In this document: positions 1 to 64,000 of the stretch, one piece after another
Numbering within the stretch: the first letter of the stretch is position 1
Layout: each line of letters begins with the position of its first letter
Assembly: GCA_964469295.1 (NCBI GenBank)
Contig: CAYXYJ010000006.1
Span: forward strand, 4,682 to 68,681
Length of the DNA stretch: 64,000 nucleotides
Direction of reading: 5' to 3'
Origin: an uncultured Candidatus Saccharibacteria bacterium
GTDB lineage: Bacteria > Patescibacteriota > Minisyncoccia > Phycocordibacterales > UBA918
The notes under the pieces: generated by a model
Databases searched by the model: none
Told to the model about the DNA's origin: nothing
Seen by the model: only the letters and a program-made list of their open reading frames with translations
Made by a program: the position numbers and the translations under genes

Positions 1-2
1 TT

Positions 3-140
3 ATCTATGGTGGGTCGGTTAAACCAGACACTGCCCCAGTGTTATATCGTGATGGTGCGGTTGATGGATTTTTAGTTGGTGGAGCCAGTTTGATCGCTAA
101 AGATTTTTTGGCAATTATTAGCGCTGTTGCCAATTCCTAA
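3..140 (+). CDS. tpiA: triosephosphate isomerase, C-terminal fragment (gene begins upstream of window)
   Basis: Frame ending at TAA 138-140 translates ...[45 protein letters not shown], the conserved TIM C-terminus (GGSVK, LVGGASL); immediately followed by pgk as in many bacteria. Confidence 0.7.
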
Positions 141-151
141 TTTTATCATCT

Positions 152-1279
152 ATGCGAATTATCACCGAAGAAAGAAACTTAAAAGGAAAATACGTTATTG
201 TCCGTTCATCATGTAATGTTCCTTTGGATGACAATGGTCAAGTAACGAACAGGTATCGCCTAAAACGAGCGTTACCAACTTTACAATTTTTACGCGATGC
301 CGGAGCCCGAACTATCCTCTTAGCACACATTGGTCGTGAAGAAACTGATACGCTTCGACCGGTATTTGATGCCTTTTTGACATTAATTCCGATGACGTGG
401 GGTGGTAACGTCGGCAAAGCAGAATTGCTAACAGCACGCAATCAAATGTCTGACGGCGATATTGTTATGGTGGAAAATCTTCGGCAAGATGCCAGAGAAG
501 CCAATAATGATACAACCTTCGCTGCCGAATTGGCCGAATTGGGTGATATCTATGTTGATGACGCTTTTGATAACATTCATCGCGAACACGCGTCAATGGT
601 TGGCATCCCGACACTGTTACCGAGTTTTGCCGGGATTACGTTGGCTGAAGAAGTTGCCCATTTATCAGCCGTGATGACACCACAACCACCAGCGTTACTG
701 ATGCTTGGTGGTGCAAAATTTGAAACGAAGTTGCCACTGATCGAAAAGTATCTTGCGTTGTACGATCAAGTATTTGTGGGTGGAGCGTTGGCTAATGACA
801 TTCTGCTCGCTGATGGTCACACTGTGGGCACATCATTAGTATCCGAGATGTCATTGCGTGGGTTACCATTTTTAATGAGTGAAAAGTTACTCCGTCCGGT
901 GGATGTAGTAGTCACGAGTGAACGGGGTCAACGGACGTGCGCCGTATCAGCAGTAATGGCTGACGAAAAAATTATCGATATGGGTCCAGACACCGTAGCG
1001 ATGTTGGCACCGTATATCACCAACGCTAAAACCATTTTATGGAATGGACCATTAGGGATATATGAAAGTGGTGCGGGGGGGAGTACCGAAGCCGTGGCAC
1101 AGTTGGTGGCAAACAGTGCGGCCATGAGTGTCATTGGCGGTGGCGACACCGTCGCTGCGGTCGAAGCGCTGGGTATTAATGATAAATTTGGTTTTGTTTC
1201 AATTGGCGGTGGTGCCATGTTGACGTTGCTTGAATCGGGAACGACTCCGGCATTGACGGCATTGGGATATCGTCCTTAA
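152..1279 (+). CDS. pgk: phosphoglycerate kinase
   Basis: 375-aa ORF; N-terminal KGKYVIVRSSCNVPLDDNG, LLAHIGRE and the C-terminal hinge/ATP-binding region are PGK-typical. Confidence 0.9.
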   Translation: MRIITEERNLKGKYVIVRSSCNVPLDDNGQVTNRYRLKRALPTLQFLRDAGARTILLAHIGREETDTLRPVFDAFLTLIPMTWGGNVGKAELLTARNQMSDGDIVMVENLRQDAREANNDTTFAAELAELGDIYVDDAFDNIHREHASMVGIPTLLPSFAGITLAEEVAHLSAVMTPQPPALLMLGGAKFETKLPLIEKYLALYDQVFVGGALANDILLADGHTVGTSLVSEMSLRGLPFLMSEKLLRPVDVVVTSERGQRTCAVSAVMADEKIIDMGPDTVAMLAPYITNAKTILWNGPLGIYESGAGGSTEAVAQLVANSAAMSVIGGGDTVAAVEALGINDKFGFVSIGGGAMLTLLESGTTPALTALGYRP

Positions 1280-1298
1280 GTACACGACCGAACCGATA

Positions 1299-1330
1299 CC
1301 AAAAGAACCGCCAAGTAGCGGTTCTTTTGG
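1299..1330. terminator. bidirectional intrinsic terminator between pgk(+) and HIT(-)
   Basis: perfect 13-bp stem ccaaaagaaccgc / gcggttcttttgg with T/A runs on both sides. Confidence 0.6.
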
Positions 1331-1340
1331 TGCGTATTAA

Positions 1341-1760
1341 TTAAGAAAGTGCACGGCTAATCGTGTTTGCAATCTGTATCGATTCATCATCAATATACCG
1401 AATATGGTTTGGAGTGGCGAGTGCATGATCGTGTTTGTTGCGAGGGACTACATGAAAATGAGCATGAAACACTTCTTGGCCAGCCGCTTCGCCACAATTC
1501 ATGATGACATTGACGGCGGTTCCCAATCCTGCCTTGATGAGAGCATTACCCACTTTCTTTGTGGTGTTCATTAAATGTCCGAGGTGCTCAGCATCACCAT
1601 CCAAAATATTGGTAAACGGAATTTTAGGAACAACGAGCGTATGACCTTTGGTGATTGGTTCGATGGTGAGAAAGGCGATAGTGTGTTCGTCTTCATATAC
1701 AATCGCCGCTGGAATTTCACGATTGATAATACGGGTAAAAATTGATGGTTCGGTAGACAT
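1341..1760 (-). CDS. HIT-family (histidine triad) nucleotide hydrolase
   Basis: 139 aa; histidine triad HAHFHVVPR near the C-terminus; overall HinT-like. Confidence 0.85.
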   Translation of the reverse strand: MSTEPSIFTRIINREIPAAIVYEDEHTIAFLTIEPITKGHTLVVPKIPFTNILDGDAEHLGHLMNTTKKVGNALIKAGLGTAVNVIMNCGEAAGQEVFHAHFHVVPRNKHDHALATPNHIRYIDDESIQIANTISRALS

Positions 1761-1791
1761 ATCGTGAATATGGTACCATGAAGCGATTCCT

Positions 1792-3456
1792 ATGACACGT
1801 CCGTATACTGTGGTGTGTAATACTACACCCGAAACTCTCCTGACTGATTTACTCGTGACGCGAGGGGTAATGACCCGTGATGAGCAAGAAGCATTTTGTC
1901 GTCCTGATTATGACAGGCTTCATGATCCGCTGTTGTTGCATGATATGCCGGTGGCTATCAAAAGAATTATGGCAGCCGTTGAAGCAGAAGAACATATCGC
2001 GATTTTCAGTGATTATGACTGCGATGGTATTCCTGGAGCAGTAGTGCTCCATGATTGCTTCACAGCAATTGGACACAAAAATTTTTCCAATGTTATTCCA
2101 CATCGTCACTATGAGGGATTTGGATTGAGTGTCGAAGCGGTGCACAAAATGGCTGATGCGGGAGCAACACTGATTATTACCATCGATTGTGGGACGACTG
2201 ATGTTGAGGCGGTTGCCGTGGCTCGGGAACGTGGCGTTGATGTCATCGTTACTGATCACCATGAACCGGGTGCGATTTTGCCAAACGCAGTAGCGATAGT
2301 AAACCCAAAGTTAGGTGAATACCCCTTTCCACATTTGTGCGGCGCTGGAGTGGCATTTAAAGTCGCTCAAGCGCTGGTGGCAACCGAAAAATTTACGGTA
2401 ACACCTGGTCAAGAAAAATGGTGGCTCGATATGGTCGGAATCGCGACCATTGCTGACATGGTACCACTGGTTGGTGAAAATAGAATTTTGGCTCATTTCG
2501 GATTATTGGTGTTGCGTAAATCTCGCCGACTAGGTCTGCAACAACTGTTACGAAAAAATCGAATTCCGCAACAGTATCTGACCGAAGAAGATATTGGATT
2601 TACTATTGGGCCACGTATTAATGCTGCGTCACGGATGGACGCACCGGAAGACGCGTTTCATTTATTGACCGCAACCGAAGATGTCGTTGCTGGACACTAT
2701 GTTGATCATTTAGAGCGACTGAATACTGATCGCAAAACTGCCGTTGCACTTATGACGCGCGAAATTCATGGACGAATGCGTGATCTCATTGAGGTGCCAC
2801 CGGTGATTGTAATGGGAAATCCATTATGGCGCCCGGCTCTTGTGGGGTTGGCGGCAAACAAATTAGCTGAAGAATATAATAGACCAGTCTTTTTGTGGGG
2901 ACGCGACGGAAATGAAGTGATCAAAGGTTCTTGTCGTAGTGGCAACGATGTCAGTGTTGTGAAGTTAATGGAAGCGACAGCCAGTGCATTTATTGAATTT
3001 GGTGGCCATCATGCGTCTGGCGGATTTTCGGTGTATGAACCACACATCCATACATTGCCAGAGCAGTTGATAGAGATGTACACCCAACTAGGTGCAAGCG
3101 TGACCATTGCTACCGAAACACAAGTAGATGCAGAATTACGGCTACAAGATATCTCTCGTGTGAAGCCCACACTCGCAACCCTGGCACCATTTGGCAGCGG
3201 TCATCATCGTCCCCTCTTTGCGTTTCCGTCGGTACAACCAGTAGTGGTAGAACAGTTTGGCAAGGGGAGTGAACATACCAAGCTGGTGTTCAAAGTCGAT
3301 CGTGACACTATTGAAGGGATAGCTTTTTTTACCACCCCAGATCGTTTCACTCACTCTCCCCAAATCAATGTACCGTGTACAGTGCTTGCTCATATCGAAG
3401 ATAGCTTTTTTGCAGGGCGACGGTCGACCCGTTTACGAATTGTTGATATTGTCTAA
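1792..3456 (+). CDS. recJ: single-stranded-DNA-specific exonuclease RecJ (DHH/DHHA1 family)
   Basis: 554 aa; DYDCDG and DHHEPG (DHH motif) plus GGHHASGG (DHHA1) motifs. Confidence 0.88.
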   Translation: MTRPYTVVCNTTPETLLTDLLVTRGVMTRDEQEAFCRPDYDRLHDPLLLHDMPVAIKRIMAAVEAEEHIAIFSDYDCDGIPGAVVLHDCFTAIGHKNFSNVIPHRHYEGFGLSVEAVHKMADAGATLIITIDCGTTDVEAVAVARERGVDVIVTDHHEPGAILPNAVAIVNPKLGEYPFPHLCGAGVAFKVAQALVATEKFTVTPGQEKWWLDMVGIATIADMVPLVGENRILAHFGLLVLRKSRRLGLQQLLRKNRIPQQYLTEEDIGFTIGPRINAASRMDAPEDAFHLLTATEDVVAGHYVDHLERLNTDRKTAVALMTREIHGRMRDLIEVPPVIVMGNPLWRPALVGLAANKLAEEYNRPVFLWGRDGNEVIKGSCRSGNDVSVVKLMEATASAFIEFGGHHASGGFSVYEPHIHTLPEQLIEMYTQLGASVTIATETQVDAELRLQDISRVKPTLATLAPFGSGHHRPLFAFPSVQPVVVEQFGKGSEHTKLVFKVDRDTIEGIAFFTTPDRFTHSPQINVPCTVLAHIEDSFFAGRRSTRLRIVDIV

Positions 3457-3463
3457 AAGACAC

Positions 3464-3498
3464 AAAACGGGGGGCGCCTGCGGCGCCCCCCGTTTTGT
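3464..3498 (+). terminator. intrinsic terminator after recJ
   Basis: 15-bp GC-rich stem aaaacggggggcgcc / ggcgccccccgtttt followed by T-run. Confidence 0.7.
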
Positions 3499-3512
3499 GC
3501 TATAGTGACACC

Positions 3513-3935
3513 ATGAAAAAAGTTATCTGCTTTACAGACGGGGGAGCGCGAGGTAATCCTGGCCCAGCGGCAATTGGAGTATTTATTACTGACGAACGAG
3601 GAGTCGTATTAAAAGAAGTTGGACAAACGATTGGCAACAGTACAAATAATTTTGCGGAGTACCAAGCCGTTTTAGTGGGACTCGAAACTGTAAAGCAGGT
3701 GTTAGGGAAAGCGACCAAAATTACTGAGGTAGAAATTCGTCTTGATAGCGAATTAGTGAAGAAACAATTGAATCACGAATATCAGATTAAAGAGCCAGGT
3801 CTCGTACCCATGTTTATCGCGATTCATAATCTGCGGGTTTCGAATTTTCCGCACCTCACCCTCACCCATGTGCCACGCGCAGAGAACAAAGAGGCCGACC
3901 GGTTGGTGAATGAAGCTCTTGACGGAAAGCGGTAA
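3513..3935 (+). CDS. rnhA: ribonuclease HI
   Basis: MKKVICFTDGGARGNPGPAAIG... with NNFAEYQAVL and the C-terminal D/E catalytic residues typical of RNase H type 1; start moved to ATG 3513 inside the 3495 ORF. Confidence 0.85.
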   Translation: MKKVICFTDGGARGNPGPAAIGVFITDERGVVLKEVGQTIGNSTNNFAEYQAVLVGLETVKQVLGKATKITEVEIRLDSELVKKQLNHEYQIKEPGLVPMFIAIHNLRVSNFPHLTLTHVPRAENKEADRLVNEALDGKR

Positions 3936-3951
3936 TATACGGTACCGTAAG

Positions 3952-3981
3952 GCACACCCAATTTGGTGGGTGTGCTCTTTT
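3952..3981 (+). terminator. intrinsic terminator after rnhA
   Basis: stem gcacaccca / tgggtgtgc followed by tctttta. Confidence 0.55.
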
Positions 3982-3994
3982 ACAGGGAGATGCG

Positions 3995-4294
3995 ATGAAA
4001 AAGAAGTACTTTACCGAACCCAAGGTGGTGTCGGTTCCGCCTGATCTTGATGTGTCAATGCTTGACACCAGGTCGCTCTGTCATGAGCATTTCAAGCTGG
4101 ATCGAGCCATCGAAAATCGTCCCGATTATTGCCTGGGCGAAGGGTTGTCAATCGCCATCGCCAAGGCAACGAAATGTGCAGTGAAAACGGAAATCGCCAA
4201 ACGAGCGATCGCGGGCGACGTCGTGGCTGTACGCTATGCAAAACAACGTAAGTGGGGCGAGAAGGTCCCCGTGAAGCTGATGGCGGCTGAATGA
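3995..4294 (+). CDS. hypothetical protein (99 aa)
   Basis: ORF preceded by a good SD (agggaga, 6 nt before ATG); no recognisable family; its 3' half begins a GC-rich block. Confidence 0.5.
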   Translation: MKKKYFTEPKVVSVPPDLDVSMLDTRSLCHEHFKLDRAIENRPDYCLGEGLSIAIAKATKCAVKTEIAKRAIAGDVVAVRYAKQRKWGEKVPVKLMAAE

Positions 4295-4619
4295 CCTATC
4301 GCCGGCGGCGGGTGAATCACCGCATCGGACACTTTCGCCACCAGGCGAATGGATCGAAGCGGTGTCAGCTGTTTGTTGCCATCAAACGGTGGTGGCGCGG
4401 ACATTGAAATGATGCGGGGCGCGCGACAGCGCGCCTCCAACCGACCGATCTAGTATCAAAAAGCCTGACGGTCTTTTCTTTTTTTGCCCAAACAATAGTT
4501 TGCGTGTAGTGGTCATTAGGTATAAGCTAAATAGCAGACATGCTTTGCGCGTCTCGAGGGGAGAACGGCATGTCGATAACAAGTAAGAAGTAACAAAAAA
4601 ACGGAGGCTATAATGCCCC

Positions 4620-4893
4620 GCGTTCACATTCCCCATCCCGCCATCCCTCGTCCCGGTGAATCCGGTGACAAGCGGCGGAGGTTTGGTCCTTTCGCCTTTC
4701 GACTCTGAACCCCCAGCGGCTTCCTCTCTGGTGACTGGTATCTAACCAGTCACCATGATGAATGCGCGGCACTGTCGGCAGACATCCGCGTACGACTGCG
4801 GGGGGCATTCCGCTCGATCTGTCCGTTCAAACGGATGGAAGGAATCGCTTCGGCGATTCGCGCCCCGGTCACATTGGCCGGGGCGATTTTGTT
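4620..4893 (+). ncRNA. candidate structured non-coding RNA (unidentified) inside a GC-rich intergenic block 4295-4907
   Basis: No ORF >85 aa in any frame over 600 bp; perfect TATAAT at ~4609-4614; several perfect hairpins (ggtgactgg/ccagtcacc ~4730-4757; gaatcgc-UUCG-gcgattc 4842-4859; cgccccgg/ccggggcg + attttg 4861-4893 = terminator-like 3' end). Confidence 0.25.
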
Positions 4894-4907
4894 ACACTAT
4901 CTAGGTA

Positions 4908-6536
4908 ATGTCTAACCATCTATTTTATAGTTCCGTCATTAGTTTTTTGATTGGAGTAATGATTGGATCATTGTACAACATTGCACTGTTCATTCCGTAC
5001 ATATTTTTAATCGGAGCATTTCTCGGGGCTCTTATCTGGCGCTCACTTCCATCAAGTGAAATAGTTTTTACAAAATTGCTTTTACTATCAATTACCGTTG
5101 TGTGCGGATTGTCAGTAGGAATGTGGCGCTATGCTATCGTAGCCGATCAATTACAAGAGACTGTTTTGAATAATGTCACCAATCAAACCGTTACCATTAT
5201 CGGGACGGTAATCAGAGAGCCAGACCGACGATTAGCGTCATCTCTCGTGACTGTAGAAACTTCTGATACACGGGTACTGGTACGAACTGACCGTAACGCA
5301 AGGGTGGCCTATGGTGATGTGATAGAAGTGACGGGGAAACTGGAAACACCAGAAGATTTTATTACTGAGTATAATCGCATCTTTCCCTATGAGGGATATT
5401 TATTGGCTCGTGGAGTGACTCATACGATGTCATTTGTGGATTTGGTTATCATTGAAAATGGATCGCCGTTTACCATACCGCGGTTTTTGAGTACGTTTAA
5501 GACGTATTTTTTATCACGGTTATCACTTGTATTGCCGGAACCGGCGTATGGACTTGGTGTCGGTATGTTGCTTGGAATCAATGGCTCATTAGGAGAACAT
5601 TTAGACAAAGTATTTCGTACGACTGGCCTTAGTCATATTGTCGTATTGTCTGGATACAACATCATGTTGGTGGTGGCGTTTACTTTATTTGTATTGGGAT
5701 TCGTCTTGCCGTGGCGGTGGCGATTGTGGCTGGCTGGGGTGATGGTAATTGTGTTTGTCGTGATGGTGGGGTATTCGCCAAGTGTCGTGCGTGCTGCGAT
5801 TATGGCGATTATATTTTTATTACTGACAAGTATTGGTCGTCCGTATGATGTGGTGCGAGCACTCGTTATTGCTGCGGGAGTGATGGTGTTTATGAACCCG
5901 TATATTTTGCGGTACGACATTGGTTTCCAATTATCTTGTATGGCGACACTGGGGCTGCTGATGATTACGCCACAACTGGAAATAGCGTTTACCAAATTAT
6001 CAGTGTGGTTATCTGTTCGTACGTTTCTGGCGTCGACGGTGGCGGCGCAGGTCGCCGTGCTTCCACTCGTGCTGTACCATATCGGACAATGGTCGCTTGT
6101 GGCGTTGCCCGCTAACGTTTTAGTGGTGCCGCTGGTTCCGTTGGCGATGCTTGGGACTATGGTGACTGGTGTGGTGTCGCTTCTGTCCGTATCACTGGCG
6201 ATACCGTTGGCGATGATTACCACACTGATTTTGAATACTATGATTATGATTGCCTCATGGCTAGCGTCGTGGCCATTTGCCGCAGTGATAGTGCCGTCAT
6301 TTCCGGCAGTATTGTTGATTCTCATGTATGGCGGTTTGGGATACTTATGGTATTGGTGGCAACAACAATCAACGCAAATAATCAATCACTCCTCAGATAA
6401 TGATATACATGGCTGGACAGTAGAAACTGAAGTCATGGTGCAGTCACGACAGTTGTTGGTAAAGAATGCCACCACCACGTCAATTGACGTGGTGGTGGCA
6501 GAATCAGATTCACCCGAACCAATATTTTTTCGGTAA
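4908..6536 (+). CDS. comEC: ComEC/Rec2 DNA-internalisation channel, N-terminal part (DUF4131 + competence domain), lacking the MBL domain
   Basis: 542-aa polytopic membrane protein; VVLSGYNIMLV ... GYSPSVVRAAIMA ... motifs characteristic of the ComEC competence domain. Confidence 0.8.
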   Translation: MSNHLFYSSVISFLIGVMIGSLYNIALFIPYIFLIGAFLGALIWRSLPSSEIVFTKLLLLSITVVCGLSVGMWRYAIVADQLQETVLNNVTNQTVTIIGTVIREPDRRLASSLVTVETSDTRVLVRTDRNARVAYGDVIEVTGKLETPEDFITEYNRIFPYEGYLLARGVTHTMSFVDLVIIENGSPFTIPRFLSTFKTYFLSRLSLVLPEPAYGLGVGMLLGINGSLGEHLDKVFRTTGLSHIVVLSGYNIMLVVAFTLFVLGFVLPWRWRLWLAGVMVIVFVVMVGYSPSVVRAAIMAIIFLLLTSIGRPYDVVRALVIAAGVMVFMNPYILRYDIGFQLSCMATLGLLMITPQLEIAFTKLSVWLSVRTFLASTVAAQVAVLPLVLYHIGQWSLVALPANVLVVPLVPLAMLGTMVTGVVSLLSVSLAIPLAMITTLILNTMIMIASWLASWPFAAVIVPSFPAVLLILMYGGLGYLWYWWQQQSTQIINHSSDNDIHGWTVETEVMVQSRQLLVKNATTTSIDVVVAESDSPEPIFFR

Positions 6537-6542
6537 TACGTA

Positions 6543-7121
6543 TTACAGCACCCGATTATTTACCACTGACCAGTTTAGATTAGTAAAGAAAGCGTCAATG
6601 TATTGCTTTTTATCAGCGGGCACATAATCACGCATATACGCGTGTTCCCACATATCAAGCGCCAAGACAATATCTAAATCAGCTAATTGTCCAATCTGCT
6701 GTTCATCTACCCACGTTTGTACTAGTTGATCAGTGTGTGGATCGTGATACAACATAGCCCAACCGATACCACGACCAAGAGCAATTCGTTTGAATGACTG
6801 CAACCAATTTTCCAAGCTACCCCATTGTCGTTCAATTAATTCTTTCAATTTCCCGTCAGGCAGTGTCGATGAACCACCTTCCAGTTGGGTAAAGTAGTAT
6901 TCATGATTACGCATGCCACAAAATTCAAACCCCAATCGTCGTTGCATCTCGGTAATAGCGTAGGCGTTTTGTTCGGGATCATTACTGTAGGCATCAATTT
7001 TTTCTTGAATAAGATTGACGTGTTTAACGTATCCAGTATACAGCCCGAGATGGATGTCGATAGATTCTTGGCTAATTCCTGTTAATGGACCGATATCAAA
7101 AGTTAATGGTTCGTAGTGCAT
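6543..7121 (-). CDS. sodA: Fe/Mn superoxide dismutase
   Basis: 192 aa; canonical DMWEHAYMRDY signature and N-terminal HH..H metal ligands. Confidence 0.9.
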   Translation of the reverse strand: MHYEPLTFDIGPLTGISQESIDIHLGLYTGYVKHVNLIQEKIDAYSNDPEQNAYAITEMQRRLGFEFCGMRNHEYYFTQLEGGSSTLPDGKLKELIERQWGSLENWLQSFKRIALGRGIGWAMLYHDPHTDQLVQTWVDEQQIGQLADLDIVLALDMWEHAYMRDYVPADKKQYIDAFFTNLNWSVVNNRVL

Positions 7122-7219
7122 AAAATTATTTTAGCATAGGATGTTATGGATAGTGATACGCGGTAACTGGGTAAGTATTGCACCGGTATCGTTGTGCTCA
7201 TCTTGTATACTGAATCAAT

Positions 7220-8080
7220 ATGAAGTTATCTCTGGTGACGCTACGGCTGTTAGCAATAGGGGTATTAGGCACATCAATATTTTTATTACTGACACCACCC
7301 CGAGCGGTAACGATACATAACCAGCACTTGTCGGTAACATTTTTGGACGTTGGCCAAGGTGACGCGATTTTGATTGAGACGCCAGATGGGGTACAGGTGC
7401 TCATTGACGGCGGACCTGACCGCCGGGTAATGAGTGTACTCGCTGCGGAATTACCTTGGTTTGATCGCACGCTTGATTTAGTAATTGGGACACACCCGGA
7501 TCAGGATCATATTGGCGGATTAGTTGATGTGATTGCCAATTATGAGGTCGGGACCTTATTGGTTACCGAAAATCGTGGTGAAACCATGACAGCAACCGCC
7601 TATCGAGAAGCCATTAACGATGAAGCTGCTTCGGTGGTACTCGCGAGAGCCGGGCAAGTATTCGCACTCGGAGCATCAACCACCTTGCGGGTGTTTTCTC
7701 CGGCGAGTGATCCATCATTTTTGGAAAGCAATACCAGTTCGATTGTGGTGCAGGTGGTATATGGCAACACCACATTTCTATTAACCGGAGATGCTCCGGT
7801 TGGTATTGAAAACTATCTGGCAGCGACCTATGGTGCAATATTACAGAGTGATGTTTTGAAATTAGGTCACCATGGGTCAGATACGTCATCGGGTGAGTTG
7901 TTTCTCGATACGGTACAACCCACGTATGCAGTAGTTTCCGCCGGTCGTGATAACCGCTATGGGCATCCGAACCAAGAAGTGATTGATCGAGTAGTGTCAC
8001 ACCACGCTACTATCTATGCGACTGCCGAAAAGGGAAGTGTTACTTTTGTATCTGATGGTTATACGGTTTGGGTGGAGTAA
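7220..8080 (+). CDS. metallo-beta-lactamase domain protein = detached C-terminal nuclease domain of ComEC, with its own N-terminal signal/anchor
   Basis: VTFLDVGQGDAILIETPDG...THPDQDHIGGL (HxHxDH MBL motif), typical ComEC C-terminal domain; N-terminus MKLSLVTLRLLAIGVLGTSIFLLL is hydrophobic. Confidence 0.8.
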   Translation: MKLSLVTLRLLAIGVLGTSIFLLLTPPRAVTIHNQHLSVTFLDVGQGDAILIETPDGVQVLIDGGPDRRVMSVLAAELPWFDRTLDLVIGTHPDQDHIGGLVDVIANYEVGTLLVTENRGETMTATAYREAINDEAASVVLARAGQVFALGASTTLRVFSPASDPSFLESNTSSIVVQVVYGNTTFLLTGDAPVGIENYLAATYGAILQSDVLKLGHHGSDTSSGELFLDTVQPTYAVVSAGRDNRYGHPNQEVIDRVVSHHATIYATAEKGSVTFVSDGYTVWVE

Positions 8081-8126
8081 CGAGAAAAGTGCGGCGGCCC
8101 GTAGGGCCGCCGCACTTTTCTCGTTA
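8078..8126. terminator. bidirectional terminator (20-26-bp perfect stem) between MBL gene(+) and rpmB(-)
   Basis: cgagaaaagtgcggcggccc gta gggccgccgcacttttctcg, extendable by flanking gagtaa/ttactc. Confidence 0.75.
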
Positions 8127-8130
8127 CTCT

Positions 8131-8373
8131 TTAAATCAATTTAGCTTCCTTTAGTGTCTTGTACGCACCGTTTTTAGCGATAGTACGAAGTCCCTTTGTC
8201 GAAACTGTAATCGTCACCGTCTTTTCAATTTCGGGGACATAGACTCGTCGCTTTTGCAGGTTTGGTGCTCGTTTGGTTTTACCAGAAGGATTAAATTGTG
8301 TCGCACGAGTACGGTTACTGTACTTGCCACCAATTTGGGTTTTCTTACCGGTAATGTCGCATTTCTTTGCCAT
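8131..8373 (-). CDS. rpmB: 50S ribosomal protein L28
   Basis: 80 aa, MAKKCDITGKKTQIGGKYSNRTRAT... matches L28. Confidence 0.9.
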   Translation of the reverse strand: MAKKCDITGKKTQIGGKYSNRTRATQFNPSGKTKRAPNLQKRRVYVPEIEKTVTITVSTKGLRTIAKNGAYKTLKEAKLI

Positions 8374-8476
8374 AAACGTTTATTTAAGTCCCGATATACT
8401 ACCACAAGACATTTATAACGCAAGTGCTAATCAAACCGAGTCGCTATCGCGACCGCGCCAGCGTTCCTTGGTATAC

Positions 8477-8503
8477 TTGATAGATACTATATATATGTAT
8501 AAT
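8477..8503 (+). promoter_or_regulatory. putative sigma70-type promoter for the M50 protease gene (TTGATA-N15-TATAAT, with TG immediately upstream of the -10)
   Basis: ttgata at 8477-8482 and tataat at 8498-8503, 8 nt before the ATG at 8512 (leaderless-like). Confidence 0.4.
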
Positions 8504-8511
8504 AGAACTCT

Positions 8512-9141
8512 ATGGAACCATTAACGATTGTGTTGATTATTGGTTTGGTCATGTCGGTAGTATTGCATGAAGTTGGACATGCCTATGCAGCGTACTTTTT
8601 AGGCGATCCGACGGCGCGGTTGGAAGGTCGGTTATCGGTCAATCCGCTCGTGCATATTGATCCGTTTATGTCTGTTATTGTTCCGGGGTTGTTGCTGATG
8701 TCTGGGTCTCCATTATTATTTGGGGCGGCCAAACCAGTACCGTACAATCCCTATAATTTCCGCAATCAAAAATGGGGAGAAGCCATCGTCGCCGCTGCTG
8801 GCCCGGCGGTTAATCTGCTGTTGGCGGTTATATTTGCTGAGGTGGTGCACGTTGGTACCATGATGGGTCTATCAGAAACATTCATTTCACTGTCAGTTAA
8901 TTTGGTGGTGATGAATATTTTCTTGGCAGTATTTAATTTAGTGCCGATTCCACCGCTTGATGGTTCAAAGATTTTGCCACGGTTTTTGCCGTTTTCTTTG
9001 CGAATGCAATACGATTCCTTACGACGGTGGCTCGAACAAAATGCCTTACTGGCGTTTGGACTGGTTATTTTCTTATTTGTGGTTGTCCTCGGCGATACGC
9101 TCTACCGCATCACCCTCACTATCGCAAACTTGCTTTTGTAA
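8512..9141 (+). CDS. site-2 protease family zinc metalloprotease (peptidase M50)
   Basis: 209 aa, polytopic; HEVGHAYAA (HExxH) in first TM region and a second conserved LDG motif (IPPLDGSKIL). Confidence 0.8.
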   Translation: MEPLTIVLIIGLVMSVVLHEVGHAYAAYFLGDPTARLEGRLSVNPLVHIDPFMSVIVPGLLLMSGSPLLFGAAKPVPYNPYNFRNQKWGEAIVAAAGPAVNLLLAVIFAEVVHVGTMMGLSETFISLSVNLVVMNIFLAVFNLVPIPPLDGSKILPRFLPFSLRMQYDSLRRWLEQNALLAFGLVIFLFVVVLGDTLYRITLTIANLLL

Positions 9142-9232
9142 AGTTATTATGGTAATGTATGTACTCCTGTCAGCGTCCGCTGGTGGGAACTGCTCGAACG
9201 GGTCCTACTGGACCTGCCTCAACAACTTGACC

Positions 9233-9266
9233 CCCTGCGTGCTTTACGCCGGGGGTTCTTTTTGTC
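9233..9266 (+). terminator. intrinsic terminator after M50 gene
   Basis: ccccctgcgt gcttt acgccggggg + ttctttttg. Confidence 0.65.
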
Positions 9267-9306
9267 TTGCAAAATCACAATCGGTGTAGTATTCTACGCG
9301 GGCTTT

Positions 9307-9720
9307 ATGGCAACAATCAATCAATTAACCAAAAAGAAGCGTCGCGATCCAATCTCACGAACCAAAACTGGTGCGCTTGATATGGGCTTTAATTCCATCA
9401 TTAATAAGCCCAATTATTACAGTTCACCGTTTAAGCGTGGGGTATGTACCAAAGTAACCACCAAGACGCCACGTAAGCCGAACTCTGCGATTCGTAAAAT
9501 CGCTCGTGTCCGTCTTAGTAATGGTATGGAGGTTACTGCGTACATTCCCGGCATCAAGCACAATTTGCAGGAACACTCGGTGGTCCTCGTGCGTGGTGGT
9601 CGTGTGAAAGACATTGGCGTGAACTACACTATTGTTCGAGGTAAATACGACGCCACTGGCGTAGCCAATCGAACGATGGGGCGATCACGTTACGGCGCCA
9701 AGAAACCAAAGGCTAAGTAA
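9307..9720 (+). CDS. rpsL: 30S ribosomal protein S12
   Basis: MATINQL... [50 protein letters not shown]; start moved to ATG 9307 within the 9262 ORF; weak TTGCAA promoter-like element at 9267-9295. Confidence 0.92.
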
Positions 9721-10002
9721 GCCGGGATATACCCCATCTGCTTTGTTGCTCGGCGAAAATTTTTGTTCGATGTACAGCTAGTACACCTCACAAAAAATTT
9801 TCTTGAGCACCTCGCATTTGGGGCATCCCCGACTTCCTTAGAGTAAGGAGTCTGAGATTAACCAATCTCAAAAATTAATAGTCTATATTCGCTACAGATA
9901 GCTCGTGGTGTCACACTAAAATGTGAATGACCATTATGCGAAGAATGAAAGAAGGCCTGGCCATACTCTCATTCTTAATTACTCACATTAAGAACTTATA
10001 CA

Positions 10003-10473
10003 ATGCGACGACCAATTAAAAAACGCCCAGTGGTAAAGCCAGATGTACAGTTTGGTTCAACCGAAGTGGAGCGACTAATTAACTACATCATGCTTCGTGG
10101 TCAAAAGGAAACCGCACGCAAGATTGTTTATGCGGCATTTGCTGAAATTAAGGAACGGAAAGATGGTGGTGACCCACTCGAAATCTACCAGACTGCTCTT
10201 CGTAATGCTGGTCCGCTGATGGAAGTACGATCACGACGTGTCGGTGGGGCGAACTACCAAGTCCCGCGCGAAGTGCGTCCAGAACGACGACTCGCGCTCG
10301 CACTCCGATGGATTATTGGAGCGGCGCGTGGTGCCAAGGGTATTCCTATGCACAAAGCGCTGGCCAATGAACTTATTCTCGCAGCTAAAGAAGAAGGAAC
10401 AGCTGTCAAAAAGCGTGATGATGTTCACAAAATGGCTGAGGCTAACCGCGCTTTTGCTCACTTCGCTTGGTAA
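10003..10473 (+). CDS. rpsG: 30S ribosomal protein S7
   Basis: 156 aa, MRRPIKKRPVVKPDVQFGS...GGANYQVPREVRPERR...AHFAW. Confidence 0.92.
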   Translation: MRRPIKKRPVVKPDVQFGSTEVERLINYIMLRGQKETARKIVYAAFAEIKERKDGGDPLEIYQTALRNAGPLMEVRSRRVGGANYQVPREVRPERRLALALRWIIGAARGAKGIPMHKALANELILAAKEEGTAVKKRDDVHKMAEANRAFAHFAW

Positions 10474-10500
10474 ACCACATTCTCGGGAGATAACTTTGTC

Positions 10501-10571
10501 GAAAGCCCTGAAAATTCTGTCACCGTACAATCAGTACGGCTCCAGAATTTTCAGGGCTTTCTTCGCGTTCT
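10501..10571 (+). other. large stem-loop (19-bp perfect stem) directly after rpsG
   Basis: gaaagccctgaaaattctg ... cagaattttcagggctttc with an inner hairpin ccgtac/gtacgg. Confidence 0.6.
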
Positions 10572-10623
10572 CTCTTCGAGAATCGGATTTATCCCCCATT
10601 GACTCAAAAAATGCAAGGCTTTC

Positions 10624-10644
10624 GCCTTGTTTTGCTTGGAAAAT
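10624..10644 (+). terminator. intrinsic terminator
   Basis: caaggc tttc gccttg + ttttg. Confidence 0.55.
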
Positions 10645-10665
10645 CTCTGTTACGAAAAACCGCCC

Positions 10666-10710
10666 GACTGGATATATATTCCAGTCGGGCGGTTTTCTTG
10701 TTCATTTTAT
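10666..10710. terminator. bidirectional terminator (17-bp perfect stem)
   Basis: aaaaccgcccgactgga tatatat tccagtcgggcggtttt. Confidence 0.7.
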
Positions 10711-10800
10711 GATGACAGTTTAAAAATAAAGAACGCCATCCCGAAAGAACCGAGACAGCGTTCTTCTGGGATGACGTTTTGCTGTTGGTGCTGTCACTGG

Positions 10801-11328
10801 TTAAGCGGCCAGTAATTCCTCCCCCTGATCAGGCGTCCAGACCCGATATACGTGTAGGGGTAGAACCAAGGCTTGGCGGGCGATAGCATCGCCCGGGTGC
10901 ACGTGATTCACAAACAGCGTCAGTGGCAAATGGGCAGTCGTCATAGCTTGGTGAATGGCGACCGGATCGGCCCCGTCGCGCCGACCCACTCGACCGCGTC
11001 CGATTTCGACAATCGAGAATTGACGGTCGTTTTGACCGTCTTCGGCATCCCGATACCAGAGGTAATCGAGACCAAAGCGGACAAACTTGTCGCTGTTGTT
11101 CCAACCACCCTGGCCAAGCTTGTGGCAGATGAGCATATGTAGTCGCCGACTAGCGTCGAAGTTGGAACTGAGGATTCCGCCGAGTGTCAGAGGGCTGGTC
11201 AGTTTCAGTTCGGCCGTGAACGGAAGTCCGATGTTGGTGACATCACGCAGCGACGTATTCATGCCGATGATGATGTCTCGTTGGTTGTGTGGTCCGGTAA
11301 TATCACCGGTGTCGTGCCCGATAATCAT
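10801..11328 (-). CDS. hypothetical protein (175 aa), GC-elevated; weak resemblance to Zn-peptidase (H-x-T-G..D) folds only
   Basis: clean ORF with higher GC than neighbours; no confident family assignment. Confidence 0.45.
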   Translation of the reverse strand: MIIGHDTGDITGPHNQRDIIIGMNTSLRDVTNIGLPFTAELKLTSPLTLGGILSSNFDASRRLHMLICHKLGQGGWNNSDKFVRFGLDYLWYRDAEDGQNDRQFSIVEIGRGRVGRRDGADPVAIHQAMTTAHLPLTLFVNHVHPGDAIARQALVLPLHVYRVWTPDQGEELLAA

Positions 11329-11520
11329 AATGCTCTCCCTTTTTGCGGTCCGTCACTATACTATTTTGAATCCATAAAAAGTCAATGCGTGTAATAAAAT
11401 TTCTCTAACCGATTTTATATTGCTTAACAACGGCACTTGCGAACTATATTAGAGTTAGTTTTCCTCATTTCGGTTCGCTGCCTTACAAGGCGGTTTAGGT
11501 ATATGAGGTATACTGGTAGT

Positions 11521-11976
11521 ATGGAAAAAAGTCCGAAAGGGGAAAAGGGGGTGGTGGGGAGCGAGCGAAGCGAGCGCCCGTTGTCGCTCGTGGAAACTCA
11601 GCGACAAGAGGCGTTTGCTTTTGTAATGAGTGAACTTGATCGTCGGTTTCCAATCGAGTTAAAACGAACATTCATTTCTCATGAGAAAGAGTATGCCTTG
11701 ACGAGTGCTGAGGACTGCATGGTGGCGTTTGCCCAACAACACCGCGAAGCGGTGGCGTCATTATACGAAGATATCATTACTCAAAACAATTATCGGGCCG
11801 AACAAGCCACCGTCAAACTACTACAGCTCTTTGAATCATATGAACGAATGGTGGCGTTGTATGCCGAATTACGCAGTTATTATCCCTTGGCCGCAGACGC
11901 TGTCGAGACGAAACTTCCGCCACTTGGTCAAGTAGCGAAACATGCAGAAAAAGTGTGGCAAACGATTACGGATTAA
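11521..11976 (+). CDS. hypothetical protein (~151 aa)
   Basis: ORF 11437-11976; most plausible start MEKSPKGEKG at 11521. Confidence 0.45.
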   Translation: MEKSPKGEKGVVGSERSERPLSLVETQRQEAFAFVMSELDRRFPIELKRTFISHEKEYALTSAEDCMVAFAQQHREAVASLYEDIITQNNYRAEQATVKLLQLFESYERMVALYAELRSYYPLAADAVETKLPPLGQVAKHAEKVWQTITD

Positions 11977-11991
11977 TACGTAGCATCATCT

Positions 11992-13050
11992 ATGACCATT
12001 GATTTTCAAAAAGAAATCGAGATTCATCTCGCACAAATCAAAGCTCTACAGAAACCGTCTGGTGTCTTTACTGCGGCTGCTCATACTGTTGCTACTGGAT
12101 ACGATAAAGCGTGGTTGCGTGATAATTTTTTTACGTCCTTAGGATTTCTAGAAACCGGAGATAGCAACACCGTGACTAAAGTAGCGAAGGCGTTATTGTC
12201 AGTGTTTGTAAAACATAAAGACAAAATTAATTGGGCAATTGAAAACAAACCACATGAAACCTGGCAATATATTCATGCCCGGTTCCATCCGGAAACATTC
12301 GAAGAATATTGGGAAGAATGGGGAAATAGTCAAAATGATGCGGTGTCTGAGGTGCTATATCTCGTCTGTGATTTAGAAATTCGTGGCGTGTCCGTGGCCG
12401 AAACCGCTGACGAACGAGAAATGACGCAAAAAATTATTGATTATTTGGTTCGTCTTGAATATTGGCATGATGCCGATAATGGAATATGGGAAGAAAATAT
12501 GGAAGTCCATGCGTCATCAATCGGCGCTGGCGTAGCTGCCTTAAAATTGGCGGCTATGGTTCCGTGGTTGTCTGTTCCCCCCGAAGCCATTGCCTATGGT
12601 GAAGCCGCTTTACGACATCTATTGCCACGAGAATCACATACTAAATTTGCCGACCTGGCACTGTTGTCGCTTATTTACCCGTTTGCGGTGACGACACCCG
12701 CTGAAACCGAAACGATTTTACGAAATGTTGTGTACCACTTGACGCGCGATCGCGGGGTGATTCGGTATAAACTTGATCGATATTACAATGCGAATGAAGA
12801 TGGTTATAGTGAAGAAGCGGAATGGTGTTTTGGTTTGTCGTGGCTAGCGATTATTTATGCGTTGCGTGGCGAAAAAGAGCGAGCCTGGTACTATTTACGA
12901 CAAGCAAAAAAAACGGTTACGACCCATAATCAAGTGCCCGAACTCTATTTTTCTAACAGTCCAGTGCCAAACGATAATACACCATTAGGATGGTCAGAAA
13001 GTATGTACGTTGTAGCGCTTGAAAAGGTGCGTCAACTTGGCGCTGAATAA
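11992..13050 (+). CDS. glycoside hydrolase family 15 (glucoamylase-like) domain protein
   Basis: 352 aa; AWLRDN, GIWEE, EEAEWCFGLSW, GWSESMY motifs resemble the GH15 (alpha/alpha)6 catalytic domain. Confidence 0.55.
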   Translation: MTIDFQKEIEIHLAQIKALQKPSGVFTAAAHTVATGYDKAWLRDNFFTSLGFLETGDSNTVTKVAKALLSVFVKHKDKINWAIENKPHETWQYIHARFHPETFEEYWEEWGNSQNDAVSEVLYLVCDLEIRGVSVAETADEREMTQKIIDYLVRLEYWHDADNGIWEENMEVHASSIGAGVAALKLAAMVPWLSVPPEAIAYGEAALRHLLPRESHTKFADLALLSLIYPFAVTTPAETETILRNVVYHLTRDRGVIRYKLDRYYNANEDGYSEEAEWCFGLSWLAIIYALRGEKERAWYYLRQAKKTVTTHNQVPELYFSNSPVPNDNTPLGWSESMYVVALEKVRQLGAE

Positions 13051-13091
13051 TGACCTAAAGCCTTTCACCACCCGACAGAAACGACGATTTT

Positions 13092-13742
13092 TTGCTATAC
13101 TACAATTGTATGAAAACGATACATATAATTGTAGTATTGGTGATTATGGTTGGTGTTGGTTTGGCGTTTGGTTATTTTGCCAATGAAGTGAAAGCCCCCG
13201 CTGAACCCGTCGCCGAACAACCAATCGATGAAGGTAACACCACATTTTGTGCCATGGACGCGATGCAGTGTCCGGACGGCAGTTTTGTGGGACGAACTGG
13301 TCCGCACTGTGAATTTGTGTGTCCGGTTACAGACGAAACGATGCCGGCTGATGTTGTGGCAGCGATTGAGGCTTTGGCTGATCGGATTGTAGTAACCTCA
13401 CCATCGCCACTAGCTACTGTCGATGGACCATTAGTGATTACCGGCCAAGCTCGGGGGAATTGGTTTTTCGAAGCCTCTTTCCCGGTGTCATTAGTAAATT
13501 GGGACGGTGTTGTCATTGCTAATGGAATTGCCACCGCTCTTGGGGATTGGATGACGGAAGATTTTGTGCCGTTTACTTCGACCTTAAATTTTGTATCACC
13601 ATACAACGTTGGTGACCCAGCCTATATGGCTAACGGAACTCTTATTTTGGAGCGCGATAACCCATCCGGGTTGCCAGAACATGATGCCTCACTGGAAATT
13701 CCGGTGAGATTTTCACCAACCGCATCTACCACCATAGAATAG
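13092..13742 (+). CDS. membrane-anchored extracellular protein with Cys-rich segment and Gmad2/GerM-like Ig domain (tentative)
   Basis: N-terminal TM helix; CAMDAMQCPDGSF...HCEFVCP; ITGQARGNWFFEASFPVSLVNWDG resembles Gmad2 Ig-like domains. Confidence 0.45.
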   Translation: MLYYNCMKTIHIIVVLVIMVGVGLAFGYFANEVKAPAEPVAEQPIDEGNTTFCAMDAMQCPDGSFVGRTGPHCEFVCPVTDETMPADVVAAIEALADRIVVTSPSPLATVDGPLVITGQARGNWFFEASFPVSLVNWDGVVIANGIATALGDWMTEDFVPFTSTLNFVSPYNVGDPAYMANGTLILERDNPSGLPEHDASLEIPVRFSPTASTTIE

Positions 13743-13891
13743 GTACGCGTATACTAGTACTATACCGTTAGAATATAAATTATTGCATTGTATGGCCAAA
13801 GGAGAATTTAGACACAAAAAAGAAGCCAAAAAACCAAAGAAAGACAAAGTTGATAAAAACAAATCTTCATTACTGTAGCTTTGCGTTTATA

Positions 13892-13925
13892 CCAAAACCA
13901 GCAATCAATTGATTGCTGGTTTTGG
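13892..13925. terminator. palindromic hairpin / terminator
   Basis: ccaaaaccagcaatc aatt gattgctggttttgg (15-bp perfect stem). Confidence 0.55.
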
Positions 13926-13937
13926 TATACTGCTCGT

Positions 13938-14396
13938 ATGCGTCGAATAGTATTGGTGGTGGTAGCTCTGATCATAATTGTGTTGCTGTTGACTGTTGGT
14001 TTTTTCACTGCCAGTTACTTTTTTAGTCAAGGATTAGTCATGGAAGCGACACCAGTACCAACAAGAACAGTGCATACTGATGAATCAATCGTAACCGGGC
14101 AGGGTAGCATTAATACCTTGCCTTCTATTACTGCTGGTGATTACGAATGCGCACTGACATTTTCAGATACTCGCTATGACACGGGCACGGCCTTTATTGC
14201 TAGTAATGCTATCAGAATCGATGCGCTCACAATTGATAATCAAGTAACCAGTCTTGCGAGTACAACCAAATCGATAACATTTTTAGGAGCTTCGTCGTCG
14301 GCAGGAGAAGTGGATACATTACCATATTTTTTACAAGAAGTTGTCCTATATATCTGTCATCCTTGGCAAGTTGATTGGTCAGTTTTTGATTTGTAA
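13938..14396 (+). CDS. membrane-anchored hypothetical protein (~152 aa)
   Basis: start at MRRIVLVVVALIIIVLLL (TM anchor) downstream of the hairpin; remainder of the 13881 ORF. Confidence 0.45.
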   Translation: MRRIVLVVVALIIIVLLLTVGFFTASYFFSQGLVMEATPVPTRTVHTDESIVTGQGSINTLPSITAGDYECALTFSDTRYDTGTAFIASNAIRIDALTIDNQVTSLASTTKSITFLGASSSAGEVDTLPYFLQEVVLYICHPWQVDWSVFDL

Positions 14397-14452
14397 GTGT
14401 TTATAATATTTACCATTTTCAAATGTATAGAAATAGTGTATGGTAAATCCCT

Positions 14453-15931
14453 ATGTCAAGAACTGATGGATTGATTGTGTTTAGTGATGTTTCCTTTGAG
14501 CACGATGCTACTAGGCCAATTTTGCGAGGGGCGAATTTTGTAGTGCGTCGGGGTGCCAAGATGACTCTGATGGGCCAAAATGGCGCTGGAAAAAGTACCA
14601 TTTTTGGTTTGATTTCCGGACAGCTACATGTTGATGGTGGAGATATTAATATTCAACCTCGCACAACCATTGGCATTGCCCGGCAAATTATTCCTCGTGA
14701 CGAGTTGCCATTGACGGTCAGAGAATTTTTTGAACGTTGTTTTTCTGAAAAAGTGTATGACCTCGATCCGCGAATTGATGAAGTGCTCGATATCGTCAAC
14801 CTTACCCCGACGGAAAAGATGAAAGATGAATTCAAGGATAGAATTATCGGCAGTTTTTCTGGTGGCCAGCAAGCGCGGCTCCTCCTCGCATCGGCATTAA
14901 TCCAAAATCCCGATGTGTTATTGCTGGATGAACCGACTAACAATTTGGATGTCGCCGGGATTGCTCATTTGACCGAGTTTTTAAAAGAGTATCGCAAGAC
15001 CGTCCTTGTTATTTCTCATGATGCGGAGTTTCTTAATTCGTTTACTGATGGTGTGTTGTATCTTAACGTGCAAAATCGTCAAGTCGAACAATACAACGGC
15101 AATTATCACGCGGTGTTAAAAGACATTGCGGCTCGGGTAGAAAAAGAGCAACGCCAAAATGCACAACTAGCCAAACAAATTCAAGCGGATAAAGATAAGG
15201 TTAATTTCTTTGCCAGTAAAGGAGGAAAGATGCGATTGGTTGCCAAACGTATGCGTGAAGATATCGAAGAAGCCGAAGAGAATAAAGTGGATGTTCGAAA
15301 GGAAGATCGCACTATTCGACCATTCACAATTGAAACACAAGCGGAAGTACCGCTTGAAGTGGTGCGGTTATCTTCATATAAAGTGATTAAAAATCACCAA
15401 CCAAAAGTTGTGTCATGTGATATTGTGCTCAAACGCGGAACGCATTTACAAATTATTGGGCCAAATGGTATTGGCAAAACAACTCTACTAGAGTCACTGG
15501 CTTCCGGTCGAGCCGAAGGAGAGCAGGTTACACCAGGTGTCAAAATCGGTTACTACCGTCAGGATTTTTCTAATCTTGAATTTGATAAAACGGTATTTGA
15601 AACCCTGATGGATTCCATGTCAAAAAAAATTGAAGAGGATATGCGTTCGATTGCTGCCGGTTTTTTGTTATTTAGTGATGTGATGAAAACCAAAGTTGGC
15701 AATTTGTCTGAAGGACAAAAGGGGCTGGTTGCATTTGCCAAATTAACGATGGAACGACCAGGATTATTAATTCTGGATGAACCAACCAATCATATTAATT
15801 TTCGGCATATTCCGGTGATTGCGACGGCTCTTGATGGATTTAAAGGGGCGATGATATTGGTGTCTCACGTACCAGAATTTGTGGAACAAATTCGGATTGA
15901 CGAAATACTGGATTTGGGGAAAGAGCGGTAA
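14453..15931 (+). CDS. ABC-F family ATPase (two tandem ABC domains, no TM domain; translation-associated EttA/ribosome-protection type)
   Basis: 492 aa; two Walker A (GQNGAGKST, GPNGIGKTT), two signatures (FSGGQQARLLLA, LSEGQKGLVAFA), two Walker B (LLLDEPTN, LILDEPTN). Confidence 0.85.
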   Translation: MSRTDGLIVFSDVSFEHDATRPILRGANFVVRRGAKMTLMGQNGAGKSTIFGLISGQLHVDGGDINIQPRTTIGIARQIIPRDELPLTVREFFERCFSEKVYDLDPRIDEVLDIVNLTPTEKMKDEFKDRIIGSFSGGQQARLLLASALIQNPDVLLLDEPTNNLDVAGIAHLTEFLKEYRKTVLVISHDAEFLNSFTDGVLYLNVQNRQVEQYNGNYHAVLKDIAARVEKEQRQNAQLAKQIQADKDKVNFFASKGGKMRLVAKRMREDIEEAEENKVDVRKEDRTIRPFTIETQAEVPLEVVRLSSYKVIKNHQPKVVSCDIVLKRGTHLQIIGPNGIGKTTLLESLASGRAEGEQVTPGVKIGYYRQDFSNLEFDKTVFETLMDSMSKKIEEDMRSIAAGFLLFSDVMKTKVGNLSEGQKGLVAFAKLTMERPGLLILDEPTNHINFRHIPVIATALDGFKGAMILVSHVPEFVEQIRIDEILDLGKER

Positions 15932-15996
15932 GGCACACACACGAACGCGGGCGTCTACACACATTGTGTGTGGACGCCCGCGTTCGTGTGTGTGCC
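15932..15996. terminator. giant hairpin (~31-bp near-perfect stem, att loop) with (CA)n/(TG)n arms, after the ABC-F gene
   Basis: ggcacacacacgaacgcgggcgtctacacaca att tgtgtgtggacgcccgcgttcgtgtgtgtgcc; one U-G position. Confidence 0.75.
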
Positions 15997-16035
15997 ACAC
16001 TTTGTTATACTAGACACGTTAAGTGGTAAGTCGTT

Positions 16036-17046
16036 ATGAAAAAAATTATTTTTGGTATTATTGGCGTTATTGGTATTGGGATTATTGCTGGCGGTGTCTA
16101 TTGGTTTTTTATGTACGAAGCGCCAAAACCGGAACGACCAAAACGTGATCCAAATTTATGGACAGTGCCCGAAGTAAAATATTCCATGCAAGGAAAAACG
16201 TTTATGGTTCCCAATGAGCCAACCGTCACTGTACCACTTACGTTAGTGGCGCCGAGCACCAAACACGATTACCCAATGGGTCGTTTTACCACCGCCAGTG
16301 GCACAGAAGCGATGCTGTATGTTATGGATGATTTTGTCACTGATGTAATAAACGGAAAACGTGCCGTACCGTTAGTTATAAAATCGGCCGATGGAACTGA
16401 ATCAGTGTATGTTGCCTTGTTACAGGATTTAGGTGGTGATGTAACCCACCTGTCTTCGATATATTTGGATAATCAAATAAAGGTGACAGCTGTTGCCGTC
16501 GATGGCCATACCGTTTCAATACAATATTATGTGCATGACCGCAATCAATCTCTAACGGAAAACCCAACGGTACTTACCACTGCCGTTATTGATGTTGATG
16601 CGGGGACCTTGGTACAAGCCGGACGCAAACCGCGTTCTGAAGAATTCATCGTTACCAAAGAATTTAAGGGTGTATATTATTGGAAAGAAACAGAACTTGA
16701 TGGTGTCAAAACCACACCGTCAAAACCAGAGACATTTTCTTTGACGTTTGATGGTAATCGTATTTCACTTGCCACTGACTGTAATTCAGGATCAGCTGAA
16801 TTCACTCCGCCCACTGGTAGTTCCACTGCGCTTGCCTTTGGGCCAATTGTGAGTACTAAAATGTTTTGTGAGAGTAGCGAGGAAGGTCTGTATTTTGAGG
16901 CAATACGCAACGTGCGATCCTTTGTTGAGTCTGATGATGCGCTCACGTTCACTTTGGAAAACGGTGGTGAGATGGTGTTTGAAAAAAAGAAACAAATTAT
17001 TCAATACGAAAATGATACTGCATCCAGCGCAGTGACGAGCGAATAA
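16036..17046 (+). CDS. membrane-anchored META/HslJ-domain protein
   Basis: 336 aa; N-terminal TM; C-terminal FSLTFDGNRISLATDCNSGSAEF...KMFCESSEEGLYFEAIRNV...LTFTLENGGEMVFEK fits the META (DUF306) domain pattern. Confidence 0.65.
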   Translation: MKKIIFGIIGVIGIGIIAGGVYWFFMYEAPKPERPKRDPNLWTVPEVKYSMQGKTFMVPNEPTVTVPLTLVAPSTKHDYPMGRFTTASGTEAMLYVMDDFVTDVINGKRAVPLVIKSADGTESVYVALLQDLGGDVTHLSSIYLDNQIKVTAVAVDGHTVSIQYYVHDRNQSLTENPTVLTTAVIDVDAGTLVQAGRKPRSEEFIVTKEFKGVYYWKETELDGVKTTPSKPETFSLTFDGNRISLATDCNSGSAEFTPPTGSSTALAFGPIVSTKMFCESSEEGLYFEAIRNVRSFVESDDALTFTLENGGEMVFEKKKQIIQYENDTASSAVTSE

Positions 17047-17064
17047 TAATAGTAGTATCAATCT

Positions 17065-17709
17065 ATGAAATTGCCATTCATTCGAAAGGAGGAAAAATTG
17101 GATACTGTAATCGTGAATGTTTCAGTAATCGCTTTCACAGTTAATGAAGCAACTGTGCAGGTGCTTGTTGACACGATTTCAGCAGACAATCAATCAGCGA
17201 TAGTAATACCAAACGATGTGATGCGGTTGACTGAAACAGCCGCCGACACGAGTAAAAGAATCGTAGCAGAACGGGGACTGCCAATAACTGGATACCAAGA
17301 ACAATTGCATACATTTACCGAACCAAACACTGTCCAAAATCAGCGGGCTATCACCGTTGCTTATATGAACTTGATTCAGCAACCGACAACGACCTCATAC
17401 AAACAGCAAACGACGACGTTTGTGCCGCTGCCAGCACTGAAAACAGTATCAACGGTACAAAGCACCATGATAACCATGGCATTACAACGTTTACGCAATA
17501 ATATTGATATATACATGATGCACATAATGCCGGCAGAATTTACGTTGACTGAGTTGCAGCAGTGTTATCAAATTATTCTGGGGTCAGCTCTTGATAAAAG
17601 AAATTTTCGCAAGAGAATTATCGCGACCAATATGCTTGAAGAAACTGGTGTCAACCGGTCAAATGTCAAACGAAGACCGGCTGGTTTATACCGGTATAAA
17701 AAGGTGTAA
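17065..17709 (+). CDS. NrtR-like regulator (degenerate Nudix domain + C-terminal winged-helix), tentative
   Basis: C-terminal FTLTELQQCYQIILGSALDKRNFRKRI matches the NrtR DNA-binding domain signature; N-terminal IVAERGLPITGYQE looks like a degenerate Nudix box. Confidence 0.45.
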   Translation: MKLPFIRKEEKLDTVIVNVSVIAFTVNEATVQVLVDTISADNQSAIVIPNDVMRLTETAADTSKRIVAERGLPITGYQEQLHTFTEPNTVQNQRAITVAYMNLIQQPTTTSYKQQTTTFVPLPALKTVSTVQSTMITMALQRLRNNIDIYMMHIMPAEFTLTELQQCYQIILGSALDKRNFRKRIIATNMLEETGVNRSNVKRRPAGLYRYKKV

Positions 17710-17727
17710 AACATCAAAGATAATGCG

Positions 17728-18078
17728 CTACAGCGCTGCTCCATTCACGGTTTCAGTGGTAATGGTCGTTTGATTAAAGTTATCGACACAATTCAAATTG
17801 ATGGCCGTCAGATAATTACCGTTACCGTCGTGACCGTGTGAATATGACTGTACGCCACAAGTTTTACAAAACAAATGGTCAATGTGTTTTTTGTTAAACT
17901 GGTATAGTTGCAAATTATTTTCACCTTGTAGCAAAGTAAATTGTGTATCTGGAATGAATGCCAATACAAACCCCTTACGTTTGCAATGACTACAATTGCA
18001 ACGATACGCTGTGGTAATGTCGCCGGTAAATGTGTATTGTATTGCTTGGCAATGGCAACTTCCATGGTATGTTTTCAT
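17728..18078 (-). CDS. GFA (glutathione-dependent formaldehyde-activating / CENP-V-like) family zinc protein
   Basis: 116 aa; HGSCHCQAIQY...CNCSHCKRKG...HLFCKTCG cysteine pattern of PF04828. Confidence 0.75.
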   Translation of the reverse strand: MKTYHGSCHCQAIQYTFTGDITTAYRCNCSHCKRKGFVLAFIPDTQFTLLQGENNLQLYQFNKKHIDHLFCKTCGVQSYSHGHDGNGNYLTAINLNCVDNFNQTTITTETVNGAAL

Positions 18079-18202
18079 ACTAGTAGTATACCAAATTTAG
18101 TAATACTGAAAGATTATCTGATAGTCATTCTTATTGATTCAGTTTTCAACTGATTGGGAGAAGCGTATACTGATACTATTACGGATATTTTGATCATCAA
18201 GT

Positions 18203-19528
18203 ATGTCATCAATCGAGTCAATTGTAGAACGTGTTAAAAATCGGTTTTCTTATCAGCCAACGTTTATACAAGCCGTCGAAGAAGTGTTGGGAACGTTGGC
18301 GTCGTATGTGCAGTCGATTGGTGTCGACGCGGCGATCTATCAACGTATTGAACGACTAGTACTCCCAGAACGCGTTATTTCATTTAAAGTTTTATGGACA
18401 GATAAAACGGGAACAATTCAGTCTAATATTGGATATCGGGTACAGTTCAATTCAGCGCTCGGTCCGTACAAAGGAGGATTGCGTTTTGATCCGTCAGTAA
18501 ATGAAGATGTACTTAAGTTTTTAGGGTTTGAGCAAACGTTCAAAAACGCACTAACGGGGTTGCCGCTCGGTGGGGGAAAGGGAGGGAGTGATTTTGATCC
18601 CAAGGGAAAAACTGAGAGCGAAATTAGAAATTTTTGTCGGGCGTTTATGGTTGAATTACAGCGACACATCGGTAGTGATATTGATGTGCCGGCGGGTGAT
18701 ATGGGTGTTGGCGGCCGCGAAATTGGCTATATGATGGGAATGTATAAAGAACTGGCGCGTACGAGTGAAGGAGTGTTGACGGGTAAAGATCCGGTCATTG
18801 GCGGTTCCTTAGGCCGCACGGCTGCTACCGGTCATGGGGTTGTCTATTTTGCCAAAGCGATGTTACGAGAACAGGGTAAAACTTTGTTAGGAATGCGAGC
18901 GGTGGTATCTGGTTCAGGAAATGTCGCCGAATTTACTGCTCGTAAATTAGTGGAAGAAGGAGCAATTGTACTCACGTTGTCTGATCGGACCGGATACATT
19001 TACAAGGAAGCCGGGCTAACACCATCAGATATTGATGCTATTGTGGCCCACAAGAATACCGGTGGGGCATTGGATACTTTTTCAGCACCCGATATTAGTT
19101 TTTCAGCCACATCGGTGTGGCTGTTGGTTCCCGCTGAAGCTTATTTCCCGTGTGCGACACAAAATGAAATTGATGCGACGGAAGCCGTAGCCATTGCTAC
19201 CACCGCGAAACTGGTAGTTGAAGGGGCGAATATGCCACTCACGAACGAAGCGATAACAGTTCTTCGTGGTGCCCATATTCTCCACGCACCGGGCAAGGCC
19301 AGTAACGCCGGCGGGGTGGCGGTGTCGGGACTGGAGATGGCACAAAATGCTGCCCACTATCCCTGGACGGCCGAGGAGGTGGAAGAAAAATTAGTGGCAA
19401 TTATGGAACGTATCCATGCGCTTTGTGTTGCCGAGGGGACCGAAACGTGGGGTATTGATTATGTCAAAGGCGCCAATATTGCCGGCGCGAAACGGGTGCT
19501 GGCCGCGATGGAGAAATTGGGGTGGTAA
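18203..19528 (+). CDS. gdhA: NAD(P)-dependent glutamate dehydrogenase
   Basis: 441 aa; GPYKGGLRF, LPLGGGKGGSDFDPKGK, dinucleotide-binding VVSGSGNVAEF. Confidence 0.9.
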   Translation: MSSIESIVERVKNRFSYQPTFIQAVEEVLGTLASYVQSIGVDAAIYQRIERLVLPERVISFKVLWTDKTGTIQSNIGYRVQFNSALGPYKGGLRFDPSVNEDVLKFLGFEQTFKNALTGLPLGGGKGGSDFDPKGKTESEIRNFCRAFMVELQRHIGSDIDVPAGDMGVGGREIGYMMGMYKELARTSEGVLTGKDPVIGGSLGRTAATGHGVVYFAKAMLREQGKTLLGMRAVVSGSGNVAEFTARKLVEEGAIVLTLSDRTGYIYKEAGLTPSDIDAIVAHKNTGGALDTFSAPDISFSATSVWLLVPAEAYFPCATQNEIDATEAVAIATTAKLVVEGANMPLTNEAITVLRGAHILHAPGKASNAGGVAVSGLEMAQNAAHYPWTAEEVEEKLVAIMERIHALCVAEGTETWGIDYVKGANIAGAKRVLAAMEKLGW

Positions 19529-19585
19529 AGAATCATGAGAAAAAGTTTGTACGATGTTATTAAAACACCCCTGACGGGGTGGTCG

Positions 19586-19615
19586 AGAGGGCCGGCTTTG
19601 CCGGCCCTCTTCTCA
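19586..19615. terminator. bidirectional terminator
   Basis: agagggccggc ttt gccggccctct. Confidence 0.6.
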
Positions 19616-19753
19616 TTCAACGCGTCGATTGGCTATTTCAGACTGCGGGAGCGTTTTGGCGGACACCTGCAGTTGGTGAACGGCGATCCACCATAAAAGA
19701 CCAATGACAAATAGACTGCCGATACCGATTATTTGTCGCACTTGATTGTTCAT
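19613..19753 (-). CDS. small hydrophobic peptide (46 aa), candidate
   Basis: MNNQVRQIIGIGSLFVIGLLWWIAVHQLQVSAKTLPQSEIANRRVE; strong SD ggagaa 5 nt upstream; below the ORF-track size cutoff; stop overlaps the terminator. Confidence 0.35.
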   Translation of the reverse strand: MNNQVRQIIGIGSLFVIGLLWWIAVHQLQVSAKTLPQSEIANRRVE

Positions 19754-19980
19754 TTGTTCTCCGTTGATGTACTCGTCATATATATACCACAAACAATTTT
19801 ATTTGGCTTGTGAATACGCTTTGTCTATCCCTATTGCCGATTTGTTGCTGATGACGTATAGTACTCGCGCGATGCCCGTTGTGGCATTTTCTTTTCTCAC
19901 GACGCACCCCAATTGCGTTTGGCATAAAAGACGCATGGAGATATTTATACAATTATTCATTTACACACATATATATACGT

Positions 19981-22152
19981 ATGGCAAGAAAGTTTCCCCT
20001 TAATAGAGTTCGTAACTTTGGTATTGTGGCTCACGTCGACGCCGGCAAAACGACCACGTCCGAGCGTGTGTTGTTTTACACTGGTATGACGCACAAACTC
20101 GGTGAAGTGCATGATGGCGCGACGGTGACCGATTGGATGGAACAGGAACGCGAACGCGGTATCACCATTACTGCGGCGGCGATTTCCTGCAACTGGTCAA
20201 AGTCTGATGTCGTTGATCGCAAGGACGAGTCACAGATGTACACCTTTAACGTGATCGACACGCCGGGGCACATTGACTTTACCGCTGAGGTGAAGCGTTC
20301 GATGCGCGTGCTTGATGGTGCGGTCGTTGTATTTGACTCAGTTGCTGGGGTAGAACCACAATCAGAAACCAACTGGGGCTATGCAGACGAGGCAAAAGTA
20401 CCTCGTATTTGTTACATAAACAAGATGGATCGTCTTGGTGCATCTTTTGAAAAGTCGTACCAAAGTATTCTTGATCGTCTTTCAAAGAAAGCCGTACGAG
20501 TACAACTTCCTTGGGGTGCGGAAGACCAGTTGAAAGGGGTGATTGATTTGGTGCGCATGAAAGCGTACACTTTTGAAGGTGAAATGGGGACTACGATTAC
20601 CGAACACGAAATCCCAGCTGAACTCAAAGACGATGCCGAAATGTATCGCGCCGAGTTGATTGAACGAGTGGTTGAACACGATGATGCGTTAATGGAAGCA
20701 TACTTGGCTGGGGAAACGCCGACCCTTGAACAACTCAAGGCGACGCTCCGAAAAGCGGTCATTGCTAACGAATTATTTCCAGTGTTTACTGGCTCATCAC
20801 TAAAAAATATCGGTGTCCAATTGGTGCTTGACGGAGTGGTTGATTATCTCCCCGCTCCGACTGATCTTGAAGCGGTCAAAGGTATTGATCCAAATACCGA
20901 AGCCGAAATTATTCGTAACGCTTCAGATGAAGAACCGTTCTGTGCGTTGGCGTTTAAATTACAAACTGACCCGTTTGTGGGACAGCTCACATTTTTCCGC
21001 GTGTACTCAGGAGTCGTGAAAGCTGGTAGTTACATTTATAATGCCACCACTGGACAAAAAGAACGTCTTGGACGAATTGTACGATTGATGGCTGATAAAC
21101 GAACGGAAATTGAAGAAGTTTACGCTGGTGAAATCGCTGCGGGTGTAGGCTTGAAAGATGTAAAAACCTCGCATACATTGTGTGATGAAGCCCATCCAAT
21201 TATTTTGGAACAAATTGTTTTCCCAGAACCGGTGATTGCGATGAGTGTTGAACCAAAATCAAAGAACGATCAAGAAAAGATGGGAACAGCGCTCAAAAAA
21301 TTGGCTGATGAAGACCCAACCTTCAAAATCTCTACTGATGAAGAAACCATGCAAACGATTATTGGCGGAATGGGTGAGTTGCACCTCGAAATCATGGTTG
21401 ACCGAATGAAGCGAGAATTCAATGTTGAAGCAAATGTCGGAGCGCCACAAGTAGCCTATCGCGAAACGATTCAACGAGAAGCGGAAGCGGAATACAAATA
21501 CATCAAACAATCCGGCGGTCGCGGTCAGTATGGACACGTGAAAATCAAGATTCGTCCAATGGTGGCGCTTGAAGAAGGAAAAGAGCCAGCCAAAAATGTC
21601 ACTCGCGAAGACCACTTTGAATTTGTGAACAACATTAAAGGTGGAGTGATTCCTGGTGAATATATTCCGGCAGTAATGAAAGGGGCTAGAGAAGCGATGG
21701 CACGTGGGTTTGTGGCTGGATACAAAATGGAAGATATCTCAGTCGAATTATACGATGGATCATTCCATGATGTAGACTCTTCAGAAATTGCTTTTAAACT
21801 AGCATCTATCTATGCGTTTAAAGAGGCTGCCGCCAAAGCGGGGGCGGTCTTGCTCGAGCCTGTGATGAAAGTGGAAATTCGGACTCCAGAGCAGTTTATG
21901 GGTGATGTTAACGGTAATATTTCGAGTAAGCGGGGGCAGGTAGAAGGTTTGGGTGAGCTTGGCGACAAGAAAGTCATCACCGCCCAAGTGCCTCTCTCGG
22001 AAATGTTTGGCTATACCAATACATTACGATCTATGACCCAAGGTCGCGCATCAATGACGATGACGTTTGACCACTATGATGTGGTGCCACCAAATATTGC
22101 CGTAGAAATCAAAAAGGCTCGTGGCATGAAAGATGTGGTAGAAGAAGAATAA
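19981..22152 (+). CDS. fusA: elongation factor G
   Basis: starts MARKFPLNRVRNFGIVAHVDAGKTTT (inside the 19879 ORF); full EF-G domain complement, 723 aa. Confidence 0.92.
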   Translation: MARKFPLNRVRNFGIVAHVDAGKTTTSERVLFYTGMTHKLGEVHDGATVTDWMEQERERGITITAAAISCNWSKSDVVDRKDESQMYTFNVIDTPGHIDFTAEVKRSMRVLDGAVVVFDSVAGVEPQSETNWGYADEAKVPRICYINKMDRLGASFEKSYQSILDRLSKKAVRVQLPWGAEDQLKGVIDLVRMKAYTFEGEMGTTITEHEIPAELKDDAEMYRAELIERVVEHDDALMEAYLAGETPTLEQLKATLRKAVIANELFPVFTGSSLKNIGVQLVLDGVVDYLPAPTDLEAVKGIDPNTEAEIIRNASDEEPFCALAFKLQTDPFVGQLTFFRVYSGVVKAGSYIYNATTGQKERLGRIVRLMADKRTEIEEVYAGEIAAGVGLKDVKTSHTLCDEAHPIILEQIVFPEPVIAMSVEPKSKNDQEKMGTALKKLADEDPTFKISTDEETMQTIIGGMGELHLEIMVDRMKREFNVEANVGAPQVAYRETIQREAEAEYKYIKQSGGRGQYGHVKIKIRPMVALEEGKEPAKNVTREDHFEFVNNIKGGVIPGEYIPAVMKGAREAMARGFVAGYKMEDISVELYDGSFHDVDSSEIAFKLASIYAFKEAAAKAGAVLLEPVMKVEIRTPEQFMGDVNGNISSKRGQVEGLGELGDKKVITAQVPLSEMFGYTNTLRSMTQGRASMTMTFDHYDVVPPNIAVEIKKARGMKDVVEEE

Positions 22153-22172
22153 TTCATAGCATCAACGAAAAC

Positions 22173-22201
22173 AAAAATCCGCTATTGCGGATTTTTGTTT
22201 T
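22173..22201 (+). terminator. intrinsic terminator after fusA
   Basis: aaaaatccgc tatt gcggattttt + gtttt. Confidence 0.7.
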
Positions 22202-22274
22202 CCGTAGGAATGAAAATATAATTTTACACAGCATCGTACCAGAGCACGATTTTCATACCGTATACTATAGGTAC

Positions 22275-23444
22275 ATGTTATCTCGTGCCACATATTTTAC
22301 TGTGCAATTTTTATTTTGGGGTTGGTTGTTTATGGTGATGATGATTCCTAAGGCATCGGCTCAATTTGTTGCCCCGGTTGATTTAGATGGCTACGCCTGG
22401 AGTAGTACGGTTGGGTGGATTTCGTTTAACTGCGCGACGGGTGGTTTGACCGGCAATAATATTTGTGCGACCAGTAATTATAAAGTGAGTATAGACGCCG
22501 ATGGTGACGTCAGTGGCTACGCCTGGAGCAACAATGTCGGATGGATTAAATTTGGTGGACTATCGTCTTTTCCTAGTCAGGGCGGTACGTATGCCGGAAA
22601 TGCGCGAGTTGTGGGTTCGTTTCCAAATTATACCTTTGAAGGTTGGGCCCGTGCCTGTGCTGGCACTGATAATCCGACAGTCTCTGAAGCAAAAAACTGT
22701 TCAGTTATGACTCTTAATGATAACAGTGGAAATTGGGATGGCTGGATATCACTTCGCAAAACTACGGCTACGGCATACAGTGTTCGATTGGATCGAACAA
22801 CCGGTATGGCCAGTAACTCCTATGCTTGGGGGAGTACCGTGGTCGGGTGGATTGATATGTCCTCGGTAACATTTGTACCACTTTCGTCATCGCTCAGTGG
22901 TACTGCTTGCCAAATACCGCTTGCAGGTAGTAGTTGCATTGGCCGTTTAACGTGGACGATTCATTCTTCTGCTCCCAGTCCAAGTATCTATAATGTCCGT
23001 ACCAGCAGTAATGTGAGTACGAATTATAGCGGTACCAATCAAACCGTTACCTTAAACCAAGGTAGTACCGAATTTACCGCCCGAACCGGCACTACCGAAC
23101 TACAAAGTGTTACCTTAACTCCGACGTGTGTGGCGGGCACTAGTTGGAACGGGACGGTTTGTGGGACACCACCACCAGTTATCACGATTACCGCGGATCG
23201 TTCAATGGTACGTAACGGCGGTACAGCGCAATTAACTTGGACCATCAATCGCAATCCGCTCGATGATGGTAGCTGTACGGTAGCAGGACCCGGCATCAGT
23301 CAAACCGGTGTAACAACAAATGGATCACAAACGAGTGCTGCCCTCAGTGGTACCAGCAATTTTGACTTTAGTTGTACGGGTACGTATGGAACGGTATCAG
23401 CTCGGGCGACGGTGGAGGTGGTGCCGGTGGTGACTGAAATCTAA
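22275..23444 (+). CDS. secreted W-rich repeat protein (three YAWSxxVGWIxF repeats) with Cys/Thr/Ser-rich C-terminal region
   Basis: signal-peptide-like start MLSRATYFTVQFLFWGWLFMVMMIPKASA; repeats DGYAWSSTVGWISF, SGYAWSNNVGWIKF, NSYAWGSTVVGWIDM; sits between fusA and tuf. Confidence 0.7.
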   Translation: MLSRATYFTVQFLFWGWLFMVMMIPKASAQFVAPVDLDGYAWSSTVGWISFNCATGGLTGNNICATSNYKVSIDADGDVSGYAWSNNVGWIKFGGLSSFPSQGGTYAGNARVVGSFPNYTFEGWARACAGTDNPTVSEAKNCSVMTLNDNSGNWDGWISLRKTTATAYSVRLDRTTGMASNSYAWGSTVVGWIDMSSVTFVPLSSSLSGTACQIPLAGSSCIGRLTWTIHSSAPSPSIYNVRTSSNVSTNYSGTNQTVTLNQGSTEFTARTGTTELQSVTLTPTCVAGTSWNGTVCGTPPPVITITADRSMVRNGGTAQLTWTINRNPLDDGSCTVAGPGISQTGVTTNGSQTSAALSGTSNFDFSCTGTYGTVSARATVEVVPVVTEI

Positions 23445-23848
23445 TGGTTCTATTTTGTATGAAAAATTCAACAATTCAAAAATTAGTTACATTCGGTCTC
23501 GTTATTGTTTTAAGTGGCATTGTTGGTGGATATATTTATTTGGGGATGCAACAAGCTAAAACAGCGGAAATAACCACTACACCAACTGTAGATGAAACTG
23601 GAATCGTGCCAACAACTGATGCTACGACCAACGAGTTGACGCTTGAAGAAAAAACCAAGATGCTAGAAGCCCTCGCTGATCACACTACTAGTTCTGACCG
23701 TCTGTCACCCGAAGAACGAACAGAAATACTGGAAGCACTCGAATCATCCTCAACCGAACCAGATGCGATACCATTGACAGCTGAAGAAAAATTCAGTCGT
23801 TTGCAAAAATTAAACCAGGACGAAAGCGCGTTAGTGGTTCCAGAATAG
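23444..23848 (+). CDS. small membrane-anchored protein (134 aa), translationally coupled (TAATG) to upstream gene
   Basis: N-terminal TM helix, T/E-rich extracellular tail; start overlaps previous stop. Confidence 0.5.
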   Translation: MVLFCMKNSTIQKLVTFGLVIVLSGIVGGYIYLGMQQAKTAEITTTPTVDETGIVPTTDATTNELTLEEKTKMLEALADHTTSSDRLSPEERTEILEALESSSTEPDAIPLTAEEKFSRLQKLNQDESALVVPE

Positions 23849-23858
23849 GAAATATTAC

Positions 23859-23886
23859 TTGCAAATGTAAAGCAATCTGCTACTAT
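23859..23886 (+). promoter_or_regulatory. putative promoter for tuf-rpsJ (TTGCAA-N16-TACTAT)
   Basis: ttgcaa 23859-23864, tactat 23881-23886; followed by ~180-nt leader containing hairpin gcttttta atac taaaaagc (24010-24029). Confidence 0.45.
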
Positions 23887-24068
23887 GGCGAGACCGCCAC
23901 AGCTTTTGGCTGTTGTCGGAGCGATTATATTTGCTCTTTCACACCGTCTTGGTGTCCATTCGTAGCGCGACATTGTTCTCGCGCCGTTACGATTGAACTA
24001 TCAAGCACCGCTTTTTAATACTAAAAAGCAGCTGTGTGCGGATTATTATTTACGTAACAATCAATTTT

Positions 24069-25262
24069 ATGGCTGGTACTTTTGACCGCTCAAAGCCGCA
24101 CGTAAACGTTGGTACTATTGGTCACGTTGACCACGGTAAAACAACGCTCACCGCTGCTATTCTTAATACTCTTAATTCTCGTGGTAATGGTTACAGTGCT
24201 GCGATGAAGGGTGTTGACGAAATCGATAAGGCGCCTGAAGAAAAGGCTCGTGGTATTACTATTTCTCTTTCACACAGTGAATACGAAACACCAAATCGTC
24301 ACTACGCGCACATTGACGCGCCTGGTCACGCTGACTACATCAAAAACATGATTACTGGTGCTGCCCAAATGGACGGTGCGGTACTTGTAGTGGCAGCAAC
24401 AGATGGTGCGATGCCACAAACTCGTGAACACGTATTGTTGGCCAAACAAGTAGGTGTGCCAAACATCATTGTTTTCCTCAACAAGTGTGACATGGTTGAT
24501 GATGAAGAAATGCTTATGCTCGTGGAAGAAGAATTGCGTGAACTCCTTACCAAGAACGGATTTGATGGTGCTAATGCCCCAATCATTCACGGTTCAGGTC
24601 TCCAAGCACTCAATGATCCAGCCAGTAAATGGGGTGATAAAGTGATTGAACTCGTTGATGCGATGGACTCATACTTCCCACTACCAGAACGTCAACTTGA
24701 TAAACCATTCTTGATGCCAGTAGAAGACATTTTCTCTATTGAAGGTCGAGGAACAGTGGTAACTGGTCGTGTCGAACGAGGTGCGGTAAAAGTAGGTGAG
24801 GAAATTGAAATTGTTGGTATTAAAGATACCATGGCTACGACTGTCACTGGTGTAGAAATGTTCAATAAGTCACTTGACCAAGCACAAGCGGGAGACAATG
24901 CTGGTATTTTGCTTCGTGGTACTAAGAAAGAAGACGTACACCGCGGACAAGTATTGGCTAAGAAAGGTTCTGTTACTCCACATACTGAATTTGAAGCCGA
25001 AGTATACGTGCTTTCAAAAGACGAAGGTGGTCGTCACACGCCGTTTTTCTCTGGTTACAAGCCACAATTTTACGTTCGTACTACAGACGTAACAGGAGAC
25101 GTAACGCTTGCTGATGGTGTTGAGATGGTGATGCCAGGAGACACTGCCAAATTCAAAGTTAAGCTCGTAGCGCCAGTAGCGCTTGAAGAGCAACAAAACT
25201 TTGCGATTCGTGAAGGCGGTAAGACTGTTGGTGCTGGTGTTGTCACCAAAATCATTGCGTAG
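24069..25262 (+). CDS. tuf: elongation factor Tu
   Basis: [31 protein letters not shown]...; start at ATG 24069 inside the 24036 ORF. Confidence 0.93.
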
Positions 25263-25302
25263 TCGATTTTCGTCGCAATTACTTTTGTAGCAATAAAACT
25301 GT

Positions 25303-25647
25303 ATGGCAACTACCAAGACATCTAAATCAGCAACTGATACGATCGCGAAACTTCGAATTCGTGTGCGAGCATACGAACACAAGATTCTCGACGCTTCAGT
25401 GAAACAAATCATCGATACCGCTTTGCGTTTTGACGCAAAAGTGGTTGGACCAATTCCACTGCCAACCGAAATCAAGAAATATACCGTTAATCGCTCCACG
25501 TTCGTATATAAAGACGCGCGAGAACAATTCGAAATGCGAATGCATAAACGAGTTATTGATATCTTGAATCCGGGTCCAAAAGTGGTTGAAGCACTCACGA
25601 ATCTGTCATTGCCCTCTGGCGTCAATATTGATGTCAAGATGATGTAA
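25303..25647 (+). CDS. rpsJ: 30S ribosomal protein S10
   Basis: 114 aa; [12 protein letters not shown]...VVGPIPLPT... typical S10. Confidence 0.9.
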
Positions 25648-25867
25648 AGTGAGCCAACGAGCCGTGGGCGACTATGGCGAATTTTCTTCACATTTTCTAT
25701 TCCTAATGAAAATGTGAAGGAGCTCGGTATAATAGTGTCTTGCCTAAAGCGACAATGGCAAACTTTCGCGAGTAATTTGTCCACCTAGGCAAGTTATATG
25801 CGTCGTTCTTTCAAACAGAACACAGTGATGCAACAACAAAAACATTAGAGTTTTGGTTGGTCATACA

Positions 25868-25905
25868 ACACAAAAACCATTCCCTAGGGAATGGTTTTTG
25901 TGTTG
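25868..25905 (+). terminator. intrinsic terminator between rpsJ and rplC
   Basis: acacaaaaaccattccc tag ggaatggtttttgtgt perfect palindrome. Confidence 0.7.
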
Positions 25906-25958
25906 ACGCATCTATTATTTTGCAACGCATAAAGAAATCAAGAATATTTTTGAGCTAC

Positions 25959-25986
25959 TTGCAATAGTTGGAAAATCGGGTATAGT
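25959..25986 (+). promoter_or_regulatory. putative promoter for rplC-rplD-rplW-rplB (TTGCAA-N16-TATAGT)
   Basis: ttgcaa 25959-25964, tatagt 25981-25986; a second TTGCAA-N17-AATATT lies ~40 bp upstream. Confidence 0.45.
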
Positions 25987-26155
25987 AGCGGGAGCTTTTA
26001 AAGACCTACGTTCGTAGAAGGTGCCGATACTATAGGTGCTGGAGAACCACTGGGCACAAATCGCGCTTTTATCGATGCGAGCTTGTGCTTGCGCGATAGG
26101 GCGCGATTTGTTGTGGGGTCAATAAAAAGCCATTTTATTCGATAATCCACACTAA

Positions 26156-26776
26156 ATGAAGTTTATTGTTGGAACCAAAGATCAAATGACTCAAGTCTTT
26201 GATGGTAACGGGGTTTGTCATCCAGCCACGATTGTGCGGGTGTCACCGGCAACTATCACCAAAATTAAGTCAATTGCATCTGATGGCTATGATGCGGTGC
26301 AGATTGCGACCGGATCACAAAAAGATCATCGCATTGCCAAAGCGCAAAAGGGTCAATACGCTGGCGTTGCTGTCGTTCGAGAGTTTCGTCCAAAAGCGAC
26401 ATATGGTGAAACCATGCCGACGTTGGCAACGGGTGATACCATTGATGCGGGGGTGTTTGCTCCAGGTGACACTGTTACCGTCAGTGCGGTATCAAAAGGA
26501 AAAGGATTTCAGGGGGTCGTCAAACGTCATGGTTTTGGCGGTGGACGTCGGTCTCATGGACAGAAACATTCTGAACGTGAACCAGGATCTATCGGTGCTA
26601 CCGGATTCAAACGCGTTATCAAAGGATTGCGCATGGCTGGTCGCATGGGAAGTGATCGAATTACTGTCAAAAATCTCACTGTATTACAGGTAAATCCGAG
26701 CGAGAATCTTCTCCTTATTAAAGGGGCAATTCCGGGTCGAAAAGGATCATTAGTCGAAGTACGCCAAAGCGTCTAA
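26156..26776 (+). CDS. rplC: 50S ribosomal protein L3
   Basis: 206 aa, MKFIVGTKDQMTQVFDGNG... Confidence 0.92.
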   Translation: MKFIVGTKDQMTQVFDGNGVCHPATIVRVSPATITKIKSIASDGYDAVQIATGSQKDHRIAKAQKGQYAGVAVVREFRPKATYGETMPTLATGDTIDAGVFAPGDTVTVSAVSKGKGFQGVVKRHGFGGGRRSHGQKHSEREPGSIGATGFKRVIKGLRMAGRMGSDRITVKNLTVLQVNPSENLLLIKGAIPGRKGSLVEVRQSV

Positions 26777-26787
26777 TTTCCTCACGT

Positions 26788-27468
26788 ATGAATGCAATAA
26801 TCTATACTCCAGAAGGAAAAGAACAAGGCAATATTACGTTGCCGGACAGTGTATTTGGTGTCGTTTGGAATGCCACCTTGGTACATGACGTTGTGGTCGC
26901 TATGCAAGCGAATGCTCGCACGAGTAGTGCCCACACCAAAGATCGTAGTGAAGTCAGTGGCGGCGGTAAAAAACCATGGAAGCAAAAGGGTACCGGCCGT
27001 GCTCGACACGGGTCATCTCGCAGCCCAATTTGGGTTGGTGGCGGTATCGCTCATGGACCACGCAACGAAAAAGACTACAGTGTAAAATTGAACAAAAAAG
27101 TCAAAGCAAAGGCTTTGGCGACGGTATTGTCAAAAAAGCATGCCGATGGAGAAGTTATCTTTGTTGACGGTTTGTCTTTTGATGAACCAAAAGCAGCCAT
27201 GGCAAAAACCATTGTTAAAGCCGTTGCCACGGGGTCAGGAAAAGTTGATCTCGCTACCAAGCGCAAAAATGCCGCTTTGGTGGTCCTCGCCAATCGTGAT
27301 TTGGCAATTGAAAAAAGTTTCCGAAACTTTGGCAATATTGAAGTGGCTCAAGTAAAGGATATTAATCCGGTTGATCTCCTTACGTACAAGTATGTAGTGG
27401 TAACAGCACCAGTGGCTGCCATGGAACAACTTGAAAAACGCGTAGCGGCAGTGACACCACGTAAATAA
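26788..27468 (+). CDS. rplD: 50S ribosomal protein L4
   Basis: 226 aa, ...GGGKKPWKQKGTGRARHGSSRSPIWVGGG... Confidence 0.92.
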   Translation: MNAIIYTPEGKEQGNITLPDSVFGVVWNATLVHDVVVAMQANARTSSAHTKDRSEVSGGGKKPWKQKGTGRARHGSSRSPIWVGGGIAHGPRNEKDYSVKLNKKVKAKALATVLSKKHADGEVIFVDGLSFDEPKAAMAKTIVKAVATGSGKVDLATKRKNAALVVLANRDLAIEKSFRNFGNIEVAQVKDINPVDLLTYKYVVVTAPVAAMEQLEKRVAAVTPRK

Positions 27469-27473
27469 CATAT

Positions 27474-27836
27474 ATGGCATTATTCAGTCGTTCTAAAAAA
27501 GCTTCTGCAGATACTACTACTGCGATTGCTGCAACACAGGCAAAAATCATTGATCGTGATTTGACCTCTGTGATCGTTGCTCCGGTGATTACCGAAAAAG
27601 CAATGATGGGGCACGATCGTCACGTGTACACCTTTTTTGTGCGAAAAGACGCAACAAAACATCTTGTACACGATGCGGTAAAGACGCTGTATGGAGTGAC
27701 GCCGGTGTCTGTAAACATCGTTAACAAATTACCACGCGCCAGCATGTCACGTGCTCGCGGTCGCATTACCAAGGAGTCCGGCTACAAGAAGGCATATGTC
27801 TACTTGAAAGACGGCGATACTATTAGTGTTGCGTAA
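27474..27836 (+). CDS. rplW: 50S ribosomal protein L23
   Basis: 120 aa, ...VIVAPVITEKAM... Confidence 0.88.
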   Translation: MALFSRSKKASADTTTAIAATQAKIIDRDLTSVIVAPVITEKAMMGHDRHVYTFFVRKDATKHLVHDAVKTLYGVTPVSVNIVNKLPRASMSRARGRITKESGYKKAYVYLKDGDTISVA

Positions 27837-27847
27837 TATCATTCGCT

Positions 27848-28708
27848 ATGAAAGCATATAAACCAACATCAGCTGGTCGCCGTGATGCCACGGTTATCGA
27901 GTACAAAAAGAAACTCTCGACCACAAAAAGTACTCCCCGAAAATCATTGACGGTGGGCGGACGCAGTACTGGCGGCCGCAATAATATGGGACGCACCACA
28001 TCCCTCAATCGTGGTGGGGGGAACAAGCGCACCTATCGTCTTATTGATTTCAAATTTGACAAGAAAGAAGTTCCGGCCCGAGTAGAAACCATTGAATACG
28101 ATCCCTATCGTTCTGGCTTTATTGCCTTGGTTGTGTATCGTGATGGTGAACGTCGGTACATTTTGGCACCACAACAGTTATCTGTTGGTGATGAAATCAT
28201 CACTTCAGCCACTGCCAAGCCAAAGATTGGAAATCGGCTCCCGTTAGCGGCAATTCCCGTTGGTACATTTGTATACAATGTTGAATTAAAACCTAACGCT
28301 GGTGCTCGTCTCGGTCGTTCCGCTGGTAACTACGCGGAAGTGGTCGCTCAAGATGGCAATTACACATTAGTGAAATTACCATCAACGGAAATCAGACGAA
28401 TCGTCAATAGTTGCTTTGCCTCAATTGGTGCCGTTTCAAACGAAGAATACCGTTTGGTACAAATTGGTAAAGCTGGGCGCGCTCGTCATATGGGTCTCCG
28501 TCCAAAAACCCGTGGAAGTGCGAAAAATGCCGTTGACCACCCACACGGTGGTGGTGAAGGGCGTGCGCCACGAGGTCATCGTCGAGCTCGTACCAAACAA
28601 GGTCGTCCGGTTGGCAAGGGTCAAAAGACTCGTTCACCAAAGAAACACAGTAACAAGTTTATTGTGGAGCGACGCAAACCTGGTCGTTTGATGACTGCTC
28701 GAAAATAA
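27848..28708 (+). CDS. rplB: 50S ribosomal protein L2
   Basis: 286 aa, ...GRNNMGRTTS...HGGGEGRAP... Confidence 0.93.
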   Translation: MKAYKPTSAGRRDATVIEYKKKLSTTKSTPRKSLTVGGRSTGGRNNMGRTTSLNRGGGNKRTYRLIDFKFDKKEVPARVETIEYDPYRSGFIALVVYRDGERRYILAPQQLSVGDEIITSATAKPKIGNRLPLAAIPVGTFVYNVELKPNAGARLGRSAGNYAEVVAQDGNYTLVKLPSTEIRRIVNSCFASIGAVSNEEYRLVQIGKAGRARHMGLRPKTRGSAKNAVDHPHGGGEGRAPRGHRRARTKQGRPVGKGQKTRSPKKHSNKFIVERRKPGRLMTARK

Positions 28709-28747
28709 AAAGTGTTGCCAGCGGCCAGTTGGCCAAACAAGCAAGCT

Positions 28748-28790
28748 ACAAACATCTCGTACCTACCAAGGACGAGATGTTTGTTTGTAT
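28748..28790 (+). terminator. intrinsic terminator after rplB
   Basis: acaaacatctcgt acctaccaagg acgagatgtttgt + ttgtat. Confidence 0.7.
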
Positions 28791-29221
28791 AGTGGGTAAA
28801 TCTACACCAGTGTAGCTGTCATGATACGTTATACTACACTGACACTAGGAATTTTTATGTCCAGACAATGCCGGATGGCGTGATTACAACAATCTCGCTA
28901 TCGCTGGATTTAATGCGTTTGCGGAAGACGGAAGAGAGGTTTTGTGTACACACGGTAATACCTGTGACAACGAGCAATATCCGTATGGCCAAGGTCTAAC
29001 TTGTTACAATCTCGGGACGTTACAACTCCGTTCACCAAAAATACAACTATTAAATCAATAAAATCTATTTTTGATCGCAATATTCTTTACATTGGATGTA
29101 TTATTTACAATATAGTGCATCCATACTCGACCGTAATCTATATAATTTATTGTGTTTTTGTTATACCCAAAAAAGCAAGTCATAACCACTATTGATGTGT
29201 ATCATTTTGTATAATGATACT

Positions 29222-30031
29222 ATGAAACGCACAAAAATGACTATCCCAGTACTACTGATGGTTTTATTTCTCTTAAATAGTTACCAATTCCTTTCAGCTC
29301 AATGGGCACCACCAACGGCGACGGCCCCGGGTAACAACACTCCCGCACCGGTGAATGTGGGCTCGGCAGCCCAAACCAAAGAAGGTGTTCTTGGTTTGGA
29401 TTCCTTAGCGCTATTTTCTGCGAATCCCCGTGTTCAGTATGTTGATGAGACGGCCGGACAACGTGATTGGTGGACGTATTTAGATAACCAGGTATTCAGT
29501 TTTCTAGCGGATAGAAATGAAGACGGTACCTGGTCTGGTGAATCCCCGTATCCACTGCAAATGTTTGCGAGTACTTCGCCATCAGGTGATTGGGCGCGGT
29601 TTGGTGGTCAAGTACGATCAAATACATTTTGTGATTGGTTAGGTAATAATTGTTTTGCAGCAAGTGATGTCGCTGGTATCGTTAATGGTGGCGTGAGTTT
29701 TTATCCCAATGTTGGAGTGGTGCGTGTTGCTGGTTGGAATTCGTTTCCGTCTAATGCGACGACGTGGCCGGGTGGAACCAGTTTCACACCGGCTGGTTTG
29801 CCCAGTGGCAGTTTTGGCTCAGAATATAATGATGTGACGTTTACTAATGCTAGTTATGACGCTTGTTTTATCACTACAAACTATACACATATCCGTGATG
29901 ATGAACAATTTACTGGTGGTGGTGGTTGTGAGCTGACGCAAGTAAATGCCGGTACCGGAGAATGGCGATTGCGTGCTATGGCCGCAAAACGTAGTGTCAC
30001 TGAATGTAAAGCTAGCTGTATGAGTTTGTAA
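29222..30031 (+). CDS. secreted hypothetical protein (269 aa) with Pro/Asn-rich N-terminal motif and Gly/Trp-rich body, inserted between rplB and rpsS
   Basis: MKRTKMTIPVLLMVLFLLNSYQFLSAQW signal peptide, then APPTATAPGNNTPAPVNVGSAAQTKEGVLGL; perfect TATAAT ~10 bp upstream of the ATG. Confidence 0.65.
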   Translation: MKRTKMTIPVLLMVLFLLNSYQFLSAQWAPPTATAPGNNTPAPVNVGSAAQTKEGVLGLDSLALFSANPRVQYVDETAGQRDWWTYLDNQVFSFLADRNEDGTWSGESPYPLQMFASTSPSGDWARFGGQVRSNTFCDWLGNNCFAASDVAGIVNGGVSFYPNVGVVRVAGWNSFPSNATTWPGGTSFTPAGLPSGSFGSEYNDVTFTNASYDACFITTNYTHIRDDEQFTGGGGCELTQVNAGTGEWRLRAMAAKRSVTECKASCMSL

Positions 30032-30078
30032 TTGATGATTTTGACGAACTTGTTTTCTCTTCCCCCAAATACCAATTT

Positions 30079-30411
30079 TTATTGTTTTGATAAAAACTGT
30101 CCCGGTTTACGTTCGCGTTGATGCCACGTAAATAAGTGAAGGGCTTTATCGTGTTGCAGTGTCGTGATGAGTTGTGGCGCATCATGCGGATTGATAAGAT
30201 GTACGGCAATTTTTTGTACGCCAGTACCAGAGACAATAAGCTCAAAACCGCCGGTCGTAAAAACGGCGGTGATGTGACGTTTCCCCGACCGTTTTCCGTC
30301 AATGATGCCCGGGGCGATCATTTTAATCCCTGGCTGTTTGTAGAGGGCGCGGATTACCACCGCAGCAGTTTCAGTGACGGTAGTATGTTGTCGTCCGCGG
30401 GGTTTAGGCAT
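30079..30411 (-). CDS. hypothetical protein (110 aa); strand choice uncertain (overlapping + ORF 30136-30420)
   Basis: minus-strand ORF has ordinary globular composition; no family recognised. Confidence 0.3.
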   Translation of the reverse strand: MPKPRGRQHTTVTETAAVVIRALYKQPGIKMIAPGIIDGKRSGKRHITAVFTTGGFELIVSGTGVQKIAVHLINPHDAPQLITTLQHDKALHLFTWHQRERKPGQFLSKQ

Positions 30412-30815
30412 CTGAATTAGTATAGCAAGTTGTTCATGATAGCTTTTGTGTTATGCTCTAACTGGTCTTCGCTTCGAAATCCCTAGAACAATTAGCCCTC
30501 GGGAGCCTTCCGGTCCGTAGCTCGGTCAGGTGGAGATGGGGTAGGCGCGAAATGCCCGTATACCTGAGTAGGGGCGTTGACCACAAAACCACCACAGCGG
30601 TGGTTGTTTTTATTGACTTTTTTCTTTATTTCACGTACTATTGCGGACGTTCCAACCTCAATTTTGGTGTCCGTCACCAGAATGAAGTGTCAAAAGGAAG
30701 CAAAACCGAAGCGATGCGTATGGGGATCCCTGTTAAGGCCGGCCGTTACCTGTCTTTACGAGGGATTCTCATCACACCACACAATCATGTGTGGGTTTAT
30801 TTGTAACTAAATAGT

Positions 30816-31160
30816 ATGTCACGATCACTCTATAAAGGACCTTATGTTGACGAAAAGCTCCTCAAGAAGATCGCCGGAAAGAAACCCGGAGAGGGTGGTG
30901 TGATCAAGACCTGGGCGCGAGCAAGTCAAATTGCTCCCGAAATGGTCGGATTCACCTTTGGCGTTCATAATGGAAAAGAGCACATTGCTGTTACTGTCGC
31001 GGAAGAAATGGTAGGACATCGGTTTGGTGAATTCTCACCAACGAAGAAATTCCATCGTCACGGTGGTAAGATGCAAAAAGAACTTGAACAGAAGAAGAAA
31101 GAAGCTGAAATCGCTGCTGCAAAAGCTGCCAAAGCTTCTCCAGCAACTGGTAAGAAATAA
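30816..31160 (+). CDS. rpsS: 30S ribosomal protein S19 (with Lys/Ala-rich C-terminal tail)
   Basis: [18 protein letters not shown]...[18 protein letters not shown]. Confidence 0.92.
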
Positions 31161-31162
31161 AT

Positions 31163-31486
31163 ATGAAAGCAACTCTAAAAAATTATCGCCAGTCACCACG
31201 TAAAGTACGATTGGTTGCTGATGTGATTCGCGGCAAAAAAGTCGCCGTTGCTCAAAACGCTCTTAACTTTGTGGAAAAGCGAGCGGCAGTGCAATTCAGT
31301 AAATTATTGGCGTCAGCGGTGGCGAATGCCAAACAAGCTGGTGCCAATCCAGACCAGCTTATTGTAAAGTTTGTGTCAGTAGACAAGGCGCCAACCTTGA
31401 AACGATTCATGCCACGGGCTCGTGGTTCGGCTTCACGCATTAACAAGCGTTCTAGCCATATTACTATTGAACTCGGTATTAAATAA
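31163..31486 (+). CDS. rplV: 50S ribosomal protein L22
   Basis: 107 aa, ...YRQSPRKVRLVADVIRGKKV... Confidence 0.9.
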   Translation: MKATLKNYRQSPRKVRLVADVIRGKKVAVAQNALNFVEKRAAVQFSKLLASAVANAKQAGANPDQLIVKFVSVDKAPTLKRFMPRARGSASRINKRSSHITIELGIK

Positions 31487-31487
31487 T

Positions 31488-32216
31488 ATGACACACGTAG
31501 CACATCCATATGTACAGCGTGTCGGTATTATCCGCGACTGGAAAAGTCGTTGGTTTACTACCGATCCAAAGCAGTACCGCGAATACATTCGCGTTGACGC
31601 CGAGCTTCGTAAGTATCTCGGCAAGCGCCTCAAAGGCACATCAGTTGACGTCGTTGAAATTGAACGCAATCAAAAGACACTTCGCTTGATTATCAAAACG
31701 GCTCGTCCAGGATTGATTATTGGACGCAGTGGTGAAGGCGCAACGAAACTCAAGAAAGATGTTGATATGTTCTTGCGTAAAGCACAGCTCATTTCAAAAC
31801 CAGAAATTAAGATTGACATCGAAGAAATTCGTTCTCCAGAATCTAGTGCCAACGTCGTTGGACAAATGATTGCAGAAGGACTCGAAAAGCGCATGACATT
31901 TCGTCGGGTGATGAAGCAAACGATTGAAAAAGTCATGGCGAATCGTGATGTGAAAGGAGTTCGTATTAAGCTATCTGGCCGTCTTGGTGGGGCTGATATG
32001 GCTCGCATTGAGGAATTAAAGAAGGGTCGAATCCCTCTACAAACTCTCCGTGCTGATATTGATTTTGCTCGAGTGACGGCTCGGTTGCCGTACGGAGCGA
32101 TTGGTATCAAAGTATGGATTTACAAAGGTGATATCTTTGGTGATCGCAAGGCTGGTCAAGAACAAGCCAAATCACGAGATAACGACACTAGAGATCGTGC
32201 ACCACGTAACCGATAA
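31488..32216 (+). CDS. rpsC: 30S ribosomal protein S3
   Basis: MTHVAHPYVQRVGIIRDWKSRWF... (KH domain); start at ATG 31488 within the 31422 ORF, 1 nt after rplV stop. Confidence 0.9.
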   Translation: MTHVAHPYVQRVGIIRDWKSRWFTTDPKQYREYIRVDAELRKYLGKRLKGTSVDVVEIERNQKTLRLIIKTARPGLIIGRSGEGATKLKKDVDMFLRKAQLISKPEIKIDIEEIRSPESSANVVGQMIAEGLEKRMTFRRVMKQTIEKVMANRDVKGVRIKLSGRLGGADMARIEELKKGRIPLQTLRADIDFARVTARLPYGAIGIKVWIYKGDIFGDRKAGQEQAKSRDNDTRDRAPRNR

Positions 32217-32221
32217 TTGCT

Positions 32222-32659
32222 ATGTTATTTCCTAAAAAAGTAAAACACCGCAAGTGGCAAACTGGCCGCAAAAGCGAAGCAAAATTACAGCGACCAGCGA
32301 CTCGTGGCATTACGGTTGCGTTTGGTGAGTTTGGTCTTCAGGCGACAACCCCATCTCGAGTGCGTTCGAATCAAATCGAAGCGGCTCGTCGCGTTATTTC
32401 TCGCACTATCGGTAAAACTGGCCAAGTTTTCATCCGTATTTTCCCCGATAAACCGGTCACAAAAAAAGCGGCTGAAGTACCGATGGGTAAAGGAAAAGGC
32501 GACCTTGATCACTATGTGTTTGAAGTTGAACCCGGCCGCATCATCTTTGAAGTGAAAGGAGTAACTGAAGAATTGGCACGCAAAGCGTTGCGTAAGTCAG
32601 TGAATAAGTTGCCATTAAAAGCAAAAGTCGTTCACAAAAGTGAAACGATTGCCAAGTAA
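32222..32659 (+). CDS. rplP: 50S ribosomal protein L16
   Basis: 145 aa, MLFPKKVKHRKWQTGRK... Confidence 0.92.
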   Translation: MLFPKKVKHRKWQTGRKSEAKLQRPATRGITVAFGEFGLQATTPSRVRSNQIEAARRVISRTIGKTGQVFIRIFPDKPVTKKAAEVPMGKGKGDLDHYVFEVEPGRIIFEVKGVTEELARKALRKSVNKLPLKAKVVHKSETIAK

Positions 32660-32670
32660 GTACTATTTGT

Positions 32671-32868
32671 ATGAAATACGAAGATATCACAAAAAAGACT
32701 GACTCGGAATTAATCGATACCGTTTTGGCGGCTCGTAAAGAACTTCAGACCGAACGGTTGAAAGATCGTTTCACCAAAAAAGCTTCAATTATTCGCGCCG
32801 CCAAATTGACGGTTGCTCAAGCACTCACTGAGATGAAGGCCAGAGCTCGTCGTGGTGACACCAAGTAA
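32671..32868 (+). CDS. rpmC: 50S ribosomal protein L29
   Basis: 65 aa, ...ELQTERLKDRF... Confidence 0.85.
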   Translation: MKYEDITKKTDSELIDTVLAARKELQTERLKDRFTKKASIIRAAKLTVAQALTEMKARARRGDTK

Positions 32869-32876
32869 TACTGGTT

Positions 32877-33125
32877 ATGACAACAGAAACAGTAAACAAG
32901 GGTCGAGTATTACGCGGAACAGTAGTGTCAACCAAAATGAAAGACACCATCACTGTTGCCGTCGAACGATACGTCATGCACCCAAAGTATAAGAAGTTCA
33001 TGCGTCGTACCAAGAAATTCTTGGTACACGATGCGGGAAATACCGCTAAAGAAGGCACGATTGTTGATATTCAGGAAACTCGTCCGTTATCAAAACGTAA
33101 GCGCTTTACGCTTATTACCAAGTAA
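32877..33125 (+). CDS. rpsQ: 30S ribosomal protein S17
   Basis: 82 aa, ...RVLRGTVVSTKMKDTITVAVERYVMHPKYKKF... Confidence 0.9.
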   Translation: MTTETVNKGRVLRGTVVSTKMKDTITVAVERYVMHPKYKKFMRRTKKFLVHDAGNTAKEGTIVDIQETRPLSKRKRFTLITK

Positions 33126-33137
33126 TTAATTCACGGT

Positions 33138-33509
33138 ATGATTCAACCACAGACAATTGTCCGCATTACGGACAACTCAGGTGCCAAGGTCGGACGTGTT
33201 TTCAAGATTCTTGGTGGTTCAAAAAAGCGTTACGCTGAGCTTGGAGAGATGGTAGTACTGGCTGTACAAACCGCAGAACCTCGCAAAGCGGTAAAGAAGA
33301 AGGATGTCGTATACGGCGTTGTTGTTCGTCAGGTAAAGCCCTATCGTCGTAAAGACGGTTCATATGTGAGCTTTGACGACAATGCCGTGGTACTCGTTGA
33401 CAAAGTAAAAAAAGAGCCGAAAGCAAACCGCGTCTTTGGTCCAATCCCACGCGAACTTGCCGAAGCTGGTTATCAGAAAATCGTCTCATTGGCCCCCGAG
33501 GTCGTGTAG
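33138..33509 (+). CDS. rplN: 50S ribosomal protein L14
   Basis: 123 aa, MIQPQTIVRITDNSGAK... Confidence 0.93.
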   Translation: MIQPQTIVRITDNSGAKVGRVFKILGGSKKRYAELGEMVVLAVQTAEPRKAVKKKDVVYGVVVRQVKPYRRKDGSYVSFDDNAVVLVDKVKKEPKANRVFGPIPRELAEAGYQKIVSLAPEVV

Positions 33510-33527
33510 TCGCCTAAGATACTTCAT

Positions 33528-33839
33528 ATGAAAATCAAAAAAGGAGACACGGTAAAAGTGATTGCCGGCAAAGACAAGGGAAAGACGGGAACAGTGTTAC
33601 TAACACTAGCTGCCACGAATCAGGTTGTTATTGAGGGAGTTAATGTAGCAACGAAACACCAAAAAAATCGTCGGCTTCGTTCCCAAGGACAGATTATTGA
33701 GAAAAGCATGCCGATTGATGCGTCTAATGTAGCTCTGATGGAAGGAAATAAGACCGTTCGTGTGGGCTACATCTTTGACGGTGAAGGGGACAAGCGTAAA
33801 AAAGTACGCGTCGCTCGCCCGAGTGGTAAAAAAATCTAA
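33528..33839 (+). CDS. rplX: 50S ribosomal protein L24
   Basis: 103 aa, MKIKKGDTVKVIAGKDKGKTG... (KOW). Confidence 0.9.
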   Translation: MKIKKGDTVKVIAGKDKGKTGTVLLTLAATNQVVIEGVNVATKHQKNRRLRSQGQIIEKSMPIDASNVALMEGNKTVRVGYIFDGEGDKRKKVRVARPSGKKI

Positions 33840-34384
33840 TGCGTATGGAAACAACAAAACAAAAAATCACTACAGCATTTACTGCCATGAAAGGCACATT
33901 TGGCTATAGTAATGTGATGCAAACACCACGTCTACAAAAAGTCGTTGTGTCAGTTGGTACCGGTCGCGTATCAGATAAGCACCGAGAGGCGTTGATCGTT
34001 GACCGATTATCGGTGATTACTGGACAAAAACCATCAGCCCGTCCGGCCAAGCAATCAATCGCTTCGTTTAAGTTGCGAGAAGGTGAAATCATTGGATATC
34101 AGGTGACATTACGAGGTAGTCGCATGATGCACTTTGTTGATAAACTCATTCATTTGGCATTGCCACAAACTCGCGATTTTCGTGGGCTAAAAGTCACTGC
34201 CATTGATGATATGGGAAATATCACGATTGGCATTAAAGACAACACTATTTTCCCTGAATGTGCAGAAGAAGAGTTAAAAGATGTTTTTGGTCTCGCTATT
34301 ACGATTGTGACAACAGCAAAAAGTAAAGCTGAAGCCGAAGCGTTTTTGCGCCATATTGGCTTGCCATTGCAAAAAGCTGAATAG
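33839..34384 (+). CDS. rplE: 50S ribosomal protein L5
   Basis: 181 aa, ...RLQKVVVSVGTG... Confidence 0.9.
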   Translation: MRMETTKQKITTAFTAMKGTFGYSNVMQTPRLQKVVVSVGTGRVSDKHREALIVDRLSVITGQKPSARPAKQSIASFKLREGEIIGYQVTLRGSRMMHFVDKLIHLALPQTRDFRGLKVTAIDDMGNITIGIKDNTIFPECAEEELKDVFGLAITIVTTAKSKAEAEAFLRHIGLPLQKAE

Positions 34385-34432
34385 CTTTTTAGAAAGCAAA
34401 GAGTTTTGCTTTTAGCTAAGATAGAAATATAC

Positions 34433-34472
34433 AAAACAGCACCGCGGGCGTACGCCCGCGGTGCTGTTTTGC
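34433..34472 (+). terminator. intrinsic terminator after rplE (18-bp perfect stem)
   Basis: aaaacagcaccgcgggcg ta cgcccgcggtgctgtttt. Confidence 0.75.
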
Positions 34473-34636
34473 CGTCTGATAAAAGATAAATAAACTGAAT
34501 AAAGTGCGACTCACTAAGAAGTATTAAAAAGTCAAAAAAGAGCGTCCCATTATTAAAATTAAAGCAGTATAGAAATCGGCCCCTCAAGGTAGAGGGGCCG
34601 AGTCGTTGAGGGACATTTCCCTCGCTGGGGCGGCGC

Positions 34637-35638
34637 TTAGGCGCCAAAGAACGTTCGGGCGAAGATTACGATGATCTGTCCGAAGCCGCGGACGACTTCG
34701 GACGAGACCCCAGTGCCAGACAGTTCGCCGTCGACCGAGACGTTGACATAGACACCGTCGACGCTGCGACCCGAGTTCGTGAGGCGCAGGGTGCCGACGA
34801 TGCCGTCCACCACCGCAAACGGATCTGCCGCCGCAAACGGGTCCGCCCCGCCGACGCCGGGGACGACCAGATTCAGCTGGTATTCCTGCTGGTGGTCAGC
34901 CGCGTCAACGTCGACAAGCGGCATGTTTCCTTCGAGGCGATATGAGATGTCCCCGCACCGAACATCGAACTCCATTTGCCAGGCGCCGTTGGCGTAGGCG
35001 TAGATGGCGTCGCCGGTCCAGCTGCAGGATTCGGTGTTGCCAAGTCCGACGTGCGGGATGGTGAAATTGTCGAACCGGACAGCGTCGAGCGCCGTGTCGT
35101 ATTCGACCGCCTCCCCGCCCGCCGCCGCTTCTTGCAGATTCTCGATCAGCCGCTGCCCGAGGGCAAGGGCCGATGCCGAGGGATTCTCGGGTGCCATGAC
35201 GAGGGAACCACCGAAATGGCTGTTCTCGGCACTGGCGGCCCCGGCGCGCAGGTAGTTTGCCAGGATGGTGGTGGCGTCCGTGTAGCCATCTTCGCCCGCC
35301 AACACGGTGAAGCCGCCGTTGTATTGCAGACGCGGGAGCGTCTGGGCGAGGTTGTTTGGGTTCTTGATGAGCCCGTTGCCGGTTACTGCACAGGCCTCAT
35401 CGACCCGCGACAGCCCGAGCCAGGCCGAGCTGCCGGCCGAGCACTCGATCGTCAGGGCCGTCCTGCCCGAGGCGTCGTCGATGGTGCCGGTAAACCTGTC
35501 ATGCTGGTCGCTGTCGAAAAGGGACGGTTGGTTCACCGTCAGGGTGATATCGGCCGTGACTGGGACGGTCTGGGCCATGATGGGGCCAGCCAGGATAGCC
35601 AGAATCACGCCGGCAACGGCCAAGAAGAGTTTGGACAT
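34637..35638 (-). CDS. secreted hypothetical protein (333 aa), strongly GC-anomalous (~60%+ GC), antisense to the spc operon
   Basis: signal peptide MSKLFLAVAGVILAILAGPIMAQT; Gly/Ala/Asp-rich; local GC far above flanking ribosomal genes; hairpin cggcccctc/gaggggccg just past its stop. Confidence 0.65.
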   Translation of the reverse strand: MSKLFLAVAGVILAILAGPIMAQTVPVTADITLTVNQPSLFDSDQHDRFTGTIDDASGRTALTIECSAGSSAWLGLSRVDEACAVTGNGLIKNPNNLAQTLPRLQYNGGFTVLAGEDGYTDATTILANYLRAGAASAENSHFGGSLVMAPENPSASALALGQRLIENLQEAAAGGEAVEYDTALDAVRFDNFTIPHVGLGNTESCSWTGDAIYAYANGAWQMEFDVRCGDISYRLEGNMPLVDVDAADHQQEYQLNLVVPGVGGADPFAAADPFAVVDGIVGTLRLTNSGRSVDGVYVNVSVDGELSGTGVSSEVVRGFGQIIVIFARTFFGA

Positions 35639-35783
35639 TATTTCCCTTTCCTTTTGTTTGAGAGGCACTTCGGTCAAAGAACCAAAGACCAAGAGCCGGC
35701 GGCAACAGTATCAACAATATATACGTTTGTCAATGGTACGGTACGGCGTCCTCACTGCGGGTTCGGCTTCGCTCCTAAAAACC

Positions 35784-35811
35784 TTGCAAAATAGTACTTT
35801 TCTGGTACTAT
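35784..35811 (+). promoter_or_regulatory. putative promoter for rpsN...secY (TTGCAA-N16-TACTAT) followed by hairpin-rich leader
   Basis: ttgcaa 35784-35789, tactat 35806-35811; leader hairpins ggcgaaac ttc gtttcgcc (~35876-35896) and tcaccg attc gcggtga. Confidence 0.45.
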
Positions 35812-35975
35812 TGTCGTCGAACTGTGCGGTTTTAATTCTTTTTAAGAAAAACCGGATGGTGTGTTGTTTGGGTAGCGGCGAAACTTCGTTTCGCCGCGCT
35901 ATGACCTAAGGAGCATATTTATTAGGGGGCACGTCACCGATTCGCGGTGATACGGCTTCATAACATACAAATCAA

Positions 35976-36161
35976 GTGGCACGAACATCAGTAAAGGTGC
36001 GCGCAGCGCGTACCCCGAAGTATGCTTCACGCGTCGTAAGACGATGTAAGCTCTGTGGGCGAAAGCACGGCTATTTGCGTGATTTTGACATTTGTCGAAT
36101 CTGCTTCCGTGAACTCGCACATGAAGGACAGATACCAGGTATAAAGAAATCATCATGGTAG
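35976..36161 (+). CDS. rpsN: 30S ribosomal protein S14, Zn-binding type Z (61 aa), GTG start
   Basis: [61 protein letters not shown] with CxxC...CxxC. Confidence 0.9.
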
Positions 36162-36550
36162 GCGACGTAATTGGCGATTTCATTATCCGTCTGAAAAATG
36201 CTGGAACAGTTGGTCATGCTAATGTTTCGGTTCCATATTCAAAGCTCCGCCATGCGGTAGCCAAGAAATTGGTAGAGGCTGGATACATTGAATCAGTAGA
36301 GCCAAAAGGCAAAACTACAGCAGAAAAGACGCTTGAGGTCACACTCAAGTACGAAGATGGTGCACATCGTATTAACGGAGTAAAACGCATCAGTAAACCG
36401 GGGCGCCGTTTGTACGCAAAGGTCGAATCTATTCATCAAGTAAAGTTTGGTAAGGGTCATCTCATCCTTTCAACACCGCTTGGCATTCTCACAAATGTGG
36501 AAGCCAAAGCGCAAAATGTTGGCGGTGAGCAACTCTTTATCATTTGGTAA
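36155..36550 (+). CDS. rpsH: 30S ribosomal protein S8
   Basis: 131 aa; overlaps rpsN stop by 7 nt. Confidence 0.9.
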
Positions 36551-36552
36551 TT

Positions 36553-37083
36553 ATGAGTCGTTTAGGAAAACAACCAGTAACAATCCCGGCCGGTGTCGAG
36601 ATATCAGTTACTGACGGAATTTTGACCGTAAAAGGAGCAAAAGGAACGCTCACTCGGACTGTACGAGCTGATGTCACCGTTACCGTTGATAACGGTGTGG
36701 TGACGCTTACCCCAAATAAAACAGAAATGGCGCCCGCATTATGGGGAACATACGCTGCTCATGTCCGCAATATGATTACTGGTGTGAGTACCGGTTTTAC
36801 GAAGATTCTCGATATTGAAGGAGTCGGATACCGCGCTGAAGTAAAGGGAACCGATCTCTCACTCAACATGGGATATTCTCATCCGGTGGTGCTGGCGATT
36901 CCGGCGGGTGTCACGGCTGTAGTAGAGAAGTCAGCGATCACTCTCTCGTCACATGATATTGAATTACTCGGGCAATTTGCAGCTAATGTGCGCAAAGTGC
37001 GTGAACCAGAACCATATAAAGGAAAAGGAATTCGGTATCGTGGAGAGTTTATTATTCGTAAACAAGGTAAGAAGGCTGTCTAG
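36553..37083 (+). CDS. rplF: 50S ribosomal protein L6
   Basis: MSRLGKQPVTIPAGVEISV...; start at ATG 36553. Confidence 0.9.
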   Translation: MSRLGKQPVTIPAGVEISVTDGILTVKGAKGTLTRTVRADVTVTVDNGVVTLTPNKTEMAPALWGTYAAHVRNMITGVSTGFTKILDIEGVGYRAEVKGTDLSLNMGYSHPVVLAIPAGVTAVVEKSAITLSSHDIELLGQFAANVRKVREPEPYKGKGIRYRGEFIIRKQGKKAV

Positions 37084-37095
37084 CCCATCTCTCGT

Positions 37096-37443
37096 ATGGA
37101 AAAAAATCAATACAAGCAGGCAAAGCGCGCTGGCCGACATACCCGGATTCGCGCCAAAATTACTGGCACTGCAGACCGTCCTCGTCTCGCTGTCTTTAAG
37201 AGTAACCGTTTCGTATACGTCCAACTTATTGATGATACGAAAGGGGTAACATTGGCCGCGGCTGATTCACGAAGCCACAAAGGGACCATGACTGAAGGCG
37301 CCGTCGCTATTGGAACGGCAATTGCCAAACAAGCGACTGATAAAGGGATTAAGACAGTTGTTTTTGACCGCGGCGGATTCAAGTATCAAGGACTGATTGC
37401 GGCGTTGGCTGACAGTGCTCGCGCTGGCGGATTGGCGTTCTAA
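37096..37443 (+). CDS. rplR: 50S ribosomal protein L18
   Basis: 115 aa, ...[20 protein letters not shown]... Confidence 0.9.
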
Positions 37444-37475
37444 AACGCATCTTTATTCACATAGACACAATACAT

Positions 37476-38096
37476 ATGTCACAGCAGGAAGCTACAACTG
37501 ATGTTGAAACAACATCACCAGCAGTGGAAGTAACACCCACTCCCGATGCACCGGCTACTGACGCAACGACTGAACGTCGTCCGCGTCGTGGTGGAGATCG
37601 TGGGGAACGTGGATCACGTCGTCCGCGTCGTGGCGGTAGTGCTCGACCGGAACGGACACGTCCGGAGTTTGATCAAAAAATTATCAGTATTCGCCGGGTT
37701 ACTCGTGTGATGGCCGGCGGACGTCGCTTCAGTTTTTCTGTTGCTATCGTTTGCGGTGATAAACGCGGTCGAGTTGGTGTTGGTATCGGCAAAGCCGGTG
37801 ATACCCAACTGGCGATTGAAAAAGCCGTCCGTGATGCGAAAAAGCACATGATTACCATCCCAATGAACAAGGATAGTCACATTCCGCATGACGTTCATAC
37901 TAAATATGCGTCAACCGAGGTGATGATTATGCCAGCACCGGGCCGAGGATTGGTGGCTGGTTCGTCGGTACGAACCGTACTTGAATTGGGAGGAGTCAAA
38001 GATGTTACTGCGAAAATTTTCTCTCGCAGTAAAAACAAACTTAACAATGCTCGCGCTGCTGTCGAAGCGCTCAAGCTTTTAAAGAAGTCAAAATAA
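37476..38096 (+). CDS. rpsE: 30S ribosomal protein S5 with ~60-aa low-complexity (T/P/A/R-rich) N-terminal extension
   Basis: core ...IISIRRVTRVMAGGRRFSFSVAIVCGDKRGRVGVGIGKA...; rplO follows directly, no rpmD (L30) gene. Confidence 0.9.
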   Translation: MSQQEATTDVETTSPAVEVTPTPDAPATDATTERRPRRGGDRGERGSRRPRRGGSARPERTRPEFDQKIISIRRVTRVMAGGRRFSFSVAIVCGDKRGRVGVGIGKAGDTQLAIEKAVRDAKKHMITIPMNKDSHIPHDVHTKYASTEVMIMPAPGRGLVAGSSVRTVLELGGVKDVTAKIFSRSKNKLNNARAAVEALKLLKKSK

Positions 38097-38097
38097 T

Positions 38098-38547
38098 ATG
38101 CAGCTTCATGAACTTACTCCGGCAACAATCCGGAAGACAGCCAAGCGCATTGGACGTGGTGGTAAGCGCGGCAAGACGTCTGGTCGTGGTGGAAAAGGAC
38201 AAACCGCTCGTGCTGGTAACAGTACTCGTCCAGAAATGCGTGATTTTATCAAGAAATTGCCAAAGCTTCGTGGTCATGGTGTGAACCGTGCGGCGACAGT
38301 AAACGCCGAACGAGTGCGAGCTATCGCGGTTAATGTCTCAACTTTAGACGCCGCGTTTGCAGCAGGTGATACCGTCACTCCAAAAACTTTGGTGGCCATG
38401 AAAGTAACGACATTGGTGGCAAAACGAGCGCCAAAAGTAAAAATTCTTGCTACTGGCGAGATCACCAAAGCGCTCACCATTGAGGGGTGCGACATATCGG
38501 CAACGGCCAAGACAAAAATTGAAAAAGCTGGCGGAAAGGTGCTTTAA
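38098..38547 (+). CDS. rplO: 50S ribosomal protein L15
   Basis: 149 aa, ...GRGGKRGKTSGRGGKGQTARAG... Confidence 0.9.
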   Translation: MQLHELTPATIRKTAKRIGRGGKRGKTSGRGGKGQTARAGNSTRPEMRDFIKKLPKLRGHGVNRAATVNAERVRAIAVNVSTLDAAFAAGDTVTPKTLVAMKVTTLVAKRAPKVKILATGEITKALTIEGCDISATAKTKIEKAGGKVL

Positions 38548-38565
38548 TCGTTACAATAGTCTCAT

Positions 38566-39843
38566 ATGCAAACCTTTCTTCGCAAACTGCACATTATCTT
38601 TACCGACGAGACTATTCGTAACCGTGTACTCTTTGTCTTTGGAGCTATTGTCATCTTTCGCTTGCTCGCAGCGATACCAATTCCTGGTGTTGACCAAGCA
38701 GTATTGCAGCAGTTTTTTGCGAATAATCAATTTCTCGGTCTTCTCAACATCTTTTCTGGTGGCGGGTTATCTAATTTGTCGATTGTTATGCTTGGAGTTG
38801 GGCCGTTTATTACGGCCTCGATTATCATGCAGCTCATGACCGTGATGTCTCCCCAAATGAAGTCTCTTTACACAGAAGAGGGTGAGGCTGGGCGCGCTAA
38901 ATTTACTCAAATTAGTCGCCTGTTGTCGTTGCCACTCGCGATTCTACAAGGGTTTGGCTTCCTCATGTTGCTCGAAAGTCAAGGAGTAGTCGTTCATTTG
39001 ACTACCTTTGATTTCGCGCTCAATGTGATTTTGGTGGTGGCTGGGGCAACGCTTCTCATGTGGGTAGGTGAATTGGTGACCGAATATGGTATTGGTAACG
39101 GCGTATCAATGATTATCTTTGCCGGTATTCTTTCGGGATTGCCAGCGACGATCAGTCAATTGATTTTCAGTTTTGACGCTGCCCAATTACCACTATATAT
39201 TGGTTTCCTATTCCTTACTCTTGGGGTGATGTATGCCGTAGTAGTGATGACTGAAGCCGAGCGAGTGGTGCCAATCACTCACGCTAAACAAAGTCGTGGA
39301 AATCTGATGCTCACCACAGCTGGTAATAATTCATATTTGCCACTGCGCCTTAATCAAGCTGGAGTTATTCCCATCATCTTTGCGCTATCAATTCTCTTAT
39401 TCCCACAAATGGTATTGAATATCTTGTCAGGATTTGGAATTGGTTGGGTAGTGACCGCAAATGATCTGGTGACACGGTTTATGAATAATCCGATATGGTA
39501 CGGTGGAACGTATTTTGTGTTGGTATTCTTCTTCACTTTCTTCTATACGGCAGTGACGTTTGATCCGGATGCTATTGCGAAAAACCTTCAACGAAATGGA
39601 GCCTTTATTCCAGGTATTCGTCCCGGTGATCACACCGCCGAATATCTTGGTAATCTCATTACCCGATTGACTCTTGTCGGCGCTGGATTCTTGGCAGTGA
39701 TTGCGGTGTTACCGATTGGTTTACAACAGGCGACTGGTATTGCAGCGCTTGCTATTGGTGGTACGGCAGTACTCATTATTGTGAACGTGGTACTTGACCT
39801 CATTCGACGACTCGACACACAAACATCGCTTCGTGAGTACTAA
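38566..39843 (+). CDS. secY: preprotein translocase subunit SecY
   Basis: 425 aa, 10-TM pattern, ...GVGPFITASIIMQLM... Confidence 0.92.
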   Translation: MQTFLRKLHIIFTDETIRNRVLFVFGAIVIFRLLAAIPIPGVDQAVLQQFFANNQFLGLLNIFSGGGLSNLSIVMLGVGPFITASIIMQLMTVMSPQMKSLYTEEGEAGRAKFTQISRLLSLPLAILQGFGFLMLLESQGVVVHLTTFDFALNVILVVAGATLLMWVGELVTEYGIGNGVSMIIFAGILSGLPATISQLIFSFDAAQLPLYIGFLFLTLGVMYAVVVMTEAERVVPITHAKQSRGNLMLTTAGNNSYLPLRLNQAGVIPIIFALSILLFPQMVLNILSGFGIGWVVTANDLVTRFMNNPIWYGGTYFVLVFFFTFFYTAVTFDPDAIAKNLQRNGAFIPGIRPGDHTAEYLGNLITRLTLVGAGFLAVIAVLPIGLQQATGIAALAIGGTAVLIIVNVVLDLIRRLDTQTSLREY

Positions 39844-39965
39844 TTTCGCACTCTGCTTTGTCGCAACTGCAATTTTGTTAGTCGCCGTATATTGAATACG
39901 TCTTCTTCAAAAATCTTTTTGCTTCGTGCATAGTATCGAAATTACTACCGCTAAGAAACATTAGG

Positions 39966-40003
39966 GAAAACACAAAAGACCCCGCGGGGTCTTTTGTGTT
40001 TTC
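39966..40003. terminator. bidirectional terminator (18-bp stem)
   Basis: gaaaacacaaaagacccc gc ggggtcttttgtgttttc. Confidence 0.7.
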
Positions 40004-40007
40004 CATT

Positions 40008-40640
40008 CTAATACTGATTCTTAAATGAATACCCGGCTGGAATGGCGCTCCATTCCTGTTTCCATACTTCAGTGACCAGCCATCGCCGGTAATTGTCGTA
40101 GACGGTTAACGCAACGGTTTGGGGTGAGTGTCTTGACGTATCAATGATTAAATCAAAATGCGCTAAATCGTAAGGATCAACGTGGTACATATGGCGAAAT
40201 CGCTGTCGCTCTTCCTCCATGCGGGTACGTACTTGTTCGGTGACGTTGGCGAGGGAACTTGTCCCTTCACCCGCGCCACTGCGAGCGGTATTGGTCACTG
40301 CGTCAGTGTAGATACGGGCGGTGGCGACTTCGATATCCAAATCGAGATAGACTTTAAATGATTCGGGAATCCAATAAAATCCTAGTCGAGAATCAACCAC
40401 AATGTCCTTTTTGGTACGTAAGTCACGCAGTCGTTCATCGACTGCTTCATCTAACGCTTGATCGCTGTTAGCGCGTGCATTGTATTCTGATAACGACATA
40501 CCGCTTTTGGCGAGAATTTGTCGTACCATATCACCCGAAGAATGGCGGGTATACGACAACATTTCGGCGACCTTGTCAGCCGTTGATGATTTGCCACTAC
40601 CGGGTTTGCCGGAAATGGTAATGATATGTTTGCGCTGCAT
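40008..40640 (-). CDS. P-loop NMP kinase, cytidylate-kinase-like
   Basis: ITISGKPGSGKSST P-loop and VVDSRLGFYWIP block resemble Cmk / AAA-family (d)NMP kinases. Confidence 0.6.
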   Translation of the reverse strand: MQRKHIITISGKPGSGKSSTADKVAEMLSYTRHSSGDMVRQILAKSGMSLSEYNARANSDQALDEAVDERLRDLRTKKDIVVDSRLGFYWIPESFKVYLDLDIEVATARIYTDAVTNTARSGAGEGTSSLANVTEQVRTRMEEERQRFRHMYHVDPYDLAHFDLIIDTSRHSPQTVALTVYDNYRRWLVTEVWKQEWSAIPAGYSFKNQY

Positions 40641-40704
40641 ACAGGCATCATATCATGATTATTCGTTGATTGCAGAATACAGAAAAAATTGTTACCGTTG
40701 TGGC

Positions 40705-41277
40705 ATGATAGCACCGACAAAATATAAAAGTATTGTCTTGATGGGAAAAATTTGTTCAGGTAAGGGTACCCAAGCCCATTTAATTTTGGAACAGTTTGGA
40801 GGCGTACAATATTCTAACGGAAATAAAGTACGCGAAGCAGCCACTTGGCCAACTGTGTTTGGTGCAAAAATGAAAGCGATGTATGAAAATGGTTTATTAA
40901 TGCCTGAATGGATCGCTTCGTATTGGATGACGGGTGCTCTGGTAAATCAACCAGAAACCGAATGTATCATTTTTGAAGCAGTAGCCAAAAAACCTAATGA
41001 AGCAGAGTTGTTTCATGAAATCCACCAATGGATTGATCGACCATATATTGTCTTTAATTTACATATAAGTGATGAAGTGGTGAGATCGCGGAGTGCGATG
41101 CGTGCTCGAGATGCGGTTGATTCGCCCAAATCGGTGGAAAGACGGTTGGAGGAATATTATACGTACACTGCCAAATCAATTGAATTTTTTCGGGAAAAGG
41201 GAACCTTAATTGACATTGATGGTTCGGTCGCTGTACCCGAAATTCAGGCGCACATTTTTAATGTATTACAATCGTAA
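40705..41277 (+). CDS. adenylate-kinase-family paralog (divergent; lacks the DGFPRT motif)
   Basis: SIVLMGKICSGKGTQAHLILEQFGG P-loop in ADK format; start at ATG 40705 inside the 40480 ORF (upstream part overlaps the minus-strand kinase). Confidence 0.55.
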   Translation: MIAPTKYKSIVLMGKICSGKGTQAHLILEQFGGVQYSNGNKVREAATWPTVFGAKMKAMYENGLLMPEWIASYWMTGALVNQPETECIIFEAVAKKPNEAELFHEIHQWIDRPYIVFNLHISDEVVRSRSAMRARDAVDSPKSVERRLEEYYTYTAKSIEFFREKGTLIDIDGSVAVPEIQAHIFNVLQS

Positions 41278-41280
41278 AAT

Positions 41281-41874
41281 ATGGATAGCAAAACAATCAT
41301 TTTTATTGGTCCGCAAGGCAGTGGGAAAGGAACTCAAATTGAAAAATTAAAAGAGGTGCTAGAGGCATCTGATCGCCGTCGTGTTGTTGATATTCAAACG
41401 GGGCGACGATTTCGAGCACTCGCTGCTACTCAAGAAACCTTTGCTGAGGATAAAATCGCTGCGACGTTGCAAACGGGTATTCTGCAACCCGATTTTATTA
41501 CCACCGTGTTGTGGGGCCGAGCCATGCTTGACCAACTTGATGATAAAAGCCATCTCCTCATTGATGGATTTCCGCGTACAGTCAAGCAAATTCCCGATCT
41601 TGACGACGCGTTTCGTTTTTTTGATCGAGGGGTAGTTGAAGTTATTAATTTGGTAACGCCAGAACTTGTGGTGCGGTCACGAATGGAAAATCGTGCACGG
41701 CAAGATGATACGGCTGATTCAATTGAAGAACGATTGCGTTGGTATCGTGAAGAAACCTTGCCAGTAATTGATTATTATCGTCATCGTCCCAATACGATGG
41801 TCCACGATATTGACGGGACTCTTTCGATTGATGATGTCCACCAGGCTATTGTCACGGTTCTTAAAGTAGGGTAA
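41281..41874 (+). CDS. adk: adenylate kinase
   Basis: IIFIGPQGSGKGTQ, LLIDGFPRTVKQ, short-LID type; 3 nt after the paralog. Confidence 0.85.
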   Translation: MDSKTIIFIGPQGSGKGTQIEKLKEVLEASDRRRVVDIQTGRRFRALAATQETFAEDKIAATLQTGILQPDFITTVLWGRAMLDQLDDKSHLLIDGFPRTVKQIPDLDDAFRFFDRGVVEVINLVTPELVVRSRMENRARQDDTADSIEERLRWYREETLPVIDYYRHRPNTMVHDIDGTLSIDDVHQAIVTVLKVG

Positions 41875-41892
41875 GGTAGCCTTAATTATAGT

Positions 41893-42669
41893 ATGGCCAT
41901 CACTAAAAAAACTGCCGCCGATATTGCGGTGCTTCGCGAAGCGGGGGCGATTTTGGCTCGAATATTAAAACAATTAGGTGATGCGGCGGTGTCTGGGGTT
42001 TCAACCTTGGAACTAGATGATTTGGCAATGACAATGACCGAAGAGTACGGGGTGGAACCGGTGTTGCTTGGCTACCATCCCACGTTTGCCCCGATGCCGT
42101 ATCCCGCCGCCGTGTGTATTTCAGTAAATGATTGTGTGCAACATGGTATTCCGTCCGCTGACGTGATGTTGAAAGAAGGTGATGTGGTTAATATTGATAT
42201 GTCTATTGGTTACAAAGGCATGATAGTTGACTCGGGGATTACCGTTGGTGTGGGGGAAATTTCCAAAGAAGCGTCATCCCTGATTGCCTGTACCCGTGAG
42301 GCGCTTGCTCATGCGATCAAAGCCGCCAAACCTGGCAATCATATTGGTGACATTAGTCACGTAATTGAGGAGTTTGTAAAAAGTCGAGGTATGAATCCGG
42401 TTGAAGTATTGTGCGGTCATGGGGTGGGGTATGCCATTCACGAAGAACCATTAATTCCAAACGTTGGTAAAGCCGGTACCGGGGAGAAAATAGAGGTAGG
42501 GCATGTATACGCGATAGAACCGATTGTGAATTTGGGCAAAGCCGATGTGTATTTTGATGACGAAGGCGATGGATACAGTGTGTATACGACCGATGGATCA
42601 TGGAGTGCGCATTTTGAACATACGGTGGTGGTGACTGAGCATGGCGCGGAAATACTAACAAAATTATAA
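41893..42669 (+). CDS. map: methionine aminopeptidase type I
   Basis: 258 aa; M24 pita-bread metal ligands (D..D..H..E..E pattern), canonical position after adk. Confidence 0.9.
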   Translation: MAITKKTAADIAVLREAGAILARILKQLGDAAVSGVSTLELDDLAMTMTEEYGVEPVLLGYHPTFAPMPYPAAVCISVNDCVQHGIPSADVMLKEGDVVNIDMSIGYKGMIVDSGITVGVGEISKEASSLIACTREALAHAIKAAKPGNHIGDISHVIEEFVKSRGMNPVEVLCGHGVGYAIHEEPLIPNVGKAGTGEKIEVGHVYAIEPIVNLGKADVYFDDEGDGYSVYTTDGSWSAHFEHTVVVTEHGAEILTKL

Positions 42670-42686
42670 GCAGTCATGGGGTCCCA

Positions 42687-42736
42687 AAAAGGCCGCCGAA
42701 GAATTGGTCGCAACCAATTCTTCGGCGGCCTTTTCT
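42687..42736 (+). terminator. intrinsic terminator (22-bp perfect stem) after map
   Basis: aaaaggccgccgaagaattggt cgca accaattcttcggcggcctttt. Confidence 0.8.
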
Positions 42737-42934
42737 TCTGCTCATTTGTATAATTTTTGCTCCCCTGTATGATAGGTGTGTTGGAAGTCCGGCTGTTGTC
42801 CCCCTGTTGGGCCTCTAACACATATCCCTGTTGGACTTGGCCGCGCGTTACGTGTCATCATGACAAACGCGTGGCTCTTTTTATTTTCTGGTTTCTGTGC
42901 TACAGTTTTAGCGTTATTTTATAATCTTTTCGCT

Positions 42935-43537
42935 ATGAAACCTCCACACCAAGAACGCACCTTTGTTATTCTAAAGCCTGATACGGTCCAACGTTCACTG
43001 ATGGGTGAAGTAATCCGCCGTTTTGAACAAACCGGGCTCAAATGTACCGCAATGAAGATGTTTGTGGCTGACGAAGCGCGTTTATTTCAACATTACAACA
43101 AAGATGAAGCTTGGTTTTTGAAAAAGGGTAATGGGATTATCGAGAATCTCAAAGCCGCCGGAAAGTCAGTCGAAAAAGAAGCGATTGAGTATGGCAAAGA
43201 CATCATTCGTGCCAATGCCAAATACATGAGCGCCGCACCAGTAGTGGCCATGGTGTGGGAAGGAAATCAGGCAGTGGCCGTCATTAAAAAGCTCGTTGGT
43301 TCAACGGAACCGGCAACCTCTGATGTTGGTACGATTCGTGGCGATTACACCATTGATTCATATGCACATTCGGCATATGAAGATCGGGCGGTTCGCAATT
43401 TGATTCATTGTTCTGATGCTCCGGAAGAAGCCGAACGAGAAATTGCATTATGGTTGACTGATGCTGAAATCATGAATTACATTACTGCCCAAGAACGCAT
43501 CATGTATGATGTAAATATGGATGGGTTGGGAGAATAA
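42935..43537 (+). CDS. ndk: nucleoside diphosphate kinase (long variant with internal insertion)
   Basis: ERTFVILKPDTVQRSLMGEVIRRFE...NLIHCSD (active-site His); start ATG 42935 (alternative 42860 would add an N-terminal hydrophobic segment). Confidence 0.75.
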   Translation: MKPPHQERTFVILKPDTVQRSLMGEVIRRFEQTGLKCTAMKMFVADEARLFQHYNKDEAWFLKKGNGIIENLKAAGKSVEKEAIEYGKDIIRANAKYMSAAPVVAMVWEGNQAVAVIKKLVGSTEPATSDVGTIRGDYTIDSYAHSAYEDRAVRNLIHCSDAPEEAEREIALWLTDAEIMNYITAQERIMYDVNMDGLGE

Positions 43538-43550
43538 GTAGTAAACAATA

Positions 43551-43588
43551 AAAAGTCGCCGGCCACTTTAGGGGCCGGCGACTTTTTG
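43551..43588 (+). terminator. intrinsic terminator after ndk
   Basis: aaaagtcgccggcc ... ggccggcgactttt. Confidence 0.7.
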
Positions 43589-43803
43589 CTATACTTTAGT
43601 GGGGACGGCATCACGTATGTTCCGGTTATATAACACGCAGGGTTGCCTGTAGTCGCGAGGAGTAATGAGAATTCGCAAGAAATTTCAGACACGAATCGGA
43701 AAGGGTGCCCACCTAGAATTATTCTAGGAGCATGCGTCTGTCGTTCCCACGAAAAAATGCCTCATGAGGCATTTTTTCGTGTGAGTGGACATGGTAGCAT
43801 AGA

Positions 43804-44181
43804 GTGATGCGAAGTATCTATATCATTACTGTTGTGTATGGATTGCAGTTTGCGCTCCTTCATGTATTAGCAGAATTCTTTGAATTGTACTGGCGGTACG
43901 AGTGGCTGGATATTCCCATGCATATTTTTGGCGGTATTTTATTGATGCTTATTATTGGTTCGTTGATTACAATGCGTATACTCCCGTATCGCTTTTTTGA
44001 GACGTGGCGTTTACCACTCGTATTAGCCCTAGTATTAGGGGGATGGGAACTCTTTGGTATTATGCGGTACAGTGGTTTAAAATCTGGATTTTGGTTTGAT
44101 ACTTCACTTGATTTACTGTGTGGTACAGTTGGTCTTGCCTTGGGGCATAGTATTGTTACTTCTTTACGAAAGGTAGGATAA
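43804..44181 (+). CDS. small polytopic membrane protein (125 aa), hypothetical
   Basis: four predicted TM helices; no family recognised. Confidence 0.45.
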   Translation: MMRSIYIITVVYGLQFALLHVLAEFFELYWRYEWLDIPMHIFGGILLMLIIGSLITMRILPYRFFETWRLPLVLALVLGGWELFGIMRYSGLKSGFWFDTSLDLLCGTVGLALGHSIVTSLRKVG

Positions 44182-44186
44182 ATTTT

Positions 44187-45557
44187 ATGAAAAGTATTTT
44201 GGGATTTTATGGTGGAGTAGGGAGTGTAACCGGAGCGAATTTTATGCTTGATACCGGCGGGGCAGCCTTTCTTCTTGATTGTGGCCTGGTACAAGGCGAT
44301 CGGTTTGTGTCTAGCAAAAATGGTGATCCCTTTGTGTATGATCCCGCGCACGCTGATGTGCTATTGGTGACGCACGCGCACGCCGATCATATTGGGCGAA
44401 TTCCAAAATTGGTGAAAGATGGCTTCATCGGTACAATCTATTCGACTCATCCCACCAAAGATTTAGCGGCGGTAATGTTGCGCGATGCTTTAAAGGTGAT
44501 GGAGTACGAGCATGAACGCTACGGGTACGCGATCATTTACGATGGAACCGATATTGATACAGCGCTATCATTGTGGCGCACGGTTGATTACCATGAAACG
44601 ATAGCCTTACCAGATGGCGTGAGTGCATATTATAGTGATGCCGGACATATTTTGGGATCGGGTATGGTACATCTGGAACGAAACGGTAAAAAGATTGTCT
44701 TTACAGGGGATATTGGGAATGTTCCGCAACCATTACTCCAAGCGCCAGAAATTCCAACCGGTTACGATTATCTGGTCATGGAAAGCGTGTATGGTGATCG
44801 AGTCCATGAACAAGTTGAAGAGCGGACTGAATTATTAAAACACCATATTCTAGAAACCGTACAAAAAAATGGCACATTAATCATTCCGGCGTTCTCTTTG
44901 GAACGGACTCAGGGAATGTTACTCGAGATTAATAATCTGGTCGAAACCAAACAAATCCCCACTATCCCGGTATTTCTCGATTCACCACTGGCGATTACGG
45001 TCACCGATATTTATCGCCGTTACACTAGCTATTTGTCACCAGCAATCCAAGCGCAAATTACTAGCGGCGATGACATTTTTAATTTTGGCGGATTATCGTT
45101 TACCAAAACTGTAAAAGAATCGTATGAGATTGACGAAATAAAGGGTGTAAAAATTATTATTGCAGGATCAGGAATGAGTCACGGCGGCCGAATTCAGCGA
45201 CACGAACAACAGTATCTCGATGATCCCAAAACCACGGTTCTGCTAGTTGGTTATCAAGCGACCGGGAGTATTGGCCGGATTCTCCAGGACGGTGCCAAGA
45301 AAGTAACAATTGACGGCAAAGTCGTGAAGGTAAAAGCGCGTATCGCTCGCATTGCGGGGTATTCTGGTCATGCTGATCGCGATCAGTTGGTGAATCTGGT
45401 CGCTTCTGGCGCGGAAACGCCAGAAGCAATCAAGCAAATATTTGTCGTCATGGGTGAGGAGCGATCGTCGCTGTTTCTGACGCAACGATTACGCGAATAT
45501 TTGGGCGTACGCGCGGTAGCGCCGGATGAAAATGAAGAGGTAGAGATAGATTTTTAG
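44187..45557 (+). CDS. MBL-fold beta-CASP ribonuclease (RNase J / CPSF-like)
   Basis: 456 aa; LVTHAHADHIGRIP (HxHxDH), downstream beta-CASP region and C-terminal RNA-metabolising MBL domain signature. Confidence 0.75.
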   Translation: MKSILGFYGGVGSVTGANFMLDTGGAAFLLDCGLVQGDRFVSSKNGDPFVYDPAHADVLLVTHAHADHIGRIPKLVKDGFIGTIYSTHPTKDLAAVMLRDALKVMEYEHERYGYAIIYDGTDIDTALSLWRTVDYHETIALPDGVSAYYSDAGHILGSGMVHLERNGKKIVFTGDIGNVPQPLLQAPEIPTGYDYLVMESVYGDRVHEQVEERTELLKHHILETVQKNGTLIIPAFSLERTQGMLLEINNLVETKQIPTIPVFLDSPLAITVTDIYRRYTSYLSPAIQAQITSGDDIFNFGGLSFTKTVKESYEIDEIKGVKIIIAGSGMSHGGRIQRHEQQYLDDPKTTVLLVGYQATGSIGRILQDGAKKVTIDGKVVKVKARIARIAGYSGHADRDQLVNLVASGAETPEAIKQIFVVMGEERSSLFLTQRLREYLGVRAVAPDENEEVEIDF

Positions 45558-45560
45558 AAC

Positions 45561-45598
45561 AACAAAAGCCCCGCGCCGTAGGCGCGGGGCTTTTGTTC
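45561..45598. terminator. bidirectional terminator between RNase(+) and rplT(-)
   Basis: aacaaaagccccgcgcc gta ggcgcggggcttttgtt. Confidence 0.75.
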
Positions 45599-45599
45599 G

Positions 45600-45944
45600 T
45601 TACTTCACTGCTTCAACCACTCGTTTGAAAGCATCTGGTCGTTCGGCGGCCAAAGTGGCGAGTACCTTACGATCGAGCTTAATCCCTTTTGTATTCATCA
45701 GATTGATGAAGCGACTGTATTTGATATCAAAGGTAGCAAGGGCAGCGTTGATACGGACAGTCCAGAGACGACGAAAGTCGTTCTTTTTGTCTTTGCGGTG
45801 GGCAAAGGCATGGAGTTGCGCATGGTAGATTGCTTCTTTGGCAACTCGCTTTTTCTTGGAGCGTTGGAGACGGTAGCCTTTTACTTGATCAAGGATATTG
45901 CGCCGCCGCTTTTGGGCCATAAGGCCTCCTTTAACACGAGACAT
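45600..45944 (-). CDS. rplT: 50S ribosomal protein L20
   Basis: 114 aa, MSRVKGGLMAQKRRRNILDQVKGYRL... Confidence 0.9.
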   Translation of the reverse strand: MSRVKGGLMAQKRRRNILDQVKGYRLQRSKKKRVAKEAIYHAQLHAFAHRKDKKNDFRRLWTVRINAALATFDIKYSRFINLMNTKGIKLDRKVLATLAAERPDAFKRVVEAVK

Positions 45945-45945
45945 A

Positions 45946-46164
45946 TTATTTGGTGATAGTTTCGATTATTGTCTTGGCGCCCATTCCTGGGAGGAAACGA
46001 CGACTAATGCGCTTGCTAAAGTTAAGGAGCTGGGTGCGCTTGCGACGAAGTCGTTGCTGGCCAGTTTGGCGGGCGTTAAAGTGGTTTTGTCCAGGTTTAC
46101 GGGCAACAACTTTGCCGTTTTTGGTCACTTTGACACGCTTCGTGAATGATTTGTTCGTTTTCAT
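45946..46164 (-). CDS. rpmI: 50S ribosomal protein L35
   Basis: MKTNKSFTKRVKVTKNGKVVARKPGQNHFNA...; internal start of the 45946-46266 ORF. Confidence 0.8.
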   Translation of the reverse strand: MKTNKSFTKRVKVTKNGKVVARKPGQNHFNARQTGQQRLRRKRTQLLNFSKRISRRFLPGMGAKTIIETITK

Positions 46165-46327
46165 CCCGTAAGAAATTAGGTTGCTAATGAAAGATAATTG
46201 ATCGGGTTGCCAAAAAGGGAATTGGCAAGGTGGGAGAAATATACCGTACTTTGCGGAAAATATCAATAGGATTGCCGTTAGGGAAACAAACAGCCGCCAG
46301 GGGCCATGGCCCCTGGCGGCTGTTTGT

Positions 46328-47050
46328 TTAAATCAACCCACCGGCTAGTAATTCATCCAAATCTTTCTTTTTGTTCTTTTGTGGTTGAACGGCTGCTTTC
46401 TTCGTTTCAACGATAGGTTTGGCGGCATCTTTTAGTTTTTGTACTTTTGTTCCCGGCATTCGTTCGAGCGTCGTGGTGTAGCCCTTGGGACTTTTTTTCA
46501 CCTCGTCGGCTATTTTATACTCGGTAGGGATAATTTTGAGAAAACGATCTAGCCGTTCTTTCAAAAAGGCAGGTTCCATGTATTTATAGCGACCCCAAAG
46601 GAAGAGATCAACTTTAACCCGGTGACCCTCTTCGAGCCACTCAGCCACTCGACTGGCTTTGAGTAATTGATCGTTATCACCAGTGCCAATTTTTACCTGG
46701 ACACTCTTGGTTTCGGTGACATGTGATTTCGCCTTCATTTCACTGGCTTTGCGACCGCTGTCGTAACGGAATTTTCCGTAGTCCATGATTTTCGCAACGG
46801 GAGGGTTGGCGTTTGGACTAATTTCAATAAGGTCGAGATTCAATTCATCAGCCTTAGTCAAGGCATCAGCAACCGACAGTACACCAAAATTTTCACCCTC
46901 TGGACCAACGACACGTAACTCTTTCGCCTTAATGGCGTGATTAATGCGGGTTTTTACTTTAGGGGTGTATGGACTTTTGTTTGGTTGCAAATTATTTTGG
47001 CTTAAGAGGTAAACGTCACGTCTGGGCAGTGTGGAGTTAATTAATCCCAA
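46328..47050 (-). CDS. infC: translation initiation factor IF-3 (non-ATG start; exact start uncertain)
   Basis: ...RINHAIKAKELRVVGPEGENFGVLSVADALTKADELNLDLIEISPNANPPVAKIMDYGKFRY...; ORF-track start is TTG; IF-3 classically uses AUU/AUA. Confidence 0.85.
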   Translation of the reverse strand: MGLINSTLPRRDVYLLSQNNLQPNKSPYTPKVKTRINHAIKAKELRVVGPEGENFGVLSVADALTKADELNLDLIEISPNANPPVAKIMDYGKFRYDSGRKASEMKAKSHVTETKSVQVKIGTGDNDQLLKASRVAEWLEEGHRVKVDLFLWGRYKYMEPAFLKERLDRFLKIIPTEYKIADEVKKSPKGYTTTLERMPGTKVQKLKDAAKPIVETKKAAVQPQKNKKKDLDELLAGGLI

Positions 47051-47420
47051 TTCGTAGCGGAACTATACCATAAAAGGGTTTTGTTGCAATCAAGATTAAA
47101 TCGTTAAATATGAAAAGGCGCGCTGGCGCGCGCCTTTCGGTTCCCTAGTTGGAATTCATACCTTCATCGGCAACGGTCTGTCTTCCTCAGTTTCGTCGTA
47201 CCGCGGATCGGCTCCCGGCCGTCGTTGGGCATAATGCGCTCCAGGGGCACTGACTCCTCCCCAGGTAGAACATCCTGTCCTCTACCCGACTGACGAATCC
47301 CTCCCCACGGGAACCGACTTATCTACGTCTGTCATTTTTCTTCTCACCTTGTTTTCTGCCTACCCCCACAATAGGAGTGGCAATCAGTTCACTGTATACC
47401 GGCTGTGGTACGTCGTCAAC
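47051..47420 (-). promoter_or_regulatory. long structured 5' leader of infC-rpmI-rplT with attenuator-like terminator; candidate L20-responsive leader
   Basis: ~370 nt non-coding; on the minus strand the hairpin aaggcgcgcgccagcgcgcctt (47113-47140) is followed by UUUUCAUAUUU ~60 nt before infC. Confidence 0.35.
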
Positions 47421-48245
47421 TTACTGCTGTTTACGTGCACGACGTGGTATGACATATGCGGTAGTCTGCTGATAGGCTTGATACGCTTCGGGGTATCTCA
47501 ATAACAATGATCGCTCCATCATAACACTAGTGATATGTAATATGTACAGCACCAGTGCTAGACTCATTAGTCCAAGGTATCCATACGGTACGGGCCAGGC
47601 AATGATGATTAATCCGCTCCACAGCATTATTTCACCAAAATAATTGGGATGCCGACTGTGCCGGAATAGTCCCGTGCTTAGAAGGGGTTGGCTAAGAGGA
47701 ATATTCTCAAATGAGTGGTGGTATTTTTTCATCAAAAAATGATCAAGTTGCCAGTCAGCAATGGTTTCGTACAGTAATCCGATACACACAATTGTTATAC
47801 CAATAACCGTGTACCAACTACCAAGCACTTTTCCGGCGCTGAGAGCGATAAGAAATGGCATACCAAGGAGTATCATCATTGCCATTTGCGCGATATAAGA
47901 TCGCATATACACACGAGCGAGTGGCCAATCAGTGTGAGGCATTATCCACCGTTGTCGCCAGGTAACGGATGATGTTGCGTGACCGTGGCGCCGCTGTTTA
48001 ATATATGCACGAAATCCCAGACGAAGCGCCCATATGGTCATGAGAGTAGCAATCAAGACCGCTAATGGCGTCATCGTGTTACTAATAATTATCGTACCAA
48101 TTGCACTGAGAGCAACAAATGGTGCATACCACACATCAGTAATTGTGTGATTATGGCGCACTGTCGCCAGCAAAAACGCAAATGTCACCAGTGTAAAGGC
48201 GATAAGACCAAAAAGAAGTGTGTTGATAAAGAGGGTATCAAGCAT
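47421..48245 (-). CDS. polytopic membrane protein of the ICMT / DUF1295 / steroid-5alpha-reductase-like superfamily
   Basis: 274 aa; C-terminal RHSRHPNYFGEIMLWSGL motif typical of this family. Confidence 0.6.
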   Translation of the reverse strand: MLDTLFINTLLFGLIAFTLVTFAFLLATVRHNHTITDVWYAPFVALSAIGTIIISNTMTPLAVLIATLMTIWALRLGFRAYIKQRRHGHATSSVTWRQRWIMPHTDWPLARVYMRSYIAQMAMMILLGMPFLIALSAGKVLGSWYTVIGITIVCIGLLYETIADWQLDHFLMKKYHHSFENIPLSQPLLSTGLFRHSRHPNYFGEIMLWSGLIIIAWPVPYGYLGLMSLALVLYILHITSVMMERSLLLRYPEAYQAYQQTTAYVIPRRARKQQ

Positions 48246-48263
48246 ATGTATTTAGTGTAGCAG

Positions 48264-48932
48264 ATGCTAGAATACCTGCATATGCCACGGGCGAGTATGT
48301 CGACAACTGAAGAAGATATCATTGCACCCAAAAAGCGCGCGCCGCGTAAGCGGCCGGTTGCTTCAAGTGATGCTTCTATTGCTGAGGATAAACCAAAACG
48401 AGCGCGCAAGCCCCGAGTGCCGGTTGTTCATGAACAAGAGCGGGTGCATAACACTGCGTCAGAATCAAATAATGAACCAACACGTACCGAACGCAAGGCA
48501 CCAACCGCTATTCGTGGTGAGCGCGAAGCCCATCAACGGTCATCTCGAGCCTTGTGGGGGGCGTTGGTGTTTTTTGGAATAATGTTTGGTGTGGCGGCAT
48601 TTATTGGCTTTTCAGATCAAGGCACCATTGACGTCGTGGCGGTAGTGAATGAACGGAACGAACGAATCAGTCGTGGCGAAGTCCGGGATGGAGAAAGTGC
48701 GACGGCCGTATCAACATCAATTGATGAACGACCAAATGGCGGGTTGGTGCCCGCAGCAGTACCAACCACGCCACCGACTGATACCACGGTAAACGAACCG
48801 GCAACAACCGCCTCTTCAAGTGAAGCGACTACTACCATTAATGGTACGACTGAACAAATAAACGACACCGCCACTACTGAACCAGTAAACGAAGAAGCGA
48901 ATAGTGAAACACCAAGCACCGATGCCTCTTAA
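48264..48932 (+). CDS. low-complexity membrane-anchored hypothetical protein
   Basis: basic N-terminus, one TM helix (ALWGALVFFGIMFGVAAFIGF), T/E/A-rich tail. Confidence 0.4.
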   Translation: MLEYLHMPRASMSTTEEDIIAPKKRAPRKRPVASSDASIAEDKPKRARKPRVPVVHEQERVHNTASESNNEPTRTERKAPTAIRGEREAHQRSSRALWGALVFFGIMFGVAAFIGFSDQGTIDVVAVVNERNERISRGEVRDGESATAVSTSIDERPNGGLVPAAVPTTPPTDTTVNEPATTASSSEATTTINGTTEQINDTATTEPVNEEANSETPSTDAS

Positions 48933-48950
48933 CCAGAAAATAGCTGTATG

Positions 48951-48988
48951 ATAACAAGACGCGGCCACTAGTGGCCGCGTCTTGTTAT
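48951..48988. terminator. bidirectional terminator
   Basis: ataacaagacgcggccac ta gtggccgcgtcttgttat. Confidence 0.75.
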
Positions 48989-48990
48989 GG

Positions 48991-49389
48991 TTACTGTCGT
49001 TTGGCGACACATTTTTCGCAACGACATTGTTTGGGCTTGATGTATGTATTCCAAAATTCTTTTCCGTAATCGTAGGATAACTCCTCGCCGGGCTTAATGG
49101 TTCTTTTTGCATAAATATAAATATGTTTTTCGGTGTCATCAATTTCGGGATAACAATTAGGACGACAAGAATGATTGATGTACCGGGCAGTATTTTCACG
49201 CCCTTTTCCATCAACAGTATAGCGATCGTTGATTTCAAAAAGGTATTGACCGCCGCGCTGGTTCGCTTCATCGGCAGTAATTTTTTCGCCCGTATATTCA
49301 ATCACAAAGTCACCTTTTTTGATGAGTTCAACCGCAAAAAGACCCAGACCATGGCTCCCGCGTTTTACGATGACTGCTGCTGATTTCAT
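48991..49389 (-). CDS. SET-domain protein (putative protein lysine methyltransferase) with post-SET Cys cluster
   Basis: 132 aa; GLGLFA, IEYTGE, YLF, NTARYINHSCRPNC, GEELSYDYG and C-terminal CRCEKC match SET/post-SET. Confidence 0.8.
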   Translation of the reverse strand: MKSAAVIVKRGSHGLGLFAVELIKKGDFVIEYTGEKITADEANQRGGQYLFEINDRYTVDGKGRENTARYINHSCRPNCYPEIDDTEKHIYIYAKRTIKPGEELSYDYGKEFWNTYIKPKQCRCEKCVAKRQ

Positions 49390-49483
49390 ACGGCAGCGAG
49401 TATACCATACAATTGTTATTTGTTGGTACCTGTAAACAGGGGTGAGCGAGTGTGACTACAAAATCTTGATATACTACTGTCGT

Positions 49484-51838
49484 ATGGTTGATGCTCTTTC
49501 AAAATATATTCGTGCTGCTGATTATTTATCGGCGATTCAAATTTACTTACAAGATAATTTTTTATTGTCATCGTCGTTGTCAGCCGAAGATATTAAATCG
49601 CGGCTGTTAGGACACTGGGGTACGTGTCCGGGTATTAATTTTACGTATGCTCATTTGAATCGAGCAATCATTGCGCATGATCTCGATATGCTTTTTGTAT
49701 TGGGGCCAGGACATGGATTTCCAGCCATTCAAGCCAATTTGTTTTTAGAGGGGACGCTCAGTCAATATTATCCAGATATTCCGCGCTCTGCAAATGGTAT
49801 TGCGATTATGGCGGGTAAATTTAGTTGGCCATATGGCTTTCCCAGTCACAGTAACCCAGAAGCTCCGGGGGTGATATTAGAGGGTGGGGAGTTGGGGTAT
49901 TCGTTGGCCACGGCTTACGGCGCAGTGCTGGATAATCCTCGACTTATCGCGGCGTGTTTGGTTGGTGATGGTGAAAGTGAAACTGGCCCGACGGCGACTG
50001 CCTGGCATTGCAACAAATTGGTTGACCCAGCTACGAATGGTGCCGTTTTACCAATCCTTCATTTAAATGGGTACAAAATTTCTGGACCAACTATCTATGG
50101 TCGAATGAGCGATGAAGAATTAACGGCACTCTTTACTGGATATGGCTACGAGCCGGTCATTGTTGACGCGTATACGACCGATACTATCCATGAACGAATG
50201 ATGACGGTACTTGATGAAGCGATTGCTTCCATTCAATTTACCCAGCATTGTGCTCGTGAAGGTACCCTCCATAAGCCGCCAAAGTGGCCAATGATTATTT
50301 TACGAACCCCCAAAGGGTGGCATAGTATTGATCAATTAGAAGGGAAGCGACTCGAAGACAACCATGCTTCACATCAAGTGATTGCTGAATTTGCCAAAAC
50401 TAACGATGTTCACCTAACCGCGTTGGCTAATTGGTTGGCTTCATACCATTTTTCTGATTTATTTGTTGATGATTCGTTCATTGATGAAATTGAATCACTG
50501 GTGCCGGCGTCACACCGACGAATGGGGAATAATGCTCATGCTCATGGTGGTATCCCGCATTACCAGCCACTTCATTTACCGTTAGTGAGCAACTATACGT
50601 CAAATAGCACCTGTAATTTAGATGATCCAATTTGTGGCATGGAAAGTAGTATGGAAAAAATCGGCGCGTACCTCAGGGACGTTATGATTGAAAACGAAAG
50701 CACTCGGAATATCCGACTGTTTTCGCCAGATGAAACGTATTCCAATAAAATTCACGCTGTATTTGAGGCTACCAAACGAACATTTCTTTGGCCTCTAAAA
50801 CCATGGGACAAAGATATTGCTCGTGATGGGCGAGTGATTGAAATGTTGTCCGAACATACCCTGCAAGGGATGTTGCAAGGCTATATTTTAACTGGACGGC
50901 ACGGATTATTGGTTTCGTATGAAGCGTTTGCTCAGGTAATCGCCAGCATGACCGATCAATATGCGAAGTTTTTGAAAATTGCGCGAGAAGTATCGTGGCG
51001 TGGTACGACCGCGTCGCTTAATTACATTTTGACGTCAACCGGCTGGAGACAAGAGCATAATGGTTTTTCTCACCAGAATCCGGGGTTTATCGACGGCGTG
51101 TTGCAACGGCAAAGTGATTTCACGAATGTTTATTTTCCCGCTGACGCCAATTTAGCGTTGACAACATTTGCGCGGATGCTCGCCAGTGAACAACAAATTA
51201 ACGTCATGGTGTGCGAAAAGCGACCACTACCAATTTGGCGAACAACCGCCGAAGCGGTACGCGATATTGAGTCAGGCATTGCGGTGTGGGATTTTGCATC
51301 TGATGATGATCCCCATATGGTGTTTGCCTCGGCTGGTGATTATCCAACTCAAGAAACTCTCGCGGCGATTAGTATCGTGCGTCGCGAAATCCCCGCTTTT
51401 CGGATGCGGTATGTCAATATCAATGCCCTGTCTGGTCGAGGATTGGGGAATTCAACCCATCGCGTTCTCCGTCATGAATTTGCCGATTATTTTACTGATA
51501 ATCGCCAGGTCCGGATTAACTTTCACGGGTACCCACAAACAATAAAACAAATTTTATTTGATTATGGCTGCGACGCTAACCGGTTTGTTGTGCATGGCTA
51601 TGAAGAAAGCGGATCGACCACCACGGCGTTTGACATGATGGTACGAAATCATGTGGATCGGTACCATCTGGCCATGGAGGCTTTTGCGATTGCTGAAGAT
51701 GAACGTGTCATTAGTGCCGAAGAAGCTCGACGGCTAAAGACTATCTACGAAGCAAAATTAGCGGATCACCGAGCTTATATTATTGAATATGGTGATGATC
51801 CGCTTGATATTACTAATTGGGCATGGGAATCACGTTAG
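49484..51838 (+). CDS. xfp: xylulose-5-phosphate/fructose-6-phosphate phosphoketolase
   Basis: GHWGTCPGINFTYAHLNR..., EGGELGYSL TPP-binding signatures; ~785 aa. Confidence 0.9.
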   Translation: MVDALSKYIRAADYLSAIQIYLQDNFLLSSSLSAEDIKSRLLGHWGTCPGINFTYAHLNRAIIAHDLDMLFVLGPGHGFPAIQANLFLEGTLSQYYPDIPRSANGIAIMAGKFSWPYGFPSHSNPEAPGVILEGGELGYSLATAYGAVLDNPRLIAACLVGDGESETGPTATAWHCNKLVDPATNGAVLPILHLNGYKISGPTIYGRMSDEELTALFTGYGYEPVIVDAYTTDTIHERMMTVLDEAIASIQFTQHCAREGTLHKPPKWPMIILRTPKGWHSIDQLEGKRLEDNHASHQVIAEFAKTNDVHLTALANWLASYHFSDLFVDDSFIDEIESLVPASHRRMGNNAHAHGGIPHYQPLHLPLVSNYTSNSTCNLDDPICGMESSMEKIGAYLRDVMIENESTRNIRLFSPDETYSNKIHAVFEATKRTFLWPLKPWDKDIARDGRVIEMLSEHTLQGMLQGYILTGRHGLLVSYEAFAQVIASMTDQYAKFLKIAREVSWRGTTASLNYILTSTGWRQEHNGFSHQNPGFIDGVLQRQSDFTNVYFPADANLALTTFARMLASEQQINVMVCEKRPLPIWRTTAEAVRDIESGIAVWDFASDDDPHMVFASAGDYPTQETLAAISIVRREIPAFRMRYVNINALSGRGLGNSTHRVLRHEFADYFTDNRQVRINFHGYPQTIKQILFDYGCDANRFVVHGYEESGSTTTAFDMMVRNHVDRYHLAMEAFAIAEDERVISAEEARRLKTIYEAKLADHRAYIIEYGDDPLDITNWAWESR

Positions 51839-52998
51839 TCATCAATCCAGGTAGCTCTTCAAAAAAGTATTCGGTCTTTCAAGATGAAAGACCGGTAGCG
51901 AGTTTTCGGTTTGAAAAGACCGGTGACGGATACGAAATCTGCCGTGATATTAATGGTATTGCCCCGCATTGTGAAGGTGTGCCGGCAGAAACGTTTGGGA
52001 CCGCTTTACGCCAGGTAATTGACGCGTTGCTGTTACATAAAATAATACAGCGCATTCCTGACATCAACCGAGTAGGAATACGGATTGTGGCGCCAGGTAC
52101 ACGTTTTGCGCAACACGAGCGAATCGATGAAGCCTATGTAATGCGGCTGCGAGAAATCGAAGCGAGTGCCCCCTTACATCTCCCATCGACTATCCGTGAA
52201 ATCGAACAAGCGATGCAAGAATTACCGGAAGCTATTATTGTGGGTGCGTCAGATAGTGCATTTCATCATACTATTCCGATACCGGCGCGGATGCCAGCCA
52301 TTGATTGGACTGATATTAAAACCTATGATCTACAGCAGTTTGGCTATCATGGGTTATCGGCAACCGCCGTCCTGGATTCTTTGACGTCAGGAAATAAAAG
52401 TCTGCCATCACGACTCATTGTGGCTCATATTGGTAGCGGGGTGAGTCTAACAGCTATCAAAGATGGAAAAAGCATCGACACGACCATGGGATATGGTCCG
52501 GCCAGTGGCGTGATGATGGGCACGCGAACGGGTGACATTGACCCCAGTTTATTAATTGAACTGATGCGGGTAAAAAATATGAATATTGATGAGGTAACGA
52601 AATATGTACAACAGCAAGGTGGATTTTTTGGGTGGACAGGTATTGCTGATTTTCGGTTACTCCTCGATCGCTATGCGCATCGTGAAGAAATGGTAGTATT
52701 GGCGTTTTTAAAATGCCAATACCAAATTCGCAAAACTATTGGCGCTTTTACTGCTGCTCTGGGGGGGTTGGATGCGATGGTGTTAACGGCGACGGCGATG
52801 GAACGTAGTCCAGCGCTCCGATTAATATTATTTGGACAACTACAAGATATGGGGATTGTAATTGATGAAGCAATTAATGATACCTTGATAAATCATGACG
52901 GTGTCATCAGTCAGTCTGGCAGTCACGTGACGGTCATGGTCCAACGAACAAATGAAGCCAGAACCATCGCAAAAATTGTCTCGGACGTCACCAAATAA
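51817..52998 (+). CDS. ackA: acetate kinase
   Basis: LVINPGSSS(K) N-terminal motif, VAHIGSGVSLTAI, GTRTGDIDP; start overlaps xfp 3' end by 16-22 nt. Confidence 0.85.
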   Translation: MGMGITLVINPGSSSKKYSVFQDERPVASFRFEKTGDGYEICRDINGIAPHCEGVPAETFGTALRQVIDALLLHKIIQRIPDINRVGIRIVAPGTRFAQHERIDEAYVMRLREIEASAPLHLPSTIREIEQAMQELPEAIIVGASDSAFHHTIPIPARMPAIDWTDIKTYDLQQFGYHGLSATAVLDSLTSGNKSLPSRLIVAHIGSGVSLTAIKDGKSIDTTMGYGPASGVMMGTRTGDIDPSLLIELMRVKNMNIDEVTKYVQQQGGFFGWTGIADFRLLLDRYAHREEMVVLAFLKCQYQIRKTIGAFTAALGGLDAMVLTATAMERSPALRLILFGQLQDMGIVIDEAINDTLINHDGVISQSGSHVTVMVQRTNEARTIAKIVSDVTK

Positions 52999-53841
52999 TT
53001 ACATTGCTCCCATTACGATACTAACGTCAGTCAACGATACCCGCCCGTCATCATTTAAATCACCAGCACTATTTCCGGTGGTGAGATAGAGCAATATTTG
53101 ACTCACATCCGCAATTGTCACCAATCCGTCATCGTTTACGTCACCTCTTAAAGAATTCGTCCGAACGGTGATAGCACTTTTGCTCCGAGATAATCCCAAA
53201 GTATTTGCGTTAGCGATAACTGTGTATTGGCCGGTTGCTAAATGACCGAGATCAACCGCGGTGCCCAATCCGTTGTGTTCAAGAATGGCGGCATCAACAA
53301 ACCAAACAGCAGCGTCCCCGGCTGCTATGGTGCGAAAGGTAATGGTTAATAAATCACCCTTTCCAACAAATCCGCCAGAAACCGTGGTGCCGCCCGCGAA
53401 GTTGATGGTACCGTCACCATTTTTGTACCAGGGTTCCTCCGCCCACAAATCAGCAATTGACGTGTTGTAGTCAATTTTATCAACGACAAGTTTTGAGCCA
53501 TCAAAGTGCACGTTACCCATAAATACATTAACGGGTACCTGACTTTCAATCTGTACAGTAACGGTAAAGGTCCCATCGATATTGGCAACAGCAGCGCTCG
53601 GCGACAAAGTAATACTCGCGATTGGTGATGTTGTGTCGTTGGCGACGAGCAAGTAACTCACACCGGATAAAAACGCTACCAATACTCCAGCAATTAATGT
53701 GGCTGGAATAATAGAACCACGAGTATAGCCATGCATGGTATATACAGTATGCCATAATTTAGGCATAAATGGTGGTTTGGTGTGTTGTGTGGGTGTATAT
53801 AGCGACACCGGCTCCCTCACTACATACTTGTCTACCATCAT
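52999..53841 (-). CDS. membrane-anchored surface protein with a cohesin-like domain and two C-terminal dockerin type-I repeats
   Basis: TM anchor (IIPATLIAGVLVAFLSGVSYLLV); cohesin-like GTFTVTVQIESQVPVNVFMGNVHFDGSKLVVDKIDY...GDLLTITFRTIAAGDAAVWF; dockerin repeats GDVNDDGLVTIADVSQIL and GDLNDDGRVSLTDVSIVM. Confidence 0.7.
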   Translation of the reverse strand: MMVDKYVVREPVSLYTPTQHTKPPFMPKLWHTVYTMHGYTRGSIIPATLIAGVLVAFLSGVSYLLVANDTTSPIASITLSPSAAVANIDGTFTVTVQIESQVPVNVFMGNVHFDGSKLVVDKIDYNTSIADLWAEEPWYKNGDGTINFAGGTTVSGGFVGKGDLLTITFRTIAAGDAAVWFVDAAILEHNGLGTAVDLGHLATGQYTVIANANTLGLSRSKSAITVRTNSLRGDVNDDGLVTIADVSQILLYLTTGNSAGDLNDDGRVSLTDVSIVMGAM

Positions 53842-53868
53842 TCGTATCTGGTACGATTACTATAGGGA

Positions 53869-54321
53869 GTGCTTTTATTTACATTAAATAGTATACATAA
53901 TCGTATGGACAACAACATGGAATCAGAAGCTCATTCAACTGAAGAACAAACCACTGCTCATAATACGCAGACGTCGGTAGATGATAAAATCACAACATCG
54001 TCTACGGCATCAACACCCGACACGAGTAATCAGATGCTTTTTGGTATATTGGCCTATATTGGTATTTTGGTTATTATTCCTTTTTTGATGGCAAAAGACG
54101 ATACGTTTGTTCGTTTTCATATCAAACAAGGATTGGTGTTGTGTTGTGGTTGGCTCATTTTATGGGTGGTCGGGAGCATGCTATGGATGTTGTTACCGAT
54201 TATTTGGTTGGTAAATTTGTTCTTGCTCGTACTCGCTATTATCGGTATCGTGAATGTGGTGCAACACAAAGAAGCTCCACTCCCGTTGGTTGGACACTTT
54301 GCCGACAAAATTTCAATATAA
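53869..54321 (+). CDS. small membrane protein, DUF4870-like (start may be 53905)
   Basis: ILAYIGILVIIPFLMAKDDTFVRFHIKQGLVL motif. Confidence 0.5.
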   Translation: MLLFTLNSIHNRMDNNMESEAHSTEEQTTAHNTQTSVDDKITTSSTASTPDTSNQMLFGILAYIGILVIIPFLMAKDDTFVRFHIKQGLVLCCGWLILWVVGSMLWMLLPIIWLVNLFLLVLAIIGIVNVVQHKEAPLPLVGHFADKISI

Positions 54322-54341
54322 GCCTCTTTACTCCGTAGAAA

Positions 54342-54376
54342 ACACCAAAAGACCGGTCTAACCGGTCTTTTGGTGT
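54342..54376. terminator. bidirectional terminator
   Basis: acaccaaaagaccggt cta accggtcttttggtgt. Confidence 0.75.
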
Positions 54377-54429
54377 ATATGGTGTTCAGGTAATTTTTTC
54401 CTCTTGTCGCTGACGAGAGGGAAAAATAT

Positions 54430-55053
54430 TTAATTTGGTAATTGGGCTGATTGTCCTACGGTGTCAATGAGTGCAGCAAGTGGGAAATTACCTTGTTCCG
54501 CTTCACAAATGGCAATTTGTTCGTCCGGATAATTTTGACATTGTGGGAAGCGAACCGCAAAAATCATCGTTAAAAATTGATCATCTTTGGGATAAGTAAT
54601 TTGATAACTCTTGTAGACGCTTCCGGCTGCTCCTGCAGCAGTTTCCCAAATGCAGTACGAGCGTCCATTAACGGTCATGGTACTGGAGGTGGCACCAGAC
54701 ATGGCCTGTGTTTGTGCATCTAATTGACAGCTAGTAAAAGTACTGCTGTTAATAAAGCGCGGCGGCCATTCAGCTAACGTGACATATTGATAGGGAAGTG
54801 TCGTTGGGTAGGTAAAACTAATATCACTTTTTTCATCCACCGCTTGCTCCATTGTAAGGTTGTTCGGTAGCGCAACAGTGATCGCACCATCATGAGTGCC
54901 GGTAGCCGATTCAGATTCATTGTTTTGATTGGTATGTGTGATCGACTCAGTGTTACTGGGTATGTCCGTGCCCGGAATTGGTGTTCCTCGCATTATCATA
55001 ATACATCCAATGAGTGCCAATAAAGCAGCCACAAGAAATATTATTTTTTTCAT
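54430..55053 (-). CDS. putative lipoprotein (207 aa), hypothetical
   Basis: MKKIIFLVAALLALIGC lipobox-like signal. Confidence 0.55.
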   Translation of the reverse strand: MKKIIFLVAALLALIGCIMIMRGTPIPGTDIPSNTESITHTNQNNESESATGTHDGAITVALPNNLTMEQAVDEKSDISFTYPTTLPYQYVTLAEWPPRFINSSTFTSCQLDAQTQAMSGATSSTMTVNGRSYCIWETAAGAAGSVYKSYQITYPKDDQFLTMIFAVRFPQCQNYPDEQIAICEAEQGNFPLAALIDTVGQSAQLPN

Positions 55054-55210
55054 ATAGTTAGTATACCAAATACAAAAATCGTCACACGTTCTCTGTGACG
55101 AGAGTAGGATTTTAGAAACTCCTCTAGAAAAGCCTTCTCTCGCTCTAAAATAAAATGACCTTCAAATTTACCCCATTACCAAGTGTGGTTATCTGACGAT
55201 TCTTTAAAAG

Positions 55211-55240
55211 AAAAAACTAGCAGTTACGCTAGTTTTTTCT
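55211..55240. terminator. bidirectional terminator
   Basis: aaaaaactagc agttac gctagtttttt. Confidence 0.65.
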
Positions 55241-55536
55241 GGCTCAATCAATTGTGACAGAGAAATAGGATTTGGAACTACCGAAATATCGCCAGGAATA
55301 AAGTTATTTCAAGCAATTGAAGCCAGTGAATTCCAGGATGTGGAAGTATACTCAGTTACTTTGAACTTTTACCAGAGAACATTGTGTGGCAACACGATAT
55401 GGAAAACTACATCGAAAGCTACCATTTGAGCCAGTATGTACAAGCTAAAAATAGCCTAGAGAACATAGCGATGTAATGCGCGTGGAGTAATAACACCAAT
55501 TCTCTTGAACTTTATATAAATGGTAGAATAAGGGTA

Positions 55537-55812
55537 ATGCAACCGCCTAAGAAAAAAGACAATCTCACTGATCTAGTAGACGTGGCAACTTCACAGAGCG
55601 ATAGTACACCAAGCGTGCCACTTAAAGATGGTGAAGCTATAACACCAACAGGAGAGGTGGTTACTATGGGCACAGAAGCTGAAGATAGGGAACTTACAAA
55701 CCTAGCTCGCAAACTTCTAAGATGGGCAAAGGCAAAGCGAAAGGCTCGAGAGATAGCTATAGCGAGAGCATTGGAAAAACACCCAAAGCAACCTCCTCGT
55801 ACGGGTCAGTAG
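55537..55812 (+). CDS. hypothetical small protein (91 aa)
   Basis: ORF only; basic C-terminus. Confidence 0.3.
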   Translation: MQPPKKKDNLTDLVDVATSQSDSTPSVPLKDGEAITPTGEVVTMGTEAEDRELTNLARKLLRWAKAKRKAREIAIARALEKHPKQPPRTGQ

Positions 55813-55905
55813 CTTTAAGGTGGAAGGGGTTGGTCATTCTTGTAAATAAAAAGAAACCGCCTGACCTGTGAAAGCCAGGAGGCTTCTTTGGTCGGCGGTT
55901 GCTGG

Positions 55906-56127
55906 TTACTGGAACAGGGCGAAGACAGGCGACAGAAGAAAGTCGCCGATGAAGCCGAGTATCCAGAAGATGAAACCGATGAACGGAACGGCGAAGCTTG
56001 CCGTCAGGAAGCGTCCAGGGATGGACTGCACTTTGTGTCTGTTCACCTTGATGCTCCCGAAAAAGGTCGCACCAAGGATGAAGACTGCCCACACGATGAG
56101 GGCGATGGTCACCATTGTCATTTTCAA
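55906..56127 (-). CDS. small two-TM membrane protein (73 aa), in high-GC block
   Basis: hydrophobic ORF; competing overlapping ORFs on both strands look like GC artefacts. Confidence 0.35.
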   Translation of the reverse strand: MKMTMVTIALIVWAVFILGATFFGSIKVNRHKVQSIPGRFLTASFAVPFIGFIFWILGFIGDFLLSPVFALFQ

Positions 56128-56651
56128 TCTTCGTCAGTTGATGAGGGGGGAACTTTCAATAATAAGTATAGCATAAAGTATGCAAAAGTCAAGCATTTCA
56201 AGCAGAATAGGCTTTTTTTTGGTAAAATAGCGCTATGGAATACCTCTCTACTCCAACAGAGCAAACAATCAATGCTGGTACTTGCTTAGCATCGTATGTG
56301 GGTGAGTAAAGCACCACTAACCTTTAAGGAGTTTTCTGAGATTATGGACAAGATACCCGGTGATATTAAGAAAGTTCAATCAACAACAGAGAAACACGCT
56401 TATATTGCACCTATCTTCTTGAACTTTTCTGTAAGTGCAAAAAAGGTAGAAAATTACACGTTAAAACAGCCTTTTGAGGGGCTGTCTTAACGAGAAATTA
56501 TCTGAATGTGGAAATCATTGAACGAAGTTAAAACCTCATTGATTGAAATGGAGTGTGCAAATTTCTTGAAAGTAGTGGATTTGTGGTGAAAAAAGAAAAG
56601 CCCCACGAGTGTGAATCGTGTGACTCTTCTCGTGAGGCCCGCAGGTCGCCG

Positions 56652-57239
56652 TTAGGCGGCCTTGGCGAACATCGCATGGCTCGGGAGATGCTTGAGCGCC
56701 ATGGCCAGCGCCGTGATGGCCGTCATGATCTCGAGCATCTTCCATGCCGGGATCTCGAGCATGACGTCGGCCTTGCCATCGGTCGAGTCGGTCGAGACAG
56801 ACTCGAGTTCCTCGAGCGTCGAGCAGATCTTCTCGCCATCATAGTAGGTGGCGTCGTGCCGCCCGAAGGTCGACTCGAGCACGTGCTTGGCGAAACCATC
56901 CCAGTCCTGCGGCGTCGGTATCGGCCGCAGCATGCCCTCGCCCAGATACTTCTTGAAGGCGTCGAGCACGAGGTGCGTGATGCCGCCGTCCGGCTTGTAG
57001 GACTGGAACGGATCGGCGGACGTGAGGCGGGCATCAAAGCCGGCCATGGCGGCCGTTTCCGACATGTAGGTGTCGCTGTTGTTGCTGTTGAAGATCGGTT
57101 CACCCGTTTCGGAGTCGCTGTCCTGCTCGAGGTAGCTCACGGTGTAGACCTTGAGGCCGTGGTATCCGGCGTAGCCGTCCGTGACGTCGAGATGGAGCAT
57201 GTCGCCGTTATCGAAGGTATGCGATTTCAGATCGGTCAT
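56652..57239 (-). CDS. hypothetical protein (~195 aa), GC-anomalous, adjacent to tmRNA 3' end
   Basis: start MTDLKSHTF at 57239; ~60% GC gives rise to overlapping spurious ORFs on both strands. Confidence 0.5.
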   Translation of the reverse strand: MTDLKSHTFDNGDMLHLDVTDGYAGYHGLKVYTVSYLEQDSDSETGEPIFNSNNSDTYMSETAAMAGFDARLTSADPFQSYKPDGGITHLVLDAFKKYLGEGMLRPIPTPQDWDGFAKHVLESTFGRHDATYYDGEKICSTLEELESVSTDSTDGKADVMLEIPAWKMLEIMTAITALAMALKHLPSHAMFAKAA

Positions 57240-57384
57240 TGACCAAGTCCTTCCAGTTGGGTTGAAACTGCGATAATAATACACTAAATACTAAAAAAGT
57301 CAATAGTAGGTTCTAATTTCCATACATCTCTCTGAAAATACACAAAACGAGCCTTATAAAATAAGGCTCGTTTTGCTTCAGATT

Positions 57385-57781
57385 TGGTGGAGATGGGGAG
57401 AATTGAACCCCCGTCCGAATCATGGTGTCCGCGTGACTCTACAGTGCGTAGACTTCTTTTTGATTTAAACAATTGACCTAGAAAAAAGACAAAACAGTCA
57501 ATCATCGAGTTTTAAGAAATTCAGTTCCTTATGAAAACGACACAAGAAACCAGAGCTTCATGGCTATTTCACCCGCATCCCGTATGAAGCCTCGGGGAAG
57601 CGAGCGTCGCAGCGGCGAGCGTAAGGTTACGCTACAGCGGGTGCGAATCCAAACGCGTTCGCGTAAGGACTTGGTACGCTATTCTTTGCACGTACAGGTA
57701 CCTGAGTTTTTCTAAGTGATCTCAGGCGGCACTTACACTGCACACGGGGACGACGCATAACCGTCGATGCCTAGCATCCCC
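57385..57781 (-). ncRNA. ssrA: transfer-messenger RNA (tmRNA, SsrA), ~397 nt, CCA encoded
   Basis: minus-strand reads 5'-GGGGATGCTAGGCATCGACGG...GGACGGGGGTTCAATTCTCCCCATCTCCACCA-3' (tRNA-like acceptor/T-arm); internal tag frame GCAAAGAAT...GCACCCGCTGTAGCGTAA = (AKNSVPSPY)ANAFGFAPAVA*. Confidence 0.85.
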
Positions 57782-57913
57782 ACTCAATATGCAAATCATT
57801 TGCATTATTCCATAGTGAGTAGGAACGGCGTCATGTAGTGATGACGCGCGCATGGGGAGAATCTTTCGAAAATATAAGCAAAGGTGGCAGACGGCCTTAC
57901 GGCCGTCTGCTTG

Positions 57914-58270
57914 TCACTGGCGCAACGGGTGACAACTATCGACTCCGAAGTCAGCTCCGCGCGGCACCGCTCGGGGTTGGATGATTCCGATGTCGTCCGC
58001 GGTAATTTCCTCATGTTTCTTCGTCGGAGCTTCCGCGGCACTCAGGTACTCTCTGAGTGCTTTCTGGTTAATGTTTCCATCTACCAGAATACCTTCGCGA
58101 TGAAGTCTCAGCCTGTCTGCATCAGTCAGGCTTGCAACACCAGATTGACCCATGAGGTGAAGCCAGTGATAGGCGTCGCAATTTCCGTCAATTCCATACA
58201 CACTTTTCTCCCTTTTTACAGTTACTAATTTCAGTCCAGATAGATGGGTGGGTGGGCGAATGAACGCCAA
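57914..58270 (-). CDS. hypothetical protein (start uncertain: 58270 or internal Met at 58153)
   Basis: ORF between tmRNA and the IR-flanked ORF; N-terminal coding region overlaps the left IR. Confidence 0.35.
   Translation of the reverse strand: MAFIRPPTHLSGLKLVTVKREKSVYGIDGNCDAYHWLHLMGQSGVASLTDADRLRLHREGILVDGNINQKALREYLSAAEAPTKKHEEITADDIGIIQPRAVPRGADFGVDSCHPLRQ
58223..58248. repeat. left arm of a perfect 26-bp inverted repeat (tactaatttcagtccagatagatggg)
   Basis: exact reverse complement of 58608-58633. Confidence 0.9.
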
Positions 58271-58281
58271 CCCACAGTTCG

Positions 58282-58563
58282 TCAGTCGGATTCGAGCCAG
58301 GCTTCAACCCAGGTCTTGAGGGCTTCAATCGGATCCTCGTCATCTTCTGGGGCCCTTTTGATGACGAGGAGGACGTCAACAAAAAACTCTCGTTTCTCTC
58401 GCCCTTTTTCTTGGTACCGCTCGAGCACCAGGTCGAGGTCTGCGGCAATGGTGAGAGTTTCCTCATCAACAAGCAGTCCGCCGAGCGCGCTTGGGAGCTC
58501 GATGAGGTCTTTCCCGCGTTCTTGACCGCGGATAATTTCGATTACGGTCGCTATTTCGACCAT
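58282..58563 (-). CDS. hypothetical acidic protein (93 aa) bracketed by the 26-bp inverted repeats
   Basis: MVEIATVIEIIRGQERGKDLIELPSALGG...; sits upstream of the 57914 ORF; could be an antitoxin-like partner (speculative). Confidence 0.4.
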   Translation of the reverse strand: MVEIATVIEIIRGQERGKDLIELPSALGGLLVDEETLTIAADLDLVLERYQEKGREKREFFVDVLLVIKRAPEDDEDPIEALKTWVEAWLESD

Positions 58564-58607
58564 CTGTCTCTCTCCTGTTTGTGTCTGATGGGTCTTGTTA
58601 TCATGTG

Positions 58608-58633
58608 CCCATCTATCTGGACTGAAATTAGTA
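58608..58633. repeat. right arm of the 26-bp inverted repeat; overlaps the last two codons and the stop of smpB
   Basis: cccatctatctggactgaaattagta; smpB TAA (58628-58630) lies inside the repeat. Confidence 0.9.
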
Positions 58634-59074
58634 TTGTGATTTTAAGGTACGATCAATGTCTCGTTTCACGTCGCGCTCTTTGATGCTCTCACGCTTGTCA
58701 GCTTTCTTTTTGCCGCGTGCGATTCCAATCGAAATCTTGATATTCCGTCCACTATTGTACAATGATAACGGGACACACGTCAACCCCTGCCGTTCCGTTT
58801 TCAATTCGATAGTTGCAAGTTCTTTTGGTTTTAATAATAGTTTGCGAGCCCGTTCCGAATCGTATGATTTGGCGGTGTTAATTGGCTGCCATGCCGGTAC
58901 GCTTGTCCCAACCAAAAAAGCCTCTTTTCCGCGTACTTTAATATATCCACCATCAATCTTTACCCGCCCTTGTCGGATTGATTTCACTTCCGTACCGAGC
59001 AGCACCAAACCTGCCTCGAAAGTTTCGAGGATTTCGTAATCGAAATGGGCGCGTTTGTTGGTGGCGTAGCTCAT
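58628..59074 (-). CDS. smpB: SsrA-binding protein SmpB
   Basis: 148 aa, MSYATNKRAHFDYEILETFEAGLVLLGTEVKSIRQGRVKIDGGYIKV... Confidence 0.9.
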   Translation of the reverse strand: MSYATNKRAHFDYEILETFEAGLVLLGTEVKSIRQGRVKIDGGYIKVRGKEAFLVGTSVPAWQPINTAKSYDSERARKLLLKPKELATIELKTERQGLTCVPLSLYNSGRNIKISIGIARGKKKADKRESIKERDVKRDIDRTLKSQY

Positions 59075-59195
59075 ATATATGTACGTCGTTACTATACCGC
59101 GACAATCGGGAAAAGGTAAGGGAAAGCGGGCGGGCGAAGCCCGCCCGCCAATAACATCTCGCTATTTAACCGAGTTTCTGTATAATGGCAACACT

Positions 59196-61223
59196 ATGTC
59201 TGAATTAGAAAAGAATCAACCAGATACCGAAGAAACAACCAGTGGTGAACCGGCATCACAACCACCAAAAATCAAAAAAACCTCCCGCGAGAAAATTACT
59301 ACCCTGCGTAAGCAGGTACCGGTCGGGCCGGGTAATTTCTGGAACAATATCCTCTCGACCGTATTGTTCCTGATTTTAATTATGGCCGCCTTTTCGTATC
59401 TGACCGATCATCAATCAAAACCTGAAGAACTTACGTTATCGCAAGTGGTTGAGCAGGTTAAAAAAGGTGAAGTCAAAGAAATCGTTGTGCGAGGAAGTGA
59501 CCTAGAGGTAACCTATAAAGATGAGTCTCGCACTCGCGGTGAAGCGAAGCGCGAAACTGACGCTGCTGTCTCTGAAACCCTTACCAACCTCGGAGTCACT
59601 GGCGAACAATTAGCGGCGGTCACGATTGATGTCCAGCGCGAAACAGGCTTTATGTACTGGCTCGGAGTATTTTCGCCAATTCTCATTCCGCTACTATTTC
59701 TTGGCGTTCTCTTGTGGTTTTTGACTCGATCAGTAAAAGGTGCGGGGATGCAAGCCTTAAGTTTTGGTAACAGCAAGGCCCGTATGATTGACCCGAATGA
59801 CACCAGTAAAAAAGTGACATTCAAGGATGTGGCTGGGGCCAAAGAAGCGAAACAAGAACTGGAAGAAATTGTTGATTTCTTAAAAAATCCTAAAAAATTC
59901 ATTGATATTGGCGCCGAGATTCCGAAAGGTGTCATGATGATGGGAGCACCCGGAACGGGGAAAACATTACTGGCGCGCGCGGTTGCGGGTGAAGCCGGAG
60001 TCCCGTTCTTTTCGATTTCTGGTTCGGAGTTCGTTGAAATGTTTGTGGGGGTGGGTGCGTCGCGAGTACGTGACCTATTCCAAATGGCCAAGAAAAATGC
60101 GCCCGCGATTATCTTTGTTGATGAAATTGACGCGGTCGGTCGGGTGCGTGGTACTGGTATGGGCGGTGGAAATGATGAGCGTGAACAAACGCTTAACCAG
60201 ATTTTGGTAGAAATGGATGGCTTTGAGCCAAATGCCAAGGTAATTGTGATGGCGGCGACTAACCGTCCGGATGTGCTTGATCCGGCATTGTTGCGTCCGG
60301 GTCGTTTTGATCGACGGGTGACGATTGATTTACCGGATCGTAAAGACCGGCGAGAAATTCTCGGAGTACACGCTCGTAAAAAAGCTTTGGCTGAAGATGT
60401 AAATTTAGAAATCATCGCGCAACGCACACCAGGATTTTCTGGTGCCGAGTTGGCCTCACTCATGAATGAGGCAGCGATTTTGGCAGCCCGTGAAGGGCGG
60501 AAAACACTCAGTCAATTTGATATCATTCGTTCAATTGAAAAAGTAATGTTAGGTCCAGAACGAAAGAGTCATGTTATGAGTAAACGGGAACGACTCGTTA
60601 CGGCATATCACGAAGTTGGCCACGCGTTGGTGGCGTCGGTACTTGAATATGCTGACCCAGTCCAAAAGATTTCGGTCATCTCACGCGGACGGGCAGCGGG
60701 ATACACCTTAAAGTTACCGGACGAAGATCGAAAAATGCATACGAAGAAAGAATTCCTGGATGATATTGCGATGACCCTTGGCGGGTATGTGGTAGAAGAA
60801 ATGGTCTTTCAAGATTTATCTACTGGTCCAAGTAACGATTTACAAGTCGTTGCGAATTTGGCTCGTGATATGGTTACTAAATATGGTATGAGCGACACTC
60901 TTGGTCCGGTCGCGTTTGAAGGTACTGGCGGTCGGTTGATTGGCGGTGGAGTGAGTGAAGATCGTGGTTATTCACCACAAGTGGCCAAAGCGATTGACGA
61001 TGAAGTGACTCGCATCATTGAAGAGGGTAAAGTGCGGGCGCGAGAAGTGCTTACCAAATATCGTGCGGCCTTGGATTCAATTTCTCATAAATTAGCCGAA
61101 GTGGAAACGCTTGAACGAGATGAATATGAGGCGTTGCTCAAAGAAGCGGGAGTGCCGATTAATGATGTGTACGAAAAACGACGACGTGAGGACGAAGCAG
61201 ATCCATCAAGTGTATTAGAGTAG
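59196..61223 (+). CDS. ftsH: ATP-dependent zinc metalloprotease FtsH
   Basis: MSELEKNQ... two TM helices, AAA module [34 protein letters not shown] zinc site; TATAAT at 59181-59186 just upstream; start inside the 59079 ORF. Confidence 0.92.
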
Positions 61224-61236
61224 TACTACCACGACA

Positions 61237-61276
61237 GAAACCGACGCGAGCTACGCTCGCGTCGGTTTCGTTTGTG
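61237..61276 (+). terminator. intrinsic terminator after ftsH
   Basis: gaaaccgacgcgagc tac gctcgcgtcggtttc + gtttgtg. Confidence 0.75.
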
Positions 61277-61303
61277 ATACAATTTTTGCATACGCAAAAT
61301 AAT

Positions 61304-62824
61304 ATGAAAATATCTTTTTTGGTAGCGATTATGATTTGTCTGCCGATGGTGGCGGATGCGCAACTGTTTGATCGCGATTTGCAACCTGGTGATTCGGGAA
61401 TGGCAGTGAGAGAACTGCAAAAAGTATTAAATAAGGACACTGAAACGCAGGTTGCTCTTTCTGGTCCGGGTGTGCCAGGTAGCGAGACTGAATATTTTGG
61501 TCCGGCGACCAAACAGGCGGTGATTCGTTTTCAGGAAAAATATCGAACAGAGATACTTGAGCCAATTAAACTCACAACCGGTACTGGTTATGTGGGCAGA
61601 CTGACACGATTGCTATTAGAACGTTTGGCCGAAGATCTGGGAACGCCAGTATCAACTAGTACTGTGGTAGCACAAAACACCGAAACTACTACAGTACTAT
61701 TTGATGCGATAACTGAACTGAGTCCAGCGCTGACGGAAAAATCATTTACCGTGATCAACGAAATGCCAACTGCCAGTCAGGGTGGACTCGGTTGTGTGAT
61801 CTCATATACAAACCAGTCGAGCAAGAGCACCACCATTACCGGACAGGCGGTGGCGCGTGCGCAGCAAAAGGACGGAAAGTGGACACTGGGTGAATTGTAT
61901 CTCTTTAATAATTTTTGCCAAAAAGGCCAGCTACGAAATCAAAAGGCGGGAGTCGTGTTGCATGTAACTGAAAACGGTAAACAGCAGAAAATGGTTTATC
62001 TTGGTCCTAATCGTATTAATTTGGCTTTTCGATCTGCGGAAATATGGAAATCATATTTCGGTGGCTATTATTTCCGCGACCCGAAGCGTACTGGAGATGC
62101 GCAGATTCCACGTTGGCCGATGATGCTCTTCGGACGACGGTTGGATGAGTATACGACGTTATCGAGCTATAACAAATTGATTCTTTCGCTCGAGGTGACA
62201 CCTCGGGTTGTCAATTCAACACAGAAAAATGTGAAAGGCACTGCTCCGACTGGAGCAGTGACTACCTATAGTGAACGAAATCACGCTGCTCGCTTTCGCA
62301 TGAATTTGCCAGTGCAGTGGCGTTCTTCGGCGTGTGACACGGCCGCAAAACGTTTTGCAGAACCAAAATTATGCGCTCCCTACGGTCGTATTCTATGGAT
62401 TACGCTCCAACTGATGGATGACCGTCCGAATTTAGCTTTTCGTAATGAAGGTGAGACGATTTTTGATGAAGGTTCTGGTGAATATATTATGCAAATTGAT
62501 ATGCGTGAATATATCCAAAACGGCAAAAAATTGACCACCAATCCATTTTTTGATGTTGGTAAAACCACTTCATTACAAGGAGATGTGCTGCCGGCATTAA
62601 AACGCGCGGTCTTGAAAGCAGAAGCCAAAGGTATGGCGGAAGGTGATGAGGCTAAATATATTGCTCCGCGGTTAACCGTGAACGGTCGTAAGGAAACGGA
62701 TGCTGAATATCTGGCACACTTTGGTCTTAATTCAATCAATATCGGCTACGAAACGACTGGTTTGTCCCATTTGAATTACGAGATTTCAAAATATAATCTG
62801 GTTGGGGTGAAAGTGCAACAATAA
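61304..62824 (+). CDS. secreted protein with N-terminal peptidoglycan-binding (PG_binding_1-like) domain and large uncharacterised C-terminal domain
   Basis: signal peptide MKISFLVAIMICLPMVADA; LQPGDSGMAVRELQKVLN...YFGPATKQAVIRFQEKY matches PGBD pattern. Confidence 0.6.
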   Translation: MKISFLVAIMICLPMVADAQLFDRDLQPGDSGMAVRELQKVLNKDTETQVALSGPGVPGSETEYFGPATKQAVIRFQEKYRTEILEPIKLTTGTGYVGRLTRLLLERLAEDLGTPVSTSTVVAQNTETTTVLFDAITELSPALTEKSFTVINEMPTASQGGLGCVISYTNQSSKSTTITGQAVARAQQKDGKWTLGELYLFNNFCQKGQLRNQKAGVVLHVTENGKQQKMVYLGPNRINLAFRSAEIWKSYFGGYYFRDPKRTGDAQIPRWPMMLFGRRLDEYTTLSSYNKLILSLEVTPRVVNSTQKNVKGTAPTGAVTTYSERNHAARFRMNLPVQWRSSACDTAAKRFAEPKLCAPYGRILWITLQLMDDRPNLAFRNEGETIFDEGSGEYIMQIDMREYIQNGKKLTTNPFFDVGKTTSLQGDVLPALKRAVLKAEAKGMAEGDEAKYIAPRLTVNGRKETDAEYLAHFGLNSINIGYETTGLSHLNYEISKYNLVGVKVQQ

Positions 62825-62847
62825 GTAGGAATCTTTCTATAGTCTTG

Positions 62848-62921
62848 TCCGTGTGCCTGGACTCGAACCAGGGGCCACAGAGGTATAAGCTCTGCGCTCT
62901 AACCAACTGAGCTACACACGG
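62848..62921 (-). tRNA. tRNA with anticodon UAU (AUA-reading tRNA-Ile-like), 74 nt, no encoded CCA
   Basis: minus strand: CCGTGTG-TA-GCTC-AGTTGGTTA-GAGC-G-CAGAG-CTTATAC-CTCTG-TGGCC-CCTGG-TTCGAGT-CCAGG-CACACGG-A; perfect 7/4/5/5-bp stems, U33, A37, A73. Confidence 0.75.
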
Positions 62922-62998
62922 ATGGTTGTTGCCTACTATACCGCGAATTTCACTTTGACTCAATTCATGTATACTGAGGAGAGAAAGGAGTATGCCCC

Positions 62999-63232
62999 AT
63001 GAAGGACAGGTATGTTTCGACGGCGATGGCAACGGTATTGCTGTGGGTGACTGCCCAGCGACCATTTGCCCAGGTGTCTTTGATACCAGTCTGGCAATTT
63101 TATTTGTACAATATGCTCATCGTTGTGTTCATATATGAACACGTTGATCCGATAACGAAAAAAATCATTGGCTATAGCGTTGGTCCAGATGAATGGCCAC
63201 GTGATCCTGATTATTTTGATGGGTACTATTGA
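62999..63232 (+). CDS. small secreted hypothetical protein (77 aa)
   Basis: strong SD (aaggag, 8 nt before ATG), signal-peptide-like N-terminus, followed by terminator. Confidence 0.45.
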   Translation: MKDRYVSTAMATVLLWVTAQRPFAQVSLIPVWQFYLYNMLIVVFIYEHVDPITKKIIGYSVGPDEWPRDPDYFDGYY

Positions 63233-63235
63233 ATG

Positions 63236-63273
63236 AAAAAGGCGGTGGGGTTTTATACCCCACCGCCTTTTCA
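63236..63273. terminator. bidirectional terminator
   Basis: aaaaaggcggtggggt ... accccaccgcctttt. Confidence 0.75.
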
Positions 63274-63280
63274 AAACATG

Positions 63281-63910
63281 TTAAATTTCGACTACCATGT
63301 CAGGTAGTGGTTTCCGTACTTTGGCATAGTGTTGCCAGGCGTCATCCGGATGTCGATAGCCAAGCGCTAGAGCAACGGTCGCATGTAAGTGTTTCTGGTC
63401 GAGATGCAGAAGCTCGTTAAATTTTTCGACTGAAAAGCCGGTCATGGCGTGGTTGTCGATATGTAGTTCCGATGCGGCTACCATCATGGTGCCAAGTGCG
63501 ATGAACGCTTGTTCTTTCGACCAGGCGAGGCGTGCTTCTGGTGTCCGGTTCAATAAGTCGCCAGTCATGGTTGCTTCAAACCCGGCCAGGGTGCCGGCCG
63601 GAAGTTGTCGGGTCGTCTCGGTACGGGTGACAAATTCATGGATGTAGGCTTCGTCGATATCGGTACGAGCGGCTAAAATTATGAGGACGCTGTTTTTGGC
63701 AAAATGTTCTTGGCCATACGCGTGTTCGACTAACGAATCTCGTACGGCTTGGTCTTTTACCACCACGAGCGCAAACGGTTGCAGGCCGTATGCTGTCGCG
63801 GCGAGATTTCCTGCAGATAAAATTGTTTCTAAATCTGACGGAGAGATTTCTTTGCTCGTATCAAACTGTTGTGTAGCGTAACGCCACTGTAAATTTTCGA
63901 TAATTGACAT
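63281..63910 (-). CDS. nitroreductase-family NAD(P)H oxidoreductase
   Basis: 209 aa; N-terminal RYATQQFDTSKEISPSDLETILSAGNLAATAYGLQPF and overall pattern of the nitroreductase fold. Confidence 0.75.
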   Translation of the reverse strand: MSIIENLQWRYATQQFDTSKEISPSDLETILSAGNLAATAYGLQPFALVVVKDQAVRDSLVEHAYGQEHFAKNSVLIILAARTDIDEAYIHEFVTRTETTRQLPAGTLAGFEATMTGDLLNRTPEARLAWSKEQAFIALGTMMVAASELHIDNHAMTGFSVEKFNELLHLDQKHLHATVALALGYRHPDDAWQHYAKVRKPLPDMVVEI

Positions 63911-64000
63911 AGATATGCATTATACCCCTGTGGGGTATAAGTGCAAGTGGTCGATTATTCCATATGAAGCGTTGCGCCGATTTTGGCGACCCGATCGGCA

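Follow-up and report, generated by a model that had tools for sequence, protein, structure and literature searches.

The GC-rich block directly upstream of comEC in the 64-kb stretch of Paceibacteria (CPR) DNA analysed here (the window) is, with fair probability, not one RNA but a succession of three elements. Comparison of related lineages divides positions 4295-4907 into three parts, which would be the tail of an upstream operon (4291-4490), an autonomous unit consisting of a small ORF and a structured RNA (4500-4891), and an extended -10 element of comEC (4890-4898). The middle part is best read as a previously unannotated small-protein mRNA, possibly a dual-function RNA. All coordinates are positions in the window, in which comEC starts with the ATG at 4908 on the plus strand. 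A sequence-only reading of the block had offered three explanations, a lineage-specific structured RNA, a riboswitch-like leader of comEC and the relic of a decayed gene. Each of these seems to hold in part, and each for another piece of the block, while the entire 600 bp is explained by none of them.

Composition of the block and homologous loci

The block had been described as clearly richer in GC than its surroundings, which is the case (0.553 at 4295-4907 versus 0.460 in the window; 53 of 2536 stretches of 613 nt are equally GC-rich). Within the block the GC content is uneven, with 0.63 at 4295-4450, 0.41 at 4451-4612 and about 0.61 at 4613-4892. Both strands fold more stably than shuffled sequences (z -5.9 and -6.0). 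No kinship with RNase P, tmRNA or SRP had been seen by eye, and the Rfam covariance models agree: no family reaches its threshold in the block, where even the best matches, with at most 21 bits compared to thresholds of 40-112, are confined to the terminator. ARAGORN reports nothing tRNA- or tmRNA-like there, and the only matches to Rfam 15 at gathering level in the window are a tmRNA (57385-57781) and one tRNA. Also with relaxed E-values (up to 5-10) the Rfam search gave no match in the window block or in four relatives, and none at E<=5 in L084. Neither similarity to phages nor to plasmids was found. When all small proteins were compared with Pfam, NCBIfam, PHROGs and PADLOC, the upstream gene of L002 gave the only match (DUF465), and look-ups of the exact proteins for the ComEC of the window, the 99-aa ORF described below and the called ComEC returned no record. 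In the literature on CPR small RNAs and small proteins we found no mention of the element.

Genes for RecJ, RNase H, ComEC, SOD, MBL, L28 and an M50 peptidase are located nearby. More than 40 loci preserve the succession RecJ, RNase H, gap, ComEC, SOD(-), MBL. About ten related lineages have in common the order RecJ, RNase H, a gap of 0.4-1.0 kb and ComEC, and a gap of 0.8-1.0 kb is a feature of the closest clade. The relatives were found by a genome scan with a ComEC alignment, while a single ComEC sequence as query gave none. An nhmmer profile built from 12 relatives, with the window left out, matches the window at 4480-4725 on the plus strand (E=4.9e-8), and has no second match in the window and none in the loci with short gaps. 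The unit is thus a single-copy element at a fixed syntenic position. Searching the loci with the window block as single sequence gave no match in nhmmer, and tblastx from the window found only two weak matches, none of them in the frame of the small ORF, so that the homology of the unit becomes visible only by a profile.

The probable tail of the upstream operon

It had been stated that the block contains no credible ORF in any frame. This does not hold, because related genomes carry, at the corresponding place, homologues of two short ORFs on the plus strand (4291-4407, 38 aa, and 4613-4708, 31 aa). The first of these two ORFs follows a 99-aa ORF (3995-4294, plus strand), which lies outside the block, forms its left border and has no Pfam match. 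A homologue of the 99-aa ORF was detected in L093 by tblastn, and the C-terminal end of the 99-aa ORF (MAAE and the stop codon) together with the ATGA overlap is also found in the DUF465 genes of L002 and L168. By this overlap of the upstream stop with the next start, the 38-aa ORF would be translationally coupled to the 99-aa ORF.

The 38-aa ORF is a truncated copy of a basic small-protein family, whose members in the relatives comprise 67-70 aa and end with LTPTK. In the alignment with its relatives it can be followed up to the invariant W..G (conserved WRG) and then ends. The family itself is stop-free, shows pN/pS values of 0.40-0.61 with the plus frame as the best of six, and its profile matched no called protein among 5.8e9 sequences. 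With 38 aa compared to 67-70 aa, the copy at 4291-4407 can be regarded as a decayed or truncated gene. Directly 3' of it a GC hairpin (GGCGCGC-GACA-GCGCGCC, 4418-4435, plus strand) is found, and an equivalent hairpin of the type GGGGCGCG..CGCGCCCC occurs at the same place in L001, L002, L084, L164, L168, L169, L004, L170 and L173. Further downstream a weak hairpin with a long T-run can be read from the plus strand (4459-4486), its stem consisting of three GC/GU pairs in addition to A-U pairs. At the equivalent position relatives possess clean terminators of the GGCTGG..CCAGCC+TTTT type, and we infer that 4459-4486 is probably the terminator of the upstream operon, degenerate in the window. With the truncated gene, the GC hairpin and this terminator, 4291-4490 would form the 3' end of the operon.

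The truncated copy is also a point in favour of reading the whole block as the remnant of one or several decayed GC-rich genes, with the hairpins as a by-product of GC composition. Moreover, chains of minus-strand ORFs cross the block, and public gene callers place minus-strand genes of 144-191 aa on equivalent regions. However, these minus-strand frames carry stops, have worse pN/pS values than the plus frame and contain no Pfam domain, so we rejected the publicly called minus-strand gene. The ordered succession of promoter, SD, ORF, hairpins and terminator at 4480-4891 is kept in at least ten lineages and changes more slowly than synonymous sites, and since the fold is more stable than that of dinucleotide-preserving shuffles, composition alone is not sufficient. 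For the block as a whole we therefore consider decay highly improbable. The conservation data rule it out for 4480-4891, and of this earlier proposal only the part concerning 4291-4407 stands.

Predicted promoter and 5' region of the unit

The unit begins with a predicted promoter on the plus strand (4500-4528) which consists of the -35 element TTGCGT (4500-4505), a 17-nt spacer and the -10 element TAAGCT (4523-4528). The relatives have TTGCAT, TTGCAA or TTGCGT, likewise 17 nt and then TAnnnT, located 102-115 nt upstream of the ATG of the small ORF. The output of a consensus promoter scan does not include 4500-4528. From the position of these elements, transcription of the unit might start at about 4535-4537. 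The perfect TATAAT that had been pointed out is indeed present (4609-4614), but as a promoter it was rejected: it represents the spacer and start codon between the SD GGAGG (4603-4607) and the ATG at 4613, and no relative has TATAAT at this place.

The predicted transcript carries a 5'-terminal hairpin (4537-4574, plus strand), whose outer stem is formed by GACAUGC/GCAUGUC and whose apex, GGGGAG, is rich in purines. In the relatives the sequence of the outer stem is changed and the pairing is kept (GGCAUG/CAUGCC, CACUCGC/GCGAGUG, GGUGC/GCACC, GGCGC/GCGCC), as judged by eye. RNAalifold on the MAFFT alignment of the 5' UTR recovers only four inner pairs of this hairpin, as the alignment is too poor for the outer stem, and the fold of the 5' UTR has z values of about 0 across the homologues.

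The small ORF

An open, A-rich linker would connect the 5' hairpin with the Shine-Dalgarno sequence GGAGG (4603-4607, plus strand), which lies 5 nt upstream of the ATG of a 31-aa ORF (4613-4708, plus strand; MPRVHIPHPAIPRPGESGDKRRRFGPFAFRL). Homologous ORFs of 31-43 aa are present at the same place in 12 loci; they have M(P) and G-x-x-G-D in common, and their C-terminus is aromatic. All 13 homologues have a GGAG or GAGG 5-10 nt upstream of the ATG, with SD and ATG at a constant distance from the promoter and followed by an open frame of 21-43 codons (31-43 codons except for L173 with 21). In the ORF frame the pN/pS values (NG86) are 0.18 (p=8e-4), 0.16 and 0.44, with p ranging from 8e-4 to 0.04, compared to 1.1-11.6 in the shifted frames; the synonymous excess comes from the 'FGDGGDE' subclade. 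Ratios of 0.16-0.44 speak for purifying selection on the small ORF in the relatives of this subclade, and in the organism of the window it may be translated.

The peptides themselves are poorly conserved. Their mean column identity is 34%, the peptide of the window is the most divergent member (16-32% identity), and AF2 predicts for it no confident fold (pLDDT 65) and no secondary structure. A profile of the small ORF matched two called proteins in 5.8e9 sequences, and the same two in an exhaustive search of 1.84e9.

The poor conservation of the peptide and the lack of a confident AF2 fold fit the assumption that the unit is a purely non-coding RNA, which would act in trans as an sRNA or bind a protein, and in which the ORF is incidental or untranslated at least in the subclade of the window, and in which 'GGUGAC' represents a hairpin and not Gly-Asp codons. 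Further observations point in this direction. Conservation is higher in the untranslated parts than in the ORF, and the one usable pair of the window's subclade (L002-L168) has a pN/pS of 0.83, that is, no synonymous excess. L002 and L172 have the same nucleotide sequence for the ten codons of ETPSVGMTGD, a stretch able to fold into a CCCGUC..GACGGG hairpin, so that a constraint at the RNA level could explain their conservation. On the other hand, the codons of G-x-x-G-D differ in their third positions (GGT/GGG, GAT/GAC). A non-coding RNA would not explain why SD and ATG lie at a constant distance from the promoter in all 13 homologues, nor why pN/pS is low in the ORF frame only. In all lineages but L173 (21 codons) no stop interrupts the frame over 31-43 codons, despite frequent off-frame stops; from the off-frame stop density of 0.03-0.07 per codon, the chance of a frame open for at least 31 codons is about 0.2 per lineage. 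In addition, the segment of the small ORF has no excess of structure (z about 0), the stop codon is always found 1-5 nt upstream of the P1 stem described below although the length of the ORF varies, and a consistent pairing with the 5' end of comEC was not found. Taken together, we regard a purely non-coding RNA as rather unlikely and favour the small-protein mRNA.

If the peptide is made, it could also be bioactive itself, either toxic in the manner of type I toxins or exported as a signal peptide, with the RNA structure keeping its translation repressed or timed. The small ORF lies within a highly structured, apparently stable mRNA, the C-termini of the peptides are aromatic or basic (FWIRWR, FLFF, FAFRL) and are located 3' of the acidic/Gly motif (subclade consensus ..VDLSSFGDGGDELL.KKTFWIRWR), and the unit adjoins the gene for the DNA-uptake channel. 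Precursors of competence pheromones such as ComS and ComC are small peptides of similar size. However, the peptides lack the hydrophobic transmembrane stretch of type I toxins. Conserved antisense promoters or terminators are missing as well: a terminator-like element on the minus strand (4619-4604) needs an A-run which is absent from the relatives. The unit hence does not combine a hydrophobic peptide with an overlapping antisense RNA as type I toxin-antitoxin systems do. For an exported signal, there is no canonical double-glycine leader register, and no exporter, processing or receptor gene was found among the neighbours. A bioactive peptide has, in our opinion, a very small chance of being the right explanation.

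The 3' structured region

About 180 nt of hairpins begin 2 nt past the stop codon of the small ORF. On the plus strand, the 3' domain P1 (4710-4805) is formed by a closing stem (4710-4714/4801-4805 and 4716-4719/4796-4799) which encloses two inner hairpins (4729-4739/4745-4755 and 4763-4769/4786-4792). According to the fold prediction it is followed by hairpin P2 (4818-4826/4831-4839) and hairpin P3 with a UUCG loop (4842-4848/4853-4859). The predicted intrinsic terminator of the unit (4861-4891) has an 11-bp stem with nine GC pairs (4861-4871/4875-4885), and the AUUUUG after it ends 17-22 nt upstream of the comEC ATG at 4908. Several perfect stems, including the UUCG hairpin, and the terminator-like element had already been recognized from the sequence. 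They are present, as is a perfect stem of 11 bp at 4729-4739/4745-4755.

The 3' region (4709-4891 and its equivalents) is more stable than shuffled sequences in all 13 homologues (z -3.3 to -7.5), and when the terminator is omitted the values stay negative (-1.2 to -5.5, with -5.5 in the window). A GC stem adjacent to the stop codon, equivalent to the P1 closing stem but of other sequence, is present in ten other homologues. Although the ORFs differ in length, the position of this stem relative to the stop codon is fixed (+1 to +5), and at least five different sequences form it. In an alignment based on sequence only, the P1 closing helix is paired to 94% with three pairs changed on both sides, and the terminator helix of the relatives to 90% with four such pairs. 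One or two hairpins (CCGGC-CAA-GCCGG, CUGGC-UAA-GCCAG, GGUCAC..GUGACC) take the position of P2/P3 in the relatives and may be homologous to those of the window.

Covariation was analysed in an alignment of seven related sequences, from which the window is absent and one of which provided the structure. In this structure-blind MAFFT alignment 83% of the cells are paired, compared to 31-46% when the partners are slid. Pairs changed on both sides number 12, versus 4.2+-1.6 in shuffles (0 of 500 reach this value), whereby kinship among the sequences inflates the shuffle statistics. For the unit as a whole, the available homologues represent about 8-10 independent lineages. The presence of a long-range helix past the stop codon is not discriminating, since about 30% of the shuffles have one too; the helix therefore rests on covariation and not on folding alone. 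For the window's subclade the MAFFT alignment is too poor for RNAalifold to score the outer stems. Stability in every homologue and compensatory changes demonstrate that the 3' region 4709-4891 is a conserved structured RNA. The idea of a lineage-specific structured RNA is thus supported for this region but not for the whole 600 bp, as a small ORF lies on the same predicted transcript.

The untranslated parts of the unit show 0.09-0.39 differences per site compared to 0.46-0.74 at the synonymous sites of ComEC, i.e. they change two to five times more slowly. Pairing of the unit RNA with the comEC 5' end was not significant (z -1.9 to +1.0), and its position is not conserved.

The probable promoter of comEC

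Between the terminator and comEC an extended -10 element is found (TGTTACACT, 4890-4898, plus strand), and the ATG at 4908 follows 9 nt downstream. In 19 of 25 related loci TGnTACA[AC]T is located about 7 nt upstream of the comEC ATG, including most of those without the small-ORF unit; it is missing in L014, L019, L086 and L090. As the extended -10 sits only 9 nt upstream of the ATG, TGTTACACT is probably the comEC promoter and the comEC mRNA leaderless or near-leaderless. There is no SD upstream of comEC. A TAnnnT 5-9 nt upstream of the start is present in 21 of the 59 long ORFs of the window, and the layout of comEC fits a leaderless pattern that seems to be widespread in the genome.

This arrangement bears on the proposal that the block is a riboswitch-like or otherwise cis-acting leader of comEC. 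In such a leader, translation of the leader peptide would open the P1 stem and refold the downstream RNA, and the terminator would be read through from the upstream promoter into comEC. In every case the unit directly precedes comEC on the same strand, and the stop codon of the small ORF abuts a long-range stem. The stretch after the stop resembles the 5' arm of the terminator and is paired by RNAalifold with its 3' arm, and instead of the terminator a pairing of 4843-4854 with 4877-4888 is possible in the window. However, a cis-leader should have no promoter between element and gene, and here the predicted -10 at 4890-4898 lies between terminator and ATG with leaderless spacing and is kept by most checked relatives without the unit. 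A read-through transcript would have no obvious translation start, because comEC lacks an SD. The alternative pairings are not conserved between subclades. The terminator itself is conserved in the relatives. The alternating segments are 60-100 nt apart with hairpins between them, an arrangement not known from attenuators, and the peptide has no run of codons for a single regulatory amino acid. We thus hold a comEC leader to be quite improbable and did not retain the earlier proposal.

A model of the unit and its significance

In the small-protein mRNA model, the unit's own promoter would drive a lineage-specific RNA of about 355 nt, consisting of the 5' hairpin, the open A-rich linker, the canonical SD, the 31-aa peptide ORF, the multi-hairpin region P1/P2/P3 and a strong terminator. 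The 5' hairpin and the 3' hairpin array might protect the ends of the RNA. A ribosome terminating at the stop codon of the small ORF would have to open the P1 closing stem, and translation would be coupled in this way to the fold of the 3' domain. The terminator at 4861-4891 may shield the comEC promoter from transcription of the unit, and the untranslated parts of the mRNA appear to be under selection themselves.

CPR bacteria, with their tiny genomes, are believed to rely on DNA taken up from outside. One might speculate that in this candidate dual-function RNA of CPR bacteria (Paceibacteria) the peptide of 31-43 aa, the 3' domain or both control the RecJ/RNase H/ComEC cluster, one option being a competence-signalling peptide like ComS/CSP in streptococci; we give this idea little chance. 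The observations pointing to a control of the DNA-uptake cluster are the position of the unit and the shape of its peptide. Should the RNA or the peptide act on RecJ, RNase H and ComEC, this would open a first way to the regulation of DNA uptake in these bacteria; should it not, the unit would still be a clean new family for Rfam and the catalogues of small proteins.

To our knowledge, almost nothing is known about small proteins, regulatory RNAs and expression signals of CPR bacteria. About 1% of the 64-kb window, without gene calls on the plus strand, holds two unannotated small-protein families and, beside the gene for the DNA-uptake channel, a structured RNA that is more constrained than synonymous sites. 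Public calls on related contigs leave this gap empty or fill it with long minus-strand ORFs. Gene callers evidently place spurious antisense ORFs on GC-rich blocks of this kind, which should be taken as a warning. Because it combines a long 5' UTR with a canonical SD where leaderless starts look common, the unit is also a natural test case for the choice of the initiation mode.

Comparison with known systems

Like the attenuators trpL, tnaC and ermCL, the unit has an SD-led ORF upstream of a gene on the same strand, a stop codon abutting a stem and a terminator preceding the gene. It differs from them by the extended -10 between terminator and comEC, which persists in most relatives without the ORF, by 150-220 nt with three to six hairpins between ORF and terminator, and in that no conserved terminator/antiterminator alternative was found. 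With the hok, tisB and aapA mRNAs it shares a small ORF within an mRNA of unusually extensive structure, including a 5' hairpin and long-range stems, although its peptide is not hydrophobic, antisense signals are not conserved, and the unit is single-copy and neither mobile nor multi-copy.

The raiA motif is associated with competence genes. Similar to this motif and comparable intergenic RNAs in Rfam, the unit is GC-rich, hairpin-dense, conserved and located next to a competence gene in a genome of lower GC content; unlike them, it has no Rfam match in the window and four relatives and contains an ORF under selection.

From the dual-function RNAs SgrS/SgrT, RNAIII/delta-haemolysin and SR1/SR1P the unit is distinguished by the lack of kinship in sequence or Rfam, and in that no target or seed pairing was identified when the comEC 5' end was examined; its activity as an RNA is putative. 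Also different is the host, a CPR bacterium with seemingly widespread leaderless mRNAs. Like these RNAs it comprises about 350 nt with its own predicted promoter and terminator and an SD-led ORF of 30-45 codons, and, as in dual-function RNAs, its structured non-coding segments change more slowly than the synonymous sites of an ORF.

Location and composition of the region upstream of comEC

The block at 4295-4907 is bordered by a 99-aa ORF (3995-4294) and comEC (4908-6536). RecJ (1792-3456) and RNase H (3495-3935) are encoded upstream of it, and comEC is followed by a superoxide dismutase (SOD) gene on the minus strand and a separate metallo-beta-lactamase (MBL) gene. With a GC content of 0.553 against 0.460 for the window, the block is among the top 2% of 613-nt windows, and on each strand its fold reaches a z of about -6 against dinucleotide shuffles. 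The perfect stems (11 bp, 4729-4739/4745-4755; UUCG hairpin, 4842-4859) and the terminator (4861-4885 plus AUUUUG) described in a sequence-only reading are present as well; that observation is real and exceeds chance. Its interpretation is partly right: it holds for a conserved structured RNA and for a gene relic at 4291-4407, but is not supported for the whole block as one element or as a comEC leader. The GC content is uneven, with GC-rich parts of 0.63 and 0.61 on either side of an AT-richer middle of 0.41, which suggests more than one element. Three parts make up the block: the truncated end of a small gene without annotation, a new, self-contained and conserved unit (4500-4891) that combines a small ORF with structured RNA, and the probable comEC promoter.

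The earlier reading saw no RNase P, tmRNA or SRP consensus boxes in the block, which matches no Rfam family at gathering or relaxed thresholds, and the sub-threshold matches are terminator look-alikes only; the unit itself could not be assigned to any Rfam family. ARAGORN found nothing in the block, the unit showed no similarity to phage and plasmid DNA, and in the literature on CPR small RNAs and small proteins nothing on the element was found. The only matches at gathering level in the 64 kb are a standard tmRNA (57385-57781, minus strand, 93.8 bits), whose GC content of 0.50 is below that of the block, and a tRNA (62848-62921, minus strand). Three further GC-rich blocks (34576-35650, 56576-57225 and 10776-11075; 0.57-0.64 versus 0.46) contain long overlapping ORFs on both strands, with no Pfam domain and no Rfam match; the second of these adjoins the tmRNA gene.

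Relatives and synteny

The best homologues of the ComEC protein come from Parcubacteria/Paceibacteria metagenome bins (44-52% identity), and the order RecJ, RNase H, gap, ComEC, SOD (minus strand), MBL is kept on their contigs. RNase H and ComEC lie 0.8-1.0 kb apart in the closest clade and 40-500 bp apart in more distant relatives; in the closest clade public gene calls leave this gap empty or fill it with long minus-strand ORFs that have no domains. ComEC itself is split, with the DUF4131 and Competence domains in one gene (4908-6536) and the metallo-beta-lactamase domain in another (7220-8080), separated by the Fe/Mn superoxide dismutase gene on the opposite strand (6543-7121, minus), an arrangement conserved across the clade.

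Single-sequence searches from the window against the related loci found no homologue of the block. A DNA profile of 12 relatives, from which the window was left out, matches the plus strand at 4480-4725 (E=4.9e-8), and has no other match in the window and none in the short-gap loci. The window therefore contains a lineage-specific element in a diverged form.

3' end of the upstream operon

The last part of this operon occupies 4291-4490. An ORF of 38 codons (MTYRRRRVNH...RWWRGH; 4291-4407, plus strand) begins there, its start codon overlapping the stop of the 99-aa ORF as ATGA. Relatives carry in this position, likewise overlapping the upstream stop, an unannotated basic ORF of 67-70 aa with the consensus M.RR..QLR....RREM..LA.RC.HQG.ALWRG..V.A.LLP.W.VRIW......RVV.LRSLTPTK (loci of related genomes L001 4325-4534, L164 1766-1975, L168 1793-1999, L169 1759-1968, L171 1153-1356, L002 3114-3320 and L084 2266-2478). 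With a pN/pS of 0.40-0.61, no stops and the plus frame as the best among six, this family is, judged by its substitution pattern, coding. It has no match in a collection of 5.8 billion protein sequences, and gene callers put antisense ORFs over its sites instead. The copy in the window ends after the conserved WRG and is thus a truncated version; 4291-4407 is the only gene relic within the block. It is followed on the plus strand by a GC hairpin (4418-4435), kept as a hairpin in all relatives, and by what reads as a degenerate terminator of a short stem and a long T-run (4459-4486), which is clean in relatives.

The public minus-strand calls over the gap (L164 1522-2097, L002 2749-3183, L173 428-865) encode 144-191 aa without domains and lie partly over RNase H; they look spurious, with stops in relatives and a pN/pS worse than that of the plus frame. 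The gene directly after RNase H differs by lineage: a DUF465 protein is found in L002 (2918-3117), L168, L004, L085 and L090, while the 99-aa ORF in this slot of the window (3995-4294) has no Pfam match and a homologue in L093. Both have the last residues (..MAAE and stop) and about 15 nt in common, which suggests that the 5' part was replaced.

Putative promoter, 5' hairpin and small ORF of the unit

All members of the unit have a putative promoter of the form TTGC(A/G)(T/A), 17 nt, TA...T, located 102-115 nt upstream of the small-ORF ATG; by this comparison it is TTGCGT (4500-4505) and TAAGCT (4523-4528) on the plus strand of the window. The TATAAT which had been proposed as promoter does exist (4609-4614), but it consists of the spacer between Shine-Dalgarno (SD) sequence and ATG plus the start codon, and is kept in no relative. 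The predicted transcript would begin with a hairpin with a GGGGAG apex (4537-4543/4568-4574, plus strand). By eye, its outer stems in relatives pair despite differing sequence (GGCAUG/CAUGCC, CACUCGC/GCGAGUG, GGUGC/GCACC, GGCGC/GCGCC); RNAalifold on a MAFFT alignment recovered the inner four pairs and no others. Through an unstructured linker the SD sequence GGAGG (4603-4607, plus strand) is reached, then the ATG at 4613 of a small ORF encoding MPRVHIPHPAIPRPGESGDKRRRFGPFAFRL (4613-4708, plus strand).

Homologues of this ORF, such as MPQSVPSHNPTVDLSSFGDGGDELLCKKTFWIRWR and MPLLIVVPSNCVPMVGKSGDSSPHNEFLFFNH, comprise 31-43 aa; common to them are M(P), G-x-x-G-D in the middle and aromatic residues at the C-terminus. 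The family has no entry in Pfam, NCBIfam, PHROGs or PADLOC; gene callers picked up only two members among 5.8 billion proteins, and no further one emerged when 1.84 billion representatives were searched exhaustively by HMM. Locus L173 (441-872) has a 21-aa ORF (MFGSDVTIESVCLPPPPIFSR) inside a recognisable unit. At the same position L110 (2119-3000) has an SD-led hydrophobic 32-aa ORF (MCHLTTGLFCCILGIGGPAGSLAILGGGHEGA), which is preceded by a 5' hairpin of 15 perfect base pairs and goes undetected by the unit profile.

SD, ATG and open frame are found in 13 out of 13 homologues, at an off-frame stop density of 0.03-0.07 per codon. In the subclade with the FGDGGDE motif the changes in the ORF frame are mostly synonymous, with pN/pS values of 0.18 (10 synonymous versus 6 non-synonymous, p=8e-4), 0.16 and 0.44, compared with 1.1-11.6 in the two shifted frames, and third positions vary in conserved Gly and Asp codons. 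RNA structure is not in excess in the ORF segment (z about 0), and the stop codon lies 1-5 nt ahead of the first 3' stem throughout, though ORF length varies. Against this coding evidence stand the sole close pair in the window's subclade, which shows no synonymous excess (pN/pS 0.83), ten codons that are nucleotide-identical in two distant members and could form a hairpin, and the AF2 prediction, which gave no fold for the peptide. On balance the family is probably translated, and for the window's own copy we are somewhat less confident. The identical 30 nt, which lie inside the small ORF of one subclade, encoding ETPSVGMTGD with the potential hairpin CCCGUC..GACGGG (L002 3576-3605, L172 2266-2295, L168 2251-2280), hint at an RNA-level constraint overlapping the coding sequence.

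The 3' structured domain

Two nt past the stop codon a closing stem (4710-4714/4801-4805 and 4716-4719/4796-4799, plus strand) encloses two hairpins; two more (P2, 4818-4839, and P3, 4842-4859, plus strand) and the terminator follow. This plan recurs in every homologue: next to the stop codon a closing stem with 1-4 hairpins inside it, then another one or two hairpins and a terminator. The 3' region folds beyond shuffles in all 13 homologues (z -3.3 to -7.5), and the signal persists without the terminator (window z -5.5); 5' UTR and ORF of the same transcripts have no fold stability beyond shuffles. About 30% of the shuffles also contain a long-range 5' helix, so this feature by itself is nothing out of the ordinary.

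The closing stem is fixed in position and occurs with at least five pairing sequences, for example GCCCGAG/CUCGGGC, GGCCCAG/CUGGGCC, GGCCCGG/CCGGGCC, GCCCCGCC/GGCGGGGC and GCCCCAAGGC/GCCUUGGGGC. In a sequence-only MAFFT alignment of seven relatives, which are few and akin, with the structure taken from one member and the window left out as too diverged, 83% of the cells pair versus 31-46% with partners slid, and 12 pairs changed on both sides versus 4.2+-1.6 in shuffles (0/500).

In pairs with differences of 0.46-0.74 at ComEC synonymous sites, the values are 0.13-0.21 for promoter plus 5' UTR and 0.09-0.28 for the initial 130 nt of the 3' region. This slower change indicates purifying selection on the untranslated parts, not in the stems alone but also in loops and linkers. 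For this reason we prefer the label of a candidate dual-function RNA over that of a merely stabilised mRNA.

A probable comEC promoter

After the terminator an extended -10 element (TGTTACACT, 4890-4898, plus strand) lies 9 nt from the comEC ATG. TGnTACA(A/C)T is found about 7 nt upstream of this ATG in 19 out of 25 related loci; most loci that have gaps of 40-500 bp and no unit are among them. The comEC gene has no SD sequence. Among the 59 long ORFs in the window, with starts crudely taken as the first in-frame start, 21 have TAnnnT 5-9 nt ahead and three an SD-like motif. The conserved -10, the missing SD and the window-wide pattern are most simply explained if comEC is leaderless and transcribed from a promoter of its own, insulated by the terminator. 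The leaderless signature occurs at 4890-4910 and many other gene starts in the window (TAnnnT-led starts include SOD, MBL, 8512, 38566, 41281, 47421, 54430 and 63281), and near 2985-3001 in L005-L015 and L085-L094.

That the unit serves as a leader or attenuator of comEC is unlikely: the alternative pairings found are not conserved, the alternating segments are far apart, and it is not evident how translation of comEC could start on a read-through mRNA. If a riboswitch-like leader, as proposed earlier, is taken to need an uninterrupted 5' UTR, the unit does not qualify as one, and its RNA shows no significant or positionally conserved pairing with the comEC 5' end. One alternative 12-bp helix (4843-4854/4877-4888, two G-U pairs) joins the 5' arm and loop of the UUCG hairpin to the 3' arm of the terminator, with which it would compete; it is not conserved in relatives.

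Comparison with known systems

We moderately favour a reading in which the unit would be an autonomous, structurally protected small-protein mRNA, its 3' fold may be coupled to translation termination at the small-ORF stop, and its terminator would shield the leaderless comEC promoter. A type I toxin was considered and rejected, as the peptide is not hydrophobic and antisense signals are not conserved. Among known systems the unit comes closest to the dual-function RNAs of bacteria, or to mRNAs that encode small proteins and have regulatory UTRs, as exemplified by SgrS/SgrT, RNAIII and SR1.

Follow-up and report, generated by a model that had tools for sequence, protein, structure and literature searches.

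[quoted passage not shown] In B. subtilis, most of the S10-spc-alpha genes are co-transcribed (PMC3616713). Comparative genomics has revealed r-leader candidates with presumed ribosomal protein ligands, namely an L4 candidate upstream of rplC-rplD-rplW-rplB in Archaeoglobi and an L2 candidate upstream of rplB-rpsS in Alphaproteobacteria (Eckert and Weinberg 2020, PMC7247131). The words Parcubacteria and 'candidate phyla' have no occurrence in that study.

Here, we analysed a 64-kb stretch of DNA from an uncultivated member of the Patescibacteria (CPR), referred to as the window, in which the genes from rpsL to secY, a cluster that is normally continuous, follow the canonical order with five interruptions (Table 1). 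Gene identification and coordinates thus confirm the original prediction, including the gap sizes of 9507 nt (rpsG|fusA), 1916 nt (fusA|tuf), 508 nt (rpsJ|rplC), 2107 nt (rplB|rpsS) and 1591 nt (rplE|rpsN). Pfam identified SecY and every ribosomal protein of the cluster except L29, which was recognised from its own translation and tblastn matches in relatives; the assignment of EF-G and EF-Tu rests on their sequences and on tblastn matches in relatives. Taken together, our results suggest that the cluster is probably an old arrangement of regulated, separately promoted and terminated units, and not the product of recent insertion damage.

Table 1. Features of the interrupted cluster, in window coordinates.
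Feature	Position	Strand	Basis or remark
Promoter-like site before rpsL, TTGCAA-N17-TATTCT	9267-9295	+	Read directly; weaker than the others
Module 1: rpsL, structured spacer (9721-10002), rpsG	9307-10473	+	Pfam
rpsL	9307-9720	+	Pfam S12
rpsG	10003-10473	+	Pfam S7
Hairpins after rpsG	10501-10561 (28-nt arms), 10613-10630, 10656-10696	+	Region MFE z = -13
Break 1 cargo, 10 genes	10801-19528	both	Pfam, NCBIfam
Break 1: 175-aa ORF, 56% GC	10801-11328	-	GC3 outlier
Break 1, next in order: 157-aa ORF, GH15-like, Gmad2 domain, 152-aa membrane ORF			
Break 1: ABC-F ATPase	14453-15931		Followed by 32-nt-arm hairpin, 15932-15996
Break 1, after ABC-F: META domain, NrtR-like, GFA		- (GFA)	
Break 1: glutamate dehydrogenase	18203-19528		
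fusA promoter, TTGCCG-N17-TATAGT	19834-19862	+	Sequence
fusA 5'-proximal short GC hairpin and U run, attenuator-like	19871-19900	+	Sequence
Module 2: fusA (19981-22152) and terminator-type hairpin	19981-22202	+	Sequence, tblastn
Hairpin after fusA	22167-22202	+	-22 kcal/mol
Break 2 cargo: i2a (secreted, 389 aa), i2b (membrane-anchored, 134 aa)	22275-23848	+	
i2a	22275-23444	+	Signal peptide readable
tuf promoter, TTGCAA-N16-TACTAT	23859-23886	+	Motif scan
Structured tuf leader	about 23887-24068	+	Covariation; MFE z = -6.3
Module 3: tuf (24069-25262), rpsJ (25303-25647)	24069-25647	+	40-nt spacer; Pfam (rpsJ)
Hairpins after rpsJ	25681-25724, 25866-25905	+	-17 kcal/mol; 20-bp perfect palindrome
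rplC promoter, TTGCAA-N16-TATAGT	25959-25986	+	Motif scan
rplC leader core: P1 and long GC-rich terminator-like hairpin	25989-26131	+	Covariance-model alignment
Module 4: rplC, rplD, rplW, rplB (26156-28708) and terminator-type hairpin	26156-28784	+	Pfam
Hairpin after rplB	28748-28784	+	-21 kcal/mol
Break 4: i4a, secreted, 269 aa	29222-30031	+	Signal peptide readable
Break 4: DUF2103	30079-30411	-	Antisense; Pfam
Hairpin just upstream of rpsS promoter	30587-30605	+	
rpsS promoter, TTGACT-N17-TACTAT	30613-30641	+	Sequence; conserved in relatives
rpsS leader, core hairpin with conserved loop GGCCGUUACC	30715-30794	+	Covariation; MFE z = -3.5
Unit rpsS to rplE (30816-34384), then hairpin	30816-34471	+	Pfam; L29 by translation and tblastn
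Hairpin after rplE	34432-34471	+	-36 kcal/mol
GC-rich terminator-type hairpin of i5	34576-34601	-	
Break 5: i5, secreted, 333 aa	34637-35638	-	Signal peptide readable
rpsN promoter, TTGCAA-N16-TACTAT	35784-35811	+	Motif scan
rpsN leader, two stems with internal loop	between 35811 and 35975	+	Hairpin GUCACCGAUUCGCGGUGAU at about 35933-35951
Module 6: rpsN, rpsH, rplF, rplR, rpsE, rplO, secY	35976-39843	+	Pfam
Conserved structured element, ~95 nt	39852-39943	+	3' of secY
Terminator-type palindrome	39965-40004	+	3' of the preceding element

To compare the junctions, we surveyed 200 related loci, scoring a gap of more than 300 nt as broken and sorting loci by L4 identity (at least 65%, 50-64% and below 50%). 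Eighty L4-related loci belonged to Paceibacteria, Kaiserbacteria, Nomurabacteria and similar MAGs, with a best L4 identity of 80%; together with the lack of L30, this assigns the window to Patescibacteria of Paceibacteria/Parcubacteria type. Across the three bands, rplB|rpsS was broken in 21/21, 37/40 and 6/18 loci, fusA|tuf in 13/15, 20/24 and 9/10, rplE|rpsN in 5/6, 17/29 and 2/14, and rpsG|fusA in 1/1, 11/19 and 2/8. The values for rpsJ|rplC were 40/40, 18/39 and 6/24, the first of these being partly biased by the selection of metagenome loci through the rplC-leader pattern; when loci were chosen by L4 only, the junction was broken in 12 of 12 close GTDB relatives whose contig extends into the upstream region. 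Each of the other 17 junctions was broken only 0-2 times per band, and the tuf|rpsJ spacing was at most 300 nt in all relatives surveyed. Since the same five junctions are broken across relatives and the 17 others almost never, this comparison indicates that the breakpoints are ancestral to a Paceibacteria clade. Two loci have the permuted order leader-rplC..rplB, tuf-rpsJ, rpsS (L099, L130) and in a third the rplC unit lies between fusA and tuf-rpsJ (L181).

The terminator-type hairpins follow the same pattern. As had been proposed, a strong hairpin opens all five gaps, where termination is predicted, and 3' of genes inside the modules of the window no hairpin exceeds about -11 kcal/mol in strength. 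When relatives were scored for hairpins with dG <= -15, these were found 3' of 52-77% of fusA, rpsJ, rplB and rplE stop codons (67% for fusA, 77% for rplB) and 35% of rpsG stops, compared with only 0-11% for all other cluster genes. The idea that such long terminators specially insulate the cluster breaks did not hold: hairpins of equal length lie 3' of ~20 genes throughout the window and are its general terminator style. Many of them carry the U tract not 3' of the stem but in it, the 5' arm being A-rich and the 3' arm U-rich.

Downstream of the gaps, the predicted restart sites are of the sigma-70 type: a -35 element TTGC(A/T)(A/T) or TTGAC(T/A) is separated by 16-17 nt from a -10 element TAnnnT. 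The form TTGCAA-N16-TAYWRT, first noted at 23859, 25959 and 35784, was borne out on the plus strand at all three positions and recurs at 47062 on the minus strand; four sites in the window against 0.12 expected amount to a 33-fold enrichment, and 0/100 shuffles reach four. The weaker site noted at 9267 departs from this form in its N17 spacer and TATTCT, and would leave rpsL a 5' UTR of only ~5 nt. Although no promoter of this form had been noted upstream of rpsS, a conserved promoter-like sequence with a different -35 hexamer is present there. Among relatives, a promoter lies at a fixed upstream distance in 111/112 rplC, 27/29 tuf and 19/30 rpsS regions. The presence of conserved promoters together with structured leaders at the unit restarts is new.

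Structured leaders of about 160-180 nt occur at four restarts (tuf, rplC, rpsS and rpsN), with MFE z-scores of -3.5 to -6.3 compared with -1.5 to +0.5 for coding controls. The rplC leader consists of P1, a hairpin with a variable tip and conserved flanks, and a GC-rich hairpin followed by UUUGUUGU, ~40 nt before the ATG. A pattern scan yielded at least 120 metagenome copies, which lie directly upstream of rplC on every contig carrying this gene. In the covariance-model alignment of 88 distinct sequences, which was fitted to the model and hence leans towards its structure, 94% of cells were paired, compared with 26-54% in slid controls. Compensatory changes were found in 18/28 pairs, with 292 doubly changed cells and 0/500 shuffles as high; since metagenome loci were chosen with the leader pattern, helix 1 is invariant by construction, as is part of helix 2. 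In 84/88 sequences, the GC-rich stem has UUUGUYRU on its 3' side.

In the tuf leader, 15/32 pairs are compensatory (21 sequences), and its covariance model (R2) gives one match per locus, only upstream of tuf, including the non-seed locus L010 at 5e-9. The rpsS leader has 15/19 compensatory pairs (18 sequences), and its model (R3) also matches the non-seed loci L004 and L010. For the rpsN leader (MFE z = -4.6), 7/10 pairs are compensatory, from 9 sequences only. At fusA, at least 15/18 relatives retain the promoter and short-hairpin region, with changes in the stem, and the stability of the whole leader is not unusual (MFE z = -0.4). The original prediction had overlooked that the restarts carry conserved, structured leaders.

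The rplC leader is reminiscent of the E. coli S10 leader, as both are 5' leaders of about 165-170 nt preceding an L4-encoding operon and in both an upstream hairpin precedes a terminator-type hairpin that is rich in GC and carries a U-rich tail, near the first start codon (PMC3616713). However, the leader in the window precedes rplC and not rpsJ, which shares a unit with tuf, and there is no detectable homology in sequence or structure. The rplC, tuf, rpsS and rpsN leaders match no Rfam family (rplC leader at E <= 5), and this includes the L4 and L2 r-leader candidates, if these are present in Rfam 15. Whereas the E. coli S10 operon comprises 11 genes, that of the window has four, among whose products L4 would, by analogy, be the candidate ligand. 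The Archaeoglobi L4 and Alphaproteobacteria L2 candidates are likewise conserved structured RNAs directly upstream of ribosomal protein genes, but they belong to other lineages and have other structures. In general form, the rpsN leader resembles the S8 site, with two stems and an internal loop just upstream of rpsN-rpsH (PMC3616713). The S8 site of E. coli overlaps the rplE start, whereas the unit boundary in the window lies one gene downstream, at rplE|rpsN; the S7 site of E. coli is found in the rpsL-rpsG interval.

These features suggest a model in which each unit would end in an intrinsic-terminator-type hairpin and restart from its own sigma-70-type promoter. The anatomy of the cluster and its conservation, the covariation within the leaders and the source of i5 are shown by the sequences; activity of the promoters and terminators, separate transcription of the units and binding of ribosomal proteins by the leaders are inferred from them. 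The units are most likely independent autoregulated operons. The leaders most likely serve autogenous feedback, in which a ribosomal protein would act on the unit that encodes it. By analogy with the E. coli S10 leader, attenuation is a likely mode for the rplC leader, with L4 as candidate ligand, and S8 is the corresponding candidate for the rpsN-rpsH unit.

The contents of the breaks differ strongly among relatives. A total of 447 gap ORFs fell into 349 clusters, including a few recurrent families and 316 singletons, some of the latter spurious since the ORFs were called mechanically. Part of the cargo is nevertheless conserved in place: GH15, ABC-F and GDH genes are also found upstream of fusA in L198, L093, L112 and L004, the i2a/i2b genes keep their place 3' of fusA, with i2a homologs there in 8 relatives, and 17 relatives have antisense DUF2103 at rplB|rpsS. 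Members of the i4a family appear in three different junctions. Signal peptides are readable in three inserts (i2a, i4a and i5), as first reported, and i2a and i2b matched no family. GC3 is native in 13/15 cargo genes, contrary to recent foreign insertion, and in break 1 only the ORF at 10801-11328 departs from it. The second outlier is i5, the antisense gene described as about 63% GC, which measures 62.6% with GC3 0.78 as listed (34637-35692) and 64% with GC3 0.80 (z = 8.3) from the ATG at 35638. Its homologs share 44-73% identity, the named ones coming from Rhodobacteraceae/Paracoccaceae; two that we examined lie in a conserved DsbA-DciA-MutY-desaturase-X-CcrM-RNase HII context of 67-70% GC. 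DNA similarity (72% identity to the nearest alphaproteobacterial copies) and high GC are restricted to the ORF, with an abrupt GC jump at 34601-35600. These data indicate that i5 was acquired on its own, as one gene, from an alphaproteobacterium resembling Rhodobacteraceae. Recent foreign acquisition looks limited to i5 and possibly the 56% GC gene.

The original prediction held that accessory DNA had fragmented the cluster at breaks insulated by terminators. For this particular genome, such a reading would mean that lineage-specific insertions of accessory or mobile DNA recently broke a once-contiguous cluster, each insertion having brought or acquired its insulating terminators. The highly variable cargo, its two compositional outliers, the clearly foreign Rhodobacteraceae-like gene and the occurrence of i4a in different gaps of different genomes fit this reading, and variable accessory genes, many secreted or membrane-bound and at least one foreign, between core genes are also typical of genomic islands and integrative elements. 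Unlike in such elements, no integrases, transposases, att sites, flanking direct repeats, target-site duplications or border tRNAs were found at the breaks, most cargo is native in composition and partly fixed in place, and the break positions have been kept throughout a deep clade. Most Paceibacteria relatives, down to about 50% L4 identity, are interrupted at these five junctions too, with conserved promoters and leaders at the restarts. Relatives thus share the interrupted order, an ancestral arrangement close to the one the prediction itself had named as opposing evidence, so that recent insertion fails on its own terms and we consider it quite improbable.

Alternatively, the cluster could still yield one long transcript, with the hairpins as RNA-stability or processing elements or weak read-through terminators, and the leaders as intercistronic processing or translational-control elements instead of 5' UTRs. 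Several hairpins indeed lack a clean U run 3' of the stem, and the co-transcription in B. subtilis (PMC3616713) provides a precedent. We nevertheless regard this as unlikely in view of the correctly spaced promoter-like sites, whose distance to the leader downstream is fixed and conserved in every case, the antisense genes within gaps (DUF2103, i5, GFA and the 175-aa ORF), gaps of up to 8 kb among related loci and permuted units that each retain their own promoter and leader. An artefact of metagenome assembly or binning, in which a chimeric contig would account for the breaks or only for the 63% GC gene, is highly improbable. The source is evidently a MAG contig with an abrupt GC jump, but the same breakpoints recur in more than 100 independent assemblies, and i5 is a single ORF inside a long contig with native sequence on both sides, including the upstream region of native composition that it has in common with the rpsN promoter. 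Moreover, 72% DNA identity argues against contaminating co-assembled Rhodobacteraceae reads.

The units, which some relatives permute whole, behave as modules. Terminators are conserved nowhere but at the ends of units, in line with the predicted division into about six units by conserved unit-end hairpins and promoter-like restart sites. We propose that the junctions between these presumably separately transcribed units tolerate foreign and accessory genes because they would be transcriptionally insulated. They would be long-lived slots with contents turning over, in which ABC-F and GDH before fusA and antisense DUF2103 before rpsS would be stable residents, the i4a secreted-protein family would wander between slots, and the Rhodobacteraceae-type i5 would be a recent capture.

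Some further traits of the locus concern gene content and spacing. L30 is absent between rpsE and rplO, a typical CPR trait, and the infA...rplQ segment does not come after map in the window. Two additional discontinuities are the antisense cmk-like gene that separates secY from adk and the structured rpsL-rpsG spacer, which measures 282 nt (MFE z = -4.7) compared with a median of 15-55 nt in relatives.

The 64-kb window has a GC content of about 45%, and the closest relatives of its ribosomal proteins come from MAGs labelled Paceibacteria, Kaiserbacteria, Nomurabacteria and Parcubacteria, the top L4 identity being 80%, to CALMKR010000285. No database record was an exact match to the L4 sequence of the window (26788-27468). 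Three of the cargo proteins have exact copies on a single NCBI contig, which makes the source a metagenome-assembled contig. The L30 gene is absent between rpsE and rplO, a signature of CPR bacteria (Tsurumaki et al., PMC9297842). Every ORF of the window was translated and gene identities were then assigned via Pfam, which confirmed SecY and all ribosomal proteins of the cluster except L29; the latter was identified from its own translation and a tblastn match in relatives. The str-S10-spc cluster lies in six units, and the gaps between them measure 9507, 1916, 508, 2107 and 1591 nt, in agreement with the original prediction. All five predicted breaks are present, and the cluster has further discontinuities beyond these five. 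The rpsL-rpsG spacer extends over 282 nt, compared with a median of 15–55 nt in relatives, and is structured (MFE z = –4.7), with a long imperfect hairpin inside it; no homolog of this spacer was found among 200 related loci. Its position is where E. coli has the S7 regulatory site. On the 3' side of secY (40008-41874) lie an antisense cytidylate-kinase-like (cmk-like) gene, two tandem adenylate kinase (adk) paralogs and then map. Neither after map nor anywhere else in the window is there an infA-rpmJ-rpsM-rpsK-rpsD-rpoA-rplQ segment, and rpoBC does not stand ahead of rpsL.

Features of the ribosomal cluster and its surroundings (window positions)
Feature	Position	Strand	Basis or remark
rpsL	9307-9720	+	ORF translation, Pfam
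rpsL-rpsG spacer	9721-10002		
Imperfect hairpin in this spacer	~9722-9830		
rpsG	10003-10473	+	ORF translation, Pfam
Hairpins opening the rpsG/fusA gap	10501-10561 and 10656-10696		
175-aa ORF	10801-11328	-	
fusA	19981-22152	+	ORF translation
Hairpin opening the fusA/tuf gap	22167-22202		
tuf	24069-25262	+	ORF translation
rpsJ	25303-25647	+	ORF translation, Pfam
Hairpins opening the rpsJ/rplC gap	25681-25724 and 25866-25905		
rplC-rplD-rplW-rplB	26156-28708	+	ORF translation, Pfam
Hairpin opening the rplB/rpsS gap	28748-28784		
rpsS...rplE	30816-34384	+	ORF translation, Pfam (L29 by translation)
Hairpin opening the rplE/rpsN gap	34432-34471		
High-GC secreted protein gene	34637-35638	-	
rpsN...secY	35976-39843	+	ORF translation, Pfam
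~95-nt structured element	39852-39943	+	
Two adk paralogs	40480-41277 and 41281-41874		between cmk-like gene and map
tmRNA	57385-57781	-	
tRNA-Ile, anticodon UAU	62847-62921	-	

The comparison set comprised 80 species-representative loci (L4 query) and 120 metagenome loci (rplC-leader pattern), and all window proteins were placed on these 200 loci by tblastn. A junction was counted as open when its gap exceeded 300 nt. While the five junctions are open in many relatives, each of the 17 remaining junctions is open in only 0–2 loci per identity band. In distant CPR, for example Magasanikbacteria and Uhrbacteria, the S10-spc block is contiguous.

Open junctions (gap >300 nt) among related loci, by L4 identity to the window
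Junction	>=65%	50-64%	<50%
rpsG/fusA	1/1	11/19	2/8
fusA/tuf	13/15	20/24	9/10
rpsJ/rplC	40/40	18/39	6/24
rplB/rpsS	21/21	37/40	6/18
rplE/rpsN	5/6	17/29	2/14

Whole units are permuted in three related loci. L099 and L130 carry the rplC unit, then tuf-rpsJ, then rpsS, and L181 has the order fusA, rplC unit, tuf-rpsJ; in each case the permuted units retain their own leaders. Such a permutation is workable only if the units are self-sufficient. Given that the same junctions are open, that hairpins stand at the unit ends and that units are permuted in relatives, comparative sequence analysis indicates that the five breakpoints are ancestral to a clade. The cluster had been described as fragmented by accessory DNA, a view that the open junctions shared with relatives come close to refuting.

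As predicted, a strong hairpin stands at the start of all five gaps, with stems of –17 to –36 kcal/mol. These hairpins had further been described as very long terminators that specially insulate the breaks. Similar hairpins follow about 20 gene ends across the window (14–31 paired positions, –20 to –65 kcal/mol), for instance after recJ, the ABC-F gene, map, ndk, the RNase J-like gene, infC and tmRNA, so that long hairpins appear to be the general terminator style of the window rather than a property of the breaks. Downstream of module-internal genes, the hairpin is never better than about –11 kcal/mol. The same pattern holds in relatives: a strong hairpin follows the stop codon of fusA in 67%, rplB in 77%, rpsJ in 52%, rplE in 52% and rpsG in 35%, compared with 0–11% for all remaining cluster genes. 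Terminator consensus scans returned 43 sites where 20.7 were expected and 23 where 13.7 were expected. Several hairpins have no free U tail; their U run instead forms the 3' arm of the stem, as in the bidirectional type.

The predicted promoter form TTGCAA-N16-TAYWRT was recovered at 23859, 25959 and 35784. A fourth copy lies on the minus strand and faces infC; four copies in the window correspond to a 33-fold enrichment over the expected 0.12, and none of 100 shuffles gave four. No promoter had been noticed before rpsS, yet a promoter-like TTGACT-N17-TACTAT is present at 30613-30641. By sequence, the predicted promoters are of the sigma-70 type (–35 TTGnnn, –10 TAnnnT, a spacer of 16–18 nt and upstream placement), and both sequence and position are kept in relatives. 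A candidate sRNA between the antisense DUF2103 gene and the rpsS promoter (30470-30612, promoter-like site plus terminator) was rejected, as it folds with a z-score of –0.35 and has no homologs.

We aligned the regions upstream of rplC, rpsS, rpsN, tuf and fusA across relatives and found conserved putative promoters followed by conserved sequence. For the rplC leader (25989-26131), RNAalifold folded a seed of 13 sequences (A1) into a structure with 12 compensatory pairs, and the derived pattern recovered at least 120 copies from metagenomes; wherever a contig carries rplC, the leader immediately precedes this gene. In the alignment of 96 copies (88 distinct) made with the covariance model R1, 94% of cells are paired, compared with 26–54% in slid controls. 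Both-side changes occur in 18 of 28 pairs (292 cells), values matched by 0 of 500 shuffles; the search pattern had fixed helix 1 and part of helix 2, leaving helices 3–6 free. The leader folds into a variable-tip hairpin with conserved flanks; after it, ACAAAYCGCGC...GCGAGC-UUGU-GCUCGC...GCGCGR forms a long hairpin. In 84 of 88 copies UUUGUYRU comes next to the GC-rich part of the latter on its 3' side, some 40 nt ahead of the ATG, and to judge by its sequence the long hairpin has the shape of an intrinsic terminator. Of 112 distinct upstream regions, 111 have a predicted promoter (–35 TTGC[AT][AT], –10 TATACT, spacer 16) at a constant distance.

The tuf leader has 32 pairs, 15 of them compensatory, across 21 sequences, and is closed by a long-range stem between 5' CCGC-CACAG and 3' CUGUGUGCGG. 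The corresponding covariance model, R2, finds one match per locus, solely upstream of tuf, including in L010, a locus outside the seed. The predicted promoter TTGCAA...TGGTACYAT is found in 27 of 29 relatives, 168–188 nt before the ATG with one exception. An invariant motif of this leader, GCUCUUUCACAC (23924-23947), resembles the tuf coding stretch UCUCUUUCACAC (24255-24278) at 19 of 24 nt; the likeness could be due to chance or to a shared binding determinant. The core of the rpsS leader is a hairpin whose loop, GGCCGUUACC, is conserved; across 18 sequences, 15 of the 19 pairs of this hairpin are compensatory. The covariance model R3 matches once per locus, solely upstream of rpsS, and also finds L004 and L010 outside its seed. 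The loop (30727-30736) resembles GGCCGUAAC, which we take to be the H69 segment of 23S domain IV, and GUUCCAACCUCA (30648-30660) resembles GUUCCGACCUGCA, presumably the H71 segment of the same domain. Leaders of ribosomal proteins often mimic the rRNA binding site of their protein, and the likeness is a possible lead to rRNA mimicry.

The rpsN leader consists of two stems and an internal loop, and 7 of 10 pairs are compensatory in an alignment of only nine sequences. Upstream of fusA, at least 15 of 18 relatives keep a short GC hairpin and a U run, 10–45 nt past a conserved –10 (GTATAGT). No other part of the fusA leader is conserved and its folding z-score is –0.4, which led us to reject a long structured RNA at this site. 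For the other window leaders, the folding z-scores lie between –3.5 and –6.3, compared with –1.5 to +0.5 for coding controls (mononucleotide shuffles). By their place in the 5' UTR or an intercistronic site of a ribosomal protein operon and their covarying structure, they are candidate members of the r-leader class. At the gathering cut-off, the 4227 Rfam families matched only the tmRNA and one tRNA in the window; at E <=5, the 9000-40200 region gave no meaningful match, only spurious hairpins, and no leader was matched.

Downstream of secY, the window has an additional conserved element of about 95 nt, which forms a long irregular hairpin with the apex CGUAU-loop-AUACG. It has 22 pairs, nine of them compensatory, in seven copies. 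Besides the window, it is present in L001 (3032-3125), L102 (1422-1520), L089 (6328-6425), L127, L135 and L088. In relatives it is located in the tuf-rpsJ spacer (six relatives) and between rplF and rplR (L088). Neither an Rfam match nor a conserved ORF was found; rpmJ or another small ORF is rejected by the lack of a conserved start, stops in all frames and the compensatory changes. One possibility is that the element is an RNA that relocates and has a regulatory or protein-binding role.

The first gap holds ten genes, identified with Pfam and NCBIfam as GH15-like, Gmad2-domain, ABC-F ATPase (ribosome-associated type), META-domain, NrtR-like regulator, GFA and glutamate dehydrogenase genes and small ORFs. 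The GH15, ABC-F and glutamate dehydrogenase genes also stand upstream of fusA in L198, L093, L112, L004, L142, L146 and L155. Of the two genes in the fusA/tuf gap, i2a follows fusA in eight relatives and i2b in three, and an antisense DUF2103 gene occupies the rplB/rpsS junction in 17. The family of i4a, the secreted protein of the rplB/rpsS gap, occurs at three different junctions; i4a itself has only five relatives in the protein database. Across all loci, 447 mechanically called gap ORFs form 349 clusters, of which 316 are singletons; content therefore turns over while positions stay. Scans with Pfam and NCBIfam gave no family match for i2a, i4a, the high-GC gene (i5), the 175-aa ORF or the small ORFs; i2b has two sub-threshold Pfam matches and none in NCBIfam.

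The gaps had been attributed to accessory inserts. The signal peptides and the antisense ORF of 63% GC noted in them are genuine, but 13 of 15 cargo genes have native GC3, the outliers having z = 8.3 and 4.4. An origin from a mobile element or genomic island was rejected in view of this mostly native composition, the absence of any recombinase, integrase or transposase among the cargo ORFs (Pfam and NCBIfam scans) and the absence of flanking direct repeats, no repeat family being found in 9000-41000. The cluster region contains no tRNA genes. That the intergenic hairpins derive from repeats or MITEs was likewise rejected: in a blastn comparison of all gap spacers with the window and the 200 loci, only the leaders and the 95-nt element matched anything but themselves. 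The weaker outlier is the 175-aa ORF (56% GC, GC3 z = 4.4), whose homologs, besides an exact copy, share 43–62% identity; some lie on marine contigs of 45% GC, adjoining sortase and gyrB.

The stronger outlier, the antisense gene between rplE and rpsN, has a GC3 of 0.80 compared with a median of 0.41. Its homologs share 44–73% identity, and the named ones come from Rhodobacteraceae, Paracoccaceae and Pararhodobacter. Two homolog contigs that we examined have a conserved alphaproteobacterial neighbourhood, DsbA-DciA-MutY-desaturase-X-CcrM-RNase HII, at 67–70% GC. The 72% DNA similarity and the high GC are restricted to the ORF, and no gap of the 200 related loci holds a homolog. Atypical composition, distant-taxon homologs in their native context and absence from relatives mark horizontal acquisition, and by these marks the gene is a single-gene horizontal capture. 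The product is secreted, and its AlphaFold2 model is confident (pLDDT 87) and β-rich; a Foldseek search with this model found no counterpart in the PDB (best E 3e-3, TM ~0.1–0.2). The presence of a Rhodobacteraceae-type gene in a CPR genome may hint at a host or neighbour of the presumed episymbiont.

Beyond the demonstrated anatomy and conservation of the cluster, the covariation of its leaders and the foreign origin of one gene, we infer that each unit is an independent operon, whose leader would let a downstream-encoded protein exert feedback control. The rplC leader is built like the S10 leader of E. coli, where L4 both promotes termination at a leader hairpin and blocks translation (PMC3616713); by analogy, the most evident ligand candidate is L4. 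In Archaeoglobi, too, a candidate L4 leader has been described ahead of rplC (PMC7247131). For the rpsN-rpsH unit, the gene content suggests S8 as a candidate. Units insulated by terminators and their own promoters would leave junctions that tolerate extra genes, antisense ones included, which would explain the long life of these junctions as variable slots.

A recent insertion could also separate the units, but this explanation fits only the foreign gene. If the terminators were read through, the cluster would be a single operon; this is disfavoured by the conserved promoters, the antisense genes resident in gaps, the length of the gaps, which reach 8 kb, and the permutation of units. An assembly artefact is excluded for the breaks, which recur in more than 100 independent assemblies, and is unlikely for the foreign gene.

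The division of the supercluster into operons and the autogenous leaders of ribosomal proteins are well known, and the S10-spc block is a textbook example of operon-level autogenous control. It is also used as a contiguous co-inherited marker, as with the 16 syntenic ribosomal proteins of CPR phylogenomics. What differs here is the partition tuf-rpsJ, rplC-rplB, rpsS-rplE and rpsN-secY, conserved across a CPR clade, together with conserved gaps of changing cargo and four or more leader structures outside Rfam. No mention of split ribosomal protein clusters or r-leaders in CPR turned up in the literature searched, outside subscription journals. Very tentatively, we propose that a Paceibacteria clade may have swapped classical str-S10-spc control for its own, with at least four undescribed r-leaders (tuf-rpsJ, rplC-rplB, rpsS-rplE and rpsN-secY), a fusA attenuator and the relocating ~95-nt element. 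The insulated gaps might then be conserved 'landing pads' beside highly expressed genes, swapping secreted or surface proteins, including a Rhodobacteraceae-type gene from a possible host or neighbour; we consider this whole scenario possible but doubtful.

The consistent five-junction split yields candidate regulatory RNAs for a large uncultivated clade whose gene regulation is scarcely known. The leaders of E. coli occur within a narrow range of bacteria, and different lineages have come up with their own (PMC3616713); the clade-wide split supports such lineage-by-lineage reinvention. Gaps or foreign genes inside the marker block of a CPR MAG need not mean misassembly, and the Rhodobacteraceae-derived gene is a possible clue to a partner organism. 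Elsewhere in the window, the tmRNA encodes the tag AKNSVPSPYANAFGFAPAVA, and the tRNA-Ile carries a UAU anticodon, an unusual bacterial means of reading AUA.

Follow-up and report, generated by a model that had tools for sequence, protein, structure and literature searches.

Between fusA and tuf, a patescibacterial genome encodes a 389-residue protein that we tentatively read as a cell-surface protein exported by the Sec route and stabilised by disulfides. It would be the minimal member of a large family specific to Patescibacteria, with a middle made up of two Ig-like domains only. On the same tentative footing, we take it to be a structural or adaptor element of a surface-appendage apparatus and not a host-specific adhesin. 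Its two ends are the constant features: a predicted all-beta domain of Trp-hairpins at the amino terminus, and at the carboxyl terminus a six-residue tag that is previously undescribed. The argument for a surface role draws on the signal peptide, the disulfides, the Ig-like domains and the neighbours of the family, which are type IV pilus genes and genes for secreted fibre-like proteins. The literature searched describes neither the family nor the tag, nor an insertion between fusA and tuf.

Results

The window, by which we mean the whole 64-kb stretch of DNA that was analysed, contains the target coding sequence at 22275..23444 on the forward strand (ORF analysis). An identical database protein (P0001) begins at the same ATG (22275), to which 42 homologues also align with their N-termini; a longer ORF beginning with TTG at 22185 would run over the terminator hairpin of fusA. 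Residues 1-29 (22275..22361, +) form a predicted Sec-type signal peptide with R4, hydrophobic residues 7-24 and the cleavage site ASA↓Q at residues 27-30, and AF2 predicts a helix at residues 5-23. The call is heuristic, made from the hydrophobic core and the AxA site, but the A-x-A-Q site is nearly invariant across the family (alignment A1), which bears out the signal peptide seen in the first-pass annotation. It is a Sec-type and not a class III site (G↓F-T-L-I-E), and a prepilin-motif regular expression had no match in the window. The mature protein, of about 360 aa and 37 kDa, is acidic (pI 4.9) and rich in T, S, G and N. Its 10 cysteines fall into five sequential pairs, two in the Trp-hairpin domain (53-64 and 128-142), two in the first Ig-like domain (212-221 and 285-296) and one in the second (334-367), all placed as disulfides; six of the 10 are invariant in the family, and one more, C142, is nearly so.

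The Trp-hairpin domain spans residues 30-204 (22362..22886, +), as delimited from the AF2 model and the alignments. It is all-beta in the model, with eight conserved Trp residues (six invariant, two nearly so), and reaches pLDDT 87.9 and pTM 0.86 when modelled alone (pLDDT 88.2 for the full-length protein). The three Trp-rich units that the first-pass annotation had described are all present, as unit 1 (GYAWSSTVGWISF; 22392..22427, +; AF2 strands 35-43 and 47-50), unit 2 (GYAWSNNVGWIKF; 22518..22553, +; AF2 strands 78-85 and 89-93) and unit 4 (SYAWGSTVVGWIDM; 22821..22859, +; regular expression and profile-profile comparison). They are joined by a split, degenerate unit 3 (22641..22751, +), composed of GWARAC (residues 123-128) and WDGWIS (residues 154-159), with, between the two halves, an insert that the C128-C142 disulfide closes. 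Profile-profile comparison with the repeat unit, a check suggested alongside that description, indicates that the complete units are mutually homologous: units 1 and 2 match at 98.9% (E 2.5e-17), and each matches unit 4 at about 95% (E ~1e-8). Unit 3 is detected weakly by HHalign (76%); its invariant positions in the family alignment are G123, C128, G156 and W157, with W124, W154 and D155 nearly so. In alignments of 43 and 65 sequences, the target has the signal peptide and four-unit N-domain of the family, with the invariant G-W-S...G-W and the two disulfides. The domain has no Pfam or NCBIfam match and no PDB match by sequence-profile search. An AlphaFold model of the repeat region had also been suggested; the resulting domain is confidently all-beta, but Foldseek finds no fold match for it in PDB or BFVD. 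A search for paralogues had been suggested too: the Trp-unit regular expression finds no further match in the six frames of the window, and paralogues occur among the loci of relatives.

The family is large. A word index returns 1,367 matches, and representatives at 50% identity number 12,812 at E<=1e-3, 6,845 at 1e-10 and 1,397 at 1e-30, the weaker matches in these counts including Ig-only proteins. The best 80 genome matches with the Trp unit all come from Patescibacteria or unclassified MAGs, in agreement with the link to ultra-small bacteria drawn in the first-pass annotation. The first-pass annotation had also allowed that the protein might have no signal peptide and the repeat no homologues outside this genome; a signal peptide is predicted, and the word-index matches supply the homologues. 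In the databases searched the family has no name, and neither the target nor its coupled partner has a match above threshold in Pfam, NCBIfam or PHROGs. A paper in mBio describes Ig-like proteins that Paceibacteria secrete and express at high levels, which we set beside the Trp-hairpin family by description only.

Within the family the N-domain is the constant part and the middle the variable part, the N-domain being joined elsewhere to CARDB, PKD, beta-propeller and DUF2341 domains. This pattern argues for anchoring or docking over host-specific binding, and it bears directly on whether the protein is a host-attachment adhesin, with a Trp-hairpin head that binds host glycans, an Ig stalk and a C-terminal anchor. 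Host-recognition modules usually vary, whereas no part of the family is better conserved or less variable than the N-domain, and this over a very wide spread of lineages and architectures. The orthologue keeps its place next to housekeeping genes and not in variable regions, and no lectin or CBM family matches by sequence or fold. For these reasons we consider an adhesin unlikely, despite several features that would suit one. Repeated Trp hairpins are typical of carbohydrate-binding surfaces (CBMs, choline/CROP repeats), and the eight conserved Trp in their repeated hairpins could by analogy form such a surface; Ig-like stalks are common in adhesins, and the domain order puts the N-domain farthest from the conserved tag. 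In addition, relatives neighbour genes for type IV pili, which mediate host attachment in Saccharibacteria according to PMC12206443. The earlier suggestion of a cell-surface or host-attachment apparatus is thus retained for the surface, where it fits the export features and the neighbours, but the constant N-domain argues against its host-binding half.

Residues 205-383 are predicted from the AF2 model to adopt the Ig-like fold of surface-protein domains. The first beta-sandwich domain occupies residues 205-299 (22887..23171, +), with pLDDT mostly above 90, and the second, which contains the invariant R313, residues 300-383 (23172..23423, +). Foldseek returns tandem-Ig matches for them at E 3e-5 to 1e-4 with probability up to 1.0, among them PECAM-1, C3, Dscam, PTP-delta and the GhpA neck. 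By sequence profile, the C-terminal half of the target gives weak Ig/titin matches in PDB, and no Pfam Ig-type family matches the target at E<=1. This is the stretch previously described as a long Ser/Thr/Cys-rich region with paired cysteines; the pairing stands, but the region is not of low complexity and instead consists of two well-predicted Ig-like domains (AF2 pLDDT 88). Giant proteins repeat the second domain type up to 21 times.

The target ends in ...VVPVVTEI-COOH, with nothing beyond Glu-Ile, and its last six residues, P-V-V-T-E-I-COOH (23424..23441, +), follow the family consensus P-x-Phi-x-E-Phi. Among 272 distinct family proteins, 93% have E at -2 and 82% have P at -6. The Glu at -2 is found in 67 of 76 complete family ORFs, compared with 61 of 1106 other ORFs (5.5%), and the target is the sole ORF of the window with an ending of this type. 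The tag is kept whatever domains make up the middle of the protein, and it also ends unrelated secreted proteins with other C-terminal domains, always one residue past the Glu. No NCBIfam sorting-signal model matches the target. Conceivably the tag could be the mere structural end of the last domain, with no common assembly mechanism behind it, in one more hypothetical surface protein that evolves fast and came to lie between fusA and tuf. Both E388 and R313 are invariant, and the pLDDT of the tail is moderately high (84 for the last block, AF2), so that the tag may just pack on the second Ig-like domain, for example through an E388-R313 salt bridge. We nevertheless regard this explanation as highly improbable: internal copies of the Ig2-like domain are without the motif, on which ground the tag was rejected as an intrinsic end of that domain, and paralogues as well as unrelated secreted proteins keep it on other C-terminal domains.

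Paralogues of the target lie immediately upstream of pilB (T2SSE+MshEN), pilC (T2SSF) and three minor pilin genes in at least 10 loci (L018, L020, L026, L028, L031, L036, L058, L069, L076 and L081). Over the N-domain and first Ig-like domain, which it has in common with the target, one pilus-linked paralogue shows 37% identity (E 9e-46), and these paralogues keep the tag, as KKxPxFIEN, though their C-terminal domain differs. The target and its orthologues sit after fusA, not adjoining minor pilin genes. One could therefore picture the target as a PilY1-like pilus-tip adaptor, with the tag strand completing a minor pilin so that the protein rides the pilus and presents its N-domain, and perhaps a P1 fibre (see below). 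Its paralogues are, after all, the first gene of the pilB-pilC-minor-pilin operons with the tag kept, and the target has a Sec signal peptide and not a prepilin signal, as PilY1-type proteins likewise do. We find this quite improbable, because the target is without a pilus link and has a membrane partner instead, no PilY1/Neisseria_PilC domain is found in it by Pfam, and the tag is found on many different large secreted proteins, probably too many for a pilus tip to carry.

Genes for secreted "P1" proteins are present in 37 of the 84 loci that hold a family gene, often immediately adjacent; in many loci the intergenic gap measures 9-60 bp, and L018, L028 and L036 show the order P1-W-pilB-pilC-pilins. 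In the window, a motif scan and tblastn with at least 40 P1 proteins identified a P1-family secreted protein in the ribosomal gene cluster (29222..30031, +; signal peptide ...LSAQ↓W; mature N-terminus WAPPTATAPGNNTPAPVNVGSAAQTKEGVLG), and from the association of P1 genes with family genes we infer that it is tied to the target. Some P1 proteins carry phage tail-fibre modules at their C-termini (E 1e-40); by analogy with such fibres, the conserved P1 N-terminus would be the attachment end. A big-database search with the window P1 protein gave essentially only the self-match, as expected if it diverges too fast for the word index. PHROGs has no match for this protein, the target or the partner, and no P1 remnant was found in the empty 508-bp S10-L3 gap. 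A prophage origin of the target was rejected on its conserved chromosomal position and the absence of a PHROG match.

The fusA stop (22152) is directly followed by a hairpin and U-run resembling an intrinsic terminator (22162..22205, +), with a fold of -25.6 kcal/mol (z = -7.1) that none of 200 shuffles equalled in stability. A TATACT -10-like box (22261..22266, +) stands 8 nt 5' of the target ATG, which has no Shine-Dalgarno sequence, and TATACT likewise precedes the start codon by 5-10 nt in L001, L002 (start 5974), L005, L006, L008, L012 and L013. This arrangement points to a putative promoter of the gene's own and a leaderless or near-leaderless mRNA. Comparative alignment gives tuf its own conserved promoter and leader; a simple promoter and terminator scan had missed both this promoter and the fusA hairpin, which was then found by folding. 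Taken together, the fusA terminator, the TATACT box and the tuf promoter suggest that the target and its partner constitute an inserted, separate transcription unit. The target had been placed inside the most conserved operon of the genome, and physically it is there, with orthologues directly downstream of fusA in about 20 loci, but the unit appears to be transcribed on its own and bounded by a terminator. In Candidatus Yanofskyibacterium tuf directly follows fusA, as given in PMC10936435, so the insertion is not universal.

The partner, a protein of 134 aa (23444..23848, +), is translationally coupled: the target stop TAA (23442-23444) overlaps its ATG (23444). Both this TAATG overlap and a single TM helix are seen, confirming the small membrane-anchored partner of the first-pass annotation. 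The helix is N-terminal and the protein bitopic, with an acidic tail of net charge -15 and three copies of L(T/S)xEExxxxLxxL. In L001, L005, L009, L010, L011, L013 and L019 this position is taken by homologues of 30-39% identity, and clustering adds others in L006, L007, L008 and L012; the partner is not present in L002. No Pfam or NCBIfam family scores above its curated cut-off, and a big-database search again gave essentially only the self-match, consistent with divergence too fast for the word index. Fast-evolving and missing in L002, the partner cannot be an obligatory receptor.

A site near translation genes could secure constitutive expression, as would suit an abundant wall-bound envelope or S-layer-type protein whose Trp repeats bind peptidoglycan or a secondary wall polymer and whose Ig domains form the outer layer. 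A constant wall-binding module with variable passengers is the standard design of monoderm surface proteins; the family is built in this way, and the composition of the target and its conserved housekeeping location would agree. However, with codon adaptation as a proxy, there is no sign of very high expression: the target scores 0.683, compared with 0.62-0.74 for ordinary genes and 0.68-0.84 for the ribosomal reference set, most of which lies above it. In addition, 10 cysteines are unusual for S-layer proteins, Pfam (E<=1) finds no SLH, CWB2, LysM or CW_binding match, and the tag and the P1 and pilus neighbourhoods are left unexplained. We therefore judge such a protein rather unlikely.

Discussion

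Our preferred, still tentative reading, a structural or adaptor element of a surface-appendage apparatus, can be put as a model in which all binding partners and the anchoring role are putative. The constant ends, namely the four Trp-hairpins and the tag, would be docking handles around a variable middle. A conserved component of the envelope would be the ligand of the Trp-hairpin domain, whether the wall glycopolymer of the cell itself or the Pro-rich N-terminus of mature P1. Through the tag the protein would be held by a receptor in the membrane or on a pilus, possibly the coupled acidic partner, and the two Ig-like domains would serve as a stalk between the constant ends. Transcription of the target would start at a promoter of its own, the unit being an insertion between fusA and tuf. 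Several observations weigh against this surface-appendage reading: the target itself does not adjoin pilus genes, its codon usage gives no sign of expression as high as a major structural protein should have, the partner is missing in L002, and the tail may merely pack on the second Ig-like domain.

A bolder proposal, possible but doubtful in our view, is that the Trp-hairpin domain and the tag are the two ends of an unrecognised surface-assembly system of Paceibacteria. The tag would then be a free-carboxyl sorting or docking signal, common to many secreted proteins without a TM helix, that attaches them to the pilus or to an anchor in the membrane, for example the acidic partner, and the domain would be a socket for Pro-rich P1 N-termini, so that phage-like fibres are displayed on the cell or the pilus.

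A large share of bacterial diversity belongs to the Patescibacteria, which live attached to other cells; to our knowledge, almost nothing is known of their surface machinery outside Saccharibacteria. The family is of interest here for its size (1,397 clusters at 50% identity, E<=1e-30) and for a confidently predicted domain without a solved structural relative. Its constant ends, its tie to type IV pilus operons and its tie to tail-fibre-like proteins offer handles on the surface and contact apparatus of Paceibacteria. If the tag is a sorting signal, it would be of a new class and would make genome-wide prediction of the surface proteome possible for these organisms.

Several known systems resemble parts of this arrangement. 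Like the CW_binding_1, CROP and GW modules, the target has short tandem aromatic beta-hairpins in a secreted protein of a wall-bearing bacterium, with a constant module and variable passengers. It differs in having no sequence match to them (Pfam hmmscan, E<=1) and no CBP/CROP-like beta-hairpin solenoid among solved folds, and in its units of 13-14 residues with long irregular linkers and two disulfides, four to a domain and one of them split. The Listeria-Bacteroides repeat (TIGR02543) gives 12 bits (E 0.2) over 19 residues, below its cut-off of 20.95 bits. PilY1/PilC proteins are comparable in that the target is a Sec-exported non-pilin with paralogues beside pilB, pilC and minor pilin genes, and the tapirins of Caldicellulosiruptor are also non-pilin proteins associated with type IV pili; the target, in contrast, has no such beta-propeller or fold and lies by fusA and tuf. 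With Big, CARDB, PKD and fn3 stalks it has in common two beta-sandwich domains and tandem-Ig Foldseek matches, including the GhpA neck, but each of its Ig-like domains is disulfide-bonded and outside the Pfam Ig families at E<=1.

The tag recalls LPXTG/sortase, PEP-CTERM/exosortase, GlyGly-CTERM, MYXO-CTERM and T9SS CTD signals in being a short conserved signature at the very C-terminus, common to many different secreted proteins of one lineage. Unlike these, it comes without a TM helix, basic tail or folded CTD and ends one residue past an invariant Glu. P1 proteins, finally, differ from phage tail fibres in their Sec signal peptides and their conserved chromosomal sites, including the ribosomal cluster, and the Trp-hairpin domain is a hypothetical socket for them; as in tail fibres, however, a conserved N-terminal module precedes a variable distal part, which in some P1 proteins ends in tail-fibre modules.

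A secreted three-domain protein

The open reading frame at 22275-23444 (+), between fusA and tuf, was confirmed; its 389-aa product matches database protein P0001 exactly, and 42 homologues align with it at the N-terminus. We took the ATG at 22275 as the start, since a longer TTG-initiated frame from 22185 would cross the hairpin that follows fusA. By a heuristic call, the N-terminus is a signal peptide, with one Arg, a hydrophobic core (residues 7-24) and an ASA|Q site, and the A-x-A-Q cleavage site is nearly invariant across the family of relatives described below (the Trp-hairpin family). Three Trp-rich units lie at 22392-22427 (unit 1), 22518-22553 (unit 2) and 22821-22859 (last unit), all on the + strand, and a regular-expression search of all six frames of the 64-kb window found the unit nowhere else. 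In profile-profile comparisons of unit sub-alignments, units 1 and 2 are homologous (98.9% probability, E = 2.5e-17) and each matches the last unit (~95%, E ~1e-8). A further, split unit (GWARAC, residues 123-128; WDGWIS, 154-159) flanks a disulfide-closed insert and is backed by invariant residues and, weakly, by HHalign (76%). The ten cysteines form five sequential pairs (53-64, 128-142, 212-221, 285-296 and 334-367), six of the ten being invariant and one more nearly so, a pattern that would fit an oxidising, extracytoplasmic location. The first-pass annotation had described the signal peptide, the three units and the paired cysteines, and all are borne out, the first as a prediction.

AlphaFold2 with a 43-sequence alignment gave a full-length model (mean pLDDT 88.2, pTM 0.64) comprising a signal helix (residues 5-23), an all-beta N-domain (~35-200) in which every Trp unit is a beta-hairpin, and two beta-sandwich domains (~205-299 and ~300-383). 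Against the PDB, Foldseek matched the model to tandem-Ig proteins (PECAM-1, complement C3, Dscam, PTP-delta and the GhpA neck; E = 3e-5 to 1e-4). The long stretch first annotated as Ser/Thr/Cys-rich is thus present, but it is really two Ig-like domains (Ig1 and Ig2). Together, these data show a disulfide-bonded, three-domain protein, secreted by way of a predicted signal peptide.

A separate transcription unit after fusA

In about 20 loci, fusA is followed directly by a full-length orthologue, at EF-G identities down to 65%, and most of these loci have tuf downstream. The insertion is not universal: in the supplement of PMC10936435, Candidatus Yanofskyibacterium PMX_810_sub has fusA (00186) followed by tuf (00187) with nothing between.

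An 18-bp perfect hairpin with a U-run follows fusA (-25.6 kcal/mol, z -7.1). A TATACT box (22261-22266) stands 8 nt before the ATG, with no Shine-Dalgarno sequence, and seven other loci (L001, L002, L005, L006, L008, L012 and L013) have this box 5-10 nt ahead of the start. This proximity, together with the missing Shine-Dalgarno sequence, suggests that the mRNA is leaderless across Kaiserbacteria-like genomes. The tuf gene has its own conserved promoter (TTGCAA at 23859-23864, a 16-nt spacer and an extended -10, TGcTACTAT, at 23878-23886), preceded in several relatives by a second hairpin terminator. Earlier placed inside the most conserved operon of the genome, the gene does sit there physically, but the fusA hairpin, its own TATACT box and the tuf promoter put it transcriptionally outside, as a separate unit whose placement is conserved. 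Its codon adaptation to ribosomal genes (0.683) is typical of ordinary genes (0.62-0.74) and lower than most of the ribosomal reference set (0.68-0.84), so the location brings no visible signature of very high expression.

The TAATG-coupled, membrane-anchored partner reported earlier is also present: its ATG overlaps the stop codon, and the gene (23444-23848, +) encodes 134 aa with one transmembrane helix; the tail of the protein is acidic (net charge -15, pI 4.2) and bears three L(T/S)xEExxxxLxxL repeats. The partner follows the orthologue in L001, L005-L013 and L019 and is missing in L002; L003 has a similar TM-acidic protein in its position.

The tuf promoter is followed by a 5' leader (about 180 nt) that is structured and conserved; promoter and leader together span 23858-24068 and are found also upstream of tuf in L001-L003, L005-L013, L015 and L017. 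The leader contains the invariant GCTCTTTCACAC, folds at -70 kcal/mol (z -4.7) and, by RNAalifold over 15 loci, has 30 pairs, 13 with compensatory double changes. A search against Rfam gave no match at E <= 10. We regard it as a candidate for a new cis-regulatory RNA in the tuf leader of Paceibacteria.

A large family with constant ends

A word-indexed search returned 1,367 relatives, the best 120 of which are 265-456 aa long (most 360-440 aa) and unnamed or "hypothetical", the few source names being Patescibacteria or Paceibacteria. An exhaustive profile search gave 12,812, 6,845 and 1,397 representatives at 50% identity (E <= 1e-3, 1e-10 and 1e-30), the weaker matches including proteins that share the Ig-like domains only. 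Relatives are encoded in 560 stretches of a species-level genome collection; Patescibacteria or unclassified MAGs account for all of the best 80, in agreement with the first-pass annotation that the repeat resembles units recurring in surface proteins of ultra-small bacteria. Closest among these 80 are Kaiserbacteria (50%), followed by Nomura-, Taylor-, Yonath-, Vogel- and Nealsonbacteria, Paceibacterota and Minisyncoccia. Some records labelled Saccharibacteria have Kaiserbacteria-type synteny and EF-Tu identities of 93-95%, and we therefore do not trust that label. By its description in the supplement of PMC10936435, a highly expressed 439-aa hypothetical protein of Candidatus Yanofskyibacterium (PMX_810_sub_00465), which has an Ig-like fold and for which a signal peptide is predicted, resembles the family in size and features and may belong to it.

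The N-domain is modular, also heading proteins with CARDB, PKD, beta-propeller or DUF2341 domains, and the Ig-like domains recur up to 21 times in giant proteins. Nearly all members end in P-x-Phi-x-E-Phi-COOH (hereafter the tag), the chain stopping one residue past the Glu. Position -2 is Glu in 93% of 272 distinct family proteins, position -6 is Pro in 82% and position -1 is V/I/F in 71%. For complete family ORFs in the genome loci, the count of Glu at -2 is 67 of 76, as against 61 of 1,106 (5.5%) for other ORFs of at least 90 aa and 0 of 47 for proteins of P1, a secreted fibre-like family. The window has one ORF with this ending, the protein studied here. These data show that the family is large and lineage-specific, its ends constant and its middle variable; our protein is the minimal member, with putative docking handles and stalk only.

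The tag also occurs on several unrelated large secreted neighbours that have no Trp-hairpin domain (L041 130-2115, …PEFREF; L048 2252-4918, …PGYREF; L049 2695-4896, …PGYIEI; L050 2412-4811, …PGFQEQ; L016 578-2662, …PEFEEI), so it is not confined to one protein family. Internal Ig2-like copies in giant proteins lack the tag, and pilus-linked paralogues with a different C-terminal domain keep it (...KKxPxFIEN); it is thus specific to the C-terminus and no by-product of the last domain. However, an invariant residue pair, R313/E388, and a fairly confident tail in the model (last block pLDDT 84) would allow a purely structural role within our protein. That the tag is only structural throughout, with no common mechanism behind it, we consider very improbable. 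The tag matched no NCBIfam sorting model, and to our knowledge no known sorting signal shares its form.

Linkage to pilus operons and P1 proteins

We clustered all ORFs of 84 loci. In at least 10, a paralogue lies immediately upstream of pilB (T2SSE+MshEN, E = 3e-121), pilC (T2SSF, E = 8e-54) and three minor pilins, weakly GspH-, PilV- or ComG-like. The paralogue in L018 has the N-domain and Ig1 in common with our protein (37% identity over 338 aa, E = 9e-46). At least one P1 protein accompanies the family gene in 37 of the 84 loci, often 9-60 bp away on the same strand; three loci (L018, L028 and L036) run P1, family gene, pilB, pilC, pilins. Behind a Sec signal peptide, P1 proteins carry a conserved mature N-terminus (W-T-x-P-x-x-x-P-P-x-x-N-V-x-A-P-I-N-V-G-x-x-x-Q-x-K-x-G-x-L) and then variable fibre-like sequence; some end in phage tail-fibre modules (PHROG tail-fibre families, E = 1e-40; for example L048:6607-7170), and no Pfam or NCBIfam model covers the family. 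P1 takes the partner's place in distant fusA-linked loci (L015, L017, L021-L023) and lies further down the ribosomal cluster in closer ones. In the window, it is at 29222-30031 (+), after rplB in the S10 operon, with a signal peptide and the mature N-terminus WAPPTATAPGNNTPAPVNVGSAAQTKEGVLG. Genomic linkage thus ties the family both to type IV pilus operons and to secreted proteins that resemble tail fibres.

Between rpsJ (S10) and rplC (L3), 508 bp (25648-26155) are free of any + strand ORF; relatives have a P1 gene in this position (L001 9476-10249, L010, L011 and L012), and tblastn with P1 proteins found no P1 remnant in the gap. L003/L014 (contig CAKUWT010000002.1, 5372-13227) has a rearranged ribosomal cluster, ordered fusA, P1, Trp-hairpin gene, partner-like gene, rplC-rplD-rplW-rplB, a second P1 paralogue with a weak H_lectin match, and tuf-rpsJ. 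Family genes are duplicated in tandem in L017 (3159-6619), L022 (3633-9082) and L062 (4785-9584); these genes, some encoding 700-1,060 aa, alternate with P1 genes (W-P1-W-P1 in L022), which points to local expansion of W/P1 pairs.

Elsewhere in the window are two typical Patescibacteria envelope/uptake genes, for a 516-aa protein (61274-62824, +) with a weak PG_binding_1 match (22.9 bits against a 23-bit cut-off) and a ComEC-type competence channel (4908-6536, +; Competence and DUF4131). A tRNA-Ile at 62847-62921 (-) has the anticodon UAU (TAT), which is uncommon, since a lysidine-modified CAU tRNA decodes AUA in most bacteria.

Possible roles and comparison with known systems

The first-pass annotation had raised host attachment. 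With constant ends around a variable middle, the ends are likelier to be handles for docking or assembly than surfaces for host recognition, and we think a host-binding adhesin unlikely. Our tentatively preferred reading, held at somewhat less than even confidence, is a structural or adaptor component of a surface-appendage apparatus. For the Trp-rich hairpins, one possible ligand is the cell's own wall polymer, which constant modules usually bind in monoderm surface-protein families; we hold a wall-bound, abundant envelope protein to be unlikely, about as much so as an adhesin. Alternatively, the ligand of the hairpins could be the Pro-rich N-terminal module of P1 fibres, as suggested by the established principle that Trp-rich grooves bind Pro-rich peptides. 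The tag, which would need a free C-terminus, might have its docking site in a receptor on the membrane or the pilus, the coupled partner being one candidate. That the finding marks a new assembly or sorting system is credible but rather unlikely.

Choline- and cell-wall-binding hairpin repeats are similar in design to the N-domain, which falls outside them by sequence and fold. PilY1-type proteins and tapirins are like the paralogues in genomic context, but the folds of both are absent, and we find a PilY1-like pilus-tip adaptor quite improbable. Sorting signals are like the tag only in position and distribution; it lacks a transmembrane helix, a basic tail and a folded CTD. The Ig-like fold of the stalk is ordinary. 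Against the open-access literature, we rate the protein as a modular bacterial surface protein in which one domain and the terminal signature are both undescribed.
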